This document shows, in pieces, positions 1 through 64,000 of a DNA stretch of 64,000 bases. A program made the translations under genes and the position numbers. Location of the stretch: assembly GCA_945882915.1 (NCBI GenBank), contig CAMCWV010000006.1, positions 5,076 to 69,075 of the forward strand, written 5' to 3'. Origin of the DNA: Waddlia chondrophila WSU 86-1044 (GTDB lineage: Bacteria > Chlamydiota > Chlamydiia > Chlamydiales > CAMCWV01). The notes beneath the pieces were generated by a model that ran no database searches, had not been told where the DNA came from, and saw only the letters and a program-made list of their open reading frames with translations. The first letter of the stretch is position 1, and the number at the start of each line of letters is the position of its first letter.

Positions 1-368
1 TCCCATTCTTGAATAACATGCTTGCCAAAGTTCTGCATAACAAGAGCCTCAGGAGCCTTCCCTTTACGATAGCCAGGAAGAGAAATCTCTTTGCTAACCT
101 TCTTGACAGCCTCACGGCGAGTCTCGGCAGTTGCTGCTGGCTCTGCTTTTACGATCAACTTAATGCTGCAACCTGGGCTTTCGATCATTGTAACATGAAT
201 GGCGCCTTTGGTGAACTCGCTTGTTTGAGGCTCTTGAGTCTTTAGAGCGTGATCTTCTGCAGAAACGTGTGCGTGGACAGCTTCGTGCGAGCCGTGAGAA
301 CAGGAGTCATGAGAGCAGGCTTCATGATCTGCTTGGGATGTCTTTTCTTGGGTTTTTTGTTCGACCAC
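1..368 (-). CDS. tig: trigger factor, N-terminal part (gene continues past the left window edge)
   Basis: Reverse-strand translation reads ...KGAIHVTMIESPGCSIKLIVKAEPAATAETRREAVKKVSKEISLPGYRKGKAPEALVMQNFGKHVIQEW. This is the trigger-factor N-terminal domain with its G(F/Y)RKGKAP signature. The only in-frame start upstream is GTG 366-368, with AAGGAG 8 nt upstream and an in-frame TAA just before it. It is absent from the ORF track because it runs off the edge. Confidence 0.8.
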   Translation of the reverse strand, partial: MVEQKTQEKTSQADHEACSHDSCSHGSHEAVHAHVSAEDHALKTQEPQTSEFTKGAIHVTMIESPGCSIKLIVKAEPAATAETRREAVKKVSKEISLPGYRKGKAPEALVMQNFGKHVIQEW

Positions 369-405
369 TGCCAGGGCTCCTTAAATAAGTATCAAGACTT
401 TTTTA

Positions 406-504
406 TATACTCTTCGTAGCTGGAAACGGGAATTTGGACTAGCCCGAAAGCCCCGGGAGCTTTCGGGCTAGTCCAAATTCCCGTTTCCAGCTACGAAAAG
501 TATA
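406..504. repeat. family-A palindromic MITE-like element (~100-bp form)
   Basis: TATACTCTTCGTAGCTGGAAACGGGAATTTGGACTAGCCCGAAAGC pairs with GCTTTCGGGCTAGTCCAAATTCCCGTTTCCAGCTACGAAAAGTATA. The termini are shared with more than 20 other copies in the window. Confidence 0.9.
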
Positions 505-507
505 TTT

Positions 508-579
508 AGCGGGTAACGAGGCTCGAACTCGTGACCCTCACGTTGGCAACGTGATGCTCTACCACTGAGCTACACCCGC
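508..579 (-). tRNA. tRNA-Gly (anticodon GCC)
   Basis: The reverse complement GCGGGTGTAGCTCAGTGGTAGAGCATCACGTTGCCAACGTGAGGGTCACGAGTTCGAGCCTCGTTACCCGCT folds as a cloverleaf. It has a 7-bp acceptor stem, a GCTC/GAGC D-stem, anticodon loop TTGCCAA, and T-arm ACGAG-TTCGAGC-CTCGT. No CCA is encoded. Confidence 0.93.
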
Positions 580-635
580 ATATGAGTAAAGTAGAAGTGA
601 AAAGCTCACCTCACCTTGAGATTGAAATGTTTAAT

Positions 636-707
636 AGCGGGTAACGAGGCTCGAACTCGTGACCCTCACGTTGGCAACGTGATGCTCTACCACTGAGCTA
701 CACCCGC
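636..707 (-). tRNA. tRNA-Gly (anticodon GCC), identical second copy
   Basis: All 72 nt are identical to 508-579, and the two copies are separated by a 56-bp spacer. Confidence 0.93.
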
Positions 708-801
708 ATATTTATTGTCTTATTTATTGTCTTACTGTCTGCTTTGTTGCTTTCTACCTTAAAAACCAGTCTTCCCAGTACCTCTTCCAGGTAGCGGCTA
801 T

Positions 802-873
802 AGCGGGTGGAGAGTATCGAACTCACGACATTCACCTTGGGAAGGTGACGCTCTACCACTGAGCTACACCCGC
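802..873 (-). tRNA. tRNA-Gly (anticodon UCC)
   Basis: The reverse complement is GCGGGTGTAGCTCAGTGGTAGAGCGTCACCTTCCCAAGGTGAATGTCGTGAGTTCGATACTCTCCACCCGCT. It has anticodon loop TTCCCAA and T-loop TTCGATA, with one U-U mismatch in the T-stem. Confidence 0.85.
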
Positions 874-880
874 ATGAAGG

Positions 881-1127
881 TATAAAAACAAGCGTTCGCC
901 CTCTCCAGAAGGTAACCAGCCAGAAGGTAACCAGCCAGAAGGTAACCAGCCAGAAGGTAACCAGACCGTCCCGGTCTGGTGGCTAACCTAGGTCTAAACT
1001 ACCACCAAGCAAACGTTTGTTGTAGGCTTGGGTCGGAAATCCCAGACCGGGACGGTCTGGTTACCTTCTGGAGAGGGCAAGCGCTTGTTTAGGATAACTT
1101 TTCCCATTCTCAGCTAAGAGGAGTATA
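881..1127. repeat. composite repeat: family-A variant arm(s) with a nested family-B double hairpin
   Basis: The right end ...GGTTACCTTCTGGAGAGGGCAAGCGCTTGTTTAGGATAACTTTTCCCATTCTCAGCTAAGAGGAGTATA is a full A-variant arm, the same module as at 13778 and 26635. The left arm is truncated (TATAAAAACAAGCGTTCGCCCTCTCCAGAAGG). The core at 905-1071 is family B. Confidence 0.8.
905..964. repeat. 4 x 15-bp perfect tandem repeat (CCAGAAGGTAACCAG)
   Basis: Four identical units sit on the left arm of the family-B copy. The opposite arm (1057-1071) carries a single inverted unit, CTGGTTACCTTCTGG. Confidence 0.95.
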
Positions 1128-1484
1128 AACAATATAAGGAGCTGATTATTTTTTCTGCAAGCAAACAAATCAAAAATGGCAAAGAATAACCAGGCTGCGC
1201 CTTGTCCACGGACAAAATGGACAGGCGGGGAAGCCCGTCTAAATGTACGCAAAGTGGACAAAAGCAGCATCTGAAAAAAAATAATTAATACGCAGTGTTG
1301 AATCCGCCCATGCACCTGTCCACTCGCGTCCATTGGCTGGGCAAAGCTTGTTTGGGGCCAAGCCTTCTCCCCCCTACTTTTTTTTTCATTGCGTTACTAC
1401 CGATGAATCAGTAAAATAATGTGATCATTCTTCGCGCGAAAACACCTTACGAAAATACCTTACAAGGGCGCTTAAGCATAGACT

Positions 1485-4400
1485 ATGTTGAACTTCCGCA
1501 AGCTCAGACAAGACTTCCCTCCCGTGATCCTAAAAAAGGGCAAAGAGATCTATGACAAGAAATCAGGTATCACTGCCAAGCTTTTACAACTAGATACGCA
1601 CAGCCTAAAAGTGCACAGCCGGATCCAGGGCAAATTCAACAACCATTATGAATGTGAACTGGAAATCAACCGCGAAGAATCAACAGCCACCGATTCTAAC
1701 TGCGACTGCCCCTATAATTACGACTGCCAACACTTAGCTGCCCTCGTCTACTTCCTTGAAGAACATTTAGACGAAATCGTTGTTCAATTTGCCAAAGAAG
1801 GTCCTGTAGAAACAGTTGCGAAGCTAGATGAAGAAGAAAAAAAACAGCTAAAAGAGACCTTCCAGATTGCGGCGACAAAAGAAGTTGTCCGGCAAGACAA
1901 AAAACATCAAAAAGAACTACTCCACGAATACCGCACAGCTTCTGCACTTCTTAGCGACTGCCCTTTCTTCTTGCCAGAAGAGCCCGTCACAGAAGATAAA
2001 GCCGAACTTGCTGTTATTTTCTCTCAAGGACTCAGCCCACTTACCGGCAATCATGCCTCGGTTATCGAAATCCAAATTGCCCTTCGCCTTCCTTTCAGAT
2101 CAAAGCCCCTACACATCCCTCAGCTACGTGAGTTTTTAGACGCGATTCGCAATCAAGAAGCTGTCGTAATCAATGGCAAACGCTATTACTTCACCTCAAA
2201 ATCTTTTGATGACGACAGTCAAGAGATCCTCAGTATGATGATAAACCACACCCGCTTCCCAGAGGCACAAACTGGAGAGCGCTCTTTGCGCACAGGACTT
2301 GTCGAGGGGGAAGCATTCGGCGCACTACTAGCGCACGCTCACGAGCTTGGGGGCAAGCAACCTAAAGGAGCCGCTGCAAGCGAAGGGACTGGCAGAACCC
2401 TAACCATTCCTTGCCTCTACAAAGACACACTCGAAAACCCTTTGTGCTTTTCCCCTTCAAACACATCCTTGCGGTTTACTTTAGAATACACCGAAAAGCC
2501 GACTGCAAAGATCTTTCTAAAGCCGATGATCATCCTTAACCAAGAAAGTATCCGCCCAGAAAAAAGCATCCTCTTCGAATGCCACAAGCCTGGCCTTATT
2601 TTTGAGAACACGTATTACAGGTTTCAGCCCCAAATTAAGCGGACCCACCTGCGTTACCTATCTAGCATTGGCAATATGACCATTCCAGAGCCTTTATTTG
2701 GGACATTTGTAGAGAACGCCTTGCCCGAATTGCAGCGCTTTGCAGAAGTCTCAAACAAAGAGCTCATCCAGCGCTTTGTCACCCTTCCTTATGTCGAAGA
2801 TGTCAAAGCAAGATGCAAGGTCAACTATCTTAACGGAGAGCTCGAAGCCTCTCTTTACTTCCGCTATAAAGATGCAGAAATTCCTGCTTCAGAGACAGAG
2901 CTCGACTATCATCATATCTCGACATTTGTCACAGACATGGGAATTCTCGCCAGAGACCTCGCAGAAGAACGAGAAATGCTCGACAACCTATTTCAGGACT
3001 TCGTTCTTGAACCAAAGACAGGCGCCTTTACTGCTAAAACAGAGAAAAAGATTGTCGAGTTCATGACAGAGGTTATCCCTCGCTTTCAAAACAGGGTCTC
3101 CTTTGAGTGCCCAGATAACCTTCTGGATCAGTTTCTCTATGACGAGACCCATTTTAAGCTCACCCTAAAAGAGTCCCCAACAATAGAAACCTACCAAGTA
3201 GATCTAGAAGTTCAGGGCAACCTTCAAGGAATCACGCTCGATCTTTTGTGGGAATGCATTGCTACCAAAAAGGCCTTTATCGAGCTCGATGCAAACGTTC
3301 AAAAAGCCAAAAGCGAGTCGAAAAGCGAATCTAAGCTTGGAGCTACAAAGAGCAAATCGACAACAAAACATCATAGAATTCTAGTGCTTGATCTCGAAAA
3401 ACTCGCGCCAGTCGTACAAATCTTTGATGAAATTGGGATCCAGAAACTCGATAATCATCAAGAACTGCGTCCGCTCTGGAGTCTTGCAAGCATTAATGCA
3501 GCACAATTTGAAGGGCTCCCAATTGCCTTTAAAATCTCAGACAAGCTTCTTGAAGTGCAACAGCAGATGCTTGGCCTTCGAGAAATCACTCCAAGTCCCA
3601 TTCCTGCCTGTATTAAAGCAGACCTGCGCAATTACCAAACAACAGGGATCCATTGGATCGAGAGGCTGCGTCTAATGCACCTCAACGGCATCCTTGCCGA
3701 TGACATGGGTCTTGGAAAGACCCTACAAGCTATTGTGGCGATCACACAGTACTGTGCAAGCAAATCGCCACTACCCAATATGATCGTTTGCCCCACCTCT
3801 CTTCTATACAACTGGCAAGCCGAATTTATTAAGTTCAATAAGAACCTAAAAGTCTTGGTTATCGATGGTGTCCCCAACGCAAGAAAGAAGCTCTTCAAAG
3901 AGATCCCTAATTACGACGTTATTGTTACCTCCTACAGCCTTCTACAAAAAGACATCGAAAGCTATGGGGAAACAAACTTTGGATACGCTGTGCTAGATGA
4001 AGCGCAACACATCAAAAACAGAGGAACGCTAAACGCCAAATCTGTCCGCCTCCTCCGCTCAAAACACAGGCTTATTCTGACAGGTACGCCGATCGAAAAC
4101 TCTCTAGAAGAGCTCTGGAGCCTTTTTGACTTCCTTATGCCCGGGCTACTTAGCTCCTACGATCGCTTCGTAGAAAAGTACATCCGCAACACTGGCCTTA
4201 ACCACGAGAAAAACCTCAATGGTCTAAGACAAAAGATTTCTCCTTTTATTCTCCGTCGCATGAAAAAAGATGTCTTAAGCGATCTGCCGCCCGTTTCAGA
4301 AATCGTCTACCACTGCCCACTCTCCCCTCTGCAACAGCAGCTATACAAATCGTACGCTAAGTCAGCCAGGGAAGAGCTTTCTAAACTTGTTCAGAAGGAA

Positions 4401-5015
4401 GGGTTTGATAAGGTCCAGATCCACGTGCTGGCCACATTAACACGGCTCAAACAAATCTGCTGTCACCCTGCAATCTTTGCTAAAGAGGTTGCAGAAGAAA
4501 ATGATTCTGGCAAGTACGACCTTCTTGTTGAACTGTTACAATCATTAATTGCCGGAAAGCACAAAACAGTCATCTTTAGTCAGTACACCCGCATGTTACA
4601 CATCATGCGAGATGATCTTCAAAAAATGGGAATACGGTTCTCTTATTTAGACGGGACTAGTAAAAATCGTTTAGGTATTGTAAATGAATTTAACGAAGAT
4701 CCGGGAATTCCTGTCTTCTTAGTTTCTCTAAAAGCTGGAGGCTCTGGACTTAACCTCACAGGAGCTGATACTGTCATCCACTACGATATTTGGTGGAATC
4801 CTGCTGTAGAAAACCAAGCGACAGACAGAGTTCATCGTTTAGGACAACAGCAAGCGGTCTCCTCTTACAAGCTGATTACTGTAGGAACCATAGAAGAAAA
4901 GATCGTCGAGCTCCAAAACCGAAAACGTGGACTGGTAACAAAAGTGATTAGCAGTGATGATGAAGCACTCGCAAAGTTAACGTGGGAAGAAGTGCTTGGG
5001 CTGCTACAAACCTAA
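1485..5015 (+). CDS. SWIM zinc-finger / SNF2-family (SWI2/SNF2) helicase
   Basis: 1176 aa. There is an N-terminal SWIM motif (CDCPYNYDCQHLAALVYFL). Helicase motifs are DDMGLGKT, DEAQHIKN, TGTPIEN and QATDRVHRLGQ. It lies between tig and mreB, as in Chlamydia. Confidence 0.9.
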   Translation: MLNFRKLRQDFPPVILKKGKEIYDKKSGITAKLLQLDTHSLKVHSRIQGKFNNHYECELEINREESTATDSNCDCPYNYDCQHLAALVYFLEEHLDEIVVQFAKEGPVETVAKLDEEEKKQLKETFQIAATKEVVRQDKKHQKELLHEYRTASALLSDCPFFLPEEPVTEDKAELAVIFSQGLSPLTGNHASVIEIQIALRLPFRSKPLHIPQLREFLDAIRNQEAVVINGKRYYFTSKSFDDDSQEILSMMINHTRFPEAQTGERSLRTGLVEGEAFGALLAHAHELGGKQPKGAAASEGTGRTLTIPCLYKDTLENPLCFSPSNTSLRFTLEYTEKPTAKIFLKPMIILNQESIRPEKSILFECHKPGLIFENTYYRFQPQIKRTHLRYLSSIGNMTIPEPLFGTFVENALPELQRFAEVSNKELIQRFVTLPYVEDVKARCKVNYLNGELEASLYFRYKDAEIPASETELDYHHISTFVTDMGILARDLAEEREMLDNLFQDFVLEPKTGAFTAKTEKKIVEFMTEVIPRFQNRVSFECPDNLLDQFLYDETHFKLTLKESPTIETYQVDLEVQGNLQGITLDLLWECIATKKAFIELDANVQKAKSESKSESKLGATKSKSTTKHHRILVLDLEKLAPVVQIFDEIGIQKLDNHQELRPLWSLASINAAQFEGLPIAFKISDKLLEVQQQMLGLREITPSPIPACIKADLRNYQTTGIHWIERLRLMHLNGILADDMGLGKTLQAIVAITQYCASKSPLPNMIVCPTSLLYNWQAEFIKFNKNLKVLVIDGVPNARKKLFKEIPNYDVIVTSYSLLQKDIESYGETNFGYAVLDEAQHIKNRGTLNAKSVRLLRSKHRLILTGTPIENSLEELWSLFDFLMPGLLSSYDRFVEKYIRNTGLNHEKNLNGLRQKISPFILRRMKKDVLSDLPPVSEIVYHCPLSPLQQQLYKSYAKSAREELSKLVQKEGFDKVQIHVLATLTRLKQICCHPAIFAKEVAEENDSGKYDLLVELLQSLIAGKHKTVIFSQYTRMLHIMRDDLQKMGIRFSYLDGTSKNRLGIVNEFNEDPGIPVFLVSLKAGGSGLNLTGADTVIHYDIWWNPAVENQATDRVHRLGQQQAVSSYKLITVGTIEEKIVELQNRKRGLVTKVISSDDEALAKLTWEEVLGLLQT

Positions 5016-5107
5016 AGCTGTAGCCTGCTACTTTCAATACTTTTAAAGCAAAGAAGCAAAGAATCTAAAAAAAAACCATTTTGAATATATTGCTCAAGAT
5101 TTTCTTT

Positions 5108-5130
5108 TAGATTCAGCTAAGAGGAGTATA
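5108..5130. repeat. solo family-A terminus
   Basis: AGATTCAGCTAAGAGGAGTATA matches the right terminus only. Confidence 0.6.
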
Positions 5131-5273
5131 GAATCCACCTAAGAGCGCATTATTGGATAGTCCACTAAAAACAATCAGAAAGCCTTTTTTTTGCATCTTT
5201 CGCGTCTTTGCGTTGAAAATTTTCGAGTCTGCCTGCCCCCAAATAGCCCTCACTCCAACAAGTTAAGGATTAA

Positions 5274-6377
5274 ATGAATACCCCCTCCAACCCCTCCGGT
5301 CTAAAGTCTTTCTTTAACAAGTTTAAAGTCCCAGGGTTCAACAACTGGAAAAACTTTGCCGGGATCTTCTCTAATGATATCGGCATCGACCTCGGCACAG
5401 CAAACACTCTTGTGTTTGTCCGCGGCAAAGGGATTGTCCTCACAGAACCTTCAGTAGTGGCAGTAGATTCCCGCACTAATGAAGTGCTCGCCGTTGGGCA
5501 CAAGGCAAAGGCTATGCTTGGTAAAACACCAAGAAAGATCCATGCCGTCCGTCCAATGAAAGATGGTGTTATTGCTGACTTTGAAATTGCCGAAGGGATG
5601 CTTAAAGCTTTAATCAAAAGAGTCACCCCTACTCGCAGCCTATTCCGTCCAAAAATCCTCATTGCCGTTCCTTCAGGGATCACTGGCGTAGAAAAGCGTG
5701 CTGTAGAAGACTCTGCTCTGCACGCTGGTGCGCAGGAAGTGATCCTTATCGAAGAGCCTATGGCAGCTGCAATTGGCGTTGACCTTCCTGTGCATGAACC
5801 TGCTGCTAGCATGATCATTGACATTGGCGGTGGAACTTCTGAAATTGCAATCATCTCTTTAGGCGGTATCGTTGAGTCTCGCTCTCTACGCATTGCTGGA
5901 GACGAATTTGACGAATGCATCATCAACTACATGAGACGTACCTACAACCTCATGATCGGCCCCCGTACAGCAGAAGAGATCAAAATCGCTGTAGGCTCGG
6001 CCTATCCGATGGAAGATAATGAACTTGAAATGGAAGTGCGTGGACGCGATCAGGTAGCGGGGCTTCCTCTTACCAAACGGATCAACTCTGTAGAAATCAG
6101 AGAGTGCCTTGCAGAACCTATTCAGCAGATCATTGAAGCTGTAAAGCTCACCTTAGAAAAGTGCCCTCCAGAACTTGCAGCCGACCTTGTTGAGAGGGGA
6201 ATGGTTCTGGCTGGTGGTGGCGCTTTATTAAAAGGGCTCGACAGGGCACTTACAAAAGAAACAGGACTACCTGTTATTGTCGCCCCTAATCCTCTTTTGG
6301 CGGTTTGCTTAGGAACAGGCAAGTGTCTTGAGTACCTAGACAAGCTGAAGCGCCGCCGAACAATTGGTGACATCTAA
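5274..6377 (+). CDS. mreB: rod-shape/cell-division actin homologue MreB
   Basis: 367 aa with [11 protein letters not shown] and [10 protein letters not shown] phosphate-binding motifs and full-length MreB-like sequence. The large antisense ORF at 5270-5926 is spurious. Confidence 0.95.
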
Positions 6378-6482
6378 AACTATTAAAGCGTGATGTAAAT
6401 AAGTTTATATCACCCTGTACTAGCTGTTTTTAGATTTTGTAATTGGCCCCTTCTGGGGTATTTCAAAAAAGGGGAGGCGACC

Positions 6483-8333
6483 ATGCTTAAGATGAATTCA
6501 CCTTCAGAACTCTGCCCAGTAAATAAAAAAGTCTCTCAGTGGATTCAACAAGCTGTTGATCTATGCCAGCCTAATACTGTTCATCTTTGCAATGGGTCAG
6601 AGCAAGAGTTTCACACCCTTGCAGAGCTCATGGTGCAGACTGGAACTGCGACTAAGTTAAACGAAAGCAAGCGCCCTAATAGCTACGCCTTCCGCTCTCA
6701 CCGGCTAGATGTTGCTAGAGTGGAATCTTCCACTTTCATTTGCTCTAAGTCAAAAGAAGATGCTGGCCCCACAAACAACTGGAGCGAGCCTCTTGAGATG
6801 GAACGCCACCTGCGAGAGCTGTTTACAGGGTGCATGAAGGGGCGTACGATGTATGTCATCCCTTTTTGCATGGGTCCGCTCCATTCCAAATTTTCAATTA
6901 TTGGCATTCAAGTCACCGACTCCCCTTATGTCGTCTGCAACATGTCAATCATGACACACATGGGGACGGCAACCCTCCAAGCACTAGGAGATGGCGACTT
7001 TATCCCTTGCATGCATTCGGTAGGGGTTCCTCTTGTTTCTGAAACAGGAGGGGCTATCTCTGATGTGCCTTGGCCATGCAATCCTGAGCAGCGAGTCATT
7101 GCCCACTTCCCGGAAACACGTGCCATCTGGTCGTATGGAAGCGGCTATGGCGGCAACGCTCTTTTAGGAAAGAAATGCCTTGCCCTTAGAATTGCCTCTG
7201 TTATGGCTAGAGACGATGGGTGGATGGCAGAGCACATGCTCATCCTAGGACTCACAAACCCTCAAGGGCAAAAAAAATACATCTGCGCGGCATTCCCTAG
7301 CTCGTGTGGGAAGACAAATCTTGCAATGCTCCGCTCTTCAATTCCTGGATGGAGAGTAGAATGTATTGGCGATGACATCGCTTGGCTAAGATTAGATGCT
7401 GACGGCATGTTACGTGCGGTTAATCCCGAATCGGGATTCTTTGGGGTAGCACATGGAACCTCGATGACATCGAATCCAAGCGCCATGAAAACTATTACAA
7501 AGAACACCCTCTTCACGAATTGTGCGCTCACAGACGAAGGTGATGTGTGGTGGGAAAGCATGACCGAAACACCTCCCAAACATCTTACCAGCTGGCTTGG
7601 TGAAGACTGGTCCGCTGAAAGTGGCAAACAAAACGGAAAAGTAGCCGCGCAGCCTAATGCCCGCTATACCGCTCGCCTATCGCAGTGCCCCGTTCTTGAC
7701 CCTGCTTGGAACGACCCTAAAGGGGTGCCCATCTCTGCCATCATCTTTGGAGGGCGTCGAGACTCTGTTGTCCCTTTAGTCTACCAGGCGAAGAGCTGGC
7801 AGCATGGGGTCTTTTTAGGGGCAGGGATCTCCTCTCAGACAACAGCCGCCGCATCTGGCGCTGTAGAAAAGCTACGTCACGACCCTTTTGCGATGCTCCC
7901 CTTCTGCGGTTATAACATGGGGGACTACTTCGCCCATTGGCTCTCGTTTGCTAAAAGAACAACTGCAGACAAACTACCAAAGATCTTTACCGTTAACTGG
8001 TTTAGAAAGAGTGCCTCTGGCAAGTGGCTTTGGCCAGGTTTTGGAGAGAACATCCGCGTTCTCAAGTGGATCTTTGAAAGATGTGATGGAGGTGGAGAGG
8101 CTAGCTCGACACCTATTGGTTATCTCCCCGCAGAAAACGCGATCGACCTCTCGGATCTTTCTGTAACACCTGCCACGTTAAAAGAGTTGCTTGTCGTTGA
8201 TAACGCCGCCTGGCTTAAAGAAGTTGCTGAGCTTAAAGAATACTTTGCTCAGTTCACCACCCACCTCCCCGAAGGGATCCAGCAAGAGCTAGCTGATCTC
8301 GAAAGCCGCCTAAGGTCTGAAATTTCAGATTAA
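6483..8333 (+). CDS. pckG: phosphoenolpyruvate carboxykinase (GTP)
   Basis: 616 aa. FPSSCGKTNLAML is the kinase-1a P-loop typical of GTP-PEPCK, and WMAEHMLILG is also present. GGGGAGG lies upstream of the ATG. Confidence 0.93.
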   Translation: MLKMNSPSELCPVNKKVSQWIQQAVDLCQPNTVHLCNGSEQEFHTLAELMVQTGTATKLNESKRPNSYAFRSHRLDVARVESSTFICSKSKEDAGPTNNWSEPLEMERHLRELFTGCMKGRTMYVIPFCMGPLHSKFSIIGIQVTDSPYVVCNMSIMTHMGTATLQALGDGDFIPCMHSVGVPLVSETGGAISDVPWPCNPEQRVIAHFPETRAIWSYGSGYGGNALLGKKCLALRIASVMARDDGWMAEHMLILGLTNPQGQKKYICAAFPSSCGKTNLAMLRSSIPGWRVECIGDDIAWLRLDADGMLRAVNPESGFFGVAHGTSMTSNPSAMKTITKNTLFTNCALTDEGDVWWESMTETPPKHLTSWLGEDWSAESGKQNGKVAAQPNARYTARLSQCPVLDPAWNDPKGVPISAIIFGGRRDSVVPLVYQAKSWQHGVFLGAGISSQTTAAASGAVEKLRHDPFAMLPFCGYNMGDYFAHWLSFAKRTTADKLPKIFTVNWFRKSASGKWLWPGFGENIRVLKWIFERCDGGGEASSTPIGYLPAENAIDLSDLSVTPATLKELLVVDNAAWLKEVAELKEYFAQFTTHLPEGIQQELADLESRLRSEISD

Positions 8334-8557
8334 TGCTAAAGAAGCGTTTGCTATTGGCTTAAGTCTGATGAGTCCAGCAGTTCCCACTAAATATTTTTCG
8401 CGAAGATCGAGCGTAATTTCGGGCATGGAGAAAGACGGTTTCATACCGTTCTTGCCACGAGGCGTGAGAGAACGTGAGAGTAAAACAAGAGAAAAGAGGT
8501 GTGATATTTAAAATGGATGTCCCAGACTCGACTTTAGGCTTTCTTTCAAAACAAATA

Positions 8558-16427: not shown

Positions 16428-18630
16428 AGTCTTTTTAGAGAAAAACCCCTGGATCGTCAGGCATTATCGCGCCTTGTTAAGAAGCCTGAGGCCTAAGCTG
16501 AAAAAAGGTGACAAGGAATTGATACGGCTGGCATTTGAAATGGCGGCAGATGCACATAAAACCATGCGCCGCAAAAGTGGTGAGCCTTATATTCTACACC
16601 CGATTGCCGTAGCCATGATCTGTGTAGAAGAGATTGGCCTTGGCGTAAGAAGTACCATCTGCGCTTTATTACATGATATCGTTGAAGACACCGACATCTC
16701 TTTAGAAGATGTTGAAAGAGAATTTGGCTCTGAAATATCCAAGATAGTTAATGGGTTGACCAAGATATCCAACGTTATGGATACCAATACCAGTCAGCAG
16801 GCAGAGAATTTTAAAAAGATATTACTTACCCTTACCGATGATCCAAGGGTCATTCTGATAAAACTGGCCGACCGCCTGCACAATATGCGTACGCTCGACC
16901 ACATGAAGAGTGAGAAGCAGCTTAAGGTCTCATCTGAAACTGTTTGGGTATATGCACCATTGGCCCACCGTATGGGGTTGTACACTATTAAAACGGAACT
17001 GGAAGACCTTTCCATGAAATATATGGAACCGGACGCTTACAGGGAAATTGCTAAAAAACTGTCAGAAACCACGAGAGAGAGAACCCGCTATATTAATGAA
17101 TTTGCACGCCCTTTAAAAGAAAAATTAGTGGCCGGCAGTTTTAATTTTGAGATCTGTAGCCGGCCAAAAAGCATTCACTCAATCTGGAATAAGATAAAAA
17201 AGAAAGGTGTGGCATTTGAAGAGGTCTATGACCTGTTTGCCATCCGTGTAATACTGGATTCTACTCTCGAAAAAGAAAAAGAAGATTGCTGGAAAGTGTA
17301 TTCCATAATCACTGACGAATACACCCCTTCCCCCAAACGTTTGAGAGATTGGCTCAGCAATCCCAAAAATAACGGATACGAAGCCTTACACACAACCGTA
17401 ATGGGCCCGCAGGGCAAATGGATAGAAGTACAAATACGCACGAAACGGATGAATGAAATCGCAGAGAAAGGATTGGCTGCTCATTACAAATACAAAGAAG
17501 GAAGTAATAATAAAGACCGTTTTGATAAATGGTTCGAGCAGATCCGCGAAGTACTAAGTACGCAGGATACAGATGGGGTTGATTTTTTACAGGATTTTAA
17601 AACCTCATTCCTCGCTGAAGAGATCTATGTATATACCCCCAAAGGTGAAGTAAAAATGCTGCCTACCGGCAGCACCGCTCTGGACTTTGCATTCTCCATT
17701 CACTCGGCTATCGGAACCAAATGCATCGGCGCCAAAGTGCATCATAAACTGGTGCCTATCAGTCATAAACTTCGCAGCGCCGACCAGGTAGAAATCATCA
17801 CCAGTAACAAACAAAAGCCTTCAGAAGGCTGGCTAAGCATAGCGGTTACTGCCAAAGCAAAAAGCGAGATAAAAGAGGCATTGCGCGAAGAGAAAAGAAA
17901 AACAGCCGAAGACGGCAAATATACTCTTCAACGCAAAATAGAAGCCATAGGGGCCTCATACAACCAACACACTATTGAAGAACTGGTTCAGTTTTACAAA
18001 TTGCCCTCACCGCTGGATCTCTATTTTAGGATAGCTACCAAAGCGATTGACCTGAAAGAGTTAAAAGATTTCAAGGTATTGGGTGACAGGATCGAAATTC
18101 CCAAACACAAACCAGTTATTACAGAAATTCCGGTTGATCATACTCACCAGAAAAATGATAACCACAAAGATTCTGAGTTAATTATTTTTGGCGAAAGCAG
18201 CGACAGGATTATGTACTCCCTGGCCAGGTGTTGCAACCCCATTCCCGGGGATGATGTATTTGGTTTTGTAAGCACAGGCAATGGTTTAATCATTCACAGA
18301 ACCGCTTGTCCGAATGCCACGCAATTATTAGCCAATTATGGCCATAGGGTAGTGAAAACGAAATGGGCCAAGAATAAAGAAATATCTTTCCTCACAGGCT
18401 TGAAAATTATGGGATTGGATGATGTGGGCGTAATAAACAAAATTACCAACGTGATCAGCGGCGATCTGCGGATCAATATCGCAGGCTTAACCATCGAATC
18501 AAGGGAAGGCTTATTTGAAGGAACCATCAAAGTGTTTGTACACGATAAGGAAGAACTAGAAGAACTGGTTACCCGGTTAAAATCATTGAACGGAATACAA
18601 ACAGTTGATCGTTTTGACACAGAAAACTAA
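16414..18630 (+). CDS. bifunctional (p)ppGpp synthetase/hydrolase, RelA/SpoT homologue (long RSH)
   Basis: 738 aa. The HD hydrolase domain has GEPYILHPIAVA and LLHDIVEDTD. The synthetase domain has RPKSIHSIWNKIKKKGVAFEEVYDLFAIRVIL and YEALHTTV. TGS (YVYTPKGEV) and C-terminal ACT-like regions are present, so all domains are intact. The sequence style (SIWNK..KK) recalls Bacteroidetes RSH proteins. AT content is visibly higher than in neighbouring genes. Confidence 0.9.
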   Translation: MTRHKVFLEKNPWIVRHYRALLRSLRPKLKKGDKELIRLAFEMAADAHKTMRRKSGEPYILHPIAVAMICVEEIGLGVRSTICALLHDIVEDTDISLEDVEREFGSEISKIVNGLTKISNVMDTNTSQQAENFKKILLTLTDDPRVILIKLADRLHNMRTLDHMKSEKQLKVSSETVWVYAPLAHRMGLYTIKTELEDLSMKYMEPDAYREIAKKLSETTRERTRYINEFARPLKEKLVAGSFNFEICSRPKSIHSIWNKIKKKGVAFEEVYDLFAIRVILDSTLEKEKEDCWKVYSIITDEYTPSPKRLRDWLSNPKNNGYEALHTTVMGPQGKWIEVQIRTKRMNEIAEKGLAAHYKYKEGSNNKDRFDKWFEQIREVLSTQDTDGVDFLQDFKTSFLAEEIYVYTPKGEVKMLPTGSTALDFAFSIHSAIGTKCIGAKVHHKLVPISHKLRSADQVEIITSNKQKPSEGWLSIAVTAKAKSEIKEALREEKRKTAEDGKYTLQRKIEAIGASYNQHTIEELVQFYKLPSPLDLYFRIATKAIDLKELKDFKVLGDRIEIPKHKPVITEIPVDHTHQKNDNHKDSELIIFGESSDRIMYSLARCCNPIPGDDVFGFVSTGNGLIIHRTACPNATQLLANYGHRVVKTKWAKNKEISFLTGLKIMGLDDVGVINKITNVISGDLRINIAGLTIESREGLFEGTIKVFVHDKEELEELVTRLKSLNGIQTVDRFDTEN

Positions 18631-18822
18631 CAATGGTTTGGCGTACGTCCTGTACGTCCTTAAAAAGTTATGGCAACACCTTGGCATGAGGGCCAATCAT
18701 GTCGTGGCGGTTTGGTAACGTTTCCGAATGAGCTGCGCCAAGTCGGGAGGCTTCCCTTCAAACCAGTGTAACGGGAACTCCCAGAAGTTAAGTCTCAATC
18801 TAAAACATGTCTCCCAGATTGA

Positions 18823-18891
18823 GCAATTCGCGTTGAGACTATACTGTCAACAGGTTGGAGCAGGTCCAAGATCTAGGCAATAGATTTTTTT
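18823..18891. mobile_element. solo terminal fragment of an IS (same IS as the mini-element at 59789-60003)
   Basis: CCCAGATTGAGCAATTCGCGTTGAGACTATACTGTCAACAGGTTGGAGCAGGTCCAAGATCTAGGCAATAGATTTTTTT is close to the reverse complement of 59930-60003. Confidence 0.7.
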
Positions 18892-19103
18892 CATCAATTG
18901 ACTGTTCTTTTTTTTTAATGTTAAACCCTCAGACAAAAAATACTGTTTTTCGATTATTTCCCCTCTATCTTCAAATTGTTTTTCATTCATTACTTGACAG
19001 AAGAAACCCTGTTCGCATAAATGACATTTCATGTATTTCAATAGCAAAGCATGCTTAAGCTGTATTTTGATTATTTTTTTTTAACCCCAAGTAAGGAAAC
19101 TAT

Positions 19104-19379
19104 ATGAACAGAGCAGAAATGATTGCGCACCTTGCAAAAGCAACAAAACTTACAAAAGTGGCTTCATCAAACGCATTGGATGCAATGCTTGAAGGAATTA
19201 CAAAGACCTTAAAAAAAGGACAAACTGTTGGTTTCGTTGGTTTTGGTTCATTCGTTGTTAGATCACGTAAAGCACGTACGGGTCGTAACCCACGTACAGG
19301 CGCTGCAATCAAAATTAAAGCAGCAAAGACTGTCGGTTTCCGTGTAGGAAAAGCTCTTAAAGAAACTGTTAACAAGTAG
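19104..19379 (+). CDS. HU/IHF-family DNA-binding protein
   Basis: 91 aa. MNRAEMIAHLAKAT..., GFGSFVVRSRKARTGRNPRTGAAIKIKA is the canonical HU beta-arm. Confidence 0.92.
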   Translation: MNRAEMIAHLAKATKLTKVASSNALDAMLEGITKTLKKGQTVGFVGFGSFVVRSRKARTGRNPRTGAAIKIKAAKTVGFRVGKALKETVNK

Positions 19380-19396
19380 TCTTTCTCCCCTTTCTT

Positions 19397-19441
19397 GGGC
19401 GAGCCTGCGACTCTTATAAGTCCAGTCTCGCCCTTTTTTTT
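19397..19441 (+). terminator. rho-independent terminator after the HU gene
   Basis: The GGGCGAG...CTCGCCC stem is followed by T8. Confidence 0.6.
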
Positions 19442-19715
19442 GCCCCCATCTAAAAACAAAAGAGCTTGGGCTCTTAACTACTTTTGCAACGGTTTTTGAA
19501 GAACGAAAGCTGCAAATGATGGGCCCGGCATTGTTGTGTAATTGCAATTGCAGTCCTACAGACAGCTACTCTTAGAAGGTATAATTATGCAACAATGCCG
19601 ATGGCCCTGGAATTTTCGAACCAAGCACGAGCTTTTTGTGGACATTATGAACGAAATGGAGACAATGAGCTAATTAGACATTTTTGATGAGAAACGGATG
19701 TTAAGATCGCTTTAG

Positions 19716-20788
19716 ATGATATGGGACAAACCCCTTCATGCAGCCTTCCCTGACCTTCTAGAAAGAGCGGGGACCTTCTACTGCTGCTTTCGTGAGGGGG
19801 ATAACCATGCGGGAGGGCAAGAAGGGACGGTTCGTCTTCTTAAAAGCTCTGATGCCGTCCAATGGAAGCCCGCCGCTCACCTGTCACTTTCTGGTGTAGA
19901 CCTTCGCGACCCTCCCCTATCGATTACTCCCGACGGGCGCTTCATGCTCATTATGGGGGGATCTATCTATGAAAAGGGTGTATTCAAGACTTGCTTTCCT
20001 CGTCTAACCTTCTCTAAAGACGGAAAGCGCTGGGATCCGATTACATCGCTTACAACGCTCCCCTACGAGTGGATCTGGGCTGTAGAGTGGTTCGATGGTA
20101 TAGCCTACGGCCTTTCTTATCGCACCGATCAGACCCCCTGGCTTTTAACACTCTTTAGCTCCCGTGATGGAGTTCACTTTTCTCCCCTCCACAAGTTCCG
20201 CTTAAGAAAAAATCCAAGCGAAGGGCGCCTTCGCTTTCAAAAAGACGGGACAATGATTGCCCTGCTCCGAGAGCGTGGCTCCGGGAAAATAGGAGTCGCT
20301 GCTCCCCCTTACAAAAAATGGAAGTGGCACTCCTTAAAAGGGCACCTTGGGGGCTCTAATTTTGTCATGGAAGATGACGCCTGTATGTGGGCCGCTGCGA
20401 GGCGCCTTCGAGAGGGTCAAAAGAAGAACAAGAAAGAAATAGAGGCTTATGTCAGTTTAGCAAAAATGACCAAAACCAGCTTTAAAGAGGTGTGTGAAGT
20501 TCCCTCTGGCGGCGATTGCGGCTACCCAGGCCTTGTCATACAGGAAAAACCCTCTACATGGCCTACTATACTCCTCGTAGTTGAAAATGGGAATTTGGAC
20601 TAGTGCGAAAGCTCCCGCGGCTGAACGATCGCAAGTGCCTTAGTATTAGAAATACAAAGGGCACTTGCAATCGTTCAGCCCCGGGGCTTTGGCGCCGTCC
20701 AAGTTCCAATTTTCAGCTACGAGGAGTATACTCCTCTCACGAAAAGAAGAGCAAAATCTACCTCGCCACCTTCCAACTGCCAAACTAG
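19716..20788 (+). pseudogene. BNR/sialidase-like beta-propeller gene whose 3' end is interrupted by a family-A element
   Basis: ORF 19716-20603 (FYCCFREGDNHAGG..., SSDAVQWKP, SKDGKRWDP, SRDGVHFSP: Asp-box-like repeats) runs into the repeat and ends in the repeat-encoded LLVVENGNLD*. An orphan 18-codon remnant, SSHEKKSKIYLATFQLPN*, lies at 20732-20788. In-frame stops also occur just upstream (19668, 19713), so the 5' end may be damaged too. Confidence 0.6.
20567..20730. repeat. family-A element (~165-bp form with inner GAACGATCGCAAGTGCC palindrome), inserted in a CDS
   Basis: TATACTCCTCGTAGTTGAAAATGGGAATTTGGACTAGTGCGAAAGCTCCCGCGGCTGAACGATCGCAAGTGCCTTAGTATTAGAAATACAAAGGGCACTTGCAATCGTTCAGCCCCGGGGCTTTGGCGCCGTCCAAGTTCCAATTTTCAGCTACGAGGAGTATA. 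Confidence 0.92.
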
Positions 20789-20821
20789 TCCTCGAATAAG
20801 CCAATTGCACTAGTACAGTGT

Positions 20822-20957
20822 AATGTAACCAGACCGTCCCGGTCTGGGATTTAAACTTGGCGCCCTGCAAACGTCTGCTACGGGCACAGTCTGAAATCCC
20901 AGACCGGGACGGTCTGGTTACATTCTGGTTTATTACATTCTGGTTTAAGGTTGACAA
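20822..20957. repeat. family-B compound palindrome, plus 2 x 15-bp tandem repeat at its right end
   Basis: AATGTAACCAGACCGTCCCGGTCTGGGAT...ATCCCAGACCGGGACGGTCTGGTTACATT. Each arm is itself a hairpin (CCAGACCG-TCC-CGGTCTGG). TTACATTCTGGTTTA occurs twice, at 20928-20957. Confidence 0.88.
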
Positions 20958-21060
20958 TTCACATAGCAGAGAAGGAGAAAGGCAGGCAATGCCGTTCGCA
21001 CCTCAATTAGTAATAGATTTGTTACTAATTGGCAAGCGGCAAAGCTAGACCAGCAAAGGT

Positions 21061-22443
21061 TTATTTTAAATCAGCAGCGTTGACGTTTTCCATATGGTGC
21101 TTGAAAGCAGAAAGATAAGCGCACCCATACATCCCATCAATGACACGGTGGTCAAAAGTGAGCGTGACATGCATGATCTGACGGATTCCAAAGGAATCGT
21201 CATCAAGAGCCACAACTTTCTTCTGAATGGCCCCAATCCCGACAATTGCCACCTCAGGAAAGCGAATAATTGGAATGCCAATTAACGTCCCTGACATTCC
21301 AAAGTTTGTCATGCTAATCGTCCCATCCATCACATCTTCACGGCAAAGCTTGCCGGATCTAGCCCTCGCAGCGATATCGGCAACTGCCTTAGAGATCGCA
21401 AGGAGATCAAGATCCTGACACTGTTTAATCACAGGAACCATAATCCCCTTCTCGACACTAACAGCAATCCCAATATTGATATCTCTCTTCATGAGGATTG
21501 TGTCCCCATCAAGAGAAGAGTTGATCATCGGACACTGCCGAATAGCTTGAGCTATTGCCTGAATAACAAAACTCGTGATCGTGATCTTAACGCCGTTCTT
21601 CTGAAGGAAATTGTCCTTTTCTTTTTGGATGAACTTAACAACAGCCGTTACATCTACCTCACCAATAAGCGAAGCGTGCGGCGCCTCATAAAATGAACGA
21701 ACCATATTGTCGGCAATGGCTTTACGCATTACAGTCATCGGCACACGTTCTACTTTGGCGTGTGAGAAGTCAGCACTTTTTACTTCAACACTCTTTACCC
21801 CAACACTTTTGGCTTTTATCGACTCTCTAATTGAAGTTGCCATTGCACAGGTGCTCAAAGAGCCCTCTGTTTCAAACTTTTTCTGGGTTTCAAACTTTTT
21901 CTGGGTTTCAAACTTTTTCTGGGTTTCAAGCTTTTTCTGGTGCAGCTCTATTTCGATGGCCATCTTATGAGGGCACTTACGGGCTTGTATGTAATCCTCA
22001 AAATCTTTCTTCCTGACTCTGCCCCCTTCGCCTGTCCCCTTAAGTTTATCCAACTCTTGCAAAGAGACCCCTTCAGCCGAAGCCAGTCTCATTAAACCTG
22101 GCGATAGAAATCCCCGCTTAGAGTCATCACTTGATAACGCTTTCTGAGAAGCTTCTGGTTTAACAGCAGGCTCTTGAGATGCAGAAGCCTCGCCATCAAC
22201 AGAGCCCTCAATAATTGCAAGCAGCGCCCCAACATCAACCCTTTTACCTTCTACAGCGAGAATCTCTTTGAGCACACCAGCACTGGGAGAGGGAATTTCG
22301 CTGCTGACCTTATCGGTGTCCACCTCAAGAAGAGACTCGTCTCTTTTGACGTAATCACCTACCTTCTTTAGCCACTTGCTAACCGTAGCCTCAGTGATAC
22401 TTTCCCCTAACTTTGGTAGAACAATTTCAATGCGGTTGCTCAT
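21061..22443 (-). CDS. 2-oxo-acid dehydrogenase E2 component (dihydrolipoamide acyltransferase)
   Basis: 460 aa. It has a lipoyl domain (LLEVDTDKVSSEIPSP), an E3/E1-binding domain (LSPGLMRLASAEGVSL...GTGEGGRVRKKD) and the catalytic motif LTFDHRVIDG. Confidence 0.92.
   Translation of the reverse strand: MSNRIEIVLPKLGESITEATVSKWLKKVGDYVKRDESLLEVDTDKVSSEIPSPSAGVLKEILAVEGKRVDVGALLAIIEGSVDGEASASQEPAVKPEASQKALSSDDSKRGFLSPGLMRLASAEGVSLQELDKLKGTGEGGRVRKKDFEDYIQARKCPHKMAIEIELHQKKLETQKKFETQKKFETQKKFETEGSLSTCAMATSIRESIKAKSVGVKSVEVKSADFSHAKVERVPMTVMRKAIADNMVRSFYEAPHASLIGEVDVTAVVKFIQKEKDNFLQKNGVKITITSFVIQAIAQAIRQCPMINSSLDGDTILMKRDINIGIAVSVEKGIMVPVIKQCQDLDLLAISKAVADIAARARSGKLCREDVMDGTISMTNFGMSGTLIGIPIIRFPEVAIVGIGAIQKKVVALDDDSFGIRQIMHVTLTFDHRVIDGMYGCAYLSAFKHHMENVNAADLK
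21869..21940. repeat. 4 x 18-bp in-frame tandem repeat inside the E2 linker
   Basis: GTTTCAAACTTTTTCTGG occurs 3 times, plus GTTTCAAGCTTTTTCTGG once. On the coding strand this encodes (ETQKKF)x4. Confidence 0.95.
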
Positions 22444-22457
22444 CTCTCAACTCCTTC

Positions 22458-23693
22458 TTAAACGTCGCTCTCTTCCATACAAACTTGAGCTGTCTCGTAA
22501 TACTGAGCTTCATCAAGCTCCCCTTCAGTCTTGGCAATCCACAACGCTGTTACTCCATCCCCCAACATATTAACAACTGTTGAAAGCATTTCACGAACAC
22601 GGTCAATGCCTGCCACAATTGCCAAACCTTCTAAAGGAAGGCCAGCTGCTGACAAAACAACTGACATCATCACATACCCAGTTCCCGGAACGCCAGCTGA
22701 TCCAAGCGAGGCCATCATGGATGTCACAATAATCGTCAGAGCCATCTGCCAGTCAACAGGGATTCCATAAGCCTGAGCGATGAAAATTGCACAACACCCC
22801 TGAAAAGCAGCAGCGCCATTTGTATTGATCGTAGCGCCAAGAGGCATAACAAAGCCTGCAATATTTTTAGAAACCCCTATATTTTTTTGTACGCAATGCA
22901 TAGCAACGGGCAGTGTTACTGAACTACTGCAAGTAGAAAAGGCAAGAGCTATAGCATCGCTCATTCCCTTAAAGAAAGGAATCGGATTAAGCCTTGCGAG
23001 CACATAAATCGTTCCACCGTACACAACGGCTATGTGAAACAAATAAGCGAGGTAAATGGTCCCTAAGAATTTGAAGAGCGGAATGAGAACAGCAAGGCCA
23101 AACGTTCCTGCCACCCAGGCCATGATCCCAAAAACGCCGTAAGGGGCAAAAGTCATTACAACATTTGTGAGCTTGTACATCACATCGGCAAGTGATTCAA
23201 AAAACGCAAGTAGCGGCTTTCCTTTTTCTCCGGCAAGATTAATGGAAATGCCCAAGAAAAAAGCGTAAACAATGATCTGTAAAATATTTCCTTGAGAAAG
23301 CGCTGTAATCGGGTTGCCAGGGATCATGCTTACAAAAAGATCTTTTAATAGAGGCCCTTTTTGAGCAGCACCTACCACTTCAACTCTTTGAAAACCAAGA
23401 CCTTCTCCTGGATTAAGCCAATAAGCAAAGGCCATCCCGATACAAATAGCAATAAGTGTTGTCGCAAAAAACATCCCCAGAGTCTTCATCCCCAGTTTGC
23501 CCAGTTTTTTAGGGTCATGAATGCTTGAAATACCGACGGTCATGGACGCTAAAACAAGCGGGACAACCAACATATTGACAAGTCCCAAGAAGATCGTCCC
23601 TAAAATTTTGAGGTGCACAGCCTGAGGGCCAAGGATAGCCCCTGCTCCAATACCTGCTACGAGTCCAAGTAAAATCTTCATCCATAACTTCAT
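22458..23693 (-). CDS. dicarboxylate/amino acid:cation (Na+/H+) symporter (DAACS family, GltP-like)
   Basis: About 411 aa, polytopic, with DAACS-like segments (GMSDAIALAFSTCSSSVTLP, NTNGAAAFQG, DRVREMLSTVVNMLGD). The start is ATG 23691-23693, with AGGAG 8 nt upstream. Confidence 0.85.
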   Translation of the reverse strand: MKLWMKILLGLVAGIGAGAILGPQAVHLKILGTIFLGLVNMLVVPLVLASMTVGISSIHDPKKLGKLGMKTLGMFFATTLIAICIGMAFAYWLNPGEGLGFQRVEVVGAAQKGPLLKDLFVSMIPGNPITALSQGNILQIIVYAFFLGISINLAGEKGKPLLAFFESLADVMYKLTNVVMTFAPYGVFGIMAWVAGTFGLAVLIPLFKFLGTIYLAYLFHIAVVYGGTIYVLARLNPIPFFKGMSDAIALAFSTCSSSVTLPVAMHCVQKNIGVSKNIAGFVMPLGATINTNGAAAFQGCCAIFIAQAYGIPVDWQMALTIIVTSMMASLGSAGVPGTGYVMMSVVLSAAGLPLEGLAIVAGIDRVREMLSTVVNMLGDGVTALWIAKTEGELDEAQYYETAQVCMEESDV

Positions 23694-23726
23694 CAATCTT
23701 GCTCCTAAAAAAAACGGAATAGATAA

Positions 23727-24869
23727 TCAGGGGACGGTTTGCTTGATGCGGCGGCAAAGCTCGTGCCACTGCTCTGCTTCTCGAAGAATTTCGATAGAGA
23801 TCGGAACCCACCCAATGCCAAGAGAAACAGTATCTTCATGAGAAAGCTTCACGTAGTCTTTCTCAGTGCATACGAGCTGCTGCGCTCCCTTTTCTCGGCA
23901 TTCTCTACTGAACTGTTCGAGCCGCTGGGACGAAACCCCTTCGTGATCGGCCGTGATAAGCTGCCCCACCACCTCTGCACCAAGAGACTTTAACATCTTT
24001 AGAAATCTAGAAGGCTTTGCCACCCCGCAAAAAACGCCCACCTTCATCCCCTCTAAAGAGCCCATCACATCCCCTTTATAGTCTCTGATTTTACCTGAAG
24101 GCTTAATGCGGGTCCATACAATTGGAGCTGCCGTATAAGCTCGAAGGCTAGCCTCAACAGCTACAGGGTCGGCACAAAGATCGGAGTGATGCAACACGAC
24201 AAGATCTGCACGGCGAAGGGCCGAAGGACTTTCTCTTAAATAGCCACGCGGCAAAAAATATCCTCGTCCAAAAGGATCTTGGGCGTCTACCACCACAATC
24301 TCAACATCTCTAGCCAGCTGTCGGTGTTGCATCCCATCATCAAGCAATAAAAGACGTGCGCCATGATTAATAGCCACTTCAGCTGAAGCTCTCCGGTCCC
24401 GTCCTGCAACGACAATAGCTGTCGGCAGGTTCCTGGCCAAAAGACAAGCTTCATCTCCACAAAGCGCCGGGGAAAACTGCGGACTACTCCCATGAAAATT
24501 TTGTCCTGGAGCTTGAACGTGGCTTTGCCCATGACTTACGACTGTGGGGATGGTTCTTTTTTCTGCCTGAGAACGGTAGCCTCTTGAAAGGATTCCCAAA
24601 GAAACCTCACCAAGAAGATCCTGCGCTAATTGAAGGACTACGGGTGTTTTTCCCGTTCCGCCAGCAACAATATTGCCAATGCTTACGACGGGAACTTTTG
24701 AGCGGAATTGTGAAAGCCATCCTGAGTCATAGGCTGTTTTGCGAATATCAGAGGCAAGACGAAATGCCCAGCTTGGAGGGGAAAGCGCCGCTTTAACACA
24801 CGTAGCCAGGGCCCCTTGCCGCTTACCATCGATAATCTCTGTGACAAATGTTTCAAAACGTCTTAACAT
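23727..24869 (-). CDS. lpxK: tetraacyldisaccharide 4'-kinase
   Basis: 380 aa with the GNIVAGGTGKTP P-loop and RGY motifs. The ATG abuts or overlaps the family-A terminus. Confidence 0.88.
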   Translation of the reverse strand: MLRRFETFVTEIIDGKRQGALATCVKAALSPPSWAFRLASDIRKTAYDSGWLSQFRSKVPVVSIGNIVAGGTGKTPVVLQLAQDLLGEVSLGILSRGYRSQAEKRTIPTVVSHGQSHVQAPGQNFHGSSPQFSPALCGDEACLLARNLPTAIVVAGRDRRASAEVAINHGARLLLLDDGMQHRQLARDVEIVVVDAQDPFGRGYFLPRGYLRESPSALRRADLVVLHHSDLCADPVAVEASLRAYTAAPIVWTRIKPSGKIRDYKGDVMGSLEGMKVGVFCGVAKPSRFLKMLKSLGAEVVGQLITADHEGVSSQRLEQFSRECREKGAQQLVCTEKDYVKLSHEDTVSLGIGWVPISIEILREAEQWHELCRRIKQTVP

Positions 24870-24939
24870 ATACTCCTCTTAGCTGAAAACGGGAATTTGG
24901 ACGGCGTGAAAGCTCCCGTTTTCAGCTAAGAGGAGTATA
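24869..24939. repeat. family-A element (71-bp minimal form), fills the gmhA-lpxK junction
   Basis: TATACTCCTCTTAGCTGAAAACGGGA (24869-24894) pairs perfectly over 26 bp with TCCCGTTTTCAGCTAAGAGGAGTATA (24914-24939). The loop is 19 nt. Confidence 0.93.
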
Positions 24940-25564
24940 CAACTCTTGCTAAAACATGTTCACCTGAGCTAGCAACTGAATCTGTAGCTCCAAAAAGATG
25001 GATCTCAACCATTTCTATAATGATATGAATAGCGCTCATATGCACTTCTTGCACGCGATCTGAAGTCTTAAATCCTCGAATCAAAAGCTCTAGATGAGCG
25101 GTCCCCTTAAGCACACCCCCTTCTTTTCCAAGAAAGGCGATCGTTTTTAGCCCTAATCCCTTAGCAACCTTAAAAGCTTGTACGATGTTAGGAGAGTTGC
25201 CGCTCGTTGTCAGACCAATAAAAACATCTTCAGGCTTCCCATACGCCTCGACTCCCCGGGCAAAAACCCAATCAAAACCAAAGTCATTAGCCGTACAAGT
25301 CAGATGCCCCGCTTCAGTGAGCGCAATAGCAGGCAAAGCGCGCCGCTTTCCACGAAACTGCCCTGTCAACTCTTCTGCAAAGTGAGCCGCATCACACAAG
25401 CTCCCGCCATTACCCGCAATGATGAGCTTGCCTCCTTGCTGAAAGCATGCAGCAATCATCTCAGCTGCCTGCGTAATAAACTCCAAAGACGAAGGGAGTT
25501 CAAGCTGTTGCATTGCCTGAATACTTTCCTTTACCGACGCAAGAATTCTGCTCTGTATCATCAT
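24926..25564 (-). CDS. gmhA: phosphoheptose isomerase (SIS domain)
   Basis: 212 aa with GGKLIIAGNGGSLCDAAHFAEEL and TTSGNSPNI. The last codons (..VYSS*) and the TAG stop are encoded by the family-A terminus. Confidence 0.88.
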   Translation of the reverse strand: MMIQSRILASVKESIQAMQQLELPSSLEFITQAAEMIAACFQQGGKLIIAGNGGSLCDAAHFAEELTGQFRGKRRALPAIALTEAGHLTCTANDFGFDWVFARGVEAYGKPEDVFIGLTTSGNSPNIVQAFKVAKGLGLKTIAFLGKEGGVLKGTAHLELLIRGFKTSDRVQEVHMSAIHIIIEMVEIHLFGATDSVASSGEHVLARVVYSS

Positions 25565-25635
25565 CTATTCCTAGGTTTTCAGAATTGAGAAATTCTAACA
25601 CAAAGAAAGTACTTCGGCAACAGCATGGGTTTAGG

Positions 25636-25745
25636 CCCAGCAACTCCCACTAAAAGTTTATTTTTTAACCCCTGAGGGGCAGGTCAATTTTATCAAGAAA
25701 TATTTGACGCTCACAGATGCGTGAGAGAGCGTGAGAGAAAAACTT
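25636..25745. repeat. family-C right-end fragment (inverted)
   Basis: CCAGCAACTCCCACTAAAAGTTTATTTTTTAACCCCTGAGGGGCAGGTCAATTTTATCAAGAAATATTTGACGCTCACAG...GCGTGAGAGAGCGTGAGAGAAAA parallels 53501-53605 and the end of C1. Confidence 0.7.
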
Positions 25746-25796
25746 ATGTGAAAAATTTAAACGAAAAACAGCACAAAGTTTACACCCCAGTCCTGA

Positions 25797-25894
25797 TATA
25801 CTCCGCTTAGCTGAAAACGGGAATTTGGACGGCGCCAAAGCCCCGGGAGCTTTCGCGCTAGCCCAAATTCTCGTTTTCAACTAAGCGGAGTATA
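25797..25894. repeat. family-A element (~100-bp form)
   Basis: TATACTCCGCTTAGCTGAAAACGGGAATTTGGACGGCGCCAAAGCCCCGGGAGCTTTCGCGCTAGCCCAAATTCTCGTTTTCAACTAAGCGGAGTATA. Confidence 0.9.
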
Positions 25895-25911
25895 TAAATC
25901 TTTCGAGAATT

Positions 25912-25998
25912 CAGGTTACACTATCGTACACCCATGGAGGTCTTCAATGAAGGTAGAATAAAATCCTCTTTTGTCGCACTTCGAAGTTGAAAAGGCAA
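25912..25998 (+). mobile_element. IS30-family 3'-end remnant
   Basis: CAGGTTACACTATCGTACACCCATGGAGGTCTTCAATGAAGG...TTTTGTCGCACTTCGAAGTTGAAAAGG parallels 16285-16360 (..VLQYRTPLEVFNE..) and, inverted, 54824-54905. Confidence 0.65.
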
Positions 25999-26001
25999 AA
26001 T

Positions 26002-26592
26002 TTAATGCGAACTCCCAGAGAACCACCAAAGGACATCATCAAAACAGACAAGCTGCCCAAGCTCCATGGCCGTATTTAACACAGCTTTCCGCACTCCGGG
26101 AATGTTAAAATCATCGCCACACATGACCCCGCCAGGAGCAAGCTTCGGGTGCCACGCAAGGATGTCACGCGTCACATCCTCCTCTTCATGGTCGGTATCT
26201 ACGTATATGAGATCTGGGACCACGTTTAAAGCCTTAGACGCCTCTACAGTCGTCATTCTAACAGGAACTATCTTGTGACAGAATCCTAAGTGCTTCACAT
26301 TAGATAGAAAACCTTGATAAAGCGTTGGCAAAACATGCGCAAAATCAGATCGATTTTCCCATCCTTTTGGGCCAAACCAATGATCAACGGCATAAACCTT
26401 ACCAGTTTCGGGGAGCAGTGCTGCCATCAAACAAGTAGAGACGCCAAGCCAAGAACCTAGCTCCACAATTATTTTTGGTTTGCAAGCGCTAATCAGCTTC
26501 TTAAGAGGCTCTTTTGGGCGGCATATATCGCAAGGATTAAAAGGCAGCTCCACAAGAGAATAGTAGGGCTCAGGAAGCTCTTTTTTTGGCAT
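26002..26592 (-). CDS. class I SAM-dependent methyltransferase
   Basis: It has the motif-I-like IVELGSWLGVST and, later, VDTDHEEE...GGVMCGDD. I take the start as ATG 26590-26592 (MPKKELPE). The track start is a TTG 7 codons upstream. Confidence 0.55.
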   Translation of the reverse strand: MPKKELPEPYYSLVELPFNPCDICRPKEPLKKLISACKPKIIVELGSWLGVSTCLMAALLPETGKVYAVDHWFGPKGWENRSDFAHVLPTLYQGFLSNVKHLGFCHKIVPVRMTTVEASKALNVVPDLIYVDTDHEEEDVTRDILAWHPKLAPGGVMCGDDFNIPGVRKAVLNTAMELGQLVCFDDVLWWFSGSSH

Positions 26593-26634
26593 AACACTTC
26601 CGCAATTCTGCAATTTTAATAATGGGTAGAGGTA

Positions 26635-26781
26635 TATACTCTTTATAGCTGAAAATGGGAAAAATTATCCTAAACAAGCGTTTGCCCTTTCTAGAAGGCA
26701 ACCCTTTAATTGCTATGGGCTTCTTCTCTTTTTTTCTTTTGTGCGCCGTCCAAATTCCAGTTTTCTGCTAAGCGGAGTATA
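26635..26781. repeat. family-A element (~145-bp variant)
   Basis: TATACTCTTTATAGCTGAAAATGGGAAAAATTATCCTAAACAAGCGTTTGCCCTTTCTAGAAGGCAACCC...GCGCCGTCCAAATTCCAGTTTTCTGCTAAGCGGAGTATA. Confidence 0.9.
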
Positions 26782-26837
26782 AAATTCTTAAATTTGCTAT
26801 AGACATCAGTACGATTTATTATGGGAGTCTACTTAAA

Positions 26838-27578
26838 ATGCGCCGCTGCTTAGAGCTTGTTTTCCTTCTTACCACCCTCCTACTCACAAGCTGCTCAGGG
26901 TCCTCCGAAAAAAAATACGACCTCATCGCTGCAGATCCTGAATGGACCTCTACAGTGACTTTTGGTAAGGCGCCTAACCTTCAAGGCTTTACCTTTGACC
27001 TCGTGACAGCTATTGCACAAAGTCAAAAACTTTCAATTAAACTGTTCGATACAACCACGGACAGGCTTATTCCTGATCTCGACAGGAACCTCTATGTTGC
27101 AAGCCTGTCCACACTCTCAACTACAGAAGAAAACAGAGCTATCTACACTTTTTCTGACCCTATACTCCCCACAGGACTTGTCTTGGTTGTCCCTGCCAAT
27201 TCGAAAATCACCTCACTCAAAGAACTATCCTGGAAAGAAGTGGGATACAACGGGAGCATAGCTGCGACAAGGGTCCTTGCACAGCAACAAAACGTTCTCT
27301 CAAAGCCTTATTCCAATATTGCTAAGGCATTAGAGGATTTGCAAAATCAGAATATTGAAGGGGTCGTTATGGACTACCTGCCAGCTATTGGCTATTGCAA
27401 CAACCTCTACAAAAACATTCTTAAGATAGTTCCTCAGCTACTCACCGACGAAAGCATCCACCTTGTCACCTTGCGAAAGTCCCCCACCCCGCTAACAGAA
27501 AAGTTTAATGCCGGGCTGCAAGCAATGCGCGAAAACGGCTCCTACGAAGCCCTCAGAGATAAGTGGAAGCTCAAATAA
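26838..27578 (+). CDS. amino-acid ABC transporter substrate-binding lipoprotein (SBP family 3)
   Basis: 246 aa with a lipobox (LLLTSC). The layout resembles family-3 solute-binding proteins (..FDLV.AIA..., VGY.GS.A...). Confidence 0.7.
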   Translation: MRRCLELVFLLTTLLLTSCSGSSEKKYDLIAADPEWTSTVTFGKAPNLQGFTFDLVTAIAQSQKLSIKLFDTTTDRLIPDLDRNLYVASLSTLSTTEENRAIYTFSDPILPTGLVLVVPANSKITSLKELSWKEVGYNGSIAATRVLAQQQNVLSKPYSNIAKALEDLQNQNIEGVVMDYLPAIGYCNNLYKNILKIVPQLLTDESIHLVTLRKSPTPLTEKFNAGLQAMRENGSYEALRDKWKLK

Positions 27579-27611
27579 AAGGTCTAGTGGTCTGTCCCTA
27601 TTTGAGACCTA

Positions 27612-30221
27612 CTAAATAACCCCATTTTCTCTGCTTGTTACGCCCCATGGGGCAACGAGAATACGGCACCTATCATGCTCGTTATACTCTTCTCGGATCT
27701 TCTCCAAGACAGCCTCATCCAAAGAGACCTTATCCAATCCCCATACCTCTTTCGCATAGTTTTCAATGGCCCCATCTGCAGAGAATGGTCCCATTCCTGC
27801 GATATTGTGGATGGCATGTTCTGCCCAGAGGTGCGGTTTTCTAAAAAGAGCCTCCACTTTTAATTGTGTGTTGTAATAGGCTTCAAGGTCTTTTAAGACA
27901 AAGAATCGATCAGCCATATCGCCGTCGTTTCCATTCATAAGACTATGATAAAGCGTCAGCAAAGCGTCGTGCTCGGCATCATACTGACTAAAAGACCGGT
28001 CTCGCAGTGCCTCTACAGCCCGACTAATCTTTGGGTTCTGACTACAAATATCCCAAGGAGAATAAGAACGTTTCTCTTTCATCTCAGCGATCTCTTTTGC
28101 TAAACATCCAAAAGAAAATGGCCACCACTTATCCTTTATTTCTTGGCGCATCTCAATGTTTGCGCCATCTTCTGTTCCAATTGTCATCGCTCCATTCATC
28201 GCCAGCTTCATGACTCCTGTACCTGAAGCTTCCATTCCCGCTGTAGAGATCTGTTGAGACAGATCCGCTCCTGGAATAAGAATTTCTGCTTTAGAAACGT
28301 CGTAATTTGGAATATAAAAGACATTCAACCGATCTCGCACAGCAGGATCGTTATTTATTTTTCGCGAAATGCAATTAATTAGTCGAATGATATTCCTAGC
28401 CAGTTCATATCCAGGGGCTGCTTTTCCACCAAAAATAACCGTCCGCTTCACCCGAGTACTTGCTGGATTCTCGAGTAACTCATTATAGAGCATAATAATG
28501 TGTAGTGCGTTAAGAAGCTGCCGCTTGTACTCATGAATCCGTTTTACATGCACATCAAAGAGGGCTAATGGGTCAAGGATTAATGCCGACTGAAGAAGCC
28601 TCCCTTTGTAATCGCGCATCTTAATTCGATTCTGAAGAAAATCAGCCACAACCTTCTTATTCTGGAGTTTAATCTCGAGAAACTCTTCCTGAGAAGCCTT
28701 GTCCGCGGCACAGCTTTCTAGAGCGCGGATCTGCTTAAAGTCGGTGACCCACCCTTTTCCAATCCGTTTTGTAATGAATTCTGCAAGCAAAGGATTGCAA
28801 TGAAGAAGCCAACGACGCTGCGTTACACCATTGGTGATGTTAAGAAACCGCTGCGGGTAGGCTTCGTAGAAGTCCTTGAAAATCGACGTTTTTAAGATCT
28901 CTGTATGGAGCGCGGCCACACCGTTGATATGGTGTGAACCATAAATAGCCAAGTTTGCCATACGCACTTGACCATTTTCTATGATAGACATCCGCCGCAC
29001 TCTCTCTTCGTCTGCAGGAAACTGCGATCTAACAACGGTACAAAACTCCATATTCAAACGCTCGATAATCTGATATTGACGAGGAAGAAGTGTCCTAAGG
29101 CGATTCTCATTCCACTGCTCTAAAGCCTCTGCCAGAACTGTGTGGTTTGTATAACTCACGCAGGCCTTGGTGACTTCCCATGCACGGTTCCAAGTCAGAT
29201 TGTGTTCTTTAGTAAGGAGTCGCATAAGCTCAACAATGACCAAAGCTGGATGGGTATCATTAATCTGAATTCGGACGACATCTTCAAAAGAACCGATATT
29301 TCCAAAGGTCAAAAGATGGCGCCGAATAATATCTTGGATAGAGGCTGACACTAGCAAAAATTCTTGCTTGAGGCGAATCCGTTTACCCATGTCGTTATTA
29401 TCGTTTGGATAAAGAACATCGGTCAAGGTGGTGTTTTCAGCGGCCTGATCAAGCTGACCGGCATTAAAGCGCTGAAGCTGAAAGTTGCGAGGAGATTCCT
29501 TTGTTGTCCAAAGGCGCAAGGTATTTACGGCAAAGTCGTGCTTTTCGCTAAATCCAATAATAGGCGTGTCAAAACCAATCGCCCGGACTTCTTCATAATC
29601 AAGAAGATCAAAAACTTCTTCTCCAGAAGGATTAATAGAGCCAAGAGTCCTCCCTGAAAACTTTACAGAAAAAGCGCGAAGATCGCGGCGGTAATCCCAA
29701 GGATTCTCGTATAGCAGCCAACAGTCAGGTCTTTCGACTTGAATACCATCCCACACTTCCTGCTCAAAGATCCCGTATTGATAACGAAGCCCATAACCTA
29801 TTGCAGGGTACCTTTGCGTGGCAAGCGAATCTAAGAAACAAGAAGCAAGCCTTCCCAAACCTCCATTGCCAAGCCCCGGATCTGGCTCACAGGCAAGAAG
29901 ACCTACAGTCGTCCGCTTCATAGCTTTAAGAACCCTCACAACGATCTCTTGAACGCAGATGTTTGTGATATTGCTCCCTAAGTACTTCCCAGGAAGGTAT
30001 TCCATAGAAAGGTAGTAGAGCATTCGACTTTTGCGGGCAACGTACGTTTTTGCCGTTGCCGCCCAGTTAATCATGATCTCCTCTCTAAGAGCATAAGAGA
30101 AGGCACGGTAGAACTCTTGATCATCTGCTTCGTCAGCGGTACGCCCCATCATAGTGATGAGGTAATGCTTGATCTTAGCAATCAAGTTGTCCACTTGCAG
30201 TTCAGTTAGACCATTTGCCAT
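27612..30221 (-). CDS. glgP: glycogen/alpha-glucan phosphorylase
   Basis: 869 aa with GLGNGGLGRLASCFLDS, EASGTGVMKLAMNGA (PLP-Lys region) and TNHTVLAEALE. GAGGAGGG lies upstream of the ATG. Confidence 0.95.
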   Translation of the reverse strand: MANGLTELQVDNLIAKIKHYLITMMGRTADEADDQEFYRAFSYALREEIMINWAATAKTYVARKSRMLYYLSMEYLPGKYLGSNITNICVQEIVVRVLKAMKRTTVGLLACEPDPGLGNGGLGRLASCFLDSLATQRYPAIGYGLRYQYGIFEQEVWDGIQVERPDCWLLYENPWDYRRDLRAFSVKFSGRTLGSINPSGEEVFDLLDYEEVRAIGFDTPIIGFSEKHDFAVNTLRLWTTKESPRNFQLQRFNAGQLDQAAENTTLTDVLYPNDNNDMGKRIRLKQEFLLVSASIQDIIRRHLLTFGNIGSFEDVVRIQINDTHPALVIVELMRLLTKEHNLTWNRAWEVTKACVSYTNHTVLAEALEQWNENRLRTLLPRQYQIIERLNMEFCTVVRSQFPADEERVRRMSIIENGQVRMANLAIYGSHHINGVAALHTEILKTSIFKDFYEAYPQRFLNITNGVTQRRWLLHCNPLLAEFITKRIGKGWVTDFKQIRALESCAADKASQEEFLEIKLQNKKVVADFLQNRIKMRDYKGRLLQSALILDPLALFDVHVKRIHEYKRQLLNALHIIMLYNELLENPASTRVKRTVIFGGKAAPGYELARNIIRLINCISRKINNDPAVRDRLNVFYIPNYDVSKAEILIPGADLSQQISTAGMEASGTGVMKLAMNGAMTIGTEDGANIEMRQEIKDKWWPFSFGCLAKEIAEMKEKRSYSPWDICSQNPKISRAVEALRDRSFSQYDAEHDALLTLYHSLMNGNDGDMADRFFVLKDLEAYYNTQLKVEALFRKPHLWAEHAIHNIAGMGPFSADGAIENYAKEVWGLDKVSLDEAVLEKIREEYNEHDRCRILVAPWGVTSRENGVI

Positions 30222-30594
30222 TGTCCCTCCTCGGTTCGCTGCCTTGTTATAATTTTTTTATTATAAAAAGGCGAGCGTTAAGGCTCCTACCCTGCCATAG
30301 CCAGAAAATTAAATACTTCAACGCGAAGGCGCAGAGAATAAAGATAAAAAAAGCCAGCTTAGATTTTTGCTCTCACATAACGGTAAGAGTAAATATCTAT
30401 GTATCTGTATTTCAGAAAACCCATTATCCTGACAGCCGAAGGCTGATCCTGCCTATCCTGTTCTTGTATTTTTTCTGTGCCTCTTTACTCTCTGTATTTC
30501 AAAGCCTGTATTTCTTTGTGTTGAATTAGCGGATAAAGGCGCTTACCAATCCCTCTACTTGCTCATAGAGTAAAAATTTGTTAGGCTCATATCG

Positions 30595-30810
30595 ATGTCT
30601 CAAAAAAAACCACGCATTAAGCTGTTAAAGATAGCTGTCATTGGAACGAGCTTCTGGATAGGCGCAATCTTGCTCACCGCCACCATTATTTCCTTCTCCA
30701 GGCAGTCGGGCGGCACGGGGATTGATGCAGGCGCGATTCAACAAAAGAGAGCTCAGGCGCTAATCTCTAAAGCAGATAATCAGCCTCATCCGGAGACCGT
30801 CGAACAGTGA
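30595..30810 (+). CDS. small single-pass membrane protein (hypothetical)
   Basis: 71 aa with one TM segment (IAVIGTSFWIGAILLTATIISF). Its stop overlaps the next start (GTGA), which suggests translational coupling. Confidence 0.45.
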   Translation: MSQKKPRIKLLKIAVIGTSFWIGAILLTATIISFSRQSGGTGIDAGAIQQKRAQALISKADNQPHPETVEQ

Positions 30811-31499
30811 CCCTGCTGCTAACACTTCTTCCTATCTATCTTTTAGGGAATCTCCACTGCATCGGAATGTGCGGCCCTATGGTGATGATGATTAGTAAAC
30901 ACCGCTACAGATATCTCTATTTTGGCGGGAGACTGCTATCCTTTACATTAGCAGGGCTGGCTGCCGGAGGGGCTGGCGCTATCCTCAACTTAGTTCTAAC
31001 TCCCTATCATCTCTCTGCAATATTAAGCTTCCTCTTCGGAGGCATCATCATCTTGCTCGCCGCATGCACTCTTTTTGGATGGCGCTATCCTGGCTACATC
31101 TGGCTTGCTAGCCGGACATCTAATATCAGCAAGAACCTCTCCATCTTAATGGCCCAAAACCATCCGTGGCCAACATTTTTGCTTGGATTTTTTACAATTG
31201 CACTCCCCTGCGGCCAAACACTCACGGTCTACTCAGCGTGCGCTTTAACAGGAGATCTTTTTGCGGGATTGATTAATGGATTTGCTTTTTCTTTTCTAAC
31301 AACTCCCTCTCTGATTGTGGCCATGCATGCCCACACACTTTTTAGAAAGTGGTCTAGCGCCTACAAACCCATCACAGGAAGTTTAGCCCTTTTAGTTGGT
31401 GGGCTTGCTCTTTGTCGCGGCTTTGCCGAAATTGGGCTTATTCCCCACTTGATTCTCAATCCAGAGGCAGCGCCCGCCTATCACATCGTCATCTACTAG
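30807..31499 (+). CDS. DsbD_2 / TauE-like integral membrane protein with HCxxMCGP motif
   Basis: 230 aa with about 6 TM segments. An N-terminal LHCIGMCGPM and a later ALPCGQT resemble the paired-Cys membrane family (COG2836-like). Confidence 0.5.
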   Translation: MTLLLTLLPIYLLGNLHCIGMCGPMVMMISKHRYRYLYFGGRLLSFTLAGLAAGGAGAILNLVLTPYHLSAILSFLFGGIIILLAACTLFGWRYPGYIWLASRTSNISKNLSILMAQNHPWPTFLLGFFTIALPCGQTLTVYSACALTGDLFAGLINGFAFSFLTTPSLIVAMHAHTLFRKWSSAYKPITGSLALLVGGLALCRGFAEIGLIPHLILNPEAAPAYHIVIY

Positions 31500-31506
31500 A
31501 AAAAAA

Positions 31507-31917
31507 CTAACTCAGGGTGTTGAAAGGGCGAGAGGTGCCAGATGCTGGCTGTTTTGGCGCATTAAGATACGCTGCCTTCATATCTGAAAGTGCTTGAGAC
31601 GAGCGTCTCACCTCATCCATATTCAACTGAATAAGCCCCAAACGCACCTTGAGCGACTCTGTAAATTCCTCATTGCGATCGCGCACCTTACTCACCTGAT
31701 CTCGAAGTAAGGCAAGCTGTTGTTTACTAGCTGCTGAAGGCTTTGCTTCTACTGCAAATGCAAGGTCAAGCTTGTCTAATAGCTCCTCTTGCTTGGTTTG
31801 AAGAGTGGAGACATCTTCGTTTTGCCTTGAAGATCTATGCAATGCTTCAACATTTGCCCCGAGCTCAGAAACAAGAACGCTCATTTGCTTTAAAATGCTT
31901 TTCTGATCATCTGACAT
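31507..31917 (-). CDS. coiled-coil protein, possibly FlgN/FliT-like export chaperone (hypothetical)
   Basis: 136 aa, all-helical and heptad-rich. AAGGGA lies 7 nt upstream of the ATG, and the gene starts 15 bp downstream of the fliS-like gene. The family assignment is weak. Confidence 0.4.
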   Translation of the reverse strand: MSDDQKSILKQMSVLVSELGANVEALHRSSRQNEDVSTLQTKQEELLDKLDLAFAVEAKPSAASKQQLALLRDQVSKVRDRNEEFTESLKVRLGLIQLNMDEVRRSSQALSDMKAAYLNAPKQPASGTSRPFNTLS

Positions 31918-31932
31918 GCGTATTTCCCTTAA

Positions 31933-32376
31933 TTATCCCTGAAGATTAAGCCCACGGCGCGGCGGTTTTATCGGCAAATCCTTCTCTTGCACTAAGATAC
32001 TCTTAAAAGCATCTCTAAGGCCAGAAAGCAGCCCTCTAACCTCTTTAAGAGGGTCTAATTCCTTTTTAATGTTAGCATCCACCAGGCGGTAATGCATGTA
32101 TTCGTAGAGACGAAAGAGATTAGTCGCCACCTCGCCTCCCTTTTGCATATCGAGGGAAACAATTAGCTCTGTCAGGATATTTTGACAGCTGATGAGGTTA
32201 TTGTGAAACTTTTCAATCCACTCTAGCCCCCTAATAGTAATAGTAAAGGCAATTTCAGCGCGGTTTAGATATTCAATGGCGCCATCATACAAGAGCACGA
32301 CAAGCTGCCCAGGCGATGCAGACTCTATCTGCAACCGCTTATACGCTCTTGCTGCGTCTTCTTTATGATTTGTCAC
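31933..32376 (-). CDS. fliS: FliS-family flagellar/T3S export chaperone homologue
   Basis: 147 aa. AYKRLQIESASPGQLVVLLYDGAIEYLNRAEIA...ILTELIVSLDMQKGGEVATNLFRLYEYMHYRLVDAN follows the FliS consensus (tasp.qLv.mLYdGai..l..A; sLd...ggeiA.nL..LY.ym..rL..An). The GTG start overlaps the upstream stop (TAGTG). Confidence 0.8.
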   Translation of the reverse strand: MTNHKEDAARAYKRLQIESASPGQLVVLLYDGAIEYLNRAEIAFTITIRGLEWIEKFHNNLISCQNILTELIVSLDMQKGGEVATNLFRLYEYMHYRLVDANIKKELDPLKEVRGLLSGLRDAFKSILVQEKDLPIKPPRRGLNLQG

Positions 32377-33020
32377 TAAGCCCCCTGTGCTTTAGCCGGA
32401 GATTTTAGAGCGCTGTTTGTAATCGTAGCTTTTAGCTGAGGAATTGCCTCTCTCATCACTTCCATAGCTGGCACAACTTCATGCTGAAGAAGATCTGATG
32501 CAAGAACAAAGTCATTTCCCTCCATTGCTTTAACACTCTCTCCAAGAAGAGACTGAACGCCTGAGAAATGCTGAAAAAACGGTTTATCGGCAAATGAGAC
32601 TGCCTTGAAAGAATCTGGAAAAAGAGTGTGCAAACGCCACCAAAACTCGAAGAAGTCGGTGAATTCCTTAAAAAACGTTTGTGAATCAATGCTCTTTGCG
32701 GGCGAATGGAGCTCCTGAGCAAAGGTCTGGATCCTCTTTGTTAGCCTTTCATGGGAAAGAGCTGCGCCGTCGAGATTCCCAATTAAGTATTGCGCTAAAG
32801 CGATCACATCAAATTTGAAGACTTCGTCCCCTTGAAGGATCTCTCCTTCTCTGCGAAGTAGCTCCTCTTGAGAAAGGGCCACACCGTTTATTGAGAGGCC
32901 CACAGGAACCTTCCCCACAGTAAGGAGAAACGTTTCCGTCTCATCGACTACCTGTTTAAGGCTTACATTCTTCCTGGGCAATTCCAAATTCACAATGTTG
33001 TCTTCGACAATAATTTGCAT
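32376..33020 (-). CDS. hypothetical protein, first gene of the fliS operon
   Basis: 214 aa. The N-terminal ~75 aa have a weak ThiS/MoaD-like beta-grasp pattern (MQIIV...SINGVAL...GDEV). The remainder is helical, and I recognise no family. Confidence 0.5.
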   Translation of the reverse strand: MQIIVEDNIVNLELPRKNVSLKQVVDETETFLLTVGKVPVGLSINGVALSQEELLRREGEILQGDEVFKFDVIALAQYLIGNLDGAALSHERLTKRIQTFAQELHSPAKSIDSQTFFKEFTDFFEFWWRLHTLFPDSFKAVSFADKPFFQHFSGVQSLLGESVKAMEGNDFVLASDLLQHEVVPAMEVMREAIPQLKATITNSALKSPAKAQGA

Positions 33021-33211
33021 AAAACCGCCCAGCTCCTTTTAGTATAACAACACTGAGTTCCCGCTACTCAAAGTCCGAGATTGAACCTGCCATCTATTCT
33101 TAAAAAAATTATTGAATCCCGTCAATGCAAAAAGTACGGCTGGGCCTATCTCTCTAAGAAGTTTCGTTGATTTTTAAGGGTAGCCTCTCTAAAACATAGG
33201 TTACTTTTTCT

Positions 33212-33476
33212 GTAACAATTCACATACTCCTCCTTCGTCGGTGCATGTGAACTGTTAAAAACTTTTTTGTATTTTCTCTCACGTTCTCTCAGGCCTCTGT
33301 GTTTCAAAAAAATGGTGTTAATATTTTTGAAACACAGAGGCCTGAGAGAACACAATGAGAAATAGAAAGGGAGGAAAGCGGGCAATGCCACTTCAATTGT
33401 AAGGCTGCCAAAACACCCCCCCTGTAAGCGTCAAATCTTTCTTGATAAAATCGCCCTGGGTATGTGAACTGTTACC
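33212..33476. repeat. family-C repeat (copy 2, two-ended)
   Basis: GTAACAATTCACATA...ATGTGAACTGTTA...TTCTCTCACGTTCTCTCAGGCCTCTGTGTTTCAAAAA / TTTTTGAAACACAGAGGCCTGAGAGAAC...AAGCGGGCAATGCCACTTCAATTGTAAGGCTGCC...GGGTATGTGAACTGTTACC. Confidence 0.85.
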
Positions 33477-33521
33477 TTTTTCTTTTGTAATTAATACTAA
33501 AACGGGCTGTTGAATTAAAAT

Positions 33522-34295
33522 ATGATAGGTTTCTGCCCTCTCGCTTCCGGATCAAAAGGAAATTCAATCTATTTAGGTACTGGGGAAAGCAAAATTCTTA
33601 TTGATGCAGGATTAAGCGGACGGGCCACGAACGCACGCCTTGCAGACATTGGCGTCGACATGTCAACACTTGATGCTATTCTTATTACTCACGAGCACAC
33701 TGATCACATCCAAGGACTTAAGGTTCTAGCCTTTAAAATGGGCATTCCCGTTTTTTGCAATAGCGAGACAGCAAAAGGGATTTGCGATACTTTTCACGAC
33801 TGCCCAGCATTCAAGTTATTTTCTACAGGAGAAGGCTTTCGATTTCGCGATTTAGAAATCCATCCCTTTAGCGTACAACATGATGCACTTGACCCGGTCG
33901 CCTTTACGATTAAATTCAACGGTATAAAGTTGGGCTTTTGCACAGATTTAGGCTTTGTCACAACTCTTGTCCAAAACCAACTTCAGAAATGCGACTACCT
34001 CTACGTTGAAGCAAATCACCAACCCTCAATGGTTCACGCCTGCTCTAGGCCCCCTGTTTACAAACAACGGGTGCTAGGAAGAAGTGGCCACCTCTCAAAT
34101 GAGGAGTGCGGCTCTCTTTTGACAAATGTCTACCACCCCAAGCTCAAGCATGTGCACCTTGCTCACCTATCTAGCGAGTGCAACAACCCTGTGACGGCAG
34201 TAACTGTTATTCAGGAAATACTCGGGAAAAATGGGCTTAAGTTAGATATCTCTGTCGCCCCTCAAGAGACCATTGGCAAGGCCATCCACTTCTAA
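33522..34295 (+). CDS. MBL-fold metallo-hydrolase (YycJ/PhnP-like)
   Basis: 257 aa with the HEHTDHIQG metal-binding motif, a later CTDLG and HLS. Confidence 0.8.
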   Translation: MIGFCPLASGSKGNSIYLGTGESKILIDAGLSGRATNARLADIGVDMSTLDAILITHEHTDHIQGLKVLAFKMGIPVFCNSETAKGICDTFHDCPAFKLFSTGEGFRFRDLEIHPFSVQHDALDPVAFTIKFNGIKLGFCTDLGFVTTLVQNQLQKCDYLYVEANHQPSMVHACSRPPVYKQRVLGRSGHLSNEECGSLLTNVYHPKLKHVHLAHLSSECNNPVTAVTVIQEILGKNGLKLDISVAPQETIGKAIHF

Positions 34296-34384
34296 AATCC
34301 AGCGCCACACGCATTTAAAAATCTGCGCAGACCTCGACTGGGCAAGGTCTGCACAAAAGATTACAATAAATATTTTTAGATAAA

Positions 34385-34455
34385 AGCGCGTACGCCGGGA
34401 CATGTCCCCGCTAATAAAAGCTAGGACATGTCCCCGCACTCCAAAGTCTCACTGC
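34385..34455. repeat. family-E fragment (GGACATGTCC palindromes)
   Basis: GTACGCCGGGACATGTCCCCGC...CTAGGACATGTCCCCGCACTCCAAAG parallels CGTACGCCGGGACATGTCGAG...CAGCACTCCAAAG in 61946-62206. Confidence 0.55.
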
Positions 34456-34463
34456 GTTCGACC

Positions 34464-34556
34464 TATATTCCTCTTAGCTGAATACGAGAATTTAGGCTAG
34501 CGCGAAAGCTCCCGCGGCTGAACGATCGCAAGTCGCCCAATATTAGAAATATACTC
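34464..34556. repeat. family-A element, degenerate/truncated (left terminus + half of inner palindrome)
   Basis: TATATTCCTCTTAGCTGAATACGAGAATTTAGGCTAGCGCGAAAGCTCCCGCGGCTGAACGATCGCAAGT...TATTAGAAATATACTCC. Confidence 0.75.
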
Positions 34557-34582
34557 CAAAATCCGTGTTATTTATTTTTTGG

Positions 34583-36649
34583 TTAGTAATCGCAGAGCTG
34601 GCGGAGGGTCCGTTCGATGTCAGCGACTTGTGGAAGCACCTTATTTTCAAGAACTTTCGAATAGGAAACAATAACATCAAGTCCGCATACGCGCATTATA
34701 GGAGCGTCCAAATACTCAAACGCCTGTTCAGCGACTCTCGCTACAACTTCAGCTCCAAAGCCGCAATTACGTGGAGCTTCGTGTGCAACAAGCAACTTAC
34801 CTGTCTTGCGCACCGACGTTAAAATAGTTACAATATCCAAAGGGACAATTGTCCGAATATCAATCACCTCAACAGAAACTCCTTCCTTAGAGAGCCTTTC
34901 AGCAGCCTCTAAAGCCATGAGAACTGTCATTCCCCAGGCAACAATCGTTGCATCACTTCCTTCTCGCACAATTTTAGCTTGCCCAAAGGGGATAAGATAG
35001 TCGCTAGGAGGCTCTTCACGGCCAGAAAACACCTGCTGTCTATAAAGCGCTTTGTGCTCAAGAAAAATAACAGGATTAGGATCTCGCATAGCCATCTTAA
35101 AAAGCCCCTTAGCATCGGCAGCATTACTAGGGATGACTACTTTCAGTCCAGGGCAATGTGACAGGAACCCCTCAATACTCTGAGAGTGATAGGGACCCCC
35201 TTGTATATATCCACCGCAAGGCATGCGAATAACAAGAGGAACCTTCCACTCTCCATTTGCTCTGTAGTGAAGGCTTGCCACTTCGTTAAATAACTGGTTA
35301 ATCCCTGTCCACACATAGTCAGCAAATTGGATTTCAGCAACAGGATGGTGAACGCCATCTAAAGACATCCCAAGCGCAAGACCAATAATTGTCGACTCTG
35401 CCAAAGGAGTATTAAAACAACGTTTACCATGTTTTTTAGTAAGATTCGCCGTAACGCCAAACACGCCACCCTTGCCATGAGCCACGTCTTGACCGAAGAC
35501 AACAACCCCAGGATTATGAGTCATTTCTTCATCTAGGGCATGATTAAGGGCATCTACCATCACGATCTTCTCACCGGCAGGCCCCTCCGCTCTCTCTGAG
35601 CCAAAATCGACAGCTTCAAAATCGGCAAAAACGTGCTTAGTGACAGAATCTTCGGCAGGATGAGGCAATGCATCTGCGGCAATAGAAGCATCATCCACCT
35701 CTTGCGAACACTTATTTCGAAGGGTTTCAAGTTGCTGCTCTGTTGCGATTTTCTCATGTAAGACCCACTGTTCCATGCGAAGGATGGGATCTAATTCTTT
35801 TTCTTGAGCAACTTTTATATCTGAGCGGTACTTGCGAGGATCATCACTACTGCTGTGAGCGGCTAGGCGAGGAACTTTAGAAATAACAGCAGAAGGGCCC
35901 TTCCCTTTACGGCCCCTTTCAACAGCTTTCTTAAAAGCATGACTTACCGCCTCATAGTCAGTCCCGTCAACAGCATGCACCTCCAGGCCGTGATACCCTT
36001 CAAGGATGGGCACAATTGAGCCCCCTGTTGTCTGTTCACAAATGGGAACAGAAATCGCCCAGCCATTATCCTGGATAGAAAAAATAACAGGGAGTTTGTG
36101 AATAGAAGAAAAATTAACTGCCTCATGGAAATCACCTTGAGAAGTCGCCCCATCGCCGGCAGAGACATAAACAACTTCATCTTTTCCAGAAAGTGTTAGC
36201 CCCTTTGCAAGACCGGCAGCTTGAAGAAACTGTGACCCAACGCAGCTTGACTGACAAGCAATCCGAAGCTCTTTATGAGAATAATGGACGGGCATCATTC
36301 TTCCTGCTGAATGATGCTTTCCTGCTCTTGCTAAACTCCCTGCTAAAAGTTCAACAGCAGAACACCCCAAGCTCACAACCAGAGGCTGATCTCGGTAGTA
36401 AGGCAATGCCCAGTCTTTTCCAGCGGTTAACGCTTGGCCTGCAACAGCACCCACCATCTCGTGGCCAGCAGCTGACAGCTGAAATGTTCCACCCTTATTC
36501 TGCTTGACGAGCTTGATTGTCTTCTCGTCTATGAACCGGGAGAGGTACATGATCTCGAGTACTTTCAGCGCTTTAGATTGTAATGCCTTAGACTTTTTTT
36601 CTGCAAAACTCACAGGAACTCCTGATGTGCATAATCGCCTATAAAGCAA
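34583..36649 (-). CDS. 2-oxo-acid (branched-chain/pyruvate) dehydrogenase E1, fused alpha+beta subunits
   Basis: 688 aa. The alpha part has the TPP motif GDGATSQGDFHEAVNF. The beta part has CFNTPLAESTIIGLALGMS and the IRMPCGG..GGPYHSQS region. It lies upstream of dnaJ-rpsU as in Chlamydia. The start codon is uncertain (TTG in the track). Confidence 0.9.
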   Translation of the reverse strand: MLYRRLCTSGVPVSFAEKKSKALQSKALKVLEIMYLSRFIDEKTIKLVKQNKGGTFQLSAAGHEMVGAVAGQALTAGKDWALPYYRDQPLVVSLGCSAVELLAGSLARAGKHHSAGRMMPVHYSHKELRIACQSSCVGSQFLQAAGLAKGLTLSGKDEVVYVSAGDGATSQGDFHEAVNFSSIHKLPVIFSIQDNGWAISVPICEQTTGGSIVPILEGYHGLEVHAVDGTDYEAVSHAFKKAVERGRKGKGPSAVISKVPRLAAHSSSDDPRKYRSDIKVAQEKELDPILRMEQWVLHEKIATEQQLETLRNKCSQEVDDASIAADALPHPAEDSVTKHVFADFEAVDFGSERAEGPAGEKIVMVDALNHALDEEMTHNPGVVVFGQDVAHGKGGVFGVTANLTKKHGKRCFNTPLAESTIIGLALGMSLDGVHHPVAEIQFADYVWTGINQLFNEVASLHYRANGEWKVPLVIRMPCGGYIQGGPYHSQSIEGFLSHCPGLKVVIPSNAADAKGLFKMAMRDPNPVIFLEHKALYRQQVFSGREEPPSDYLIPFGQAKIVREGSDATIVAWGMTVLMALEAAERLSKEGVSVEVIDIRTIVPLDIVTILTSVRKTGKLLVAHEAPRNCGFGAEVVARVAEQAFEYLDAPIMRVCGLDVIVSYSKVLENKVLPQVADIERTLRQLCDY

Positions 36650-36663
36650 CCTCTTCAGCTACT

Positions 36664-37848
36664 TTACGAAGATAAATCGGAAAAAAAAGACTTAATCTTC
36701 TCTAGAAAAGAGCGTTTACGCGGAAAGTTTTCGCTACTTTCTGAATCACCAAATTCGCGCAGAAGTTGTCTTTGCTTTTCGGTTAATTGTGAAGGAGTCT
36801 CAACGATCACCTTAATTAAAAGATCTCCTTTGCCCTGTCCATGGACATTCGGAAAACCTTCGCCGCGCATCTTAAAGACCTTGCCGCTCTGAGTCCCCTC
36901 AGGAATTGTCATGCGGCAGCTGCCTGTAAGTGTTGGCATATCTTTTTTGCAACCTAGAGCCGCTTCTGCAAAACTAATTGGAAGATCAAGAAGAAGGTTT
37001 TCCTCTTCTCTTTGGAAAACTTGGTGTGGATCGACCTCTAAGAAAACGTAAAGGTCTCCTGGAGGCCCCCCACTCTCACCAGCATCCCCATGGCCAGTCA
37101 TCTTAAGACGCATGCCAGAGTCTACACCAGCAGGAATGCGCACTTTTACATTCTGCTTTTCTTTTAGTCGTCCTTGGCCTCGACACTTTTTGCAAGGATC
37201 TGTAATCACTTGCCCTTCGCCATGGCAGTCAGGACATGCTGTTGACATGCTAAAGAACCCGCGACTGGTAACAACCTGCCCGCGACCTTCGCAACGCTTA
37301 CAACGCTTAATCCCTTGCGCTGATGCTGCACCTTTACCGCTGCAATCACGACAACTAACATAGTTAAGAATAGCAAGCTCTTTTTCTACACCTTTTGCTG
37401 CCTCTTCAAAAGAAAGGCGAATAGTTGCTCTTTTGCTAGCCCCTTGCTTTCCATAAGAGCCCCCTTCTGCACCGCCGCCGCCGTCGCCGAAGAAGTCAAA
37501 CATCGATTCGCCGCCACCGCTGCCGCCACCGCCAAAAGCACCCATGAAAGTGCGAAGCGCCTCTTCCATGTTACTGAAACCTCTAGCACCGCCACCGCTG
37601 CCACCAGCGCCGCCTTGAAGGCCTTCTTTTCCATAACGATCATAAAGCTGACGCTTTTTCTCATCATTAAGTACTTCATAGGCCTCGGAAACCTTTTTAA
37701 ATTCAGCTTCAGCCTTTGGATTCCCAGGGTTACGATCAGGATGGCATTTAAGCGCTTGTTTTCGATAAGCCTTCTTAATCTCGTCTGGAGTGGCCCCTCG
37801 TTCAACACCTAAAATTTGGTAAAAATCGCTCATAGTATCCGCAGTCAT
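36664..37848 (-). CDS. dnaJ: molecular chaperone DnaJ
   Basis: 394 aa with a J-domain (HPDRNPG), a G-rich linker and four CxxCxGxG repeats ([32 protein letters not shown]). Confidence 0.96.
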
Positions 37849-38026
37849 ATTAGCTAAAATTCCTTAGAAATAAAAAAAACTCAAAAGATAAGAAAAACAC
37901 TCAGCGCTCGCAGGTCACATCAAGTCACCTGCATAGTTGATAAAGCCTCAAACAATAAGATAAACCAACGCACAAACCGCGTGACTAAATTCTGTCTGAA
38001 CCGCGCATTTTAAACTTCATCGACTA

Positions 38027-38191
38027 TATACTCCGCTTAGCTGAAAACGGGAATTTGGGCTAGCGCAAAAGCTCCCGCGGCCGAACGATCGCAAGTGCCT
38101 TAGTAGTAGAAATACAAAGGGCACTTGCGATCGTTCAGCCCTGGGGCTTTGGCGCTAGCCCAAATTCCCATTTTCAGCTAAGCGGAGTATA
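38027..38191. repeat. family-A element (~165-bp form)
   Basis: TATACTCCGCTTAGCTGAAAACGGGAATTTGGGCTAGCGCAAAAGCTCCCGCGGCCGAACGATCGCAAGTGCCTTAGTAGTAGAAATACAAAGGGCACTTGCGATCGTTCAGCC...CCCAAATTCCCATTTTCAGCTAAGCGGAGTATA. Confidence 0.92.
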
Positions 38192-38222
38192 GCTACTGGG
38201 GGGTGCTGAAACGCACTAGGCT

Positions 38223-38402
38223 CTAAACATGCTTATATTTGCGAGCCATTTTAGACTTTTCTTTTTTTGCGACAGAAGGCTTAGCGTAGTGGCGCTTAGC
38301 CTTTACTGCCCTCAAAACCCCTTCTCTATCCACTTTCTTCTTCATGATTCTCATGCCTTTTTCGAGGGGTTCTCCTGGGCGAAGACTTACTGATATCGTC
38401 AT
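38223..38402 (-). CDS. rpsU: 30S ribosomal protein S21
   Basis: Not in the ORF track (59 aa). Reverse-strand ATG 38400-38402 gives MTISVSLRPGEPLEKGMRIMKKKVDREGVLRAVKAKRHYAKPSVAKKEKSKMARKYKHV*, a typical S21. It is adjacent to dnaJ as in Chlamydia. Confidence 0.88.
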   Translation of the reverse strand: MTISVSLRPGEPLEKGMRIMKKKVDREGVLRAVKAKRHYAKPSVAKKEKSKMARKYKHV

Positions 38403-38743
38403 TGATTTCCTGTCCTAAAGTTATGGTTTTTTACTATGCACTCGACCCCTCTAATTAGGAGGTCGAATTTTGATTTGAGAAATAGTGATAGTTTAACTGA
38501 TCATTAAGATTACGTGGAACAGAAAAAACCGACCTTATGCAGTTATCTCTTTTAACAGGCCTTAAAAAAGAACAAGACAAACAGGATAGCCGGGATAAGA
38601 GGAGTATAGATAGAGCAAGTAAGTAAGTGTTTGCTTTTCCCTGTATCTATCCTGTTTTTATCCTGCCCATCCTGTTCTTGTATTTTCTCTCACGTTCTCT
38701 CAAGCCTATGTGTTTCAAAACCTGTTCTTCTATAAGTGAGGTA

Positions 38744-38907
38744 TATAATCCTCGTAGTTGAAAACGGGAATTTGGGCTAGCGCGAAAGCTCCCGCGGCCG
38801 AACGATCGCAAGTGCCTTAGTATTAGAAATACAAAGGGTACTTGCGATCGTTCAGCCCCGGGGCTTTGGCGCCGTCCAAGTTCCCATTTTCAGCTACGAG
38901 GAGTATA
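38744..38907. repeat. family-A element (~165-bp form)
   Basis: TATAATCCTCGTAGTTGAAAACGGGAATTTGGGCTAGCGCGAAAGCTCCCGCGGCCGAACGATCGCAAGTGCCTTAGTATTAGAAATACAAAGGGTACTTGCGATCGTTCAGCC...GTCCAAGTTCCCATTTTCAGCTACGAGGAGTATA. Confidence 0.92.
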
Positions 38908-38915
38908 TACTCCTT

Positions 38916-39593
38916 TTATCCTGCTATTTTCTTCTTGCTTAGTTCTATCTCGGCTTGGGTGAGGCGGAGGTAAAGCAGCTCTAGCTTTCCGTCATATGAG
39001 CCCCTTCCCTCAGCTAGCTGCCTAGCGGCATCCACTGCAAACTGCTGACTATTAGGCGCTTGCTCTATCCATTCAAAGCCAGAAAACACCTCTTTTTTAG
39101 AAAGAGTTTCTTTATGTGGGGTGACAATCCTGCGCACAGCGCCCAGCCTCTCCACAAATTGATCTAGCGAGCATCTATCCGGCGGGGTAGTGTAACTCAC
39201 TCCATCTGCTAGGCGCTCCCCTATCATGAAATATACGCCACCAGCACGGGCATCAAGAACGCTTGCAAAGAGGCCCTCTTGAAGCGGAACAAAAGCCTGA
39301 AGGCTACTCACCCCAATTAAAGGGACCTTCCTGGCATAAGCAAAACACTTAGCAGCAGCTGCCCCAACACGCATGCCAGTATAAGACCCCGGCCCCACCC
39401 CCACAACAACGGCAGTAATAGCAGAAGGGGTTAGCCCTAGACGCTTAAAGCACTTATCTATCGAGGCAAGTAGGGTGTGACTATGTTGATATCCCCCTTG
39501 AAGCCGCTCTTCTATTAAAATTTCGCTACCTGAAGCAATAGCAACAAGCCCTCGATCTGTACTCGTCTCTATAATTAAAAACATTTTTACCAT
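38916..39593 (-). CDS. tsaB: tRNA t6A37 biosynthesis protein TsaB (YeaZ)
   Basis: 225 aa. ...LIIETSTDRGLVAI... and VGVGPGSYTGMRVG are typical TsaB motifs. It lies between rpsU and lon as in Chlamydia. Confidence 0.85.
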   Translation of the reverse strand: MVKMFLIIETSTDRGLVAIASGSEILIEERLQGGYQHSHTLLASIDKCFKRLGLTPSAITAVVVGVGPGSYTGMRVGAAAAKCFAYARKVPLIGVSSLQAFVPLQEGLFASVLDARAGGVYFMIGERLADGVSYTTPPDRCSLDQFVERLGAVRRIVTPHKETLSKKEVFSGFEWIEQAPNSQQFAVDAARQLAEGRGSYDGKLELLYLRLTQAEIELSKKKIAG

Positions 39594-39608
39594 CTTTGAT
39601 TCTGTGTA

Positions 39609-39657
39609 TATACTTCTCGTAGTTGAAAACGGGAATGTGGGCTAGCGCGAAAGCTCC
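39609..39657. repeat. family-A solo left half
   Basis: TATACTTCTCGTAGTTGAAAACGGGAATGTGGGCTAGCGCGAAAGCTCC. Confidence 0.8.
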
Positions 39658-39710
39658 AGGACTTTAGAACTAGCTTTTCTTCTAGTTATTTATGCAATTG
39701 GACACTAAAC

Positions 39711-42230
39711 TTGACGGGCTTGTACACTATGCAGTTGAGGCAGAACTTGAATTCTCACAAGAAACACGAAGAATCTATAGAAGACATCGAAGAAGCTATC
39801 ATTGAATCCCTTGAAGAAAGTCTAGAAGCTGCAAAAGGCGCTGCCGCCCCTCCTTCACGGCTTTTGATTATCCCTCATAACCGACGCCCCTTTTTCCCTG
39901 GAATGGCCGCGCCCATTGTTATCCCTCAAGGACCTTACTACGAAGCGCTTAAGCACATTGCTAACTCTGAGTCTAAATGTGTCGGGATTCTTATAACAAA
40001 AAAAGAAGACGCCCCCATCAACGAAGTCACCTTCAAAGACCTCCACCACGTGGGTGTACTCGCCAGAGTCTTGCGCATTATCCCAATTGAACAAGGTGGC
40101 GCGCAAGTTATTCTTAATATCGAAAAGCGCTTTACCGCCAAAAAGCCGATAGTAAAATCAAAGCATCTCATGGCCACCGCGGTCTACCACCAAGATAACA
40201 TGGTCGCATCAGAGGAGCTTAAAGCTTACGCCATTAACATCATTACGACAATCAAAGAGTTACTTAAGCTCAATCCACTCTTCAAAGAAGAGCTTCAGAT
40301 TTTCTTGGGCCACTCCGACTTTACCGAACCAGGAAAACTTGCCGACTTTGCAGTTGCTTTAACAACTGCCTCGCGCGAAGAGCTTCAAAACATCCTGGAA
40401 ACTTTCGACATTCAGTCACGTATTGACAAAGCGCTCCTTCTCCTTAAAAAGGAACTTGACCTTAGCAAACTCCAAAGCGTCATTAACCAAAAGATTGAAG
40501 GGTCGATTTCTAAGACGCAAAAAGAGTTTTTTCTCCGAGAACAACTCAAGACGATTAAGAAAGAACTCGGCGTTGAAAAAGACGAAAAAGTTTGCGATGC
40601 CGAGAAGTTCAATGCGCGCCTAAAAGACAGAAAAGTCCCTCCTGATATCATGAATGTCATTAAAGAGGAAATGGACAAGCTGAGCGCTCTAGAGGCAATG
40701 TCAGCCGAATATTCTGTCTGCCGTAACTACCTTGACTGGCTAACCATTATCCCTTGGGGAATGGTCAGTGACGACACACAAAGCTTCCGCAAAGCCGAAA
40801 AAATCCTTGCTCAAGATCATTACGGCCTTGAGGACATCAAAGAACGGATCCTTGAGTTTATTGGTGTCGGCAAGCTCTCTGGAGGGGTTAAAGGGAGCAT
40901 TATCTGCTTAGTTGGCCCTCCTGGGGTAGGAAAGACAAGTATTGGACGAAGCATTGCCAGAGCCTTAAACCGAAAGTTTTACCGCTTCTCAGTAGGAGGA
41001 ATGCGCGACGAAGCTGAAATTAAAGGACATCGCCGCACGTACATTGGCGCAATGCCCGGCAAGCTCGTTCAGGCCCTTAAGTACACGCAGACAATGAATC
41101 CTGTCATCATGCTTGATGAAGTCGATAAACTAGGAAGTAGTTATCAAGGAGACCCTGCCTCCGCTCTTTTAGAGGTTTTGGATCCTGAGCAAAACGTTGA
41201 GTTTCTCGACCATTATCTTGATGTTCGCTGCAATCTTTCCGACATCCTTTTTATTGTCACAGCAAACGTCCTAGACACCATTCCCGAACCTTTAAAGGAC
41301 AGAATGGACATCATGCGCCTTTCTGGATACATTCTTGAAGAAAAGATCGAGATCGCAAAGAAATACCTCATTCCGCGCAACCGTAAGACCATGGGGCTTA
41401 AAGCTGAGCAAATAGAATTTAGCCATAACGGCCTTTGCGCCATCATCAATGGGTATGCTAGGGAAGCCGGTGTCCGCGGCCTAGAAAACCAAATCAAGAA
41501 GATCTTGCGCAAAGTAGCTGTTCTCATTGTCAAACATGACGAAGCTCCGGTCAAAAAGAAAAAAGGGAGAAAAGTCGCGCAAATTCCTTTAAAAACAGTC
41601 CGCATCACCTCTGAAACAGTCCAAAAATTCCTTCGCAAACCCACATTTACTAGCGACCGTTTCTATAAACGGACCCCTGTGGGCGTCGCTATGGGACTTG
41701 CCTGGACCTCTTTGGGCGGGGCTACTCTCTACGTCGAATCCATCAAGATTGCAGCAGAGAAAAGCTCCATGAAGCTTACAGGACAAGCTGGGGATGTAAT
41801 GAAAGAATCTTCGGAAATCGCCTGGAGCTACCTTCACAGCGCTATTCACAAGTACGCTCCGGAGTACACCTTCTTTGAAAAGGCGCAAGCCCACATGCAC
41901 ATCCCAGAGGGAGCCACTCCAAAAGATGGCCCTTCTGCCGGGATTACGATGACAACATCTTTGCTATCCCTTCTCCTTAACACACCTGTCCTAGATAACT
42001 TAGGAATGACAGGAGAGCTTACCCTCACCGGAAAGATTCTCCCTGTTGGCGGCATTAAAGAAAAAATCATTGCGGCCAGACGCTCAGGATTGCAAACACT
42101 CATTCTTCCAAGGGACAATATCCCCGATTACGAAGAGCTCCCTAACTACATTAAAAAGGGCTTAGAGGTTCATTTTGTTGACCACTACGACGAAGTTCTC
42201 CCTATCGCCTTTCCATCCATAAGCGAGTAA
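39711..42230 (+). CDS. lon: ATP-dependent Lon protease
   Basis: About 835 aa with GPPGVGKTS, a Walker B (VIMLDEVDK) and the protease site KDGPSAGITM. The start is either TTG 39711 or ATG 39729. Confidence 0.96.
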   Translation: MTGLYTMQLRQNLNSHKKHEESIEDIEEAIIESLEESLEAAKGAAAPPSRLLIIPHNRRPFFPGMAAPIVIPQGPYYEALKHIANSESKCVGILITKKEDAPINEVTFKDLHHVGVLARVLRIIPIEQGGAQVILNIEKRFTAKKPIVKSKHLMATAVYHQDNMVASEELKAYAINIITTIKELLKLNPLFKEELQIFLGHSDFTEPGKLADFAVALTTASREELQNILETFDIQSRIDKALLLLKKELDLSKLQSVINQKIEGSISKTQKEFFLREQLKTIKKELGVEKDEKVCDAEKFNARLKDRKVPPDIMNVIKEEMDKLSALEAMSAEYSVCRNYLDWLTIIPWGMVSDDTQSFRKAEKILAQDHYGLEDIKERILEFIGVGKLSGGVKGSIICLVGPPGVGKTSIGRSIARALNRKFYRFSVGGMRDEAEIKGHRRTYIGAMPGKLVQALKYTQTMNPVIMLDEVDKLGSSYQGDPASALLEVLDPEQNVEFLDHYLDVRCNLSDILFIVTANVLDTIPEPLKDRMDIMRLSGYILEEKIEIAKKYLIPRNRKTMGLKAEQIEFSHNGLCAIINGYAREAGVRGLENQIKKILRKVAVLIVKHDEAPVKKKKGRKVAQIPLKTVRITSETVQKFLRKPTFTSDRFYKRTPVGVAMGLAWTSLGGATLYVESIKIAAEKSSMKLTGQAGDVMKESSEIAWSYLHSAIHKYAPEYTFFEKAQAHMHIPEGATPKDGPSAGITMTTSLLSLLLNTPVLDNLGMTGELTLTGKILPVGGIKEKIIAARRSGLQTLILPRDNIPDYEELPNYIKKGLEVHFVDHYDEVLPIAFPSISE

Positions 42231-42243
42231 TCTGGAGTGGCAG

Positions 42244-42804
42244 ATGACAGAGCAAAAAAAAGCTGAACAAAAAAAAGCTGAACAAAAGAAAGCCGATGAA
42301 TACTGGCTAACAGCTCACCTCAGAAAGGTCATAGCTCCCGAGCAGCTCAAAGCAATTGTTCATAAGCTAAAGGCAGCAGGCAAGACCATCGCCACATTAA
42401 ACGGCTCTTTCGATTTGCTACACGCGGGTCATTTGCACATTATTTATGAAGCCTCTAAAGTCGCCGACATTCTAATAGTAGCTTTAAATAGCGACAGCTC
42501 TATTAGACAGTACAAGAGCATCCACCGTCCGATCATTGCCCTCGAGCACCGGATTCAAATGATGACCGCTCTAGGTTTTGTAGGTTACGTCACTTGGTTT
42601 AACGAAACAGACCCAAGAACAATCCTCGAGACGATTCAGCCTCATGTCCATGTGAATGGAGCTGAATACGGAGAAAATTGTATTGAAGCCCCCGTTATCA
42701 AAGCGTATGGTGGACGAATTCATATCGTCCCTCTAATTCCTGGACTCTCGACCTCACAAGTTGTAAATAAGATCCAGAATAAGGATAGATTTAATTCAAA
42801 ATAA
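42244..42804 (+). CDS. cytidylyltransferase-like protein, RfaE domain II-like (D-beta-D-heptose 1-phosphate adenylyltransferase)
   Basis: 186 aa. TLNGSFDLLHAGHLHII has the (G.FD.lH.GH) nucleotidyltransferase signature. The N-terminus carries (EQKKA)x3, encoded by a 3 x 15-bp tandem repeat at 42250-42294. Confidence 0.7.
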   Translation: MTEQKKAEQKKAEQKKADEYWLTAHLRKVIAPEQLKAIVHKLKAAGKTIATLNGSFDLLHAGHLHIIYEASKVADILIVALNSDSSIRQYKSIHRPIIALEHRIQMMTALGFVGYVTWFNETDPRTILETIQPHVHVNGAEYGENCIEAPVIKAYGGRIHIVPLIPGLSTSQVVNKIQNKDRFNSK

Positions 42805-42812
42805 ATTAGCAT

Positions 42813-44051
42813 ATGCGATTAATCTGCTCAATACCTGACCTAAATGATGGCCAAGATTTTTCAACCTTTTTGACCAACGAAGGAATTGAAAATACTTGTG
42901 AAAGCATTATTAACGGCCCCAAAGGGGATCCGCTCTGCCACATTTGGGTGCATAACGAAAATGATGTTACCCTTGGCATCGAGCGGTATGAAGCGTTCCT
43001 AAAGTCCCCAGATAGCCCCCACTTTCGCGGCCTACAACCTACCGAAAAAAAAGCTCACCCCACCGAAACCAAACAAAAAACAGAAACTAGCAAAGAGCCT
43101 TTTAAATCCACCCTTCCGCCTCAAAAACTCCGTTCACTTCTATCTCAAGCCTCTTCTTTAAAAATAACGACCCTTCTCCTGATCCTCTGCGGGCTACTTT
43201 TTGTTTGGCAAGAGATCGATATAAAACCCCTCCTTGGACCTATACATCCCAAAGAAGTTACTTGGTATGTAGGAACCGTCTCTTCTCCAATTGAGAAAAA
43301 ACTATTCTTCGACTATCCCGAGACCTTCCGCCTTACTGATCAACTCGTCAGCCTGTACAGCTGGGCTGCCCTCGAACACCCCGCTGAGCTGCCAGAAGAA
43401 GGGCACTCCCTCTTACAAAAGACAATAAACACACCCTATTGGGAAGGGTTTTACACTGAGCTACAAGAGCATTTTACTCAGCCCCCTACAAAAGAGCCCT
43501 CTATAAAAGAAGCATCTACAAGCGTATCTCTCATTCAAAAAGCCCCCCTTTTCGAAAAGATCCGCGAAGGTCAGATCTGGAGACTTTTTACTCCCTGCTT
43601 GCTTCACGGGGACCTCTTCCACCTCTTTTTCAACGTAGTATGGCTACTTATTTTAGGCTCTCAAATTGAACAAAAAATCAAATTCTCACGTTACCTGCTG
43701 CTTATTCTTGTGACAGGGATTCTAACCAACACAGCTCAATACCTGATGAGTGGCTTTCAATTCTTAGGGCTCTCTGGGATTGTGTGCGCGATGGCTGCAT
43801 TTATATGGACACGGCAACGTATTGCAGCTTGGGAAGGGTACAATCTGAATAAGACAACTGTGAGCCTGATTGGCTTCTTTATTTTGACAATGCTCATTAT
43901 TCAAACTGCCTCCTTCTTTATCGAAGTTTACGGCAATGGCTCTATTTCCCCGGGAATTGCAAATACAGCCCACCTCTCTGGAATCATCCTCGGGCTTATT
44001 TTAGGAAGACTTCCCCTTTTCTCCTGGCGCCCAGACCTCCTCAAAATGTAG
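42813..44051 (+). CDS. rhomboid-family intramembrane serine protease with N-terminal soluble domain
   Basis: 412 aa. The C-terminal 6-TM core has HGDLFHLFFN, GLSGIVCAM (catalytic Ser) and AHLSGI (His). Confidence 0.85.
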   Translation: MRLICSIPDLNDGQDFSTFLTNEGIENTCESIINGPKGDPLCHIWVHNENDVTLGIERYEAFLKSPDSPHFRGLQPTEKKAHPTETKQKTETSKEPFKSTLPPQKLRSLLSQASSLKITTLLLILCGLLFVWQEIDIKPLLGPIHPKEVTWYVGTVSSPIEKKLFFDYPETFRLTDQLVSLYSWAALEHPAELPEEGHSLLQKTINTPYWEGFYTELQEHFTQPPTKEPSIKEASTSVSLIQKAPLFEKIREGQIWRLFTPCLLHGDLFHLFFNVVWLLILGSQIEQKIKFSRYLLLILVTGILTNTAQYLMSGFQFLGLSGIVCAMAAFIWTRQRIAAWEGYNLNKTTVSLIGFFILTMLIIQTASFFIEVYGNGSISPGIANTAHLSGIILGLILGRLPLFSWRPDLLKM

Positions 44052-44130
44052 AGCTACATATTTTAACGCAAAGGAGCAAAAGGCGCGAAGGCGCAAAGAA
44101 TAAAGATAAAAAAACAGGACGCAAAAAAGT

Positions 44131-44280
44131 TAAATAAGTGTTTGACATCTCCAAAATGTAACCAGACCGTCCCGGTCTGGGATCTAAGCTTACTGCCAAG
44201 CAAACGCTTGCTTCGGCTTAATCTGAAATCCCAGACCGGGACGGTCTGGTTACATTTTAGAGATGTCAAACACTTATTTA
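44131..44280. repeat. family-B compound palindrome with extended outer arms
   Basis: TAAATAAGTGTTTGACATCTCCAAAATGTAACCAGACCGTCCCGGTCTGGGAT...AGCAAACGCTTGCT...ATCCCAGACCGGGACGGTCTGGTTACATTTTAGAGATGTCAAACACTTATTTA. Confidence 0.88.
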
Positions 44281-44316
44281 ATTTGTTTTTATTCTGTGTT
44301 CTCCTGGGGTGAAAGC

Positions 44317-44350
44317 AAAAAAAGGCGTCCCTGTAGAGGACGCCTTTTTT
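44317..44350. terminator. bidirectional rho-independent terminator between convergent genes
   Basis: AAAAAAA-GGCGTCC-CTGTAGA-GGACGCC-TTTTTT. Confidence 0.7.
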
Positions 44351-44389
44351 GCTTTAGAAAAGATTGTAAGGAGAAGCTAACTAAAAAAA

Positions 44390-44926
44390 TTAGGTGGGAA
44401 AGCGAGGCTTGTATTGCAAAGTCCCGCCGGGAGCAATCTGATGATTTTCTCCCTCTTCATACTTATAATCATTATCATTAAGGAGCGCTTTAAATTTACA
44501 AATGGCCTTCGCGTCTAGCTCCAAGACCCATTCAGACCCTTTAGCATTGCACTTCATAAGAGCACCCTTATCCCAACTTAAGCCAGCTCCTTCCCCACGC
44601 AAATGAACTGTATTGCCAAAGCCTACATCACATTCCACAACCACACGAGTTTTCTTGTGAGCAGTTGTTAGAGGAGCTGGTACTTTGGCCGTTTTATTTA
44701 AGCTTGCGGACTGAGGAGGAACATGATGCGCTGTATTATTTTTAGCAGGTGCAGCAGCAACACCTGGTTTTTTAGCAGATTCCTTCGTCATGCTCACAAC
44801 CTCCTGTAAAACCTTGGGTTTCGACTCAACGGATTTATTAGATTCAATTTTTATCGTCTCACTTCCACTACTATCTCGGCCACTATTAGTGAGCTGAACC
44901 AGTCTGTTAGGCGCCTGCTTATTCAT
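44390..44926 (-). CDS. hypothetical protein with C-terminal CBM20-like (starch/glycogen-binding) domain
   Basis: 178 aa. The C-terminal ~95 aa read VVVECDVGFGNTVHLRGEGAGLSWDKGALMK...SEWVLEL...KFKALLNDNDYKYEEGENHQI. This resembles the CBM20 pattern (G..v.v.G....lG.W.....l......W......eyKy......WE.G.N). The N-terminal half is low-complexity. Confidence 0.4.
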   Translation of the reverse strand: MNKQAPNRLVQLTNSGRDSSGSETIKIESNKSVESKPKVLQEVVSMTKESAKKPGVAAAPAKNNTAHHVPPQSASLNKTAKVPAPLTTAHKKTRVVVECDVGFGNTVHLRGEGAGLSWDKGALMKCNAKGSEWVLELDAKAICKFKALLNDNDYKYEEGENHQIAPGGTLQYKPRFPT

Positions 44927-44997
44927 CTAGAACCTCCACAACAACAGTTATGCTTTCATTTTTTAAGTTGACGTTATGAGCCGCGCAGCCTTCAGTG

Positions 44998-45921
44998 TCA
45001 ATAAAAAAAACCACTTTTTGCCTTACTTTCGACCTTCTGGCACTTCCCTTCTGGGGGAAAAATATTCTGAAGAGCCTTGTCTAGTTGGGGAAAGCGGAAT
45101 CGATAGCCGCTGGCCAATGTTGCTTGCGGAAGAACCTTTTGCCCTTCTAGTAAAAGTAAGGCTCGCTCCCCTAAAAACAGCTTGAGGGCAAACGCCGGAA
45201 CTCTAAAAAAAGCTGGCCGATGCAAAGCACAGGCCAGCGCCTGAGTCATTTCACCGTTAGTAACCTGAGCGGGGGCAACTGCGTTAAGGACCCCATCAAG
45301 GTCCTCATGCGTTAGTGCGTGCTCAAATATGCCTACAAGGTCCTCTATGTGAATCCAAGGAAAAGGCTGCTGTCCATCCCCAATGGCACCCCCTAGCCCG
45401 AGCTTAAACGGCAAGCGCATTCTAGCAAGAGCGCCCCCATTTCCTAAAACAACGCCTATACGAATAATGACTCTGCGCGTTTTTGTTTTAGCGGGCAAAA
45501 GAGAAGCTGCCTCCCAAGCTTGGCAAAGAGTTCCTAAAAAAGTCTTGCCAGGACGGCCGAATTCTGAATAACTTTCTGTAAGACTCGGAGAATAGTACCC
45601 CACAGCCGATGCGTTAATAAATACTTTAGGGGGGCGCGCTGCAGCTCCGATTGCCTCGGCAAGAGCTTTACTTGTCTCAACTCTGCTTGAAAGCATCTCT
45701 TCTTTGTAACGTTTTGACCAGCTGCGTCCCATAACGCTTGCCCCGGCAAGGTTGATTACGGCATCACAACGAGGGAGCCCATCGCTTTTTAGCTGCTTCC
45801 AAGTAATACAATTTTCTCCTGCAGTGCGAGAAATAATTGTGACACTAATTCCTTTACTTTCTAATGACTTTTTAAGAGAGCCCCCTATAAAACCCGAGCC
45901 CCCTGCTAGCACTATCTTCAC
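44998..45921 (-). CDS. NAD-dependent epimerase family protein (TIGR01777/YfcH-like, DUF1731 C-terminus)
   Basis: 307 aa with the Rossmann motif KIVLAGGSGFIGGSL and a C-terminal LPQATLASGYRFRFPQLDKAL typical of this family. The start is GTG with AGGAG upstream. Confidence 0.75.
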   Translation of the reverse strand: MKIVLAGGSGFIGGSLKKSLESKGISVTIISRTAGENCITWKQLKSDGLPRCDAVINLAGASVMGRSWSKRYKEEMLSSRVETSKALAEAIGAAARPPKVFINASAVGYYSPSLTESYSEFGRPGKTFLGTLCQAWEAASLLPAKTKTRRVIIRIGVVLGNGGALARMRLPFKLGLGGAIGDGQQPFPWIHIEDLVGIFEHALTHEDLDGVLNAVAPAQVTNGEMTQALACALHRPAFFRVPAFALKLFLGERALLLLEGQKVLPQATLASGYRFRFPQLDKALQNIFPPEGKCQKVESKAKSGFFY

Positions 45922-45997
45922 GTCACACTCCTAACTGTATATCTACTGAACACTACCCTTCCTTTTATTTATAGTCGATAAAGTTTAAAATGGCAGA

Positions 45998-46064
45998 TAT
46001 ACTCCTCTTAGCTGAAAACGGGAATTTGGACGGCGCCAAAGCCCCGGGGCTGAACGATCGAAAG
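45998..46064. repeat. family-A left half (truncated in the inner palindrome)
   Basis: TATACTCCTCTTAGCTGAAAACGGGAATTTGGACGGCGCCAAAGCCCCGGGGCTGAACGATCGAAAGT. Confidence 0.8.
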
Positions 46065-46189
46065 TATGCTGTAAGGTTTACAGTCGATAACTTTTCTGAT
46101 AATCGCGTGGTTTTCCTTGAGACTTATCGAGGTAAACAGTAACATCTCTACTAGTTATTTTTTATCCCTATCACTTCAGGAATCAGATC

Positions 46190-46969
46190 ATGCAGCAGCC
46201 TCTAATGCTTATCTTAGATATTCAAGAAATAGACATGCAAATGATCCAACTGATGAAAAAGAAAGACGAGCGCCTCAATGAGCTTGAACAGATGCGCACC
46301 TTAAAAGCGGAATTTTCTCATCAGGTAGAATCTAAACAAAAAGAAGTTGTCGAACTAAAAAAGAATAAGAGCGCTTGTGAAACTGAAATTGTTGAAATTA
46401 GCGGAAGAATAAAGCGACTTGAAGATCAACAAGAGCATATCAAAAAAGCTGATGAATACAACGCAAATAGCACTGCACTTTCTGCGGCTAATCGTGGGCT
46501 CGCATCTCTTGCTGCTAAGCTTAATGATATCACCGAAGCCCTCTTTGCCGAAGATGTCGTCCTTCAAAACCTGGTCGAAAGTTTATCTCAAACTCATAAA
46601 GAAAGCGTTATACGTGATGCAGATAATCAAGAAGCTATTGTCAGCATCAACAAAGAAGGAACCTCTTTAAAAGAGACTAGAGCAGGTCTTGCGAAAGAAG
46701 CTCCTCTTCCACTATTGCATGTTTATGAAAAACTCCTAAATAACAAAAAAGATCGCGTTGTCGTTCCTATCGATAATAGAACTTGTGGTGGCTGTCATAT
46801 TACTCTAACGGCACAACAAGAAAACCTTGTCCGCAAAGGAGAGCGCCTGACTTTCTGTGAACATTGTTCACGCATCCTCCACGGGGCACCTCAAAATAGC
46901 GAAGAGGCCGTAGCTGGCGCTAACGAGACAACTCAGCGTCGCCGTCGCCGCACAATTAATGCAGTTTAA
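46190..46969 (+). CDS. coiled-coil protein with C-terminal C4 zinc-ribbon (COG1579/DUF164-like)
   Basis: 259 aa with a long coiled coil, then CGGCHITL...CEHCSRIL. Confidence 0.7.
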   Translation: MQQPLMLILDIQEIDMQMIQLMKKKDERLNELEQMRTLKAEFSHQVESKQKEVVELKKNKSACETEIVEISGRIKRLEDQQEHIKKADEYNANSTALSAANRGLASLAAKLNDITEALFAEDVVLQNLVESLSQTHKESVIRDADNQEAIVSINKEGTSLKETRAGLAKEAPLPLLHVYEKLLNNKKDRVVVPIDNRTCGGCHITLTAQQENLVRKGERLTFCEHCSRILHGAPQNSEEAVAGANETTQRRRRRTINAV

Positions 46970-46985
46970 CCTGCGTTTAGTTTTT

Positions 46986-47385
46986 CTGGGAGGACAAGCA
47001 GTCGCTGCTACTTCATTTATGAAGCGGGAGAGGAAAGTCCGGACTTCTTAGGAGAGGATACCAGTGAAACACTGGGGGCCGAGGGTCATAGCCGCAAGGT
47101 TATGACCTCAAGGCTACGGAAAGTATAACAGCAAATATTCCGCTATCTAGCACCTGCTCGGTAGACAGGCTGAAAATGCTAGCTTTAGGAGCTAGCCATA
47201 CCTAGGGAAACCTAGGATGTTATAAACCCTATCCGAAGCAAGACCCGAAAGTGGCATAAACCGTTCTCCGCGGCGCTACGCTGAGGTCGCTTGAGAATTT
47301 CGGCGACGAAGTTCCTAGACGAATGATTGCTCGTCCCCTAGCCCTGGCTAGGAGATTGACAAGATCCGGCTTACCGTCCTCCCAG
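46986..47385 (+). ncRNA. rnpB: RNase P RNA (bacterial type A)
   Basis: The 5' CTGGGAGGACAAGCAGTCGC pairs with the 3' CCGTCCTCCCAG (P1). Conserved GGGAGAGGAAAGTCCGGAC (P4 5' strand) and ACAAGATCCGGCTTAC (P4 3' strand) are present, as is GGAAAGTATAACAGCAAAT (ACAG.AA region). T9 follows. Confidence 0.9.
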
Positions 47386-47507
47386 TTTTTTTTTCACCAC
47401 ACACATCCTCTCTCTTAAGTTAAGAATTTAAAGATCTGCGCGAAAGCGCTTTTCTTTAAAACTTACACGGCTTACTTTCAAAAGTCGGATAAAACCCATT
47501 TCCTTAA

Positions 47508-47521
47508 CCCCCCCCCCCCCC
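47508..47521. repeat. homopolymeric C14 tract
   Basis: TTAA-CCCCCCCCCCCCCC-TAGAAT. It is immediately followed by the -10-like TAGAAT and lies 50 bp upstream of the GT92 start codon. Confidence 0.95.
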
Positions 47522-47571
47522 TAGAATAAAAAACTATTCTATTGAATTTAGCCTGAAAATCAGGAGAAATT

Positions 47572-48441
47572 ATGACCCAAAAATTCCAATCAATCCTCTT
47601 CTTTTTTCTTTTTATTACGTGTACTGGTTTTGCAGAGCAACCAGAAACCCCTCCAGGGAATGATACTGCTACTTATCAGTACGAACTATCCGCTGCAATG
47701 ATCTTTCGTGATGAGGCTCCCTATTTAAAGGAGTGGATCGAATACCATAAATTGGTAGGAGTAGAGCATTTCTATCTTTATAACAACCTGAGCACAGATA
47801 ACTACAAAGAAGTTTTGACTCCTTATATCTTAGCTGGAGAAGTTGATCTAAAGGAGTGGCCTTTTGAAAGTCATAACGTGGCTGAATGGGATGTTATCCA
47901 AGTCAACGCCTGCAATCATGCACTCGAGCAGGCAAAAGGCCATAGTAAATGGCTAGCTGTTATTGATATGGATGAATTCCTTGTGCCTGTTGCAGACCTT
48001 GATATGATTACGCTGCTTCGTAAATACGATAATGCAGGAGGCGTCTACAATCCCTGGGTTGTTTTCGGAACTTCTTGGGTTAAAAAAATTCCAGACGACA
48101 AACTTCTTATCGAAATGCTCGTTCATAACGGTGCCAGCCAGCATTCCCTTGGTAAAAGCATTATTCGCACAGAATACACAATCCATATTAGACCCCACCA
48201 CGCAACTTATATACCTGGTAAAGTTGAAGTTCAGATTCCCATACAAGAAATGCAAATCAATCATTACTGGTCTCGGGATGAATGGTATTTATATAACTTC
48301 AAAATCCCTCGGAGAGCGTTATGGGGAACAGATGCAGCCACGTGTATACGTTGGGCAACATACGCAACTACTTACAGCATCTATTCTGAACCCATTCTTC
48401 GTTTTGTCCCTCCATTAAGAGCTAAAATGGGTTTTCAGTAA
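47572..48441 (+). CDS. glycosyltransferase family 92 (DUF23-like) protein with N-terminal signal/anchor
   Basis: 289 aa. AAMIFRDEAPYLKEWIEYHKLVGVEHFYLYNN.S.D, WLAVIDMDEFL (DxD-like) and INHYWSR are all typical of GT92. Confidence 0.7.
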   Translation: MTQKFQSILFFFLFITCTGFAEQPETPPGNDTATYQYELSAAMIFRDEAPYLKEWIEYHKLVGVEHFYLYNNLSTDNYKEVLTPYILAGEVDLKEWPFESHNVAEWDVIQVNACNHALEQAKGHSKWLAVIDMDEFLVPVADLDMITLLRKYDNAGGVYNPWVVFGTSWVKKIPDDKLLIEMLVHNGASQHSLGKSIIRTEYTIHIRPHHATYIPGKVEVQIPIQEMQINHYWSRDEWYLYNFKIPRRALWGTDAATCIRWATYATTYSIYSEPILRFVPPLRAKMGFQ

Positions 48442-48515
48442 CAAGATGCCTCTTACATGAAGATTCTTAATTTAGGCTGCTGCTAGGCTGTTGATTAAGC
48501 TTCTGAGGGGAGTTG

Positions 48516-49163
48516 CTATTCTTTTTGAGGGATGCTTTGGAAGAATTCGCTGCGCATTTGAGGGTTGTTCAGGAACTCCCCTAAAAGGATCTGCGTGGTC
48601 GTCTCACTTGCATCATCTTGAACGCCTCGCATAGAGACGCAAAAGTGCTTTGCAGTGATCACAACAGCGACGTTTGTCGTTTCAAGTACTGTAGCAAGGC
48701 TGTCGGCAATTTGCGCCGTTAACCTTTCCTGCAGCTGAGGGCGTCTCGCAAAATAACGGACTATCCTATTAACTTTCGAAAGCCCCACGACTTTATTAGT
48801 AGGTAGATAGGCGACGTGAGCGATGCCGACAATTGGGACAAAGTGGTGTTCGCAATAGCTCATCAACTCAATATTTTTAACTAAGACAATGCCCGACGCG
48901 CTATTATCAACAGGGGCATCAAAGCAAGTCACCTCCGGGAAGTTTTTAGGATTCAACCCTGAAAAGATCTCTTCCACATACATCTTAGCAATTCGACGTG
49001 GTGTATGCTTTAGCGAATCATGCGCAATATCAAGCCCTAAAACCTCTAGGATTTCACGGAATTTACCTTCAATAAATGTAACCTTATCTGTATCACTGCG
49101 TGCTAGAAGCTCTGAGGAAACTGGCGAGGGGAAGCGCGTAATCGCAGGGTCGATCTTTTTCAC
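48516..49163 (-). CDS. folE: GTP cyclohydrolase I
   Basis: 215 aa with SYCEHHFVPIVG and RPQLQERLT. The start is GTG with AAGGAG 5 nt upstream. Confidence 0.92.
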   Translation of the reverse strand: MKKIDPAITRFPSPVSSELLARSDTDKVTFIEGKFREILEVLGLDIAHDSLKHTPRRIAKMYVEEIFSGLNPKNFPEVTCFDAPVDNSASGIVLVKNIELMSYCEHHFVPIVGIAHVAYLPTNKVVGLSKVNRIVRYFARRPQLQERLTAQIADSLATVLETTNVAVVITAKHFCVSMRGVQDDASETTTQILLGEFLNNPQMRSEFFQSIPQKE

Positions 49164-49177
49164 ATGGACTCCTTTAT

Positions 49178-50773
49178 CTATTTAATGCCTACTTGCTGCC
49201 GTGTTTTCAGATAAGCCTCGAGGGTGTCATTGAACACGTGAATGCCATCTTCTTCAAACGCAATAATCTTCGTGGCTACAGCCTCAATTAAACTGCGGTC
49301 GTGACTTGCTACAATAGCTGTCCCCTTATAATCTGTAAGCCCCCACCCTAAAGCAGAAACAGCCTCCAAATCAAGGTGATTATTAGGCTCATCCAAAATC
49401 ACAACGTTGTGTTCTGAAAGCATCATCCCTGCCAAAATCAAACGGGCAGTTTCGCCTCCAGAAAGGGCTCCGAGCTTTTTAAAAGCATCGTCGCCGCCAA
49501 ATAACATCTTTCCTAAAACAGCACGAATTTCTTGGTCGGATACGCCACGCTTACGGCTACGTAACCAGTCAAAAAGGTTGGCATCTTCTGATTTGTCAAC
49601 AATCTCGTTGTGGTTTTGAGGGAAATAATTGACTTCAGCTTGGTGACCAAGCTCAATAGAGCCCTTATCTGGAGCAAGCACCTGTGCAAGCATCTTTAAA
49701 AGAGTCGTCTTTCCGCTACCGTTACTTCCAATGACGCCAATCTTGTCTCCTCGAACAATCTCAAGAGACAGCCCCTTAATTACATCTAGCTTATCGTAGC
49801 TCTTTCTAACGCCGTTACCCTTAAGGACCACTTGCCCTGACTGCCGAGCTGGCGTTGCAAAACGAATATAAGGGCGCTGAATATTTGATTTTTTGAGTTC
49901 TTGAGGCTCTAGCTTCTGAATCTCTTTTATTCGAGACTGTACCTGACTGGCGCGCGTTCCAGCAGAAAACCGCGCAACGTATTCACGAAGTTGAGAAGCC
50001 TTCTTTTCTTTAGACTTATTTTCTGACTCTGCCCGCTCTCTTACGGAAGACTTAGCCGCAACCATGTCGTCATAGTTACCTGGATAAACAATTAACGTTT
50101 CGTAATCGAGATCGGCAATGTGTGTGCAAATAGAATTAAGAAAGTGTCTGTCGTGACTAACAACAACCAAGGCCCCGCGGAACTCGTGAAGGAAAGTTTC
50201 AAGCCAACCGATAGAAACAAGGTCAAGGTGGTTTGTAGGTTCATCCAAAAGCAAGGCTTGCGGCGGGCCAAAAAGTGCTTGGCAAAGCAGGACGCGGAAC
50301 TGCATATCTGTTGGAATTTCGTGCATCTTCTGTTGATGCATTTCTTCACCGATCTCCATCCCTGATAAAACGGCTGCTGCTCTAGATTCAGCTTCCCACC
50401 CATTTTCTTCAGCAACAATGTCTTCTAATTCGCCAAGGCGCATCCCATTCTCATGGGTTGGCTCTTCGTTATAAAGCACTTCTCTTTCTTGCAAAGCCGC
50501 CCAGAGGCGCTGGTTGCCCATTACGACGACATCAAGAACGTTCATGTCCCTGAAATGTTCAATATCTTGTCTTAAAATACCAACGCGACCTGGCAAGGTC
50601 ACAGTACCTGACGTTGCCTCTTCATAACCCATGATAATTCTGAGAAGCGTTGACTTTCCTGCTCCATTCGGCCCTGTTAATCCATAGCGTGCGCCAGGAT
50701 TAAACGTCAAAGTCACCCCTTCAAAAAGAACGCGACTGCCAAAAGCCTTAGATAAACGATCGATTGTAATCAT
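49178..50773 (-). CDS. ABC-F family ATPase (two ABC domains, no TMD)
   Basis: 531 aa with GPNGAGKST and GSNGSGKTT Walker A motifs, two signature regions (..LSGGE..) and an inter-domain linker. Confidence 0.9.
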   Translation of the reverse strand: MITIDRLSKAFGSRVLFEGVTLTFNPGARYGLTGPNGAGKSTLLRIIMGYEEATSGTVTLPGRVGILRQDIEHFRDMNVLDVVVMGNQRLWAALQEREVLYNEEPTHENGMRLGELEDIVAEENGWEAESRAAAVLSGMEIGEEMHQQKMHEIPTDMQFRVLLCQALFGPPQALLLDEPTNHLDLVSIGWLETFLHEFRGALVVVSHDRHFLNSICTHIADLDYETLIVYPGNYDDMVAAKSSVRERAESENKSKEKKASQLREYVARFSAGTRASQVQSRIKEIQKLEPQELKKSNIQRPYIRFATPARQSGQVVLKGNGVRKSYDKLDVIKGLSLEIVRGDKIGVIGSNGSGKTTLLKMLAQVLAPDKGSIELGHQAEVNYFPQNHNEIVDKSEDANLFDWLRSRKRGVSDQEIRAVLGKMLFGGDDAFKKLGALSGGETARLILAGMMLSEHNVVILDEPNNHLDLEAVSALGWGLTDYKGTAIVASHDRSLIEAVATKIIAFEEDGIHVFNDTLEAYLKTRQQVGIK

Positions 50774-50898
50774 AAAAAAACAGTTACGGCAAAAAGTTGT
50801 AATAAGAACTAGTTTATAAGAGAGCTGCTTTACAAAAGAAGCGGCATTATTTAGGAATTTTATTTTACCTGGTAACCCCTAAAAAGTCATGATAATTA

Positions 50899-51153
50899 GT
50901 AACAGTTCACATACCCCTCCTTCGTCAGCGCATGTGAACTGTTACAAACTTTTTTGTATTTTCTCTCACGTTCTCTCACGCCTCTGTGGTTAAAAAAAAC
51001 CGGTGTTAATATTTTTGAAACACAGAGAACGTGAGAGAAAATAGAGAGGGAGGAAAGCGGGCAATGCCACTTTAATCGTAAGGCTGCCAAAACACCCCCT
51101 ATAAGCGTCAAATCTTTCTTGATAAAGTCGCTCTGGGTATGTGAACTGTTACC
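50899..51153. repeat. family-C repeat (copy 3, two-ended)
   Basis: GTAACAGTTCACATACCCCTCCTTCGTCAGCGCATGTGAACTGTTAC...TTCTCTCACGTTCTCTCACGCC...TTTTTGAAACACAGAGAACGTGAGAGAAAA...AAGCGGGCAATGCCACTTTAATCGTAAGGCTGCC...GGGTATGTGAACTGTTACC. Confidence 0.88.
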
Positions 51154-51194
51154 TTTTTTCTTTGTCTATTTTTCTCTCTGTGTTTAAAAAATAA

Positions 51195-52199
51195 TTAAGC
51201 TCTAGGGTGCGCTTTATCATATGCATCTTTCTTTAATTTTGTGGAAACGTGTGTGTATATAGTTGTGGTTGCAAGCGAGCTGTGCCCTAAAAGAACCTGA
51301 ATCGTCTTAAGATCCATCCCATTTTCTAGCCAATGGGTCGCAATCGTGTGTCGAATTGTATGAGGAGTTACTTTTCCAGCAAGACCACTGGCTGTTAGGT
51401 ACTTGTCAAAATTCCTATCAACAGAACGAGCGGTCAACCGGGTGCCTAATTTATTAAGAAAAACAGCCTCTTTGTCCCTTTCTGCTAAATGTCCATCCAT
51501 GTCACGGTGCCGCTCTGGGTGATCAAGATAAGACTGAACCCAATCAGCAGCATTTTTAGTAATCGGGACAATACGCTCTTTCTTCCCCTTTCCCATTAGC
51601 TTTACAACTAGATTAGCCGGATCAAAGTCTCTTCTATTTAATGCCACAAGCTCACTTACGCGCAGCCCAGAACTATAAAAAAGCTCCATCCCACATCTGT
51701 CCCGAAAACTAAGGTATGCGCCTAACTCCGGTTGATCAAAAAGCCTTTGTACGTGCTCGTACGATAAAGGAACAGGAATACGCTTTTGCAACTTTGGGCT
51801 TTCGATCTCCTCCATGGGATTACTATTGATCATCTTTTGCCCGCATGCGAACTTAAAAAACGAACGAAGAGAAGAGACCTTCCTCACTAGAGAGCGCTTT
51901 CCCATAGATTCTCCGCCACTGAGCTTTGCCAAAAAGCCGCGCATTAACTTTCTATCCATATCTTTAAGTGAAACATGATCTGTTTTTTCGCTGCCATCGC
52001 GTCCCTTCCAGCGATCTGCATAGCTCATATCGTAGCGGATCTTTTCAGAGACCTCTTCAGGATTAAGTTTGAGAACGTCTGTGTCTAAATAGGACTTAAG
52101 CGCATTGAGATCGATTACATAGTTGCGGACAGTATGCTCAGAGGCCTGCTTAATGACCCTAAGATGCTCTATGAACTGGTATGCGGCGGTAATAAACAT
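51195..52199 (-). CDS. tyrosine site-specific recombinase, XerC/XerD family
   Basis: About 334 aa with a C-terminal catalytic HTIRHTIATHWL...LLGHSSLATTTIYTHV. ATG 52197-52199 lies 5 nt downstream of GGAG contributed by the family-A terminus. Confidence 0.9.
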   Translation of the reverse strand: MFITAAYQFIEHLRVIKQASEHTVRNYVIDLNALKSYLDTDVLKLNPEEVSEKIRYDMSYADRWKGRDGSEKTDHVSLKDMDRKLMRGFLAKLSGGESMGKRSLVRKVSSLRSFFKFACGQKMINSNPMEEIESPKLQKRIPVPLSYEHVQRLFDQPELGAYLSFRDRCGMELFYSSGLRVSELVALNRRDFDPANLVVKLMGKGKKERIVPITKNAADWVQSYLDHPERHRDMDGHLAERDKEAVFLNKLGTRLTARSVDRNFDKYLTASGLAGKVTPHTIRHTIATHWLENGMDLKTIQVLLGHSSLATTTIYTHVSTKLKKDAYDKAHPRA

Positions 52200-52202
52200 C
52201 AA

Positions 52203-52476
52203 TACTCCTCGTAGCTGAAAACGGGAATTTGGACGGTGCCAAAGCCCCCGCAGCCTTAGCGTTTGCGGTCTCCAGAAGGTAACGTGGGCCGTCTAAGGTC
52301 TGGGATTTCAGGCCGAAGCCTACAGCAAACGTTTGCTTGGTGGCAGGTTAGATCCCAGACCTTAGACAGCCCACGTTACCTTCTGGAGACGGCAACTCTT
52401 TAATCGCTACGGGCTTCTTCTCTTTTTTTTCTTTTGTGCGCCGTCCAAGTTCCCGTTTTTAGCTAAGAGGAGTATA
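52203..52476. repeat. family-A composite element carrying a nested family-B copy
   Basis: TACTCCTCGTAGCTGAAAACGGGAATTTGGACGGTGCCAAAGCC...[B]...CTTTAATCGCTACGGGCTTCTTCTCTTTTTTTTCTTTTGTGCGCCGTCCAAGTTCCCGTTTTTAGCTAAGAGGAGTATA. Confidence 0.88.
52272..52386. repeat. family-B compound palindrome (variant arms), nested in A
   Basis: CCAGAAGGTAACGTGGGCCGTCTAAGGTCTGGGAT...AGCAAACGTTTGCT...ATCCCAGACCTTAGACAGCCCACGTTACCTTCTGG. Confidence 0.85.
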
Positions 52477-52511
52477 TACTCCTCTTAGCTAAAAACGGGA
52501 ACTTGGACGGC
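52475..52511. repeat. solo family-A terminus, head-to-head with the preceding copy (72-bp perfect palindrome 52440-52511)
   Basis: TATACTCCTCTTAGCTAAAAACGGGAACTTGGACGGC is the exact inverted copy of 52440-52476. It ends on the first base of the rnz stop codon. Confidence 0.9.
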
Positions 52512-53416
52512 TATCTTGGGAAAGAAAAGCACTTCAAATCATTGGCTGCAAAAGCATTTGGGAAAACCGCACGCGCTTCCTTCTCAAACGCCTCAACCTG
52601 TTGATAACGGGCTGAGAAATGGGTAAGGATGAGCTGCTGGACTCCTGCCTCTTTTGCAATTGTAGCGGCCTGCTTGGCAGTTAAATGATGATGCTCCCGC
52701 GCCAGTTCTTTGTGCTCTTCTAAATAGGTGCTTTCACAAAGAAATAACTTGGCGCCACGAGCAATATCGATAGCACTTTGACAATATAAAGTATCTACAA
52801 CAAAGGCAAAGGAGTCCCCCGAGCGGATCCAGCTCACATCTTCTAGCCGAATTGTATGCCCACCAATCTCTACCACTCCTTTTTCGCGCAGCTCTTTAAC
52901 GGCCAACCCTTTAATTCCAGAATCATTCAACTTCTTCTGATCAAATTTTAAGGTGTCTGGCTCCGTGATTCTCCAGCCTATATTATTTACGCCGTGTTCC
53001 AAAAATACAGCTTCTATACGGAACTTTCCATCATCATGCACTAGCCCCGCTTGACTAACAGGATGTTCAACAACATGGATTGTTTCATGATAGATCGTTC
53101 CATAACGCAAACGGTTAAAATACTTCTGTCCGCTTGCTGGGAAATAACAGTGAATTTCATGCTTCACCTTATCAAGATTTAATCTCATCAACATTGAGCC
53201 AAGACCTAAACAATGGTCTCCATGAAAATGGGAAACAAAAATACGAGTAACCACAGTAGGAGCAACATTGGCAAAAATAAACTGCCTCTGAGTCCCCTCT
53301 CCAGGATCAAAGAGGAGCCCCTCATCATTCCAACGAAGGAGATAAGCTCCATGGTTACGGTATCTGGTAGGTTGCTGACTAGAACAACCTAGAATGGTGA
53401 GATCGCGAACGCTCAT
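52511..53416 (-). CDS. rnz: ribonuclease Z
   Basis: 301 aa with the MBL motif SHFHGDH and an RNase Z-like layout (GCSSQQPT..., THFSARY). Confidence 0.88.
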
Positions 53417-53500
53417 GCTAACTCATGACTATTGAAAGTGAAAATTGCCATTGAATATCTCAGGATTACCCTATTACTGTCGACATGTATAGCCGCGATT

Positions 53501-53605
53501 CAGCAGCTCCCACTAAAAATTTATTTTTTAACTCCTGAGAGCCAGGGCGATTTTATCAAGAAAGCTTTGACGCTCACAGAGGGGTGTTTTGGCGGGGCAA
53601 TCGCA
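53501..53605. repeat. family-C right-end fragment (inverted)
   Basis: CAGCAGCTCCCACTAAAAATTTATTTTTTAACTCCTGAGAGCCAGGGCGATTTTATCAAGAAAGCTTTGACGCTCACAGAGGGGTGTTTTGGCGGGGCAATCGC. Confidence 0.7.
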
Positions 53606-53671
53606 TAAAGAAATTTATAAGCAGTCTGAACACTTTCGTGTCCTACATTTTACATTGCGTCCCAGGGACAC

Positions 53672-53734
53672 TTGGACTAGCGCCAAAGCTCCCATTTTCA
53701 GCTACGAGGAGTATATACTCCGCTTAGTTGAAAA
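53672..53734. repeat. two abutting family-A terminal fragments (right end + left end sharing TA)
   Basis: TTGGACTAGCGCCAAAGCTCCCATTTTCAGCTACGAGGAGTATA | TATACTCCGCTTAGTTGAAAA. Confidence 0.8.
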
Positions 53735-53882
53735 GGCGTCCTGTTCTTTTTTTAAGACGCTTTAGAATCTGGTTTGCTGCAGCGAAATATTGCAGCGGGA
53801 ATTATTTGTTGTGGAATATTCGGACCAATGTTACGGTGCATCTGTAAAACATCTTTTTTTTAACTCTAAATTTGGAGGTAAC

Positions 53883-54677
53883 ATGAATAAATTGCTTTTG
53901 AACTGCCTGATGGCAGGGATAATGCTTCTAGGAGCGACTACTGGGTATGCGCAAACCGCAACTCCAGCAAAGAGCCAACAAGGTAGTGGTTATGACCGTC
54001 AAGGCAACCGCCTTTACGTCGGACCAAGATATGTTTCTTCTCGTACTGACTACGGTAGCTCAAAGAAGACAGGAACTGGTTTCGGTGGAAGCATTGGCTA
54101 TGATCACGAAATGAAAGGTGAGTGGTACTACGGTGCTGAACTCAACTACAACCGTCCTAAAGTAAAAAACCTGATCGGCGGCACAAAGAGCGAGTCTATA
54201 CAAGATTGGCAAGGTGCTCTTCGCTTCGGCTACACATGGGCGCTCGGTCAAGGGATCGTTACTCCTTTCGTTGGTCTTAGCTACGACTCAAGCCGCGTGA
54301 CAGTTGCTACAGGTCCTAAATCAAAACTTGCTAACTACCTCACAGAAGTCCAACTCGGGCTGCGCCTTAACTGGGAACTTTCTAAGAGTCTAGACATGGG
54401 TCTTAACCTTACTGGTGGATACGGCCTTGCAGGTAACGTCCGGCTTACTGGCGCGACATTCCTTTCATTAAAAGATGCAAAGCACAAGATTAAGAATGGT
54501 GTCTGGTCTGTAGCGGCAGAATTGCCAATCAGATGGCACCTTTCTGGCGCTATGGAGAACTGGGACATTACTTTAAGTCCTTTCTTTTCAGAGTCACGCA
54601 TGAGCTACAAACAATTCTCACAAGCAAACAAAACGTCTTACATGGGCGTTGAGATGCAAATCGGGTACATGTTCTAA
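53883..54677 (+). CDS. outer-membrane beta-barrel protein
   Basis: The start is moved to ATG 53883 (GGAGG upstream), giving the signal peptide MNKLLLNCLMAGIMLLGATTGYAQ. Alternating beta-strand patterns are rich in G/Y. The protein ends in ...MQIGYMF (C-terminal Phe). Confidence 0.75.
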   Translation: MNKLLLNCLMAGIMLLGATTGYAQTATPAKSQQGSGYDRQGNRLYVGPRYVSSRTDYGSSKKTGTGFGGSIGYDHEMKGEWYYGAELNYNRPKVKNLIGGTKSESIQDWQGALRFGYTWALGQGIVTPFVGLSYDSSRVTVATGPKSKLANYLTEVQLGLRLNWELSKSLDMGLNLTGGYGLAGNVRLTGATFLSLKDAKHKIKNGVWSVAAELPIRWHLSGAMENWDITLSPFFSESRMSYKQFSQANKTSYMGVEMQIGYMF

Positions 54678-54712
54678 CGAACATTTCCTGTAATTGGAAG
54701 TAGACAATTCGC

Positions 54713-54746
54713 GGCGAGACCATTTATTTGGTCTCGCCTTTTTTTT
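54713..54746 (+). terminator. rho-independent terminator after the OMP gene
   Basis: GGCGAGACC-ATTTATTT-GGTCTCGCC followed by T8. Confidence 0.8.
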
Positions 54747-54823
54747 CTCCAATGTAAAAAAGAAGATCTGTGATTTTCCTTTTCTCTTGTTTTTCTCTCA
54801 CACCTCTGTGTTTCAAAAATCCC

Positions 54824-54905
54824 GCCTTTTCAACTTCGAAGTGCGACAAAAGAGGAGTTCATTCTACCTTCATTGAAGACCTCCAAGTATTACAGCGATA
54901 TTTGT
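54824..54905 (-). mobile_element. IS30-family 3'-end remnant (inverted relative to 25912)
   Basis: The reverse complement reads ...ATACTTGGAGGTCTTCAATGAAGGTAGAATGAACTCCTCTTTTGTCGCACTTCGAAGTTGAAAAGG, nearly the same as 25930-25998. Confidence 0.65.
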
Positions 54906-55118
54906 AGTGGACTCGCCGATCTTTTTTAAGGTATATACTCCTCTTAGCTGTTGTTTTTGGTTAAAAAACACCTAGAGGTATCCGCCATCTCTGGCCACTT
55001 TAAATTTTAATCATTTTGTCGCACTTCACTGATGAAAGGGCCTCTTGAAAAAAGCCTGCGACCTGTCAATAATGGCAATATCTTACAATTTTTTATTACT
55101 CTTAGGGAGACCATTCAT

Positions 55119-55721
55119 ATGGCGAAGACAGACACCGAACAAAGCCCTTTAAGCCGCCTAGATGATAGGATCGACCTTGCCCTTCTCGATGCCCGTCGGC
55201 TTTTTCTGAATGGCGCTGTTGACGACGAGCTAATTAAAGACATCATCCGCAAGCTGTGGTACTTGGAACTAACAGCTCCAGGAAAGCCCATCACGCTTCT
55301 CATCAACTCCCCTGGGGGCTCCATCACAGCAGGGCTCGCTCTTTGGGATCAAATCAAAGCAATCTCTTCGCCTATTACAACAGTTGTAACGGGACTAGCG
55401 GCCTCTATGGGCTCTGTTTTAAGCCTTGCAGCCCCTCGTGGAAGACGTTTTGCTACACCTGCAGCCCGAATAATGATCCACCAGCCCCATATCTCAGGGG
55501 TGGTCAGAGGCCAAGCGACAGATCTAGAAATCCAAGCAAAAGAAATTAAACGTACCCATGCTGAGCTAGCAAGAATGTACGCAGAAGCAACAGGGCAACC
55601 TATTGAAGTGATTGAAAAAGCCCTCGACAGAGATACCTGGATGTCAGCAAAAGAAGCCAAAGACTTTGGCCTAATTGATCATATCGTTGTGACATTTAAA
55701 GACATCAGCAATGCTAAATAA
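55119..55721 (+). CDS. clpP: ATP-dependent Clp protease proteolytic subunit
   Basis: The start is moved to ATG 55119 (MAKTDTEQ...). Motifs are [23 protein letters not shown] (Ser), IMIHQP (His) and RDTWMSA. Confidence 0.93.
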
Positions 55722-55743
55722 TACGTACAAGTAGCCTATCCCT

Positions 55744-56589
55744 ATGGGTAATGACCAAGGCAAAAAAGCAGCTGAGACACTTGTCATCCCCTTCTCTAAA
55801 TATGTTGGAACGGGAAATGACTTTATTCTCATCGACAACAGAGAAAAGATCTTTCCTGCACACAACCGGCTGACCATTCAGCGTCTGTGCCACCGTCAAT
55901 GTGGCATAGGGGCTGATGGGATCATCCTTTTAGAAAAGGGAAAGGCCGCAGACTTTGCCATGCGTACGCTAAATGCTGACGGCAGCGAAGCCGAGATGTG
56001 CGGAAATGGCATTCGGTGCTTAACGCGCTTTCTAGAAGGGCTTGGGATCCGCAAACCCCTTTATCACATTGAAAGTGGCGGCAAATTGATCAGCACAAGA
56101 CCCAAAGAAGAGGCCATTAGCGTCGATATGGGGGCCCCTTCAGATGTCCAATGGAACATCTCTATCCCTTTAAAAACAAATTCTTATGTCGGTCATTTTC
56201 TTAATACCGGCGTTCCTCATATCGTTATCTTTGTAGAGGCCGTTCAGGCGTTAAACATTAATGCCTTAGGGCGCGAAATTCGCTCCCATTCTCTTTTTCA
56301 GCCTAAAGGGACAAATGTAAATTTTGCTTCGATAACAGGAGTAAACGAAATTACTATCCGTACTTACGAAAGAGGAGTCGAAAGGGAAACTCTTGCCTGT
56401 GGCACTGGGGCTACGGCAACAGCACTTGCAGCCGCAACTACAAAAGGACTTGCCTCCCCTATCCGTATGAAGCTTCGCTCTGGTGAATCTTTAGAAATTG
56501 CGTTCTCTTCCAAAGGTGACACCTTTGAAGAAGTTACAATGACCGGCCCAGCAACGCTCGTTTATGAAGGAAGTTTTATAGTCGATTAA
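55744..56589 (+). CDS. dapF: diaminopimelate epimerase
   Basis: 281 aa with GTGNDFILID and both catalytic Cys contexts (EMCGNGIRC, LACGTGATA). It is adjacent to clpP as in Chlamydia. Confidence 0.92.
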   Translation: MGNDQGKKAAETLVIPFSKYVGTGNDFILIDNREKIFPAHNRLTIQRLCHRQCGIGADGIILLEKGKAADFAMRTLNADGSEAEMCGNGIRCLTRFLEGLGIRKPLYHIESGGKLISTRPKEEAISVDMGAPSDVQWNISIPLKTNSYVGHFLNTGVPHIVIFVEAVQALNINALGREIRSHSLFQPKGTNVNFASITGVNEITIRTYERGVERETLACGTGATATALAAATTKGLASPIRMKLRSGESLEIAFSSKGDTFEEVTMTGPATLVYEGSFIVD

Positions 56590-56800
56590 ATCTCAAATGA
56601 TAGGCTGAGATTTAATCGACTATAAATGTAAATAAAAATCCAAGCTCCGGACGGAGCGACAGGACTTAATTTGTGCCCTCCCCCTCTGGGGCTTCTAATT
56701 TATTTATATTGACCAGGGGTTGCATGTCTTCGGGCTAACGCCCTCGCATTCCACCGCCTGGCTAAGTCCAAGTGCCCCTCCGGGACACAATTTAAAATGT

Positions 56801-56873
56801 AGGGCGCTTGCGATCGTTCAGCCCCGGGGCTTTGGCGTCGTCCAAGTTCCCATTTTCAGCTACGAGGAGTATA
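56801..56873. repeat. family-A right half (inner-palindrome arm + right terminus)
   Basis: AGGGCGCTTGCGATCGTTCAGCCCCGGGGCTTTGGCGTCGTCCAAGTTCCCATTTTCAGCTACGAGGAGTATA. Confidence 0.85.
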
Positions 56874-57024
56874 TCTTGTAGAAGATAAAAAAAGCTTCCA
56901 AAGTGGTGGTCATGAGGACCAGTCATGACCGCTACTCCAAGACCTGAGGAGAGTAGTGGGACGCACTCTGGAAGCTGGGATGGAATCAAGTTCCGATTCT
57001 TTTATGCATTCTGCGTGCCAAACA

Positions 57025-57092
57025 TATACTCCGCTTAGCTGAAAACGGGAATTTGGACGGTGCCAAAGCCCCGTTTTCAGCTAAGCAGAGTA
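57025..57092. repeat. family-A element (minimal ~70-bp form, right terminus slightly degenerate)
   Basis: TATACTCCGCTTAGCTGAAAACGGGAATTTGGACGGTGCCAAAGCCCCGTTTTCAGCTAAGCAGAGTA. Confidence 0.85.
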
Positions 57093-57199
57093 AAGATTCA
57101 AAACAAAGAAAGATTCGAGTTCGTTGAAAATAAAGGGGAAACAAGGGTATTCTCTCATCTTCTTACTTGCCGCTTTAATAGCTATTTAGACAGGTTCCC

Positions 57200-58468
57200 A
57201 TGGTAAAAAAAACAAAACTTGCCCAAAATCCACTTATTTTACGCCTTTACCGGTTGATAGATGTCTTTTTTTCCAAGTCGGATGATGAGCGCGATTTTTA
57301 TCTTGATACCCACGAAGGTTTTATTATTTTTGCTGATCTCGACAAAAATCAAGAAGACTTGGATCCCCTTTTTAAAGAATTAAAAGATGATCCTGAAAGA
57401 TATTGCCTCATTCCAAAACTAACTTTCTATGAAATCAAAAAAATCATGGAAGGTTTTACAAATGAAAAAGTCTACGATATCGACACCAAAGAAAAGCTTC
57501 TTGATATTATCCAATCAAAAGAGCCCAGAGAGCGCTTTTTAGAGTTCATTTACGACCACCACACCGAACTTGAAAAGTGGCAGCAATACTTCCAAGAGCG
57601 TTCACGTATTCGCATCATCGAATGGCTAACGCAAATCAAATGGCCAGGAGAAAGCGAAAAACCGACCAACCACCACCATCCCTTTGTCTTTGAAGAAGAT
57701 CTTGACCTCACAAAGCATCTGATCGAAAAACTAAAAGAAAATCTATTCGAAGTAAAAGTTCTTAAAGAGATCGCTGCAGCAAGACTGCAACTTCTTCATA
57801 AAGCCAAGACTTACTACTCCCAGGAGGCATTGAATCCCCGTCCAAAGCGAGGCCGCCCTCCTAAACAAGCTGTAAAAATCGACCTTGAGCCTGTTATGAC
57901 AGCAGATATCCCCCTTACGCTCCCTCTTGCAGTAAAGCGCTTTCTGTATAGCCCCACTATTATGAGCGCTTCTGACCTCATTTTTTCAGACAAATACGAA
58001 AACGAACAAGGGTTCCTTGCTGCTTTGCGCGCAACGCCAAAGACAGAGCAAACTTCTAGGCTTGAAGCGCTATCAGAAAGGCTTGCGACACTCCGCACAT
58101 TATCAACTAGCCTCTCCACTAATTTAGCGCCTAAAGGGGGCCCTCTTTTAAGAGAAAACTCCATAAAGTCTCCCTCTAGAGGCTCTTCTTTAAATTCGCA
58201 TAATGGATTTACTGCATCAGGGATGGGAGAAAGATCCGCTAAAGCAGCTCAAAAGGCACTTGCCCAAGAGCCACCTCCCAAGGCAAGAAAACGGGGACGC
58301 CCATGCAAAGAGGAAACAAAGCCTGCGGCAAGTTACGAACAAGCGGGAAAGGCAGTTTCGAAAAAATCTATGCCAGCAAAAAAGCTCTCAGGAAAAGCCA
58401 TTCCAAACAAAACGCCTCCAACAAAACAAGCGCTTGCAGGTGCGTCCTCATCCAAAGGACGTAAATAA
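57200..58468 (+). CDS. hypothetical protein with two C-terminal AT-hook motifs
   Basis: 422 aa. A structured N-terminal ~200 aa is followed by a Ser/Ala/Lys/Pro-rich tail. The tail contains PRPKRGRPPKQA and KARKRGRPCKEE (RGRP AT-hook cores flanked by basic residues). Confidence 0.65.
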   Translation: MVKKTKLAQNPLILRLYRLIDVFFSKSDDERDFYLDTHEGFIIFADLDKNQEDLDPLFKELKDDPERYCLIPKLTFYEIKKIMEGFTNEKVYDIDTKEKLLDIIQSKEPRERFLEFIYDHHTELEKWQQYFQERSRIRIIEWLTQIKWPGESEKPTNHHHPFVFEEDLDLTKHLIEKLKENLFEVKVLKEIAAARLQLLHKAKTYYSQEALNPRPKRGRPPKQAVKIDLEPVMTADIPLTLPLAVKRFLYSPTIMSASDLIFSDKYENEQGFLAALRATPKTEQTSRLEALSERLATLRTLSTSLSTNLAPKGGPLLRENSIKSPSRGSSLNSHNGFTASGMGERSAKAAQKALAQEPPPKARKRGRPCKEETKPAASYEQAGKAVSKKSMPAKKLSGKAIPNKTPPTKQALAGASSSKGRK

Positions 58469-58504
58469 ATAGAAGCTCAGGCCACAAGACGGTCTGAGCT
58501 TCTT

Positions 58505-58800
58505 ATATACTCCTCGTAGCTGAAAACGGGAATTTGGGCTAGCGCGAAAGCTCCCGCGGCTGAACGATCGTAAGAGCCTTAGTATTAGAAATACAAAGGG
58601 CACTTGCGATCGTTCAGCCCCGGGGTTTTGGCGCCGCCCAAGTCCCCATTTTCAACTACGAGGAGTATATACTCCGCTTAGCTGAAAACGGGAATTTGGG
58701 CTAGCGCGAAAGCTCCCGCGGCTGAACGATCGTAAGAGCCTTAGTATTAGAAATACAAAGGGCACTTGCGATCGTTCAGCCCCGGGGTTTTGGCGCCGTC
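58505..58800. repeat. two tandem family-A ~165-bp copies (second lacks its right terminus)
   Basis: Copy 1 is at 58505-58669 and copy 2 at 58668-58800. Both carry private variants (GAACGATCGTAAGAGCC, GGGGTTTTGG) not seen in other copies. Confidence 0.9.
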
Positions 58801-58884
58801 GATAGGATGAAAAAGAAAAGGCTTTAATGGTAGCGAAAAGGAGTTAAAAGTAAAAACAGAGCTACAAAGAACAGCTCTGCAAAC

Positions 58885-59481
58885 TTATTTATTAACTTTT
58901 GCGCTTGTCATCTCTAGAAGCTCAGGGATCGTCTGCACTACAGGATCGGTGAGCGCTTGAGTTTTTGGATCGGCGTAGTAATAAAACACTTTGCCGTCTG
59001 CAACCCGCACCTGAGCAAGCGCAGGGTTAAGATAACGATCGTTTTTTGCATCCCAAAAAGCGAGCTTTATCCCTATCCGCTCTGGAAGAGGCGGTGTTGG
59101 GTTGTGAACATACGTGTCGGTTTGTTTTAAGTATTCAAGAAAAGCTGGATGATTCGTTGCCTTATCAAGAAGAGTGTTAAAAATGACAGCAATAATCGGA
59201 CGCACTTCTTCAATGGTCATCCGCCTGTGATCAACAAAACTCAGAGCAAACCCTACCCCTTGAGAATGAGCAACATCGAGAATTCCACTACATGCCAAAA
59301 GAAGATCTATCTGATTTTCTTTAGCAAGTGATTTTCCTGTAGACTCAAGCTCCTTTTCCATCCGCTGCTCCCACAAAGGGCCTGCATAAACTTTAGCGCC
59401 GCCAAAAAAAGTCAATGCACAAATAATCAAAGCTTGCAGGTATTTCAAGACTTGTAGGTATTTTTTTTGTACGTATTTCAC
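58885..59481 (-). CDS. hypothetical secreted protein
   Basis: 198 aa with an N-terminal hydrophobic signal-like segment (LQALIICALTFFGGAKVYAG). I recognise no family. The start is GTG in the track. Confidence 0.5.
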   Translation of the reverse strand: MKYVQKKYLQVLKYLQALIICALTFFGGAKVYAGPLWEQRMEKELESTGKSLAKENQIDLLLACSGILDVAHSQGVGFALSFVDHRRMTIEEVRPIIAVIFNTLLDKATNHPAFLEYLKQTDTYVHNPTPPLPERIGIKLAFWDAKNDRYLNPALAQVRVADGKVFYYYADPKTQALTDPVVQTIPELLEMTSAKVNK

Positions 59482-59788
59482 AGCTTTATCCCATCTATTT
59501 TTACAACTATCCGTAAGGCCACTGCAATACCAGATGTAAAATCATAGCGCCCGATCTATTGGAAAGCAAATCCAAATAAAAAGCGGCCCAAAAGAATCCG
59601 AAAATCGATCGAAACTTTTTACTGGGATAGGTTTAATATACAGGGCGCTATAAAATAATCTTAAAAAAACTCAGCTTTAACTGCATCTAAAAGCCTAGTG
59701 GTCGGTTAACATTCAAATTGCGGGTGCGCTAGCGCGAAAGCTGCGGAATTCCCACGATCGCAAGTGCCATAGTATTAGAAATACAAAG

Positions 59789-60003
59789 CCCAGATTGAGC
59801 AGTTTGCAGAAATAAAATTCTGATTTATAGTGATCCTCCATGAATTCTGCAACAGGGAGAGTCAGAATGGGTATGCATGCACAAGTAGAGCGGTTAGATC
59901 ATTTAGGCGTCATTGCTGCTGTGAAAAAAAATCTATCGCCTAGATCTTGAACCTGCTCCAACCTGTTGAAAGCATATTCTCAACGCGAATTGCTCCATCT
60001 AGG
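59789..60003 (+). mobile_element. internally deleted IS remnant (mini-IS): both ends plus ~20 codons of a transposase N-terminus
   Basis: The left end CCCAGATTGAGCAGTTTGC and the inverted right end (revcomp CCTAGATGGAGCAATTCGC) match at about 15/19 positions. ATG 59867 gives MGMHAQVERLDHLGVIAAV..., which resembles the DUF4277-type N-terminus of IS4/IS1634-group transposases. It is preceded (59727-59788) by a degenerate family-A inner fragment. Confidence 0.6.
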
Positions 60004-60161
60004 TAAGAAGACTTCGGCGCAGAGAATCGGTTAGATTAGATAGGACAAGGATTAGCCCGGGACGATCAAATAGCACCATTACACAAGACCAATCTTTACC
60101 TCAACTATGCCTTTAAGCTAAACTGTCACCACCTTATTTCTTATACTAAAGAATATTTAGC

Positions 60162-61184
60162 ATGGACCTGAAAAACAAGCGAATTATCATTAGCAAAACG
60201 AATCAAATTGGCGATGTCACTTTCAGCCTGCCGATGGCAAGCGCGCTAAAAAAACTCGAACCTAGTTGCCAGGTTATCTTTTTAGCGCGGGAATATACGA
60301 GAGCGCTTATTGAACAATACAGCGATGTAGATGAATTTTCTGACTATGAATCAATCGTAAAAGGGGGCATGGACTCCCTTGTTAAAGGATTAAAAGAGCT
60401 TCGCGCTGATATTTTTATTCATGTCATCCATGAACCAACAATCAGTAAGGCCGCTAAAATGGCCGAAATCCCCATCCGAATTGGCACCTGCCGGCGCCTG
60501 ATCAATTGGGTTACCTGTAACCGATTTGTAAACATCTCTCGTAGATGCTCCCGCCTGCACGAAACGCAGCTAGACATGCACTTTCTTAGACCACTTGGCG
60601 GCAAGTCTCTCTACTCGCTTAAAGAGATTATCGAGCTGCAACACTACAAACCGCTACAACAAAAAGGGTCCATTTCAACCCTTCTCAACACCAACAAATT
60701 CAACCTAATTTTGCACCCCAAGACTCGTGGAGAGCACATTGAATGGCCTCCTGAGCACTTTGCGAGACTCATTCAATTACTACCTCCAGAGACGTTCCAG
60801 ATCTTTGTCACTGGCAATGCTAAAGAAGGAGCTCAAGTTAGGGCCTCTATGCTCACCCCTTTTCCCCATGTCGTCGACCTATGTGGCAAGCTCTCATTCA
60901 ACGAGCTGCTGCACTTTATTGCAGGGGCTGATGGGATGATTTGTGCATCGACAGGTCCTGTACACTTAGCGGCAAACTTTGGCATTAATACGCTAGGGCT
61001 CTATGCTCCTATTCGCCCTTTAGATGCTGGTAGATGGGGGCCTGTGGGACCAAAAGCTGAGGTCTTAGCCCTCAAGAAAAACTGTAGTGCTTGTCGTAAA
61101 GTTAAAAAATGCCACTGCATCGCAGAGATTACCGTAGATCAAGTTTACGCAGTCGTCTCTCGATGGGAAGGTAGCCGCCGCTAA
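60162..61184 (+). CDS. glycosyltransferase family 9 (LPS heptosyltransferase-like)
   Basis: 340 aa. The N-terminal RIIISKTNQIGDVTFSLPMASALKK follows the GT9 pattern (..r.lGD.l...P....Lk), and the C-terminal GADGMICASTGPVHLAANFG follows (d.G..HlAaa.g). Confidence 0.7.
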   Translation: MDLKNKRIIISKTNQIGDVTFSLPMASALKKLEPSCQVIFLAREYTRALIEQYSDVDEFSDYESIVKGGMDSLVKGLKELRADIFIHVIHEPTISKAAKMAEIPIRIGTCRRLINWVTCNRFVNISRRCSRLHETQLDMHFLRPLGGKSLYSLKEIIELQHYKPLQQKGSISTLLNTNKFNLILHPKTRGEHIEWPPEHFARLIQLLPPETFQIFVTGNAKEGAQVRASMLTPFPHVVDLCGKLSFNELLHFIAGADGMICASTGPVHLAANFGINTLGLYAPIRPLDAGRWGPVGPKAEVLALKKNCSACRKVKKCHCIAEITVDQVYAVVSRWEGSRR

Positions 61185-61209
61185 AAGTTATTAACCAAAA
61201 GGAAATCAC

Positions 61210-61899
61210 ATGGGAAAAGACACAGAAAAACAACCACAAGTCAAACCTCTTTTTAGCAAAGAAGACCTAACCGAAGGCTCTGGCACTGCAGCGCGCAGTG
61301 GGGACATTGTTACCGTACACTATACAGGCACGCTAACTAACGGGAAAAAATTCGACAGCTCTCTTGATCGCGATGAACCCTTTGACTTTGTCCTTGGCGC
61401 AGGCGAGGTTATTGAAGGGTGGGACAAGGGTGTTGCTGGAATGAAAGTTGGCGGCAAGCGTAAGCTAACAATCCCTTCTGAGCTTGGTTATGGAGCCAGC
61501 GGCGCAGGTGACGACATTCCACCCCATGCTACGCTACTTTTCACTGTTGAACTTTTGTCTGTAGCGGCAGCACCAACAGTGACGAAGGAAGAGTTAACTG
61601 TAGGAACCGGGCCTGTGGCAAAAAGCGGAAAAATGATTAAAGTGCACTACACAGGTACATTAATTGATGGAAAAAAATTCGATAGCTCTCTTGATCGCAA
61701 AGAGCCTTTAGAGTTCAGGCTCGGAATAGGCCAGGTCATTAAAGGCTGGGACATGGGCGTTGCTGGAATGAAAGTTGGCGGCAAGCGCAAGCTCACAATC
61801 CCTCCAGAACTTGGTTATGGAGCCAGTGGCGCCGGCGGAGTCATCCCCCCAAACGCCACGCTCATATTCACCGTCGAGCTAATGGCTGTCTCTTCCTAA
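61210..61899 (+). CDS. FKBP-type peptidyl-prolyl isomerase with two tandem FKBP domains
   Basis: 229 aa. Two copies of VHYTGTL.{2}[12 protein letters not shown].{1}[46 protein letters not shown]. Confidence 0.92.
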
Positions 61900-61916
61900 C
61901 GCCAGGTCACAATTGC

Positions 61917-61945
61917 AATTCCCGTTTTCAGCTATTAGGAGTATA
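61917..61945. repeat. solo family-A right terminus
   Basis: AATTCCCGTTTTCAGCTATTAGGAGTATA. Confidence 0.8.
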
Positions 61946-62206
61946 TTTAAGGATCGAGCATCGCTCGATCTTTGGAGTGCTGGGACAAGTCCAACGCTTT
62001 CACCACTCCTCGACATGTCGAGGAGTGTACGCGCTTGTTGGGTTAGTAAAGCGTAGCAGTCCACCACATCGTACGCCGGGACATGTCGAGTCCACTCAGC
62101 CTTAGTAAGCGAGAGTTTCGTACAGTCCTCGACATGTCGAGAACTGGTGAAAGCGTTGGACAAGTCCCAGCACTCCAAAGAGCTTCGCTTACGCTCGCTC
62201 CTTAAA
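61946..62206. repeat. family-E large inverted-repeat element (~260 bp) with internal GACATGTC palindromes
   Basis: The arms TTTGGAGTGCTGGGACAAGTCCAACGCTTTCACCA and TGGTGAAAGCGTTGGACAAGTCCCAGCACTCCAAA are inverted copies with 2 central mismatches. Inside are CTCCTCGACATGTCGAGGAG, CCGGGACATGTCGAG and TCCTCGACATGTCGAGA. Confidence 0.8.
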
Positions 62207-62278
62207 TATACTCCTCGTAGTTGAAAACGGGAGTTTGGGCTAGCGCGAAAGCTCCCGTTTTCAACTACGAGGAGTATA
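62207..62278. repeat. family-A element (minimal ~70-bp form)
   Basis: TATACTCCTCGTAGTTGAAAACGGGAGTTTGGGCTAGCGCGAAAGCTCCCGTTTTCAACTACGAGGAGTATA. Confidence 0.92.
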
Positions 62279-62435
62279 TTTGTCGTGTCGGCAGTCTTTT
62301 TGAAGCTCGGCAGCTCTCTTATTGTTAAAACAAAGAATCTCTTAGCTTTTTCATAGCATTAAACAAGACTTCTCGGCTATTTTTCCAACAGCAGAAAGAA
62401 TGACTTTTCTTCAAACAACTGACTTCGCAGGTATT

Positions 62436-64000: not shown

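Follow-up and report, generated by a model that had tools for sequence, protein, structure and literature searches.

We asked what kind of repeat occupies the spacers of a 64,000-nucleotide stretch of genomic DNA (the window), where the original prediction, made from the sequence alone, saw one MITE-like family saturating the intergenic space. The host is a deep-branching, uncultured member of the Chlamydiales whose proteins are at most 66% identical to those of any relative found, which bears out its earlier placement in the Chlamydiae.

Census of family A

The 21-mer core of the terminus (TAGCTGAAAACGGGAATTTGG, up to three mismatches) matched 28 times in 64 kb, against 0.01 matches expected from shuffles, and none of 100 shuffled windows reached 28. 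An nhmmer model of the 36-nt terminus detected 38 significant termini in the 64-kb window (E = 3e-14 to 2e-3). We count 13 copies with both ends, about 11 with one end, and a single remnant; this family, denoted family A, occupies 23 loci that make up 3.8% of the window. The copies are listed below, with the strand in parentheses where one was assigned.

406-504: 99-bp class, two-ended, near-perfect palindrome; 3 nt downstream of the 3' end of a tRNA-Gly cluster; RNA fold -82/-89 kcal/mol, z = -16.6/-18.3
1101-1127 (-): solo right terminus, 27 nt plus AAGTTATCCT linker; fused to a complete K/B palindromic element at 885-1091
5112-5130 (-): 19-nt terminus fragment, E = 8.5e-5
12891-12988 (+): 98-bp class, central 66 bp deleted, TCG/TCG ends; between convergent ndk and ABC-ATPase genes
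13778-13923: A/K chimera, 146 bp, ends of different subtypes (GCT, TCG)
20567-20730 (+): full-length, 164 bp; the ORF at 19716-20603 stops at a TAG in element positions 35-37
24869-24939: 71-bp class, one arm deleted; occupies the entire spacer between a SIS_2 gene and lpxK
25797-25894 (-): 98-bp class, GCT/GCT ends, opposite polarity
26635-26781: A/K chimera, 147 bp, 91% identity with 13778-13923
34464-34551 (+): left half only, cut off inside the central palindrome
38027-38191 (+): full-length, 165 bp, GCT/GCT ends; DNA fold -79.3 kcal/mol, z = -18.1
38744-38907 (+): full-length, 164 bp, TCG/TCG ends; 9 nt from the stop codon of a TsaD-family gene (Pfam PF00814, 38916-39593)
39609-39663 (+): left 55 nt only
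45998-46066 (-): single arm (type-2 arm and start of the central palindrome)
52201-52476: chimera, 276 bp, enclosing a K/B-like palindrome
52475-52510 (+): 36-nt terminus, exact inverted copy of the adjoining right terminus (identical 36-mers)
53672-53734: two abutting terminus fragments sharing a TA (53683-53715, -; 53714-53734, +)
54934-54950 (+): 17-nt terminus fragment, E = 0.0023
56801-56873 (+): right half only
57025-57094: ~70-bp class, one arm deleted; outer TA of the right end degraded
58506-58669 (+): full-length, 164 bp, first of a direct tandem pair
58668-58800 (+): copy without a right terminus, second of the tandem pair; TA in common with the first
59725-59788 (+): degenerate remnant, arm and central palindrome, no termini
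61917-61945 (-): 29-nt terminus; 18 nt past the stop codon of an FKBP gene
62207-62278 (+): 72-bp class, right arm deleted between TCCCG direct repeats

At least 14 two-ended copies had been predicted, and the terminus model recovered 13 of the 14, with the boundaries of three moving by 1-2 nt. The one that fell away, 881-1127, carries a family A terminus on the right alone (1101-1127); the sequence at its left, TATAAAAACAAGCG, belongs to another palindromic family (K/B, 885-1091), of which it forms the inverted end. All 10 solo or truncated ends named beforehand were found again (5112-5130, 34464, 39609, 45998, 52475, 53683-53715, 54934, 56801-56873, 58668, and 61917-61945), and we add one further end at 53714-53734 and the terminus-less remnant at 59725-59788. 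The proposed size classes also held: 68-72 bp (three copies), 98-99 bp (three), 146-147 bp (two), 164-165 bp (four), and 276 bp (one).

Anatomy and size classes

The 165-bp form is the full element. It consists of ~161 bp (TACTCC...GGAGTA) with a TA on either side, and has two nearly complementary arms of ~80 nt each, the outer 35 nt of which form the conserved inverted ends. Further in, the two arms are consistently distinct (type 1, GCTAGCGCGAAAGCTCC; type 2, ACGGCGCCAAAGCCCC), so that the element has a polarity. Homology between copies ends sharply at TATACTCC, and the flanks of different copies are unrelated. Folding of whole copies gave hairpins, as predicted (z = -10 to -18). At TIR positions 9 and 11, both arms carry the same variant in all 10 simple copies, and the arm covariation score (0.119, versus 0.082 in shuffles) was not reached in any of 500 shuffles.

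The size classes had been thought to differ only in the module nested between the termini. Instead, the 146-276 bp forms are chimeras with the second palindromic family, K/B, and the 98-bp and ~70-bp forms are deletion derivatives, the deletions lying between direct repeats of 4-5 nt. Nor is the GAACGATCGCAAGTGCC palindrome a separate module: it occupies the middle of the full-length 165-bp element and was seen only within family A. The chimeras at 13778, at 26635, and at 232-393 of L012, a locus outside the window, are 89%-92% identical and have the same internal junctions at unlinked loci, suggesting that they propagated as a unit.

Identity among copies is 80%-95% (89%-95% for full-length copies at four loci), which argues against a very recent burst, and the family may be extinct. 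The longest stop-free stretch in the copies spans 48 aa, and the 68-165 bp copies hold no long ORF.

TA flanks and genomic context

Every end had been described as flanked by TA. This holds for 36 of 38 termini, which begin TA-TAC; the exceptions are at 52201 (AATACTCC) and 57094 (TTTACTCT). In both, the outer dinucleotide is changed and the inner TAC(TC) is retained, which is how a TA derived from the target would look. Abutting copies overlap by exactly TA, as predicted, in three of three pairs (52475/76, 53714/15, and 58668/69), each reading GGAGTA-TA-TACTCC with one TA in common; this is expected if the second copy inserted into the TA beside the first. The flanks are richer in AT (62%) than the window as a whole (54.5%). 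Of 32 ends, 22 have an A immediately before the TA and 16 have a T one position further out, a bias that indicates a TA-TA context, similar to the preference of Tc1/mariner-type elements. Since TA and TATA are self-complementary, it takes an empty site to distinguish a target duplication from part of the inverted repeat.

Family A lies essentially all in intergenic DNA, occupies 17 of the 28 internal spacers that exceed 100 bp, and clips the last few codons of only two ORFs. The predicted saturation by one family needs revision: family A alone covers 3.8% of the window, and the space is filled by family A together with at least three other repeat families. All small repeats combined account for 9% of the window and for 36% of its intergenic DNA, with ~98% of repeat bases being intergenic.

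Several copies contribute signals to neighbouring genes. The copy at 24869-24939 gives the upstream gene its TAG stop and gives lpxK a GGAG and the A of its ATG, and the left end of 52201-52476 places a GGAG 5 nt 5' of an ATG of a Xer-like recombinase gene. Read inward, the terminus of the type-1 arm has stop codons in all three frames within 37 nt, and every terminus has a GAGGAG that points outward, with TATA after it. These features would allow copies to be tolerated flush against gene starts and ends, and co-transcribed copies would be predicted to add a very stable hairpin to the 3' end of the mRNA.

Recurrence across assemblies and searches for relatives

About 12 independent samples or assemblies (ENA, Logan) carry the same copies in identical positions, with 99.5%-100% identity. 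Short-read assembly contigs do break at repeats, and two assemblies (L022, L033) show one hybrid copy in place of the tandem pair at 58506-58800. Even so, recurrence at the same internal positions in all these assemblies, together with 28 core matches where 0.01 is expected, refutes assembly artefact or chance similarity, a reading we consider next to impossible. Nor are copies confined to the window; L012 carries others, at 232-393 and 2933-2967. In other samples, short-read contigs terminate within or beside the repeats, which, with the copies outside the window, points to a family that is multi-copy genome-wide. We saw neither an empty site nor an insertion polymorphism among the other assemblies of the organism, all of which are 99.5%-100% identical with the same copies.

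The exact terminus was absent from GTDB species genomes, JGI metagenomes, IMG/VR, and PLSDB, and family A was absent from every other Chlamydiales locus examined. Rfam returned nothing at its gathering threshold and, when relaxed, only sub-threshold models of eukaryotic miRNA hairpins. Literature searches found no chlamydial MITE, in line with the suspicion that no equivalent family had been described in Chlamydiae. Pfam and NCBIfam scans of the ORFs in the window identified housekeeping genes and one XerC/D-like recombinase, and no transposase domain, in agreement with the prediction that the copies are non-autonomous. An autonomous element of IS630/Tc1-mariner type was not found in the window or in 10 kb of additional sequence, and neither these sequences nor the databases above yielded a partner transposase or an IS with matching ends.

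Origin of the family

We favour, with a probability of roughly 65%, a lineage-specific family of MITEs in this uncultured, deep-branching Chlamydiales genome, mobilised in trans by a TA-targeting DDE transposase. Inverted ends of at least 35 bp, terminal TA, sharp edges, unrelated flanks, lack of coding capacity, and the hairpin fold all support the MITE-like reading originally proposed; mobility we infer from these sequences. The transposase would insert at TA and duplicate it. The leading candidate is an IS630/Tc1-mariner enzyme, with TA-duplicating IS5-group or IS30-like enzymes as alternatives, and its gene may lie elsewhere in the genome or have been lost. The sequences indicate that slipped-strand deletion across the hairpin, between direct repeats of 4-5 nt, gave the 98-bp and ~70-bp classes, and truncation the solo ends. 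They also indicate that recombination with the K/B family generated the 146-276 bp chimeras, which kept family A ends and spread further.

Part of the growth in copy number is clearly local and not transposition. The tandem pair at 58506-58800 is identical over positions 12-130, including variants private to the pair. The terminus at 52475-52510 exactly inverts the right terminus of the adjoining copy, so that 52441-52510 forms a 70-bp palindrome without mismatches around the TA they have in common. Local duplication gave rise to both.

The covariation of the arms at positions 9 and 11 and their complementarity over the whole length count against a DDE transposase, which requires neither. Covariation would be expected with the hairpin itself as substrate, as in REPIN/REP-like or "TIR repeat" elements, which travel as single-stranded hairpins and depend on a HUH tyrosine transposase (RAYT/TIRYT) encoded by a single-copy gene elsewhere. 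The entire element is a long hairpin, and many ends have a GTAG tetranucleotide at TIR positions 11-14. In the PVC superphylum, GTAG repeats have been reported, and TIR-flanked RAYT-like genes exist with matching families of TIR repeats (PMC3733652); a Parachlamydiaceae MAG locus (L003) has GTAG-tagged palindromes of other sequence. However, the tetranucleotide is not conserved in family A (GTAG in 17 ends, TTAG in 19, ATAG in two) and sits 10 nt inside the conserved end rather than at the base of a short stem-loop, and single arms are not stem-loops of 20-40 bp. IS200/IS605-type insertion does not duplicate TA, whereas here the ends are TA-flanked and abutting copies have a TA in common. With no Y1 transposase in the window either, we regard such a mechanism as improbable.

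We also think it unlikely that the copies are structural hairpins selected by the host (terminators, mRNA-stabilising or RNase III sites, or nucleoid-binding sites) and multiplied by local duplication, recombination, and gene conversion. Such duplication is demonstrable at 52441-52510 and 58506-58800, but it would not produce at least 23 unlinked sites with sharp TA-bounded edges. Some 10 of the 23 loci are no more than 50 nt from a stop codon or tRNA 3' end, and yet copies occur equally in divergent promoter, convergent 3', and tandem spacers, with inconsistent polarity relative to transcription. The extreme stability of the hairpins and the covariation of their arms would suit such a role, as would the stop codons and Shine-Dalgarno/start signals supplied by the copies at 24869-24939, 20567, and 52201. 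Against it, no T-runs follow the copies, a terminator scan showed no whole-element terminator, many copies are truncated or degenerate, and the family is missing from the other Chlamydiales loci examined.

Comparison with known elements

Family A looks like a known kind of element, the bacterial MITE, with a new sequence, and is unusual mainly in its density and host phylum (Chlamydiota; Proteobacteria for Correia elements). It resembles Correia and RUP elements. To our knowledge, Correia/NEMIS elements have no known cognate transposase, and we know of no sequence similarity between Correia and family A past the terminal TATA. Family A has longer inverted ends than Correia (at least 35 nt), with arm complementarity of ~80 nt, and is locally denser (23 loci in 64 kb). 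Bacterial MITEs are shorter than 200 bp, non-coding, and bounded by TIRs, with a terminal 5'-TA-3', a target-site duplication, and a long stem-loop (PMC2229807). Correia/NEMIS elements of Neisseria, like family A, are small, non-coding, TIR-bounded (~24-26 bp in Correia), and TA-starting and, presumably in the case of family A, TA-duplicating; they are mostly intergenic, with a long whole-element hairpin and possible expression signals for neighbouring genes, and their main size classes are set apart by an internal segment (two in Correia, 107 and 155 bp, differing by an internal 50 bp) (PMC2229807). RUP (~107 bp) is likewise a non-coding MITE inserted at TA with stop codons in all frames; for its roughly one hundred intergenic copies, mobilisation in trans by an IS630-family transposase has been proposed, and TIR similarity and TA targets tie it to the resident IS630-Spn1 (PMC2229807). 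For family A no such IS was found, and the RUP TIR, unlike its own, is short (9 bp contiguous).

The ISY100/IS630/Tc1-mariner transposase binds terminal inverted repeats, and these elements duplicate a TA target and prefer TA in an AT-rich context (PMC2170065), as family A would. They are, however, autonomous elements of ~1 kb that encode the transposase. REP/REPIN sequences are also high-copy, non-autonomous intergenic palindromes, with REPINs pairing inverted units in a hairpin of ~100 bp, but their defining GTAG/CTAC tag is unconserved in family A, REPs lack a TA duplication, family A arms are not short stem-loops, and no RAYT gene was seen. The RPEs of Rickettsia (100-150 bp) are, like family A, palindromic repeats in an obligate intracellular bacterium; they typically lie in frame within genes, often without a terminal TA, whereas family A is intergenic.

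A dense palindromic repeat family occurs in most intergenic spacers

The terminus proposed from the sequence alone for family A, the palindromic repeat bounded by terminal inverted repeats (TIRs), was borne out. Its core, TAGCTGAAAACGGGAATTTGG (≤3 mismatches), had 28 matches in the window against 0.01 expected from dinucleotide-preserving shuffles. When all these matches were aligned in register, the repeat began abruptly at TATACTCC, and the sequence upstream was unrelated. An nhmmer profile of the 36-nt terminus identified 38 significant termini, which pair up into 13 two-ended and about 11 one-ended copies; in total, with the remnant listed below, family A accounts for 23 loci and 2,413 bp, or 3.8% of the window. 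The original prediction was essentially right in its overall description and needed correction in its copy count and in its account of nested modules. Thirteen of its 14 two-ended copies stood; at the remaining one, 881-1127, the sole family-A terminus is the right one (1101-1127), and the linker AAGTTATCCT connects it with an entire element belonging to a second palindromic family, K/B (885-1091). The window's other repeats are listed below.

Further repeat features of the window (window coordinates)
59725-59788: family-A remnant without termini
885-1091, 20822-20924, 44128-44283: K/B palindromic elements
52201-52476: interval with nested K/B sequence
13778-13923, 26635-26781: intervals with K/B arm fragments
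8553-8835, 33212-33488, 50894-51165: family C, composite, ~275 bp
10474-10554, 38660-38720, 30446-30515, 25638-25723, 53501-53593: family-C sub-modules
56575-56626: perfect palindrome, 52 bp (TTTATAGTCGATTAAATCTCA...)
18813-18891 and 59925-60003: inverted two-copy repeat, 79 bp, in distant spacers
25935-25996 and 54824-54885: inverted two-copy repeat, 62 bp, in distant spacers

Of the 28 internal spacers above 100 bp, 17 contained family A and 24 contained at least one repeat of any kind. A self-comparison of the window classed 5.8 kb (9%) as repeated DNA. After removal of tRNA copies and one intragenic duplication, 5.05 kb remained, 98% of it intergenic, making up 36% of all intergenic DNA; only 115 of 5053 repeat bases overlapped ORFs, at gene ends (20567, 24939). 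Simple family-A copies span 68-165 bp and chimeric copies, which hold K/B sequence, up to 276 bp, with a longest stop-free stretch of 48 aa. We consider it very likely (probability roughly 0.9) that family A is a dispersed repeat of the MITE type. It is a genuine, dense, lineage-specific family, notable for its density and host phylum, of an element type that is already known.

Anatomy and folding of family A

Alignment of the oriented copies yielded a unique full-length form of 164-165 bp, in the order 35-nt end, type-1 arm (GGGCTAGCGCGAAAGCTCCCGCGGC), central palindrome (GAACGATCGCAAGTGCC-loop-GGCACTTGCGATCGTTC), type-2 arm, and second end. The central palindrome had been described as a module nested between the termini, but all 13 of its matches lie within family A, so it is the core of the element. 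Copies of the 98-bp class lack the central 66 bp, with breakpoints at CCCG/CCGG microhomology. In the ~70-bp class, one arm was lost between 5-nt direct repeats, TCCCG at 62207 and CGGGA at 24869 and 57025, in at least two independent deletion events in different TIR subtypes. The 146-, 147-, 162-, and 276-bp copies are chimeras, in which K/B-family sequence replaces part of an arm. K/B recombines with family A to produce them; three chimeras have the same junctions at unlinked loci (89%-92% identity), indicating that the chimera itself spread.

The 35-nt termini are inverted repeats, with 93% of cells paired over the outer 26 positions of 14 copies. Simple copies form single hairpins (as DNA, -79 kcal/mol, z = -18; as RNA, z = -10 to -18), and chimeras fold less well (z = -5 to -7). 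Of the two strands, the one in which the type-1 arm lies 5' folds better as RNA, by ~9 kcal/mol. Fixed differences between the arms give the element a polarity, which has no consistent relation to the direction of neighboring genes, and we therefore did not take the fold difference as evidence of selection at the RNA level. Identity among copies (80%-95%) indicates a family that is not very young and may be inactive.

The ends of K/B elements (AAACAAGCG...) follow the pattern AAAYAAGYG...CTCCAGAAGGTAACC, and the copy at 885-1091 carries four tandem 15-mers (CCAGAAGGTAACCAG). Each K/B arm bears a small hairpin core, CCAGACCGTCCCGGTCTGG (12 matches vs. 0.02 expected). Family C is bounded by inverted GTAACAGTTCACATAC (eight matches vs. 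0.01 expected) and consists of three modules, each also found alone.

Copies recur at the same sites in independent assemblies

The family is not an assembly artifact, a possibility raised with the original prediction. Independent contigs from ~12 samples reproduce parts of the window at 99.5%-100% identity with family-A elements at identical sites (ENA assemblies ERZ27280191, ERZ27280192, ERZ27280263, ERZ27280265, ERZ27280297, ERZ27280301, ERZ28613056, and ERZ28614158; Logan assemblies ERR3719153, ERR3719154, ERR5863109, and SRR6475631). Short-read contigs typically end in or beside repeats (contig L013 at 26729 and 33248, L014 at 1049, and L026 at 59940 and 61966), a signature of sequence present in many copies genome-wide. 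Because of these repeats, short-read MAGs of this organism shatter; the same repeats offer a ready marker for strain typing and recombination.

A comparison of presence and absence through the flanking genes found the same copies in all ~12 samples, with no empty site or insertion polymorphism among these assemblies, which at 99.5%-100% identity are too alike to inform on mobility. The sole copy difference among them was at the tandem pair 58506-58800, where 162 bp differ through recombination or collapse. We rejected an insertion at this site, since the single copy in two comparison contigs (L022 and L033) combines the left end of copy 1 with the right side of copy 2. This hybrid is best explained by a recombination deletion between the tandem copies, or by assembly collapse, and not by transposition.

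The samples differ by few SNPs, most of them within 59235-62022. One contig of ERZ27280301 (L012) matches the window at 99.9% over 17594-33257, a 15.6-kb stretch in which the sole difference is an 18-bp in-frame indel (21869-21886) in the 2-oxoacid dehydrogenase E2 gene, and then diverges inside a family-C hairpin (~33257). Its positions 1-2989, beyond the breakpoint, hold a family-A end, a 769-aa ORF without a Pfam match, a family-A copy of 162 bp, and one copy of family C; the two family-A loci, which lie beyond the window, are at 232-393 and 2933-2967. The departure reflects either a rearrangement between haplotypes, mediated by the repeats, or a chimeric contig join. We rejected the 769-aa ORF, which lies between the two family-A copies, as an insertion sequence because its topology is wrong, with the outer element ends pointing toward the gene.

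Family A probably spread by insertion at TA

TA precedes TAC(TCC) at 36 of the 38 ends, in agreement with the predicted TA flanks, and the two ends that lack the outer TA keep the inner TAC(TC). This TA is palindromic and was seen in filled sites only. Element edges are sharp and TA-bounded, and the flanking sequences are unrelated among loci, AT-rich (62% vs. 54.5%), and enriched in TA just outside the terminal one. All three pairs of abutting copies share exactly TA, again as predicted, and all three junctions read GGAGTA-TA-TACTCC; a single common TA is expected of insertion into a TA flanking a resident copy. The TA-TA context is consistent with insertion of the IS630/Tc1-mariner type, which would be the most likely source of a transposase acting on family A in trans. 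Such mobilization matches the published picture of RUP and IS630-Spn1 (PMC2229807) and that of ISY100 (PMC2170065).

Pfam-type domain scans identified no transposase in the window, as predicted, and no RAYT gene; the sole recombinase is a XerC/D-type gene (51195-52202). We rejected this gene as the mobilizing enzyme, as it encodes an ordinary XerC/D-type domain pair with one element end adjoining. Part of the copy growth was clearly local. At 52441-52510, two identical 36-nt ends with a common TA form a perfect palindrome of 70 bp, and the tandem copies 58506-58669 and 58668-58800 match exactly over 119 nt, down to variants that this pair alone shares. We favor, at better than even odds, a full mechanism in which a TA-duplicating DDE transposase spread the copies in trans and their palindromes decayed afterward.

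A different reading is that the whole hairpin, beyond its two ends, is the unit that is copied or selected. It draws on the agreement between arms. TIR positions 9 and 11 occur as TCG, TCT, or GCT, and both arms carried the same variant in 10 of 10 simple copies, with fixed asymmetries between the arms persisting elsewhere; the tandem pair differs at these two positions only; and 52441-52510 is perfectly palindromic. When the outer 26 nt were aligned as a pseudo-hairpin, six pairs showed double changes, with a covariation score of 0.119 versus 0.082 in shuffles, a value attained by none of 500. Propagation of such a unit could pass through a hairpin intermediate, either single-stranded or fold-back, as with a HUH-type enzyme or replication strand-switching. 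In a chlamydial lineage with palindromic repeats making up 36% of its spacer DNA, the family may also have been recruited to punctuate genes, supplying stop codons, a Shine-Dalgarno/start signal, and 3' hairpins. In all four chimeras, the arm variants differ. Most simply, each subfamily derives from a source copy whose ends were symmetric, and recombination between subfamilies gave rise to the chimeras. The covariation leaves a little room for a hairpin-dependent mechanism, and we regard the hairpin as the unit copied or selected as improbable.

Comparison with known element types

Bacterial MITEs are defined as small, noncoding, TIR-bounded intergenic elements with a terminal TA and a long stem-loop (Delihas 2008, PMC2229807), and family A works like one in all these respects. 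Under that definition, MITEs stay below ~200-300 bp and occur as many dispersed copies with unrelated flanks, as family A does; their TA stems from duplication of the target site, and strains differ in filled and empty sites. Correia/NEMIS elements are the closest in behavior, being likewise TA-flanked orphans whose size classes are set apart by an internal segment; RUP is also close, with its TA target and stops in all frames. No transposase is known for Correia. By sequence, family A is probably a member of neither, with no relationship detected and no matching Rfam family; with Correia, it presumably shares the terminal TATA alone.

Two other types fail on a defining feature. In REP/REPIN-RAYT elements, a stem-loop of 20-40 bp bears a conserved tag, GTAG or CGTC, on one of its ends (PMC3733652). 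In family A, the corresponding tetranucleotide was GTAG at 17, TTAG at 19, and ATAG at two of the 38 ends; unlike the REP tag, its GTAG lies 10 nt in from the end instead of at a stem-loop foot, and neither arm is itself a short stem-loop. The RPE type of Rickettsia inserts in frame inside protein-coding genes, which was not seen for family A. Family A is a further orphan, TA-flanked, Correia-like MITE and not a new kind of element; its biology is tractable, and nothing about it falls outside known types.

A repeat-rich lineage within a repeat-poor phylum

Chlamydial genomes are textbook examples of stable, repeat-poor genomes. In contrast, short palindromic repeats account for 9% of the 64-kb window and 36% of the DNA between its genes, with one MITE family in most spacers. 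The host had been guessed to be chlamydial, and its closest proteins are indeed from Chlamydiales (Waddlia, Parachlamydiaceae, and unnamed MAGs), at only 57%-66% identity, pointing to a deep-branching, uncultured chlamydia. Loci of equal size around glgP in other Chlamydiales had 0%-0.5% repeats, with one exception at 4.3%. No family-A terminus was found in ten glgP loci from the GTDB genome collection, whose glgP is 41%-64% identical to that of the window (57%-64% for the Chlamydiales among them).

Broader searches agreed. The exact 21-mer terminus had no match in 185,579 GTDB species genomes, and the terminus had none in IMG/VR or among PLSDB plasmids. A degenerate 21-mer had six matches in JGI metagenomes, which we rejected as single chance matches without TATACTCC context on unrelated AT-rich contigs. 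A check against Rfam at the gathering threshold returned tRNAs and RNase P alone and no repeat family; relaxing the threshold added only subthreshold eukaryotic miRNA-precursor models, which we discarded as generic long hairpins. The original prediction knew of no chlamydial equivalent, and our literature search likewise turned up no published MITE family from Chlamydiae. The Waddlia genome paper covers transposases and repeats >200 bp alone, the latter making up 0.04%-4.9% of the sequenced Chlamydiales compared (PMC2878342).

At 4270-4363, 407-446, 20300-20444, and 21461-21605, an unrelated Parachlamydiaceae MAG contig (CAVUZO010000008.1) has its own GTAG-tagged palindromic repeats (GATGTAGGGGCGCAAGTCGGGTTT) and a pair of 145-nt inverted repeats, 99% complementary, around 1016 nt. 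These may represent a REP/RAYT-like or IS-like system in another chlamydia. As palindromes of other sequence, they indicate that small repeats as such are not unique to the present lineage.

Family A and neighboring genes

The window carries housekeeping genes, among them those for a SNF2 helicase, mreB, GTP-PEPCK, two Ser/Thr kinases, ndk, relA/spoT, lpxK, glgP, pyruvate dehydrogenase E1, dnaJ, lon, an ABC-F ATPase, clpP, dapF, three tRNA-Gly, and RNase P RNA. About 10 of the 23 family-A loci lie ≤50 nt from a stop codon. Read inward, the type-1 arm terminus has stops in every frame within 37 nt (TAG at 12-14, TGA at 16-18, and TAG at 35-37); read outward, each family-A terminus closes with ...GAGGAGTATA. 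A 71-bp copy (24869-24939) constitutes the entire spacer between the SIS_2 gene and lpxK, supplying the TAG of the upstream gene and, for lpxK, GGAG and the A of the ATG. Similarly, the ORF at 19716-20603 has its terminal TAG inside the copy at 20567, and the end at 52201 places GGAG 5 nt ahead of an ATG of the Xer-like gene. Judging from these positions, family-A stops and GGAG motifs may serve as signals for neighboring genes, and the repeats may rewire expression of the adjoining housekeeping genes (lpxK, the xer-like gene, and the tRNA-Gly cluster). That cluster consists of three tandem genes (508-579, 636-707, and 802-873), of which two are identical GCC genes and the third is CCC. A family-A copy (406-504) lies 3 nt past its 3' end, and a K/B copy precedes it by 12 nt.

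A scan for classical terminators did not recover family-A elements, and no T-run follows the hairpins. Some ends resemble an outward promoter, TTCCCA-N17-TATAnT (13897-13925 and 20593-20565; 9/12 matches). We make no claim for it, since the scan total of 28 was not clearly above the 19.5 ± 4.4 in shuffles.

Two neighboring genes encode eukaryotic-type Ser/Thr protein kinases (8913-10463 and 10682-12295), and a FliS-family gene (PF02561; 31933-32376) lies beside a DUF8042 gene (32376-33020); flagellar-type chaperones are unusual in the chlamydial phylum. The gene for an FKBP-type isomerase (61210-61899) contains a 248-bp internal duplication (61315-61562 and 61642-61889), whose halves are 81%-85% identical.

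Follow-up and report, generated by a model that had tools for sequence, protein, structure and literature searches.

The window analysed here, a stretch of 64,000 nucleotides, has a gene content that fits an environmental chlamydia, including a 1,176-aa SNF2 helicase, GTP-PEPCK, GlgP and Pkn-type kinases. Its Lon protein is 73-75% identical to those of Parachlamydia, Protochlamydia and other Chlamydiales, and the sequencing runs that hold the region are all lake or freshwater metagenomes. An open reading frame of 295 aa at 19716-20603 reads ...GGDCGYPGLVIQEKPSTWPT and then, as the earlier note had described, enters a repeat and terminates in the repeat-encoded ILLVVENGNLD. Beyond the repeat, nucleotides 20732-20788 encode SSHEKKSKIYLATFQLPN followed by a stop. 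The following features were distinguished at the locus.

19716 to 20566, plus strand: 5′ portion of the pseudogene, which is sialidase-like (six-bladed propeller type); it corresponds to codons 1-284 of an ancestral 303-codon gene and ends in TAC (Y284)
20543 to 20544, plus strand: GG run from which one G has been lost (GGG in sister alleles), shifting the frame to QEKPSTWPT instead of QGKTLYMAYY
20567 to 20568, no strand: left TA, which opens codon Y285 (bases 1 and 2) and is most likely one of the two target copies
20567 to 20576, plus strand: left copy of the 10-bp direct repeat TATACTCCTC, read from the sequence
20569 to 20728, no strand: MITE, a non-coding 160-bp near-perfect palindrome, recognised by its copies, shared ends and hairpin
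20569 to 20600 and 20697 to 20728: terminal inverted repeats that define the family (TACTCCTCGTAGYTGAAAAYGGGAAYTTGGAC)
20727 to 20736, plus strand: right copy of the 10-bp direct repeat TATACTCCTC, read from the sequence
20729 to 20730, no strand: right TA, most likely the second copy of the duplicated target
20731 to 20788, plus strand: 3′ gene remnant, consisting of the C that completes Y285, then SSHEKKSKIYLATFQLPN, then a TAG stop codon (20786-20788)

The open reading frame has 137 homologues, the best of which is about 46% identical. Some have a PF13088 domain or an exo-alpha-sialidase annotation, and no named homologue is chlamydial. A Pfam search returned no match for the host protein itself or for the rebuilt protein, and the family profile matched PDB sialidases weakly (5hx0, 2e-5; 2w38 and 3h6j, 1e-3). 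The 5′ part aligns to positions 34-308 of the family profile. Homologues end in ...LPSGGDTSYPGxVxHxGxLWxSYYSSHEGKxSIYLAxIxLP; Y284 and Y295 are invariant in the family, and Y285, S286, S287, H288, E289 and I294 are conserved at 90% or above. The peptide 3′ of the element matches this ending and raises the score against a profile HMM of 119 homologues, and SSHEKKSKIYLATFQLPN is the true C-terminus of the sialidase-like gene, as the earlier note had proposed. The opposite possibility, that the family normally ends near ...STWPT, is contradicted by these homologue ends. At the other end of the gene, the frame upstream of the ATG (19620-19715) reads ...DEKRMLRSL-stop-M across a TAG at 19713-19715. 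When this TAG is read through, the alignment to the profile grows by 8 positions and its score by 3.6-4.9 bits, and the codon may be a further lesion (a nonsense mutation or N-terminal decay). The pseudogene has no signal peptide, a feature found in most homologues.

The interrupting segment at 20567-20730 consists of TA, a 160-bp palindrome (TACTCCTCGTAG...CTACGAGGAGTA) and TA. The inverted repeats that bound it (TACTCCKCKTAGYTGAAAAYGGG) belong to a single long hairpin into which the whole element folds as ssDNA (-66.6 kcal/mol; shuffled sequences, -19.2 +/- 2.9; z = -16.4), and the 160 bp contain stop codons in all three forward frames. The 32-nt element end has 14 matches with up to three mismatches in the 64-kb window against 0 expected, and a looser search recovered 37 termini, which bears out the claim that the segment belongs to a repeated family (family A). 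About 20 copies lie in the window. They fall into size classes of ~71, 98 and 164 bp, together with 146-bp and 276-bp forms that have a foreign core, and the ends are identical throughout. The 13 complete copies total 1,734 bp, or 2.7% of the 64,000-bp window. The element at 20569-20728 is 89-95% identical to the three other 164-bp copies and is the only one within a gene body, the others being intergenic or touching gene ends. In runs X1, X3, X5 and X6, the similarity of dozens of other copies ends exactly at 20567 and 20730. The defining features of bacterial MITEs are small size, TIRs, a terminal TA, target-site duplication and long stem-loops (PMC2229807), and this element is small and non-coding, shares its TIRs with its relatives, and has a terminal TA with a probable target-site duplication and a stable stem-loop. 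It is a bacterial MITE, a previously known kind of element with nothing mechanistically new.

The family is abundant. In two lake metagenomes, the summed depth of the element arms was ~400-600 times that of the unique flanks (12,780 vs 21.7 in X1; ~16,400-17,100 vs 31 in X3), so that the family probably comprises hundreds of copies per genome if all of these copies are this organism's. Runs X12 and X13 contain diverged copies at low depth and nearly none of the unique flanks, and therefore the family is probably also present in other, related organisms. Scans of JGI metagenome contigs, IMG/VR and PLSDB with the element TIRs found no copies, and an Rfam search of the window returned only RNase P and tRNAs. 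In the spacer between the SIS and LpxK genes, the window has the 71-bp form, without the central 93 bp, and a 95%-identical relative (L090) has a 164-bp copy at that site; this comparison indicates that at least some short forms arise in place. The same 71-bp copy (24869-24939) contributes the end of the SIS-domain gene at 24926-25564 (VYSS and the stop codon) and adjoins the start of LpxK. The SIS protein of L090 ends 12 residues earlier (202 aa vs 212 aa) and has four extra N-terminal residues. Another copy, of 99 bp at 406-504, ends 3 nt before the first of three tandem tRNA genes (508-873), two of which are identical. The copies at 13778-13923, 26635-26781 and 52201-52476 have cores related to a second palindromic family (GTAACCAGACCGTCCCGGTCTGGGATTT...). 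A repeat of this second family lies directly after the pseudogene stop (20820-20925), with more near 1033-1091 and 44111-44300, and its depth in X1 is ~44 times that of unique sequence.

The HMM was used to score the products of different excisions. The N-terminal part alone scored 330.9 bits and the product of a 164-bp excision 349.1 bits. With the window sequence as it stands, a 164-bp deletion joins both frames and a 162-bp deletion does not, and this part of the earlier note held. The join is not a restoration of the gene, however. When one base was restored, the 162-bp excision (the element plus one TA) scored 376.3 bits and aligned without gaps through the end of the profile, whereas excision of 160, 161, 163 or 164 bp with the frameshift mended gave 341-346 bits. 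Read in the -1 frame, the 162-bp product is ...TLYMAYYSSHEKKSKIYLATFQLPN followed by a stop, with the invariant YYSSHE motif rebuilt; TAC TAC TCC TCT CAC, encoding YYSSH, is recovered only with one TA kept. Since the 162-bp excision scores best, the insertion split codon Y285 (TA/C) of GCC TAC TAC TCC TCT CAC. The splitting of a conserved codon upholds the proposal that the element inserted into pre-existing coding sequence and was once mobile.

In this light, it is almost certainly wrong to regard the mobile unit as 164 bp including both TAs, with its removal restoring an original ORF (...STWPT/SSHEKK...). Such a deletion is in frame and gains 18 bits over the truncated protein, but its product (...QEKPSTWPT/SSHEKK...) is without Y284 and Y285, is one residue below the family spacing and scores 27 bits less than the 162-bp solution. 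Moreover, PSTWPT is an out-of-frame reading, as sister alleles encode GKTLYMAYY from the same DNA plus one G. When the G is restored the 164-bp deletion is out of frame, and the GGG alleles thus refute this reading. The apparent restoration is a coincidence, the by-product of a separate 1-nt deletion (GGG to GG): 162 bp, 2 extra bases removed and 1 base already missing make 165, a multiple of three. Judged from the alleles at hand, the only excision that would rebuild the YYSSHE...IYLA end in a gene without the G deletion is that of the element and one TA, 162 bp, and the claim that the frame returns only upon removal of both TAs has to be given up. Placing the missing base in the A5 run at 20545-20549 (QEK/TLYM) was rejected, as the sister alleles locate the loss in the GGG run (QGK); moving it there leaves the 162-bp conclusion unchanged. 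Ribosomal hopping over the hairpin was also considered and rejected: matching codons lie 160 nt apart, and the landing would be in the wrong frame.

Sister alleles date the deletion relative to the insertion. The 90% cluster of the window's protein contains five variants, four of 289 aa and one of 312 aa, all of which share the reading VIQGKTLYMAYY. The four 289-aa variants end ...GYPGLVIQGKTLYMAYYTPRS; they have the element, which adds TPRS and a stop, and do not have the frameshift. Alleles with the element and an intact GGG end ...VIQGKTLYMAYYTPRS (L089, P0271, P0272, P0274 and P0275). L089 (NCBI GCA_947446165.1), one of the loci of the 289-aa variants, is 99.9% identical to window positions 13716-20725. 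The GG run lies 23-24 nt upstream of the insertion, and where the window has CAGGAAAAACC the sister alleles have CAGGGAAAAACC; L088, an allele described below, and L089 both carry one extra G. Because the element-bearing L089 reads CAGGGAAAAACC and the window CAGGAAAAACC, it is the window that lost one G at 20543-20544. A unitig of run X1 (1,711 nt, depth 21.7) covers 19700-20596 with 0 differences, GG included, and the GG is therefore no assembly error; a second unitig spans 20701-20851. The GG type was seen in four contigs and in run X1. It was absent from L088, L089, P0271, P0272, P0274, P0275 and runs X3 and X9, with the qualification that the X3 unitig alignment ends before the G run; X3, from the same study as X1, carries the sister-allele marker 20476 C>A. 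From this distribution the G deletion appears to be private to the window's strain. Since the element occurs in many alleles that have not lost the G, it inserted before the deletion took place. An ENA contig (L001) is identical to the window at the locus, the sole difference being an 18-bp indel in the neighbouring E2 acyltransferase gene; like the X1 unitigs, it independently reproduces the two element junctions. That gene contains an 18-bp tandem repeat (GTTTCAAACTTTTTCTGG, protein repeat KKFETQ) at 21851-21940 whose copy number varies by assembly (460 aa in the window vs 454 aa in L001).

The earlier note had asked for an uninterrupted allele. One allele without the element body was found, but it is out of frame with TATA left behind. 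L088, an ENA scaffold ~99% identical to window positions 18723-21737 with GGG present, is without exactly 160 bp and keeps TATA (...GGCCTAC-TATA-CTCCTCTCACG). Its product, P0273 (312 aa), is out of frame after AYY, and removal of one TA converts it into a full 303-aa protein that scores 375.7 bits vs 345.6 for the unmodified one. L088 contains exactly one copy of the 10-bp sequence TATACTCCTC, which in the window stands on both sides of the 160 bp missing here. This direct repeat exists because the YSS codons of the gene (TA/C TCC TC) mimic the element's own end. We read L088 as a loss of the element with both TAs kept, either as a transposase excision footprint or by slipped-strand deletion between the TATACTCCTC copies, and infer that this allele is derived, not ancestral. 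The phylogeny does not show it as derived, because its substitutions are ancestral or private only, with no derived ones in common with any subset of the filled alleles. Two of the private substitutions also occur in run X13 at low depth. L088 in addition has a 15-nt insertion at 20917 within the second palindromic repeat. No skip of 160-164 bp (an empty allele) was seen on the insertion site in the contigs of 12 runs, and a search of 80 related loci for an uninterrupted orthologue next to RelA found none, these loci being from Chitinophagaceae and having no synteny with the window.

At 20567-20730 alone, a target duplication is indistinguishable from a target plus an element end, as TA is palindromic. 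The earlier note had left this point undecided. TA flanks both sides of essentially all copies, and since only the 162-bp excision with one TA kept rebuilds YYSSHE...IYLA, TA behaves as a target-site duplication; it is most likely one, as in Correia, RUP and other IS630/Tc1-mariner-type MITEs. Where real copies abut each other (three tandem pairs) or a TIR-like stub (one junction), they have a single TA in common (GGAGTA-TA-TACTCC). The flanks of the copies are A/T-biased, with an 'a' at -1 in 13 of 16, and an extra TA is found on 7 of 16 left flanks; the latter would fit a preference for (TA)n targets.

These data largely settle the question in favour of a 2-bp duplication over the other reading, in which the element is 156 bp (CTCC...GGAG) and a 4-bp TATA is duplicated, L088 was never occupied and a +2 (TA) frameshift in the gene pre-dates the insertion. 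That reading accounts well for an L088 that is exactly CTAC-TATA-CTCC and whose substitutions are ancestral or private only, and TATA...TATA does bound every copy. We nevertheless judge it improbable. It requires the unexplained gain of a TA exactly at the future insertion point, within the most conserved motif of the protein, and predicts GGAG-TATA-CTCC in tandem copies, where the three pairs and the stub junction have six bases (TATATA). TA duplication is also the rule for this class of bacterial MITEs (PMC2229807). Two other strain comparisons (L090 and L091) offered no clean filled/empty pair that would separate TA from TATA. In the second of these, window positions 58506-58830 hold two tandem copies, the second truncated at its right end, and L091 (97-98% identical) has one hybrid copy and is 162 bp shorter, which looks like the expected result of unequal recombination between the two tandem copies.

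Taken together, the probable history, in which we have good confidence, is insertion of a MITE at a TA in the sialidase-like gene with duplication of that TA, later private loss of a G, and loss of 160 bp in the L088 lineage. A non-autonomous DNA transposon (160 bp, palindromic, with ~32-nt TIRs) would have entered the second TA of ...GCC TAC TAC TCC TCT CAC... (A-Y-Y-S-S-H) near the 3′ end of the gene, and duplication of the target would have given a net gain of 162 bp, or 54 codons. Because the element carries a stop five codons in (...AYYTPRS), the last 18 residues would have been lost and the gene inactivated. In the window's lineage, one G of the GGG run would later have been lost, with a shift of frame; in the L088 lineage, the 160 bp would have been lost again, leaving TA+TA, either through a transposase or through slippage between the 10-bp repeats that flank the hairpin.

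IS630/Tc1-mariner transposases cleave at the ends of the TIRs and insert their elements at TA, and a duplicated TA in an A/T-rich context is their signature. The element displays this pattern, with insertion at TA, a 2-bp duplication and A/T-rich surroundings, and a DDE transposase of this type, supplied in trans, may have moved it. The 64-kb window contains no transposase with matching ends and no RAYT, TnpA or other Y1/HUH gene; with no partner found, membership in the IS630 lineage is suggested by the TA target alone. The fold of the whole element into one long hairpin would also suit a repeat spread as ssDNA by an HUH/Y1 enzyme (REPIN/RAYT or IS200/IS605-like) or by recombination, with a 162-bp unit and a TA that is adjoined rather than duplicated; the 162-bp net insertion is equally compatible with this mode, and the element arms contain GTAG, the tag of one REP superfamily (PMC3733652). 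We consider spread of this kind very unlikely. The inverted repeats of the element are symmetrical down to the final base, with a TA next to each, whereas IS200/IS605 ends are asymmetric (PMC3733652), and size classes with identical ends are typical of MITEs (PMC2229807). REPs and REPINs are 20-40-bp palindromes tagged GTAG or CGTC and associated with a RAYT gene (PMC3733652), and a 160-bp unit with symmetrical TIRs and TA flanks, in a window that contains no Y1/HUH gene, does not fall in that class.

Copies of the MITE also coincide with differences in gene order. Between assemblies, gene order differs exactly at the copies at 38027-38191, 58506-58830 and 62207-62278: in L082, window positions 38155 and 58647 are joined within a copy and the 20.5 kb between them are absent, and L082 and L084 depart from the window order at 62232 and 62278. 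These breaks are either MITE-mediated strain rearrangements or mis-joins at repeats. Because the family is very abundant and coincides with the breaks, it is probably one of the main causes of poor assembly and rearrangement in these chlamydial genomes.

The surroundings of the pseudogene have features of their own. The RelA/SpoT gene at 16452-18630 is similar over its full length to genes in Chitinophagaceae/Sediminibacterium (Bacteroidota) MAGs (88-91% protein identity; up to 83.6% DNA identity). The similarity ends at the gene borders, no neighbouring gene is shared, and the rest of the window is chlamydial-looking. In two runs, unitigs cross both borders with a depth equal to that of the flanks. 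The pattern suggests a recent transfer of one gene from Bacteroidota to the chlamydia, not a chimeric contig. Between RelA and the pseudogene, an HU-like gene (19104-19379) has a GC3 of 0.25 vs 0.41-0.53 in its neighbours, and the stretch from ~16.4 to 20.8 kb (RelA, HU and the sialidase-like gene) may be a mosaic of acquired genes.

The event itself is an ordinary gene disruption, and its interest lies mainly in the three-allele series and in finding so abundant a family in a chlamydial genome. The gene has been caught in three natural states (filled, filled with a frameshift, and with the element lost and a TATA scar), which provide a small, clean record of a MITE starting pseudogene decay in an intracellular bacterium. 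A search of the literature found no report of a MITE for Chlamydiota. It is conceivable, although we consider it doubtful, that the copies, numbering hundreds and making up ~3% of the DNA, form a hitherto undescribed MITE family of freshwater Chlamydiota that duplicates TA and is still active, and that L088 is a genuine transposase footprint. If so, this would be a Correia-like system in the phylum Chlamydiota, with working cut-and-paste transposition altering both the genes and their order in wild populations of an obligate intracellular lineage.

Nearly precise excision of the Tn10/Tn5 type is a transposase-independent deletion between short direct repeats that is stimulated by long inverted repeats. 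Acting through TATACTCCTC, it would give exactly the L088 allele; for L088 it is one of two possible routes, the other being a transposase excision footprint. Known systems close to the element include the Correia/NEMIS elements of Neisseria, which are non-coding and shorter than 200 bp, with TIRs of ~25-30 nt, a terminal TA attributed to target duplication and a long stem-loop, and which occur in 107-bp and 155-bp size classes at high copy number, mainly in intergenic regions, without an identified cognate transposase (PMC2229807). The chlamydial element is likewise non-coding and below 200 bp, with comparable TIR length, a terminal TA, a stem-loop, high copy number, a mainly intergenic location and no cognate transposase found, and its size classes (71, 98 and 164 bp, against 107 and 155 bp) also differ by an internal segment. 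It differs in its host, a member of the Chlamydiota instead of Neisseria, in that its whole 160 bp form a near-perfect palindrome, and in its TIR sequence, which we take to be unrelated to that of Correia beyond the initial TATA. RUP of Streptococcus pneumoniae is a ~100-bp MITE at TA for which trans-mobilisation by IS630-Spn1 has been proposed (PMC2229807). Both insert at TA, but the partner of RUP was named from a TIR match to IS630-Spn1, whereas the IS630 link of the chlamydial element comes from the TA target alone. MITECca01 of a Cardinium endosymbiont, derived from IS982, 240 bp long, mostly intergenic and rarely within genes, occupies ~3.5% of its genome (PMC9769881). It too is a lineage-specific MITE burst in an intracellular symbiont (~3.5% of the genome vs 2.7% of the window), but is longer, at 240 bp, and has a known parental IS from another family with other target behaviour. 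Finally, the Rickettsia palindromic elements (RPE) are palindromic repeats inside protein-coding genes of an obligate intracellular bacterium (PMC3733652, PMC2229807), as is the copy described here. A net gain of 162 bp is a multiple of 3, and an in-frame, RPE-like addition was considered; it was rejected because the host frame stops after 5 codons (...AYYTPRS), and a further frameshift then followed. RPEs are read through in frame and leave the host protein functional, whereas here the stop truncates the protein and the gene decays further.
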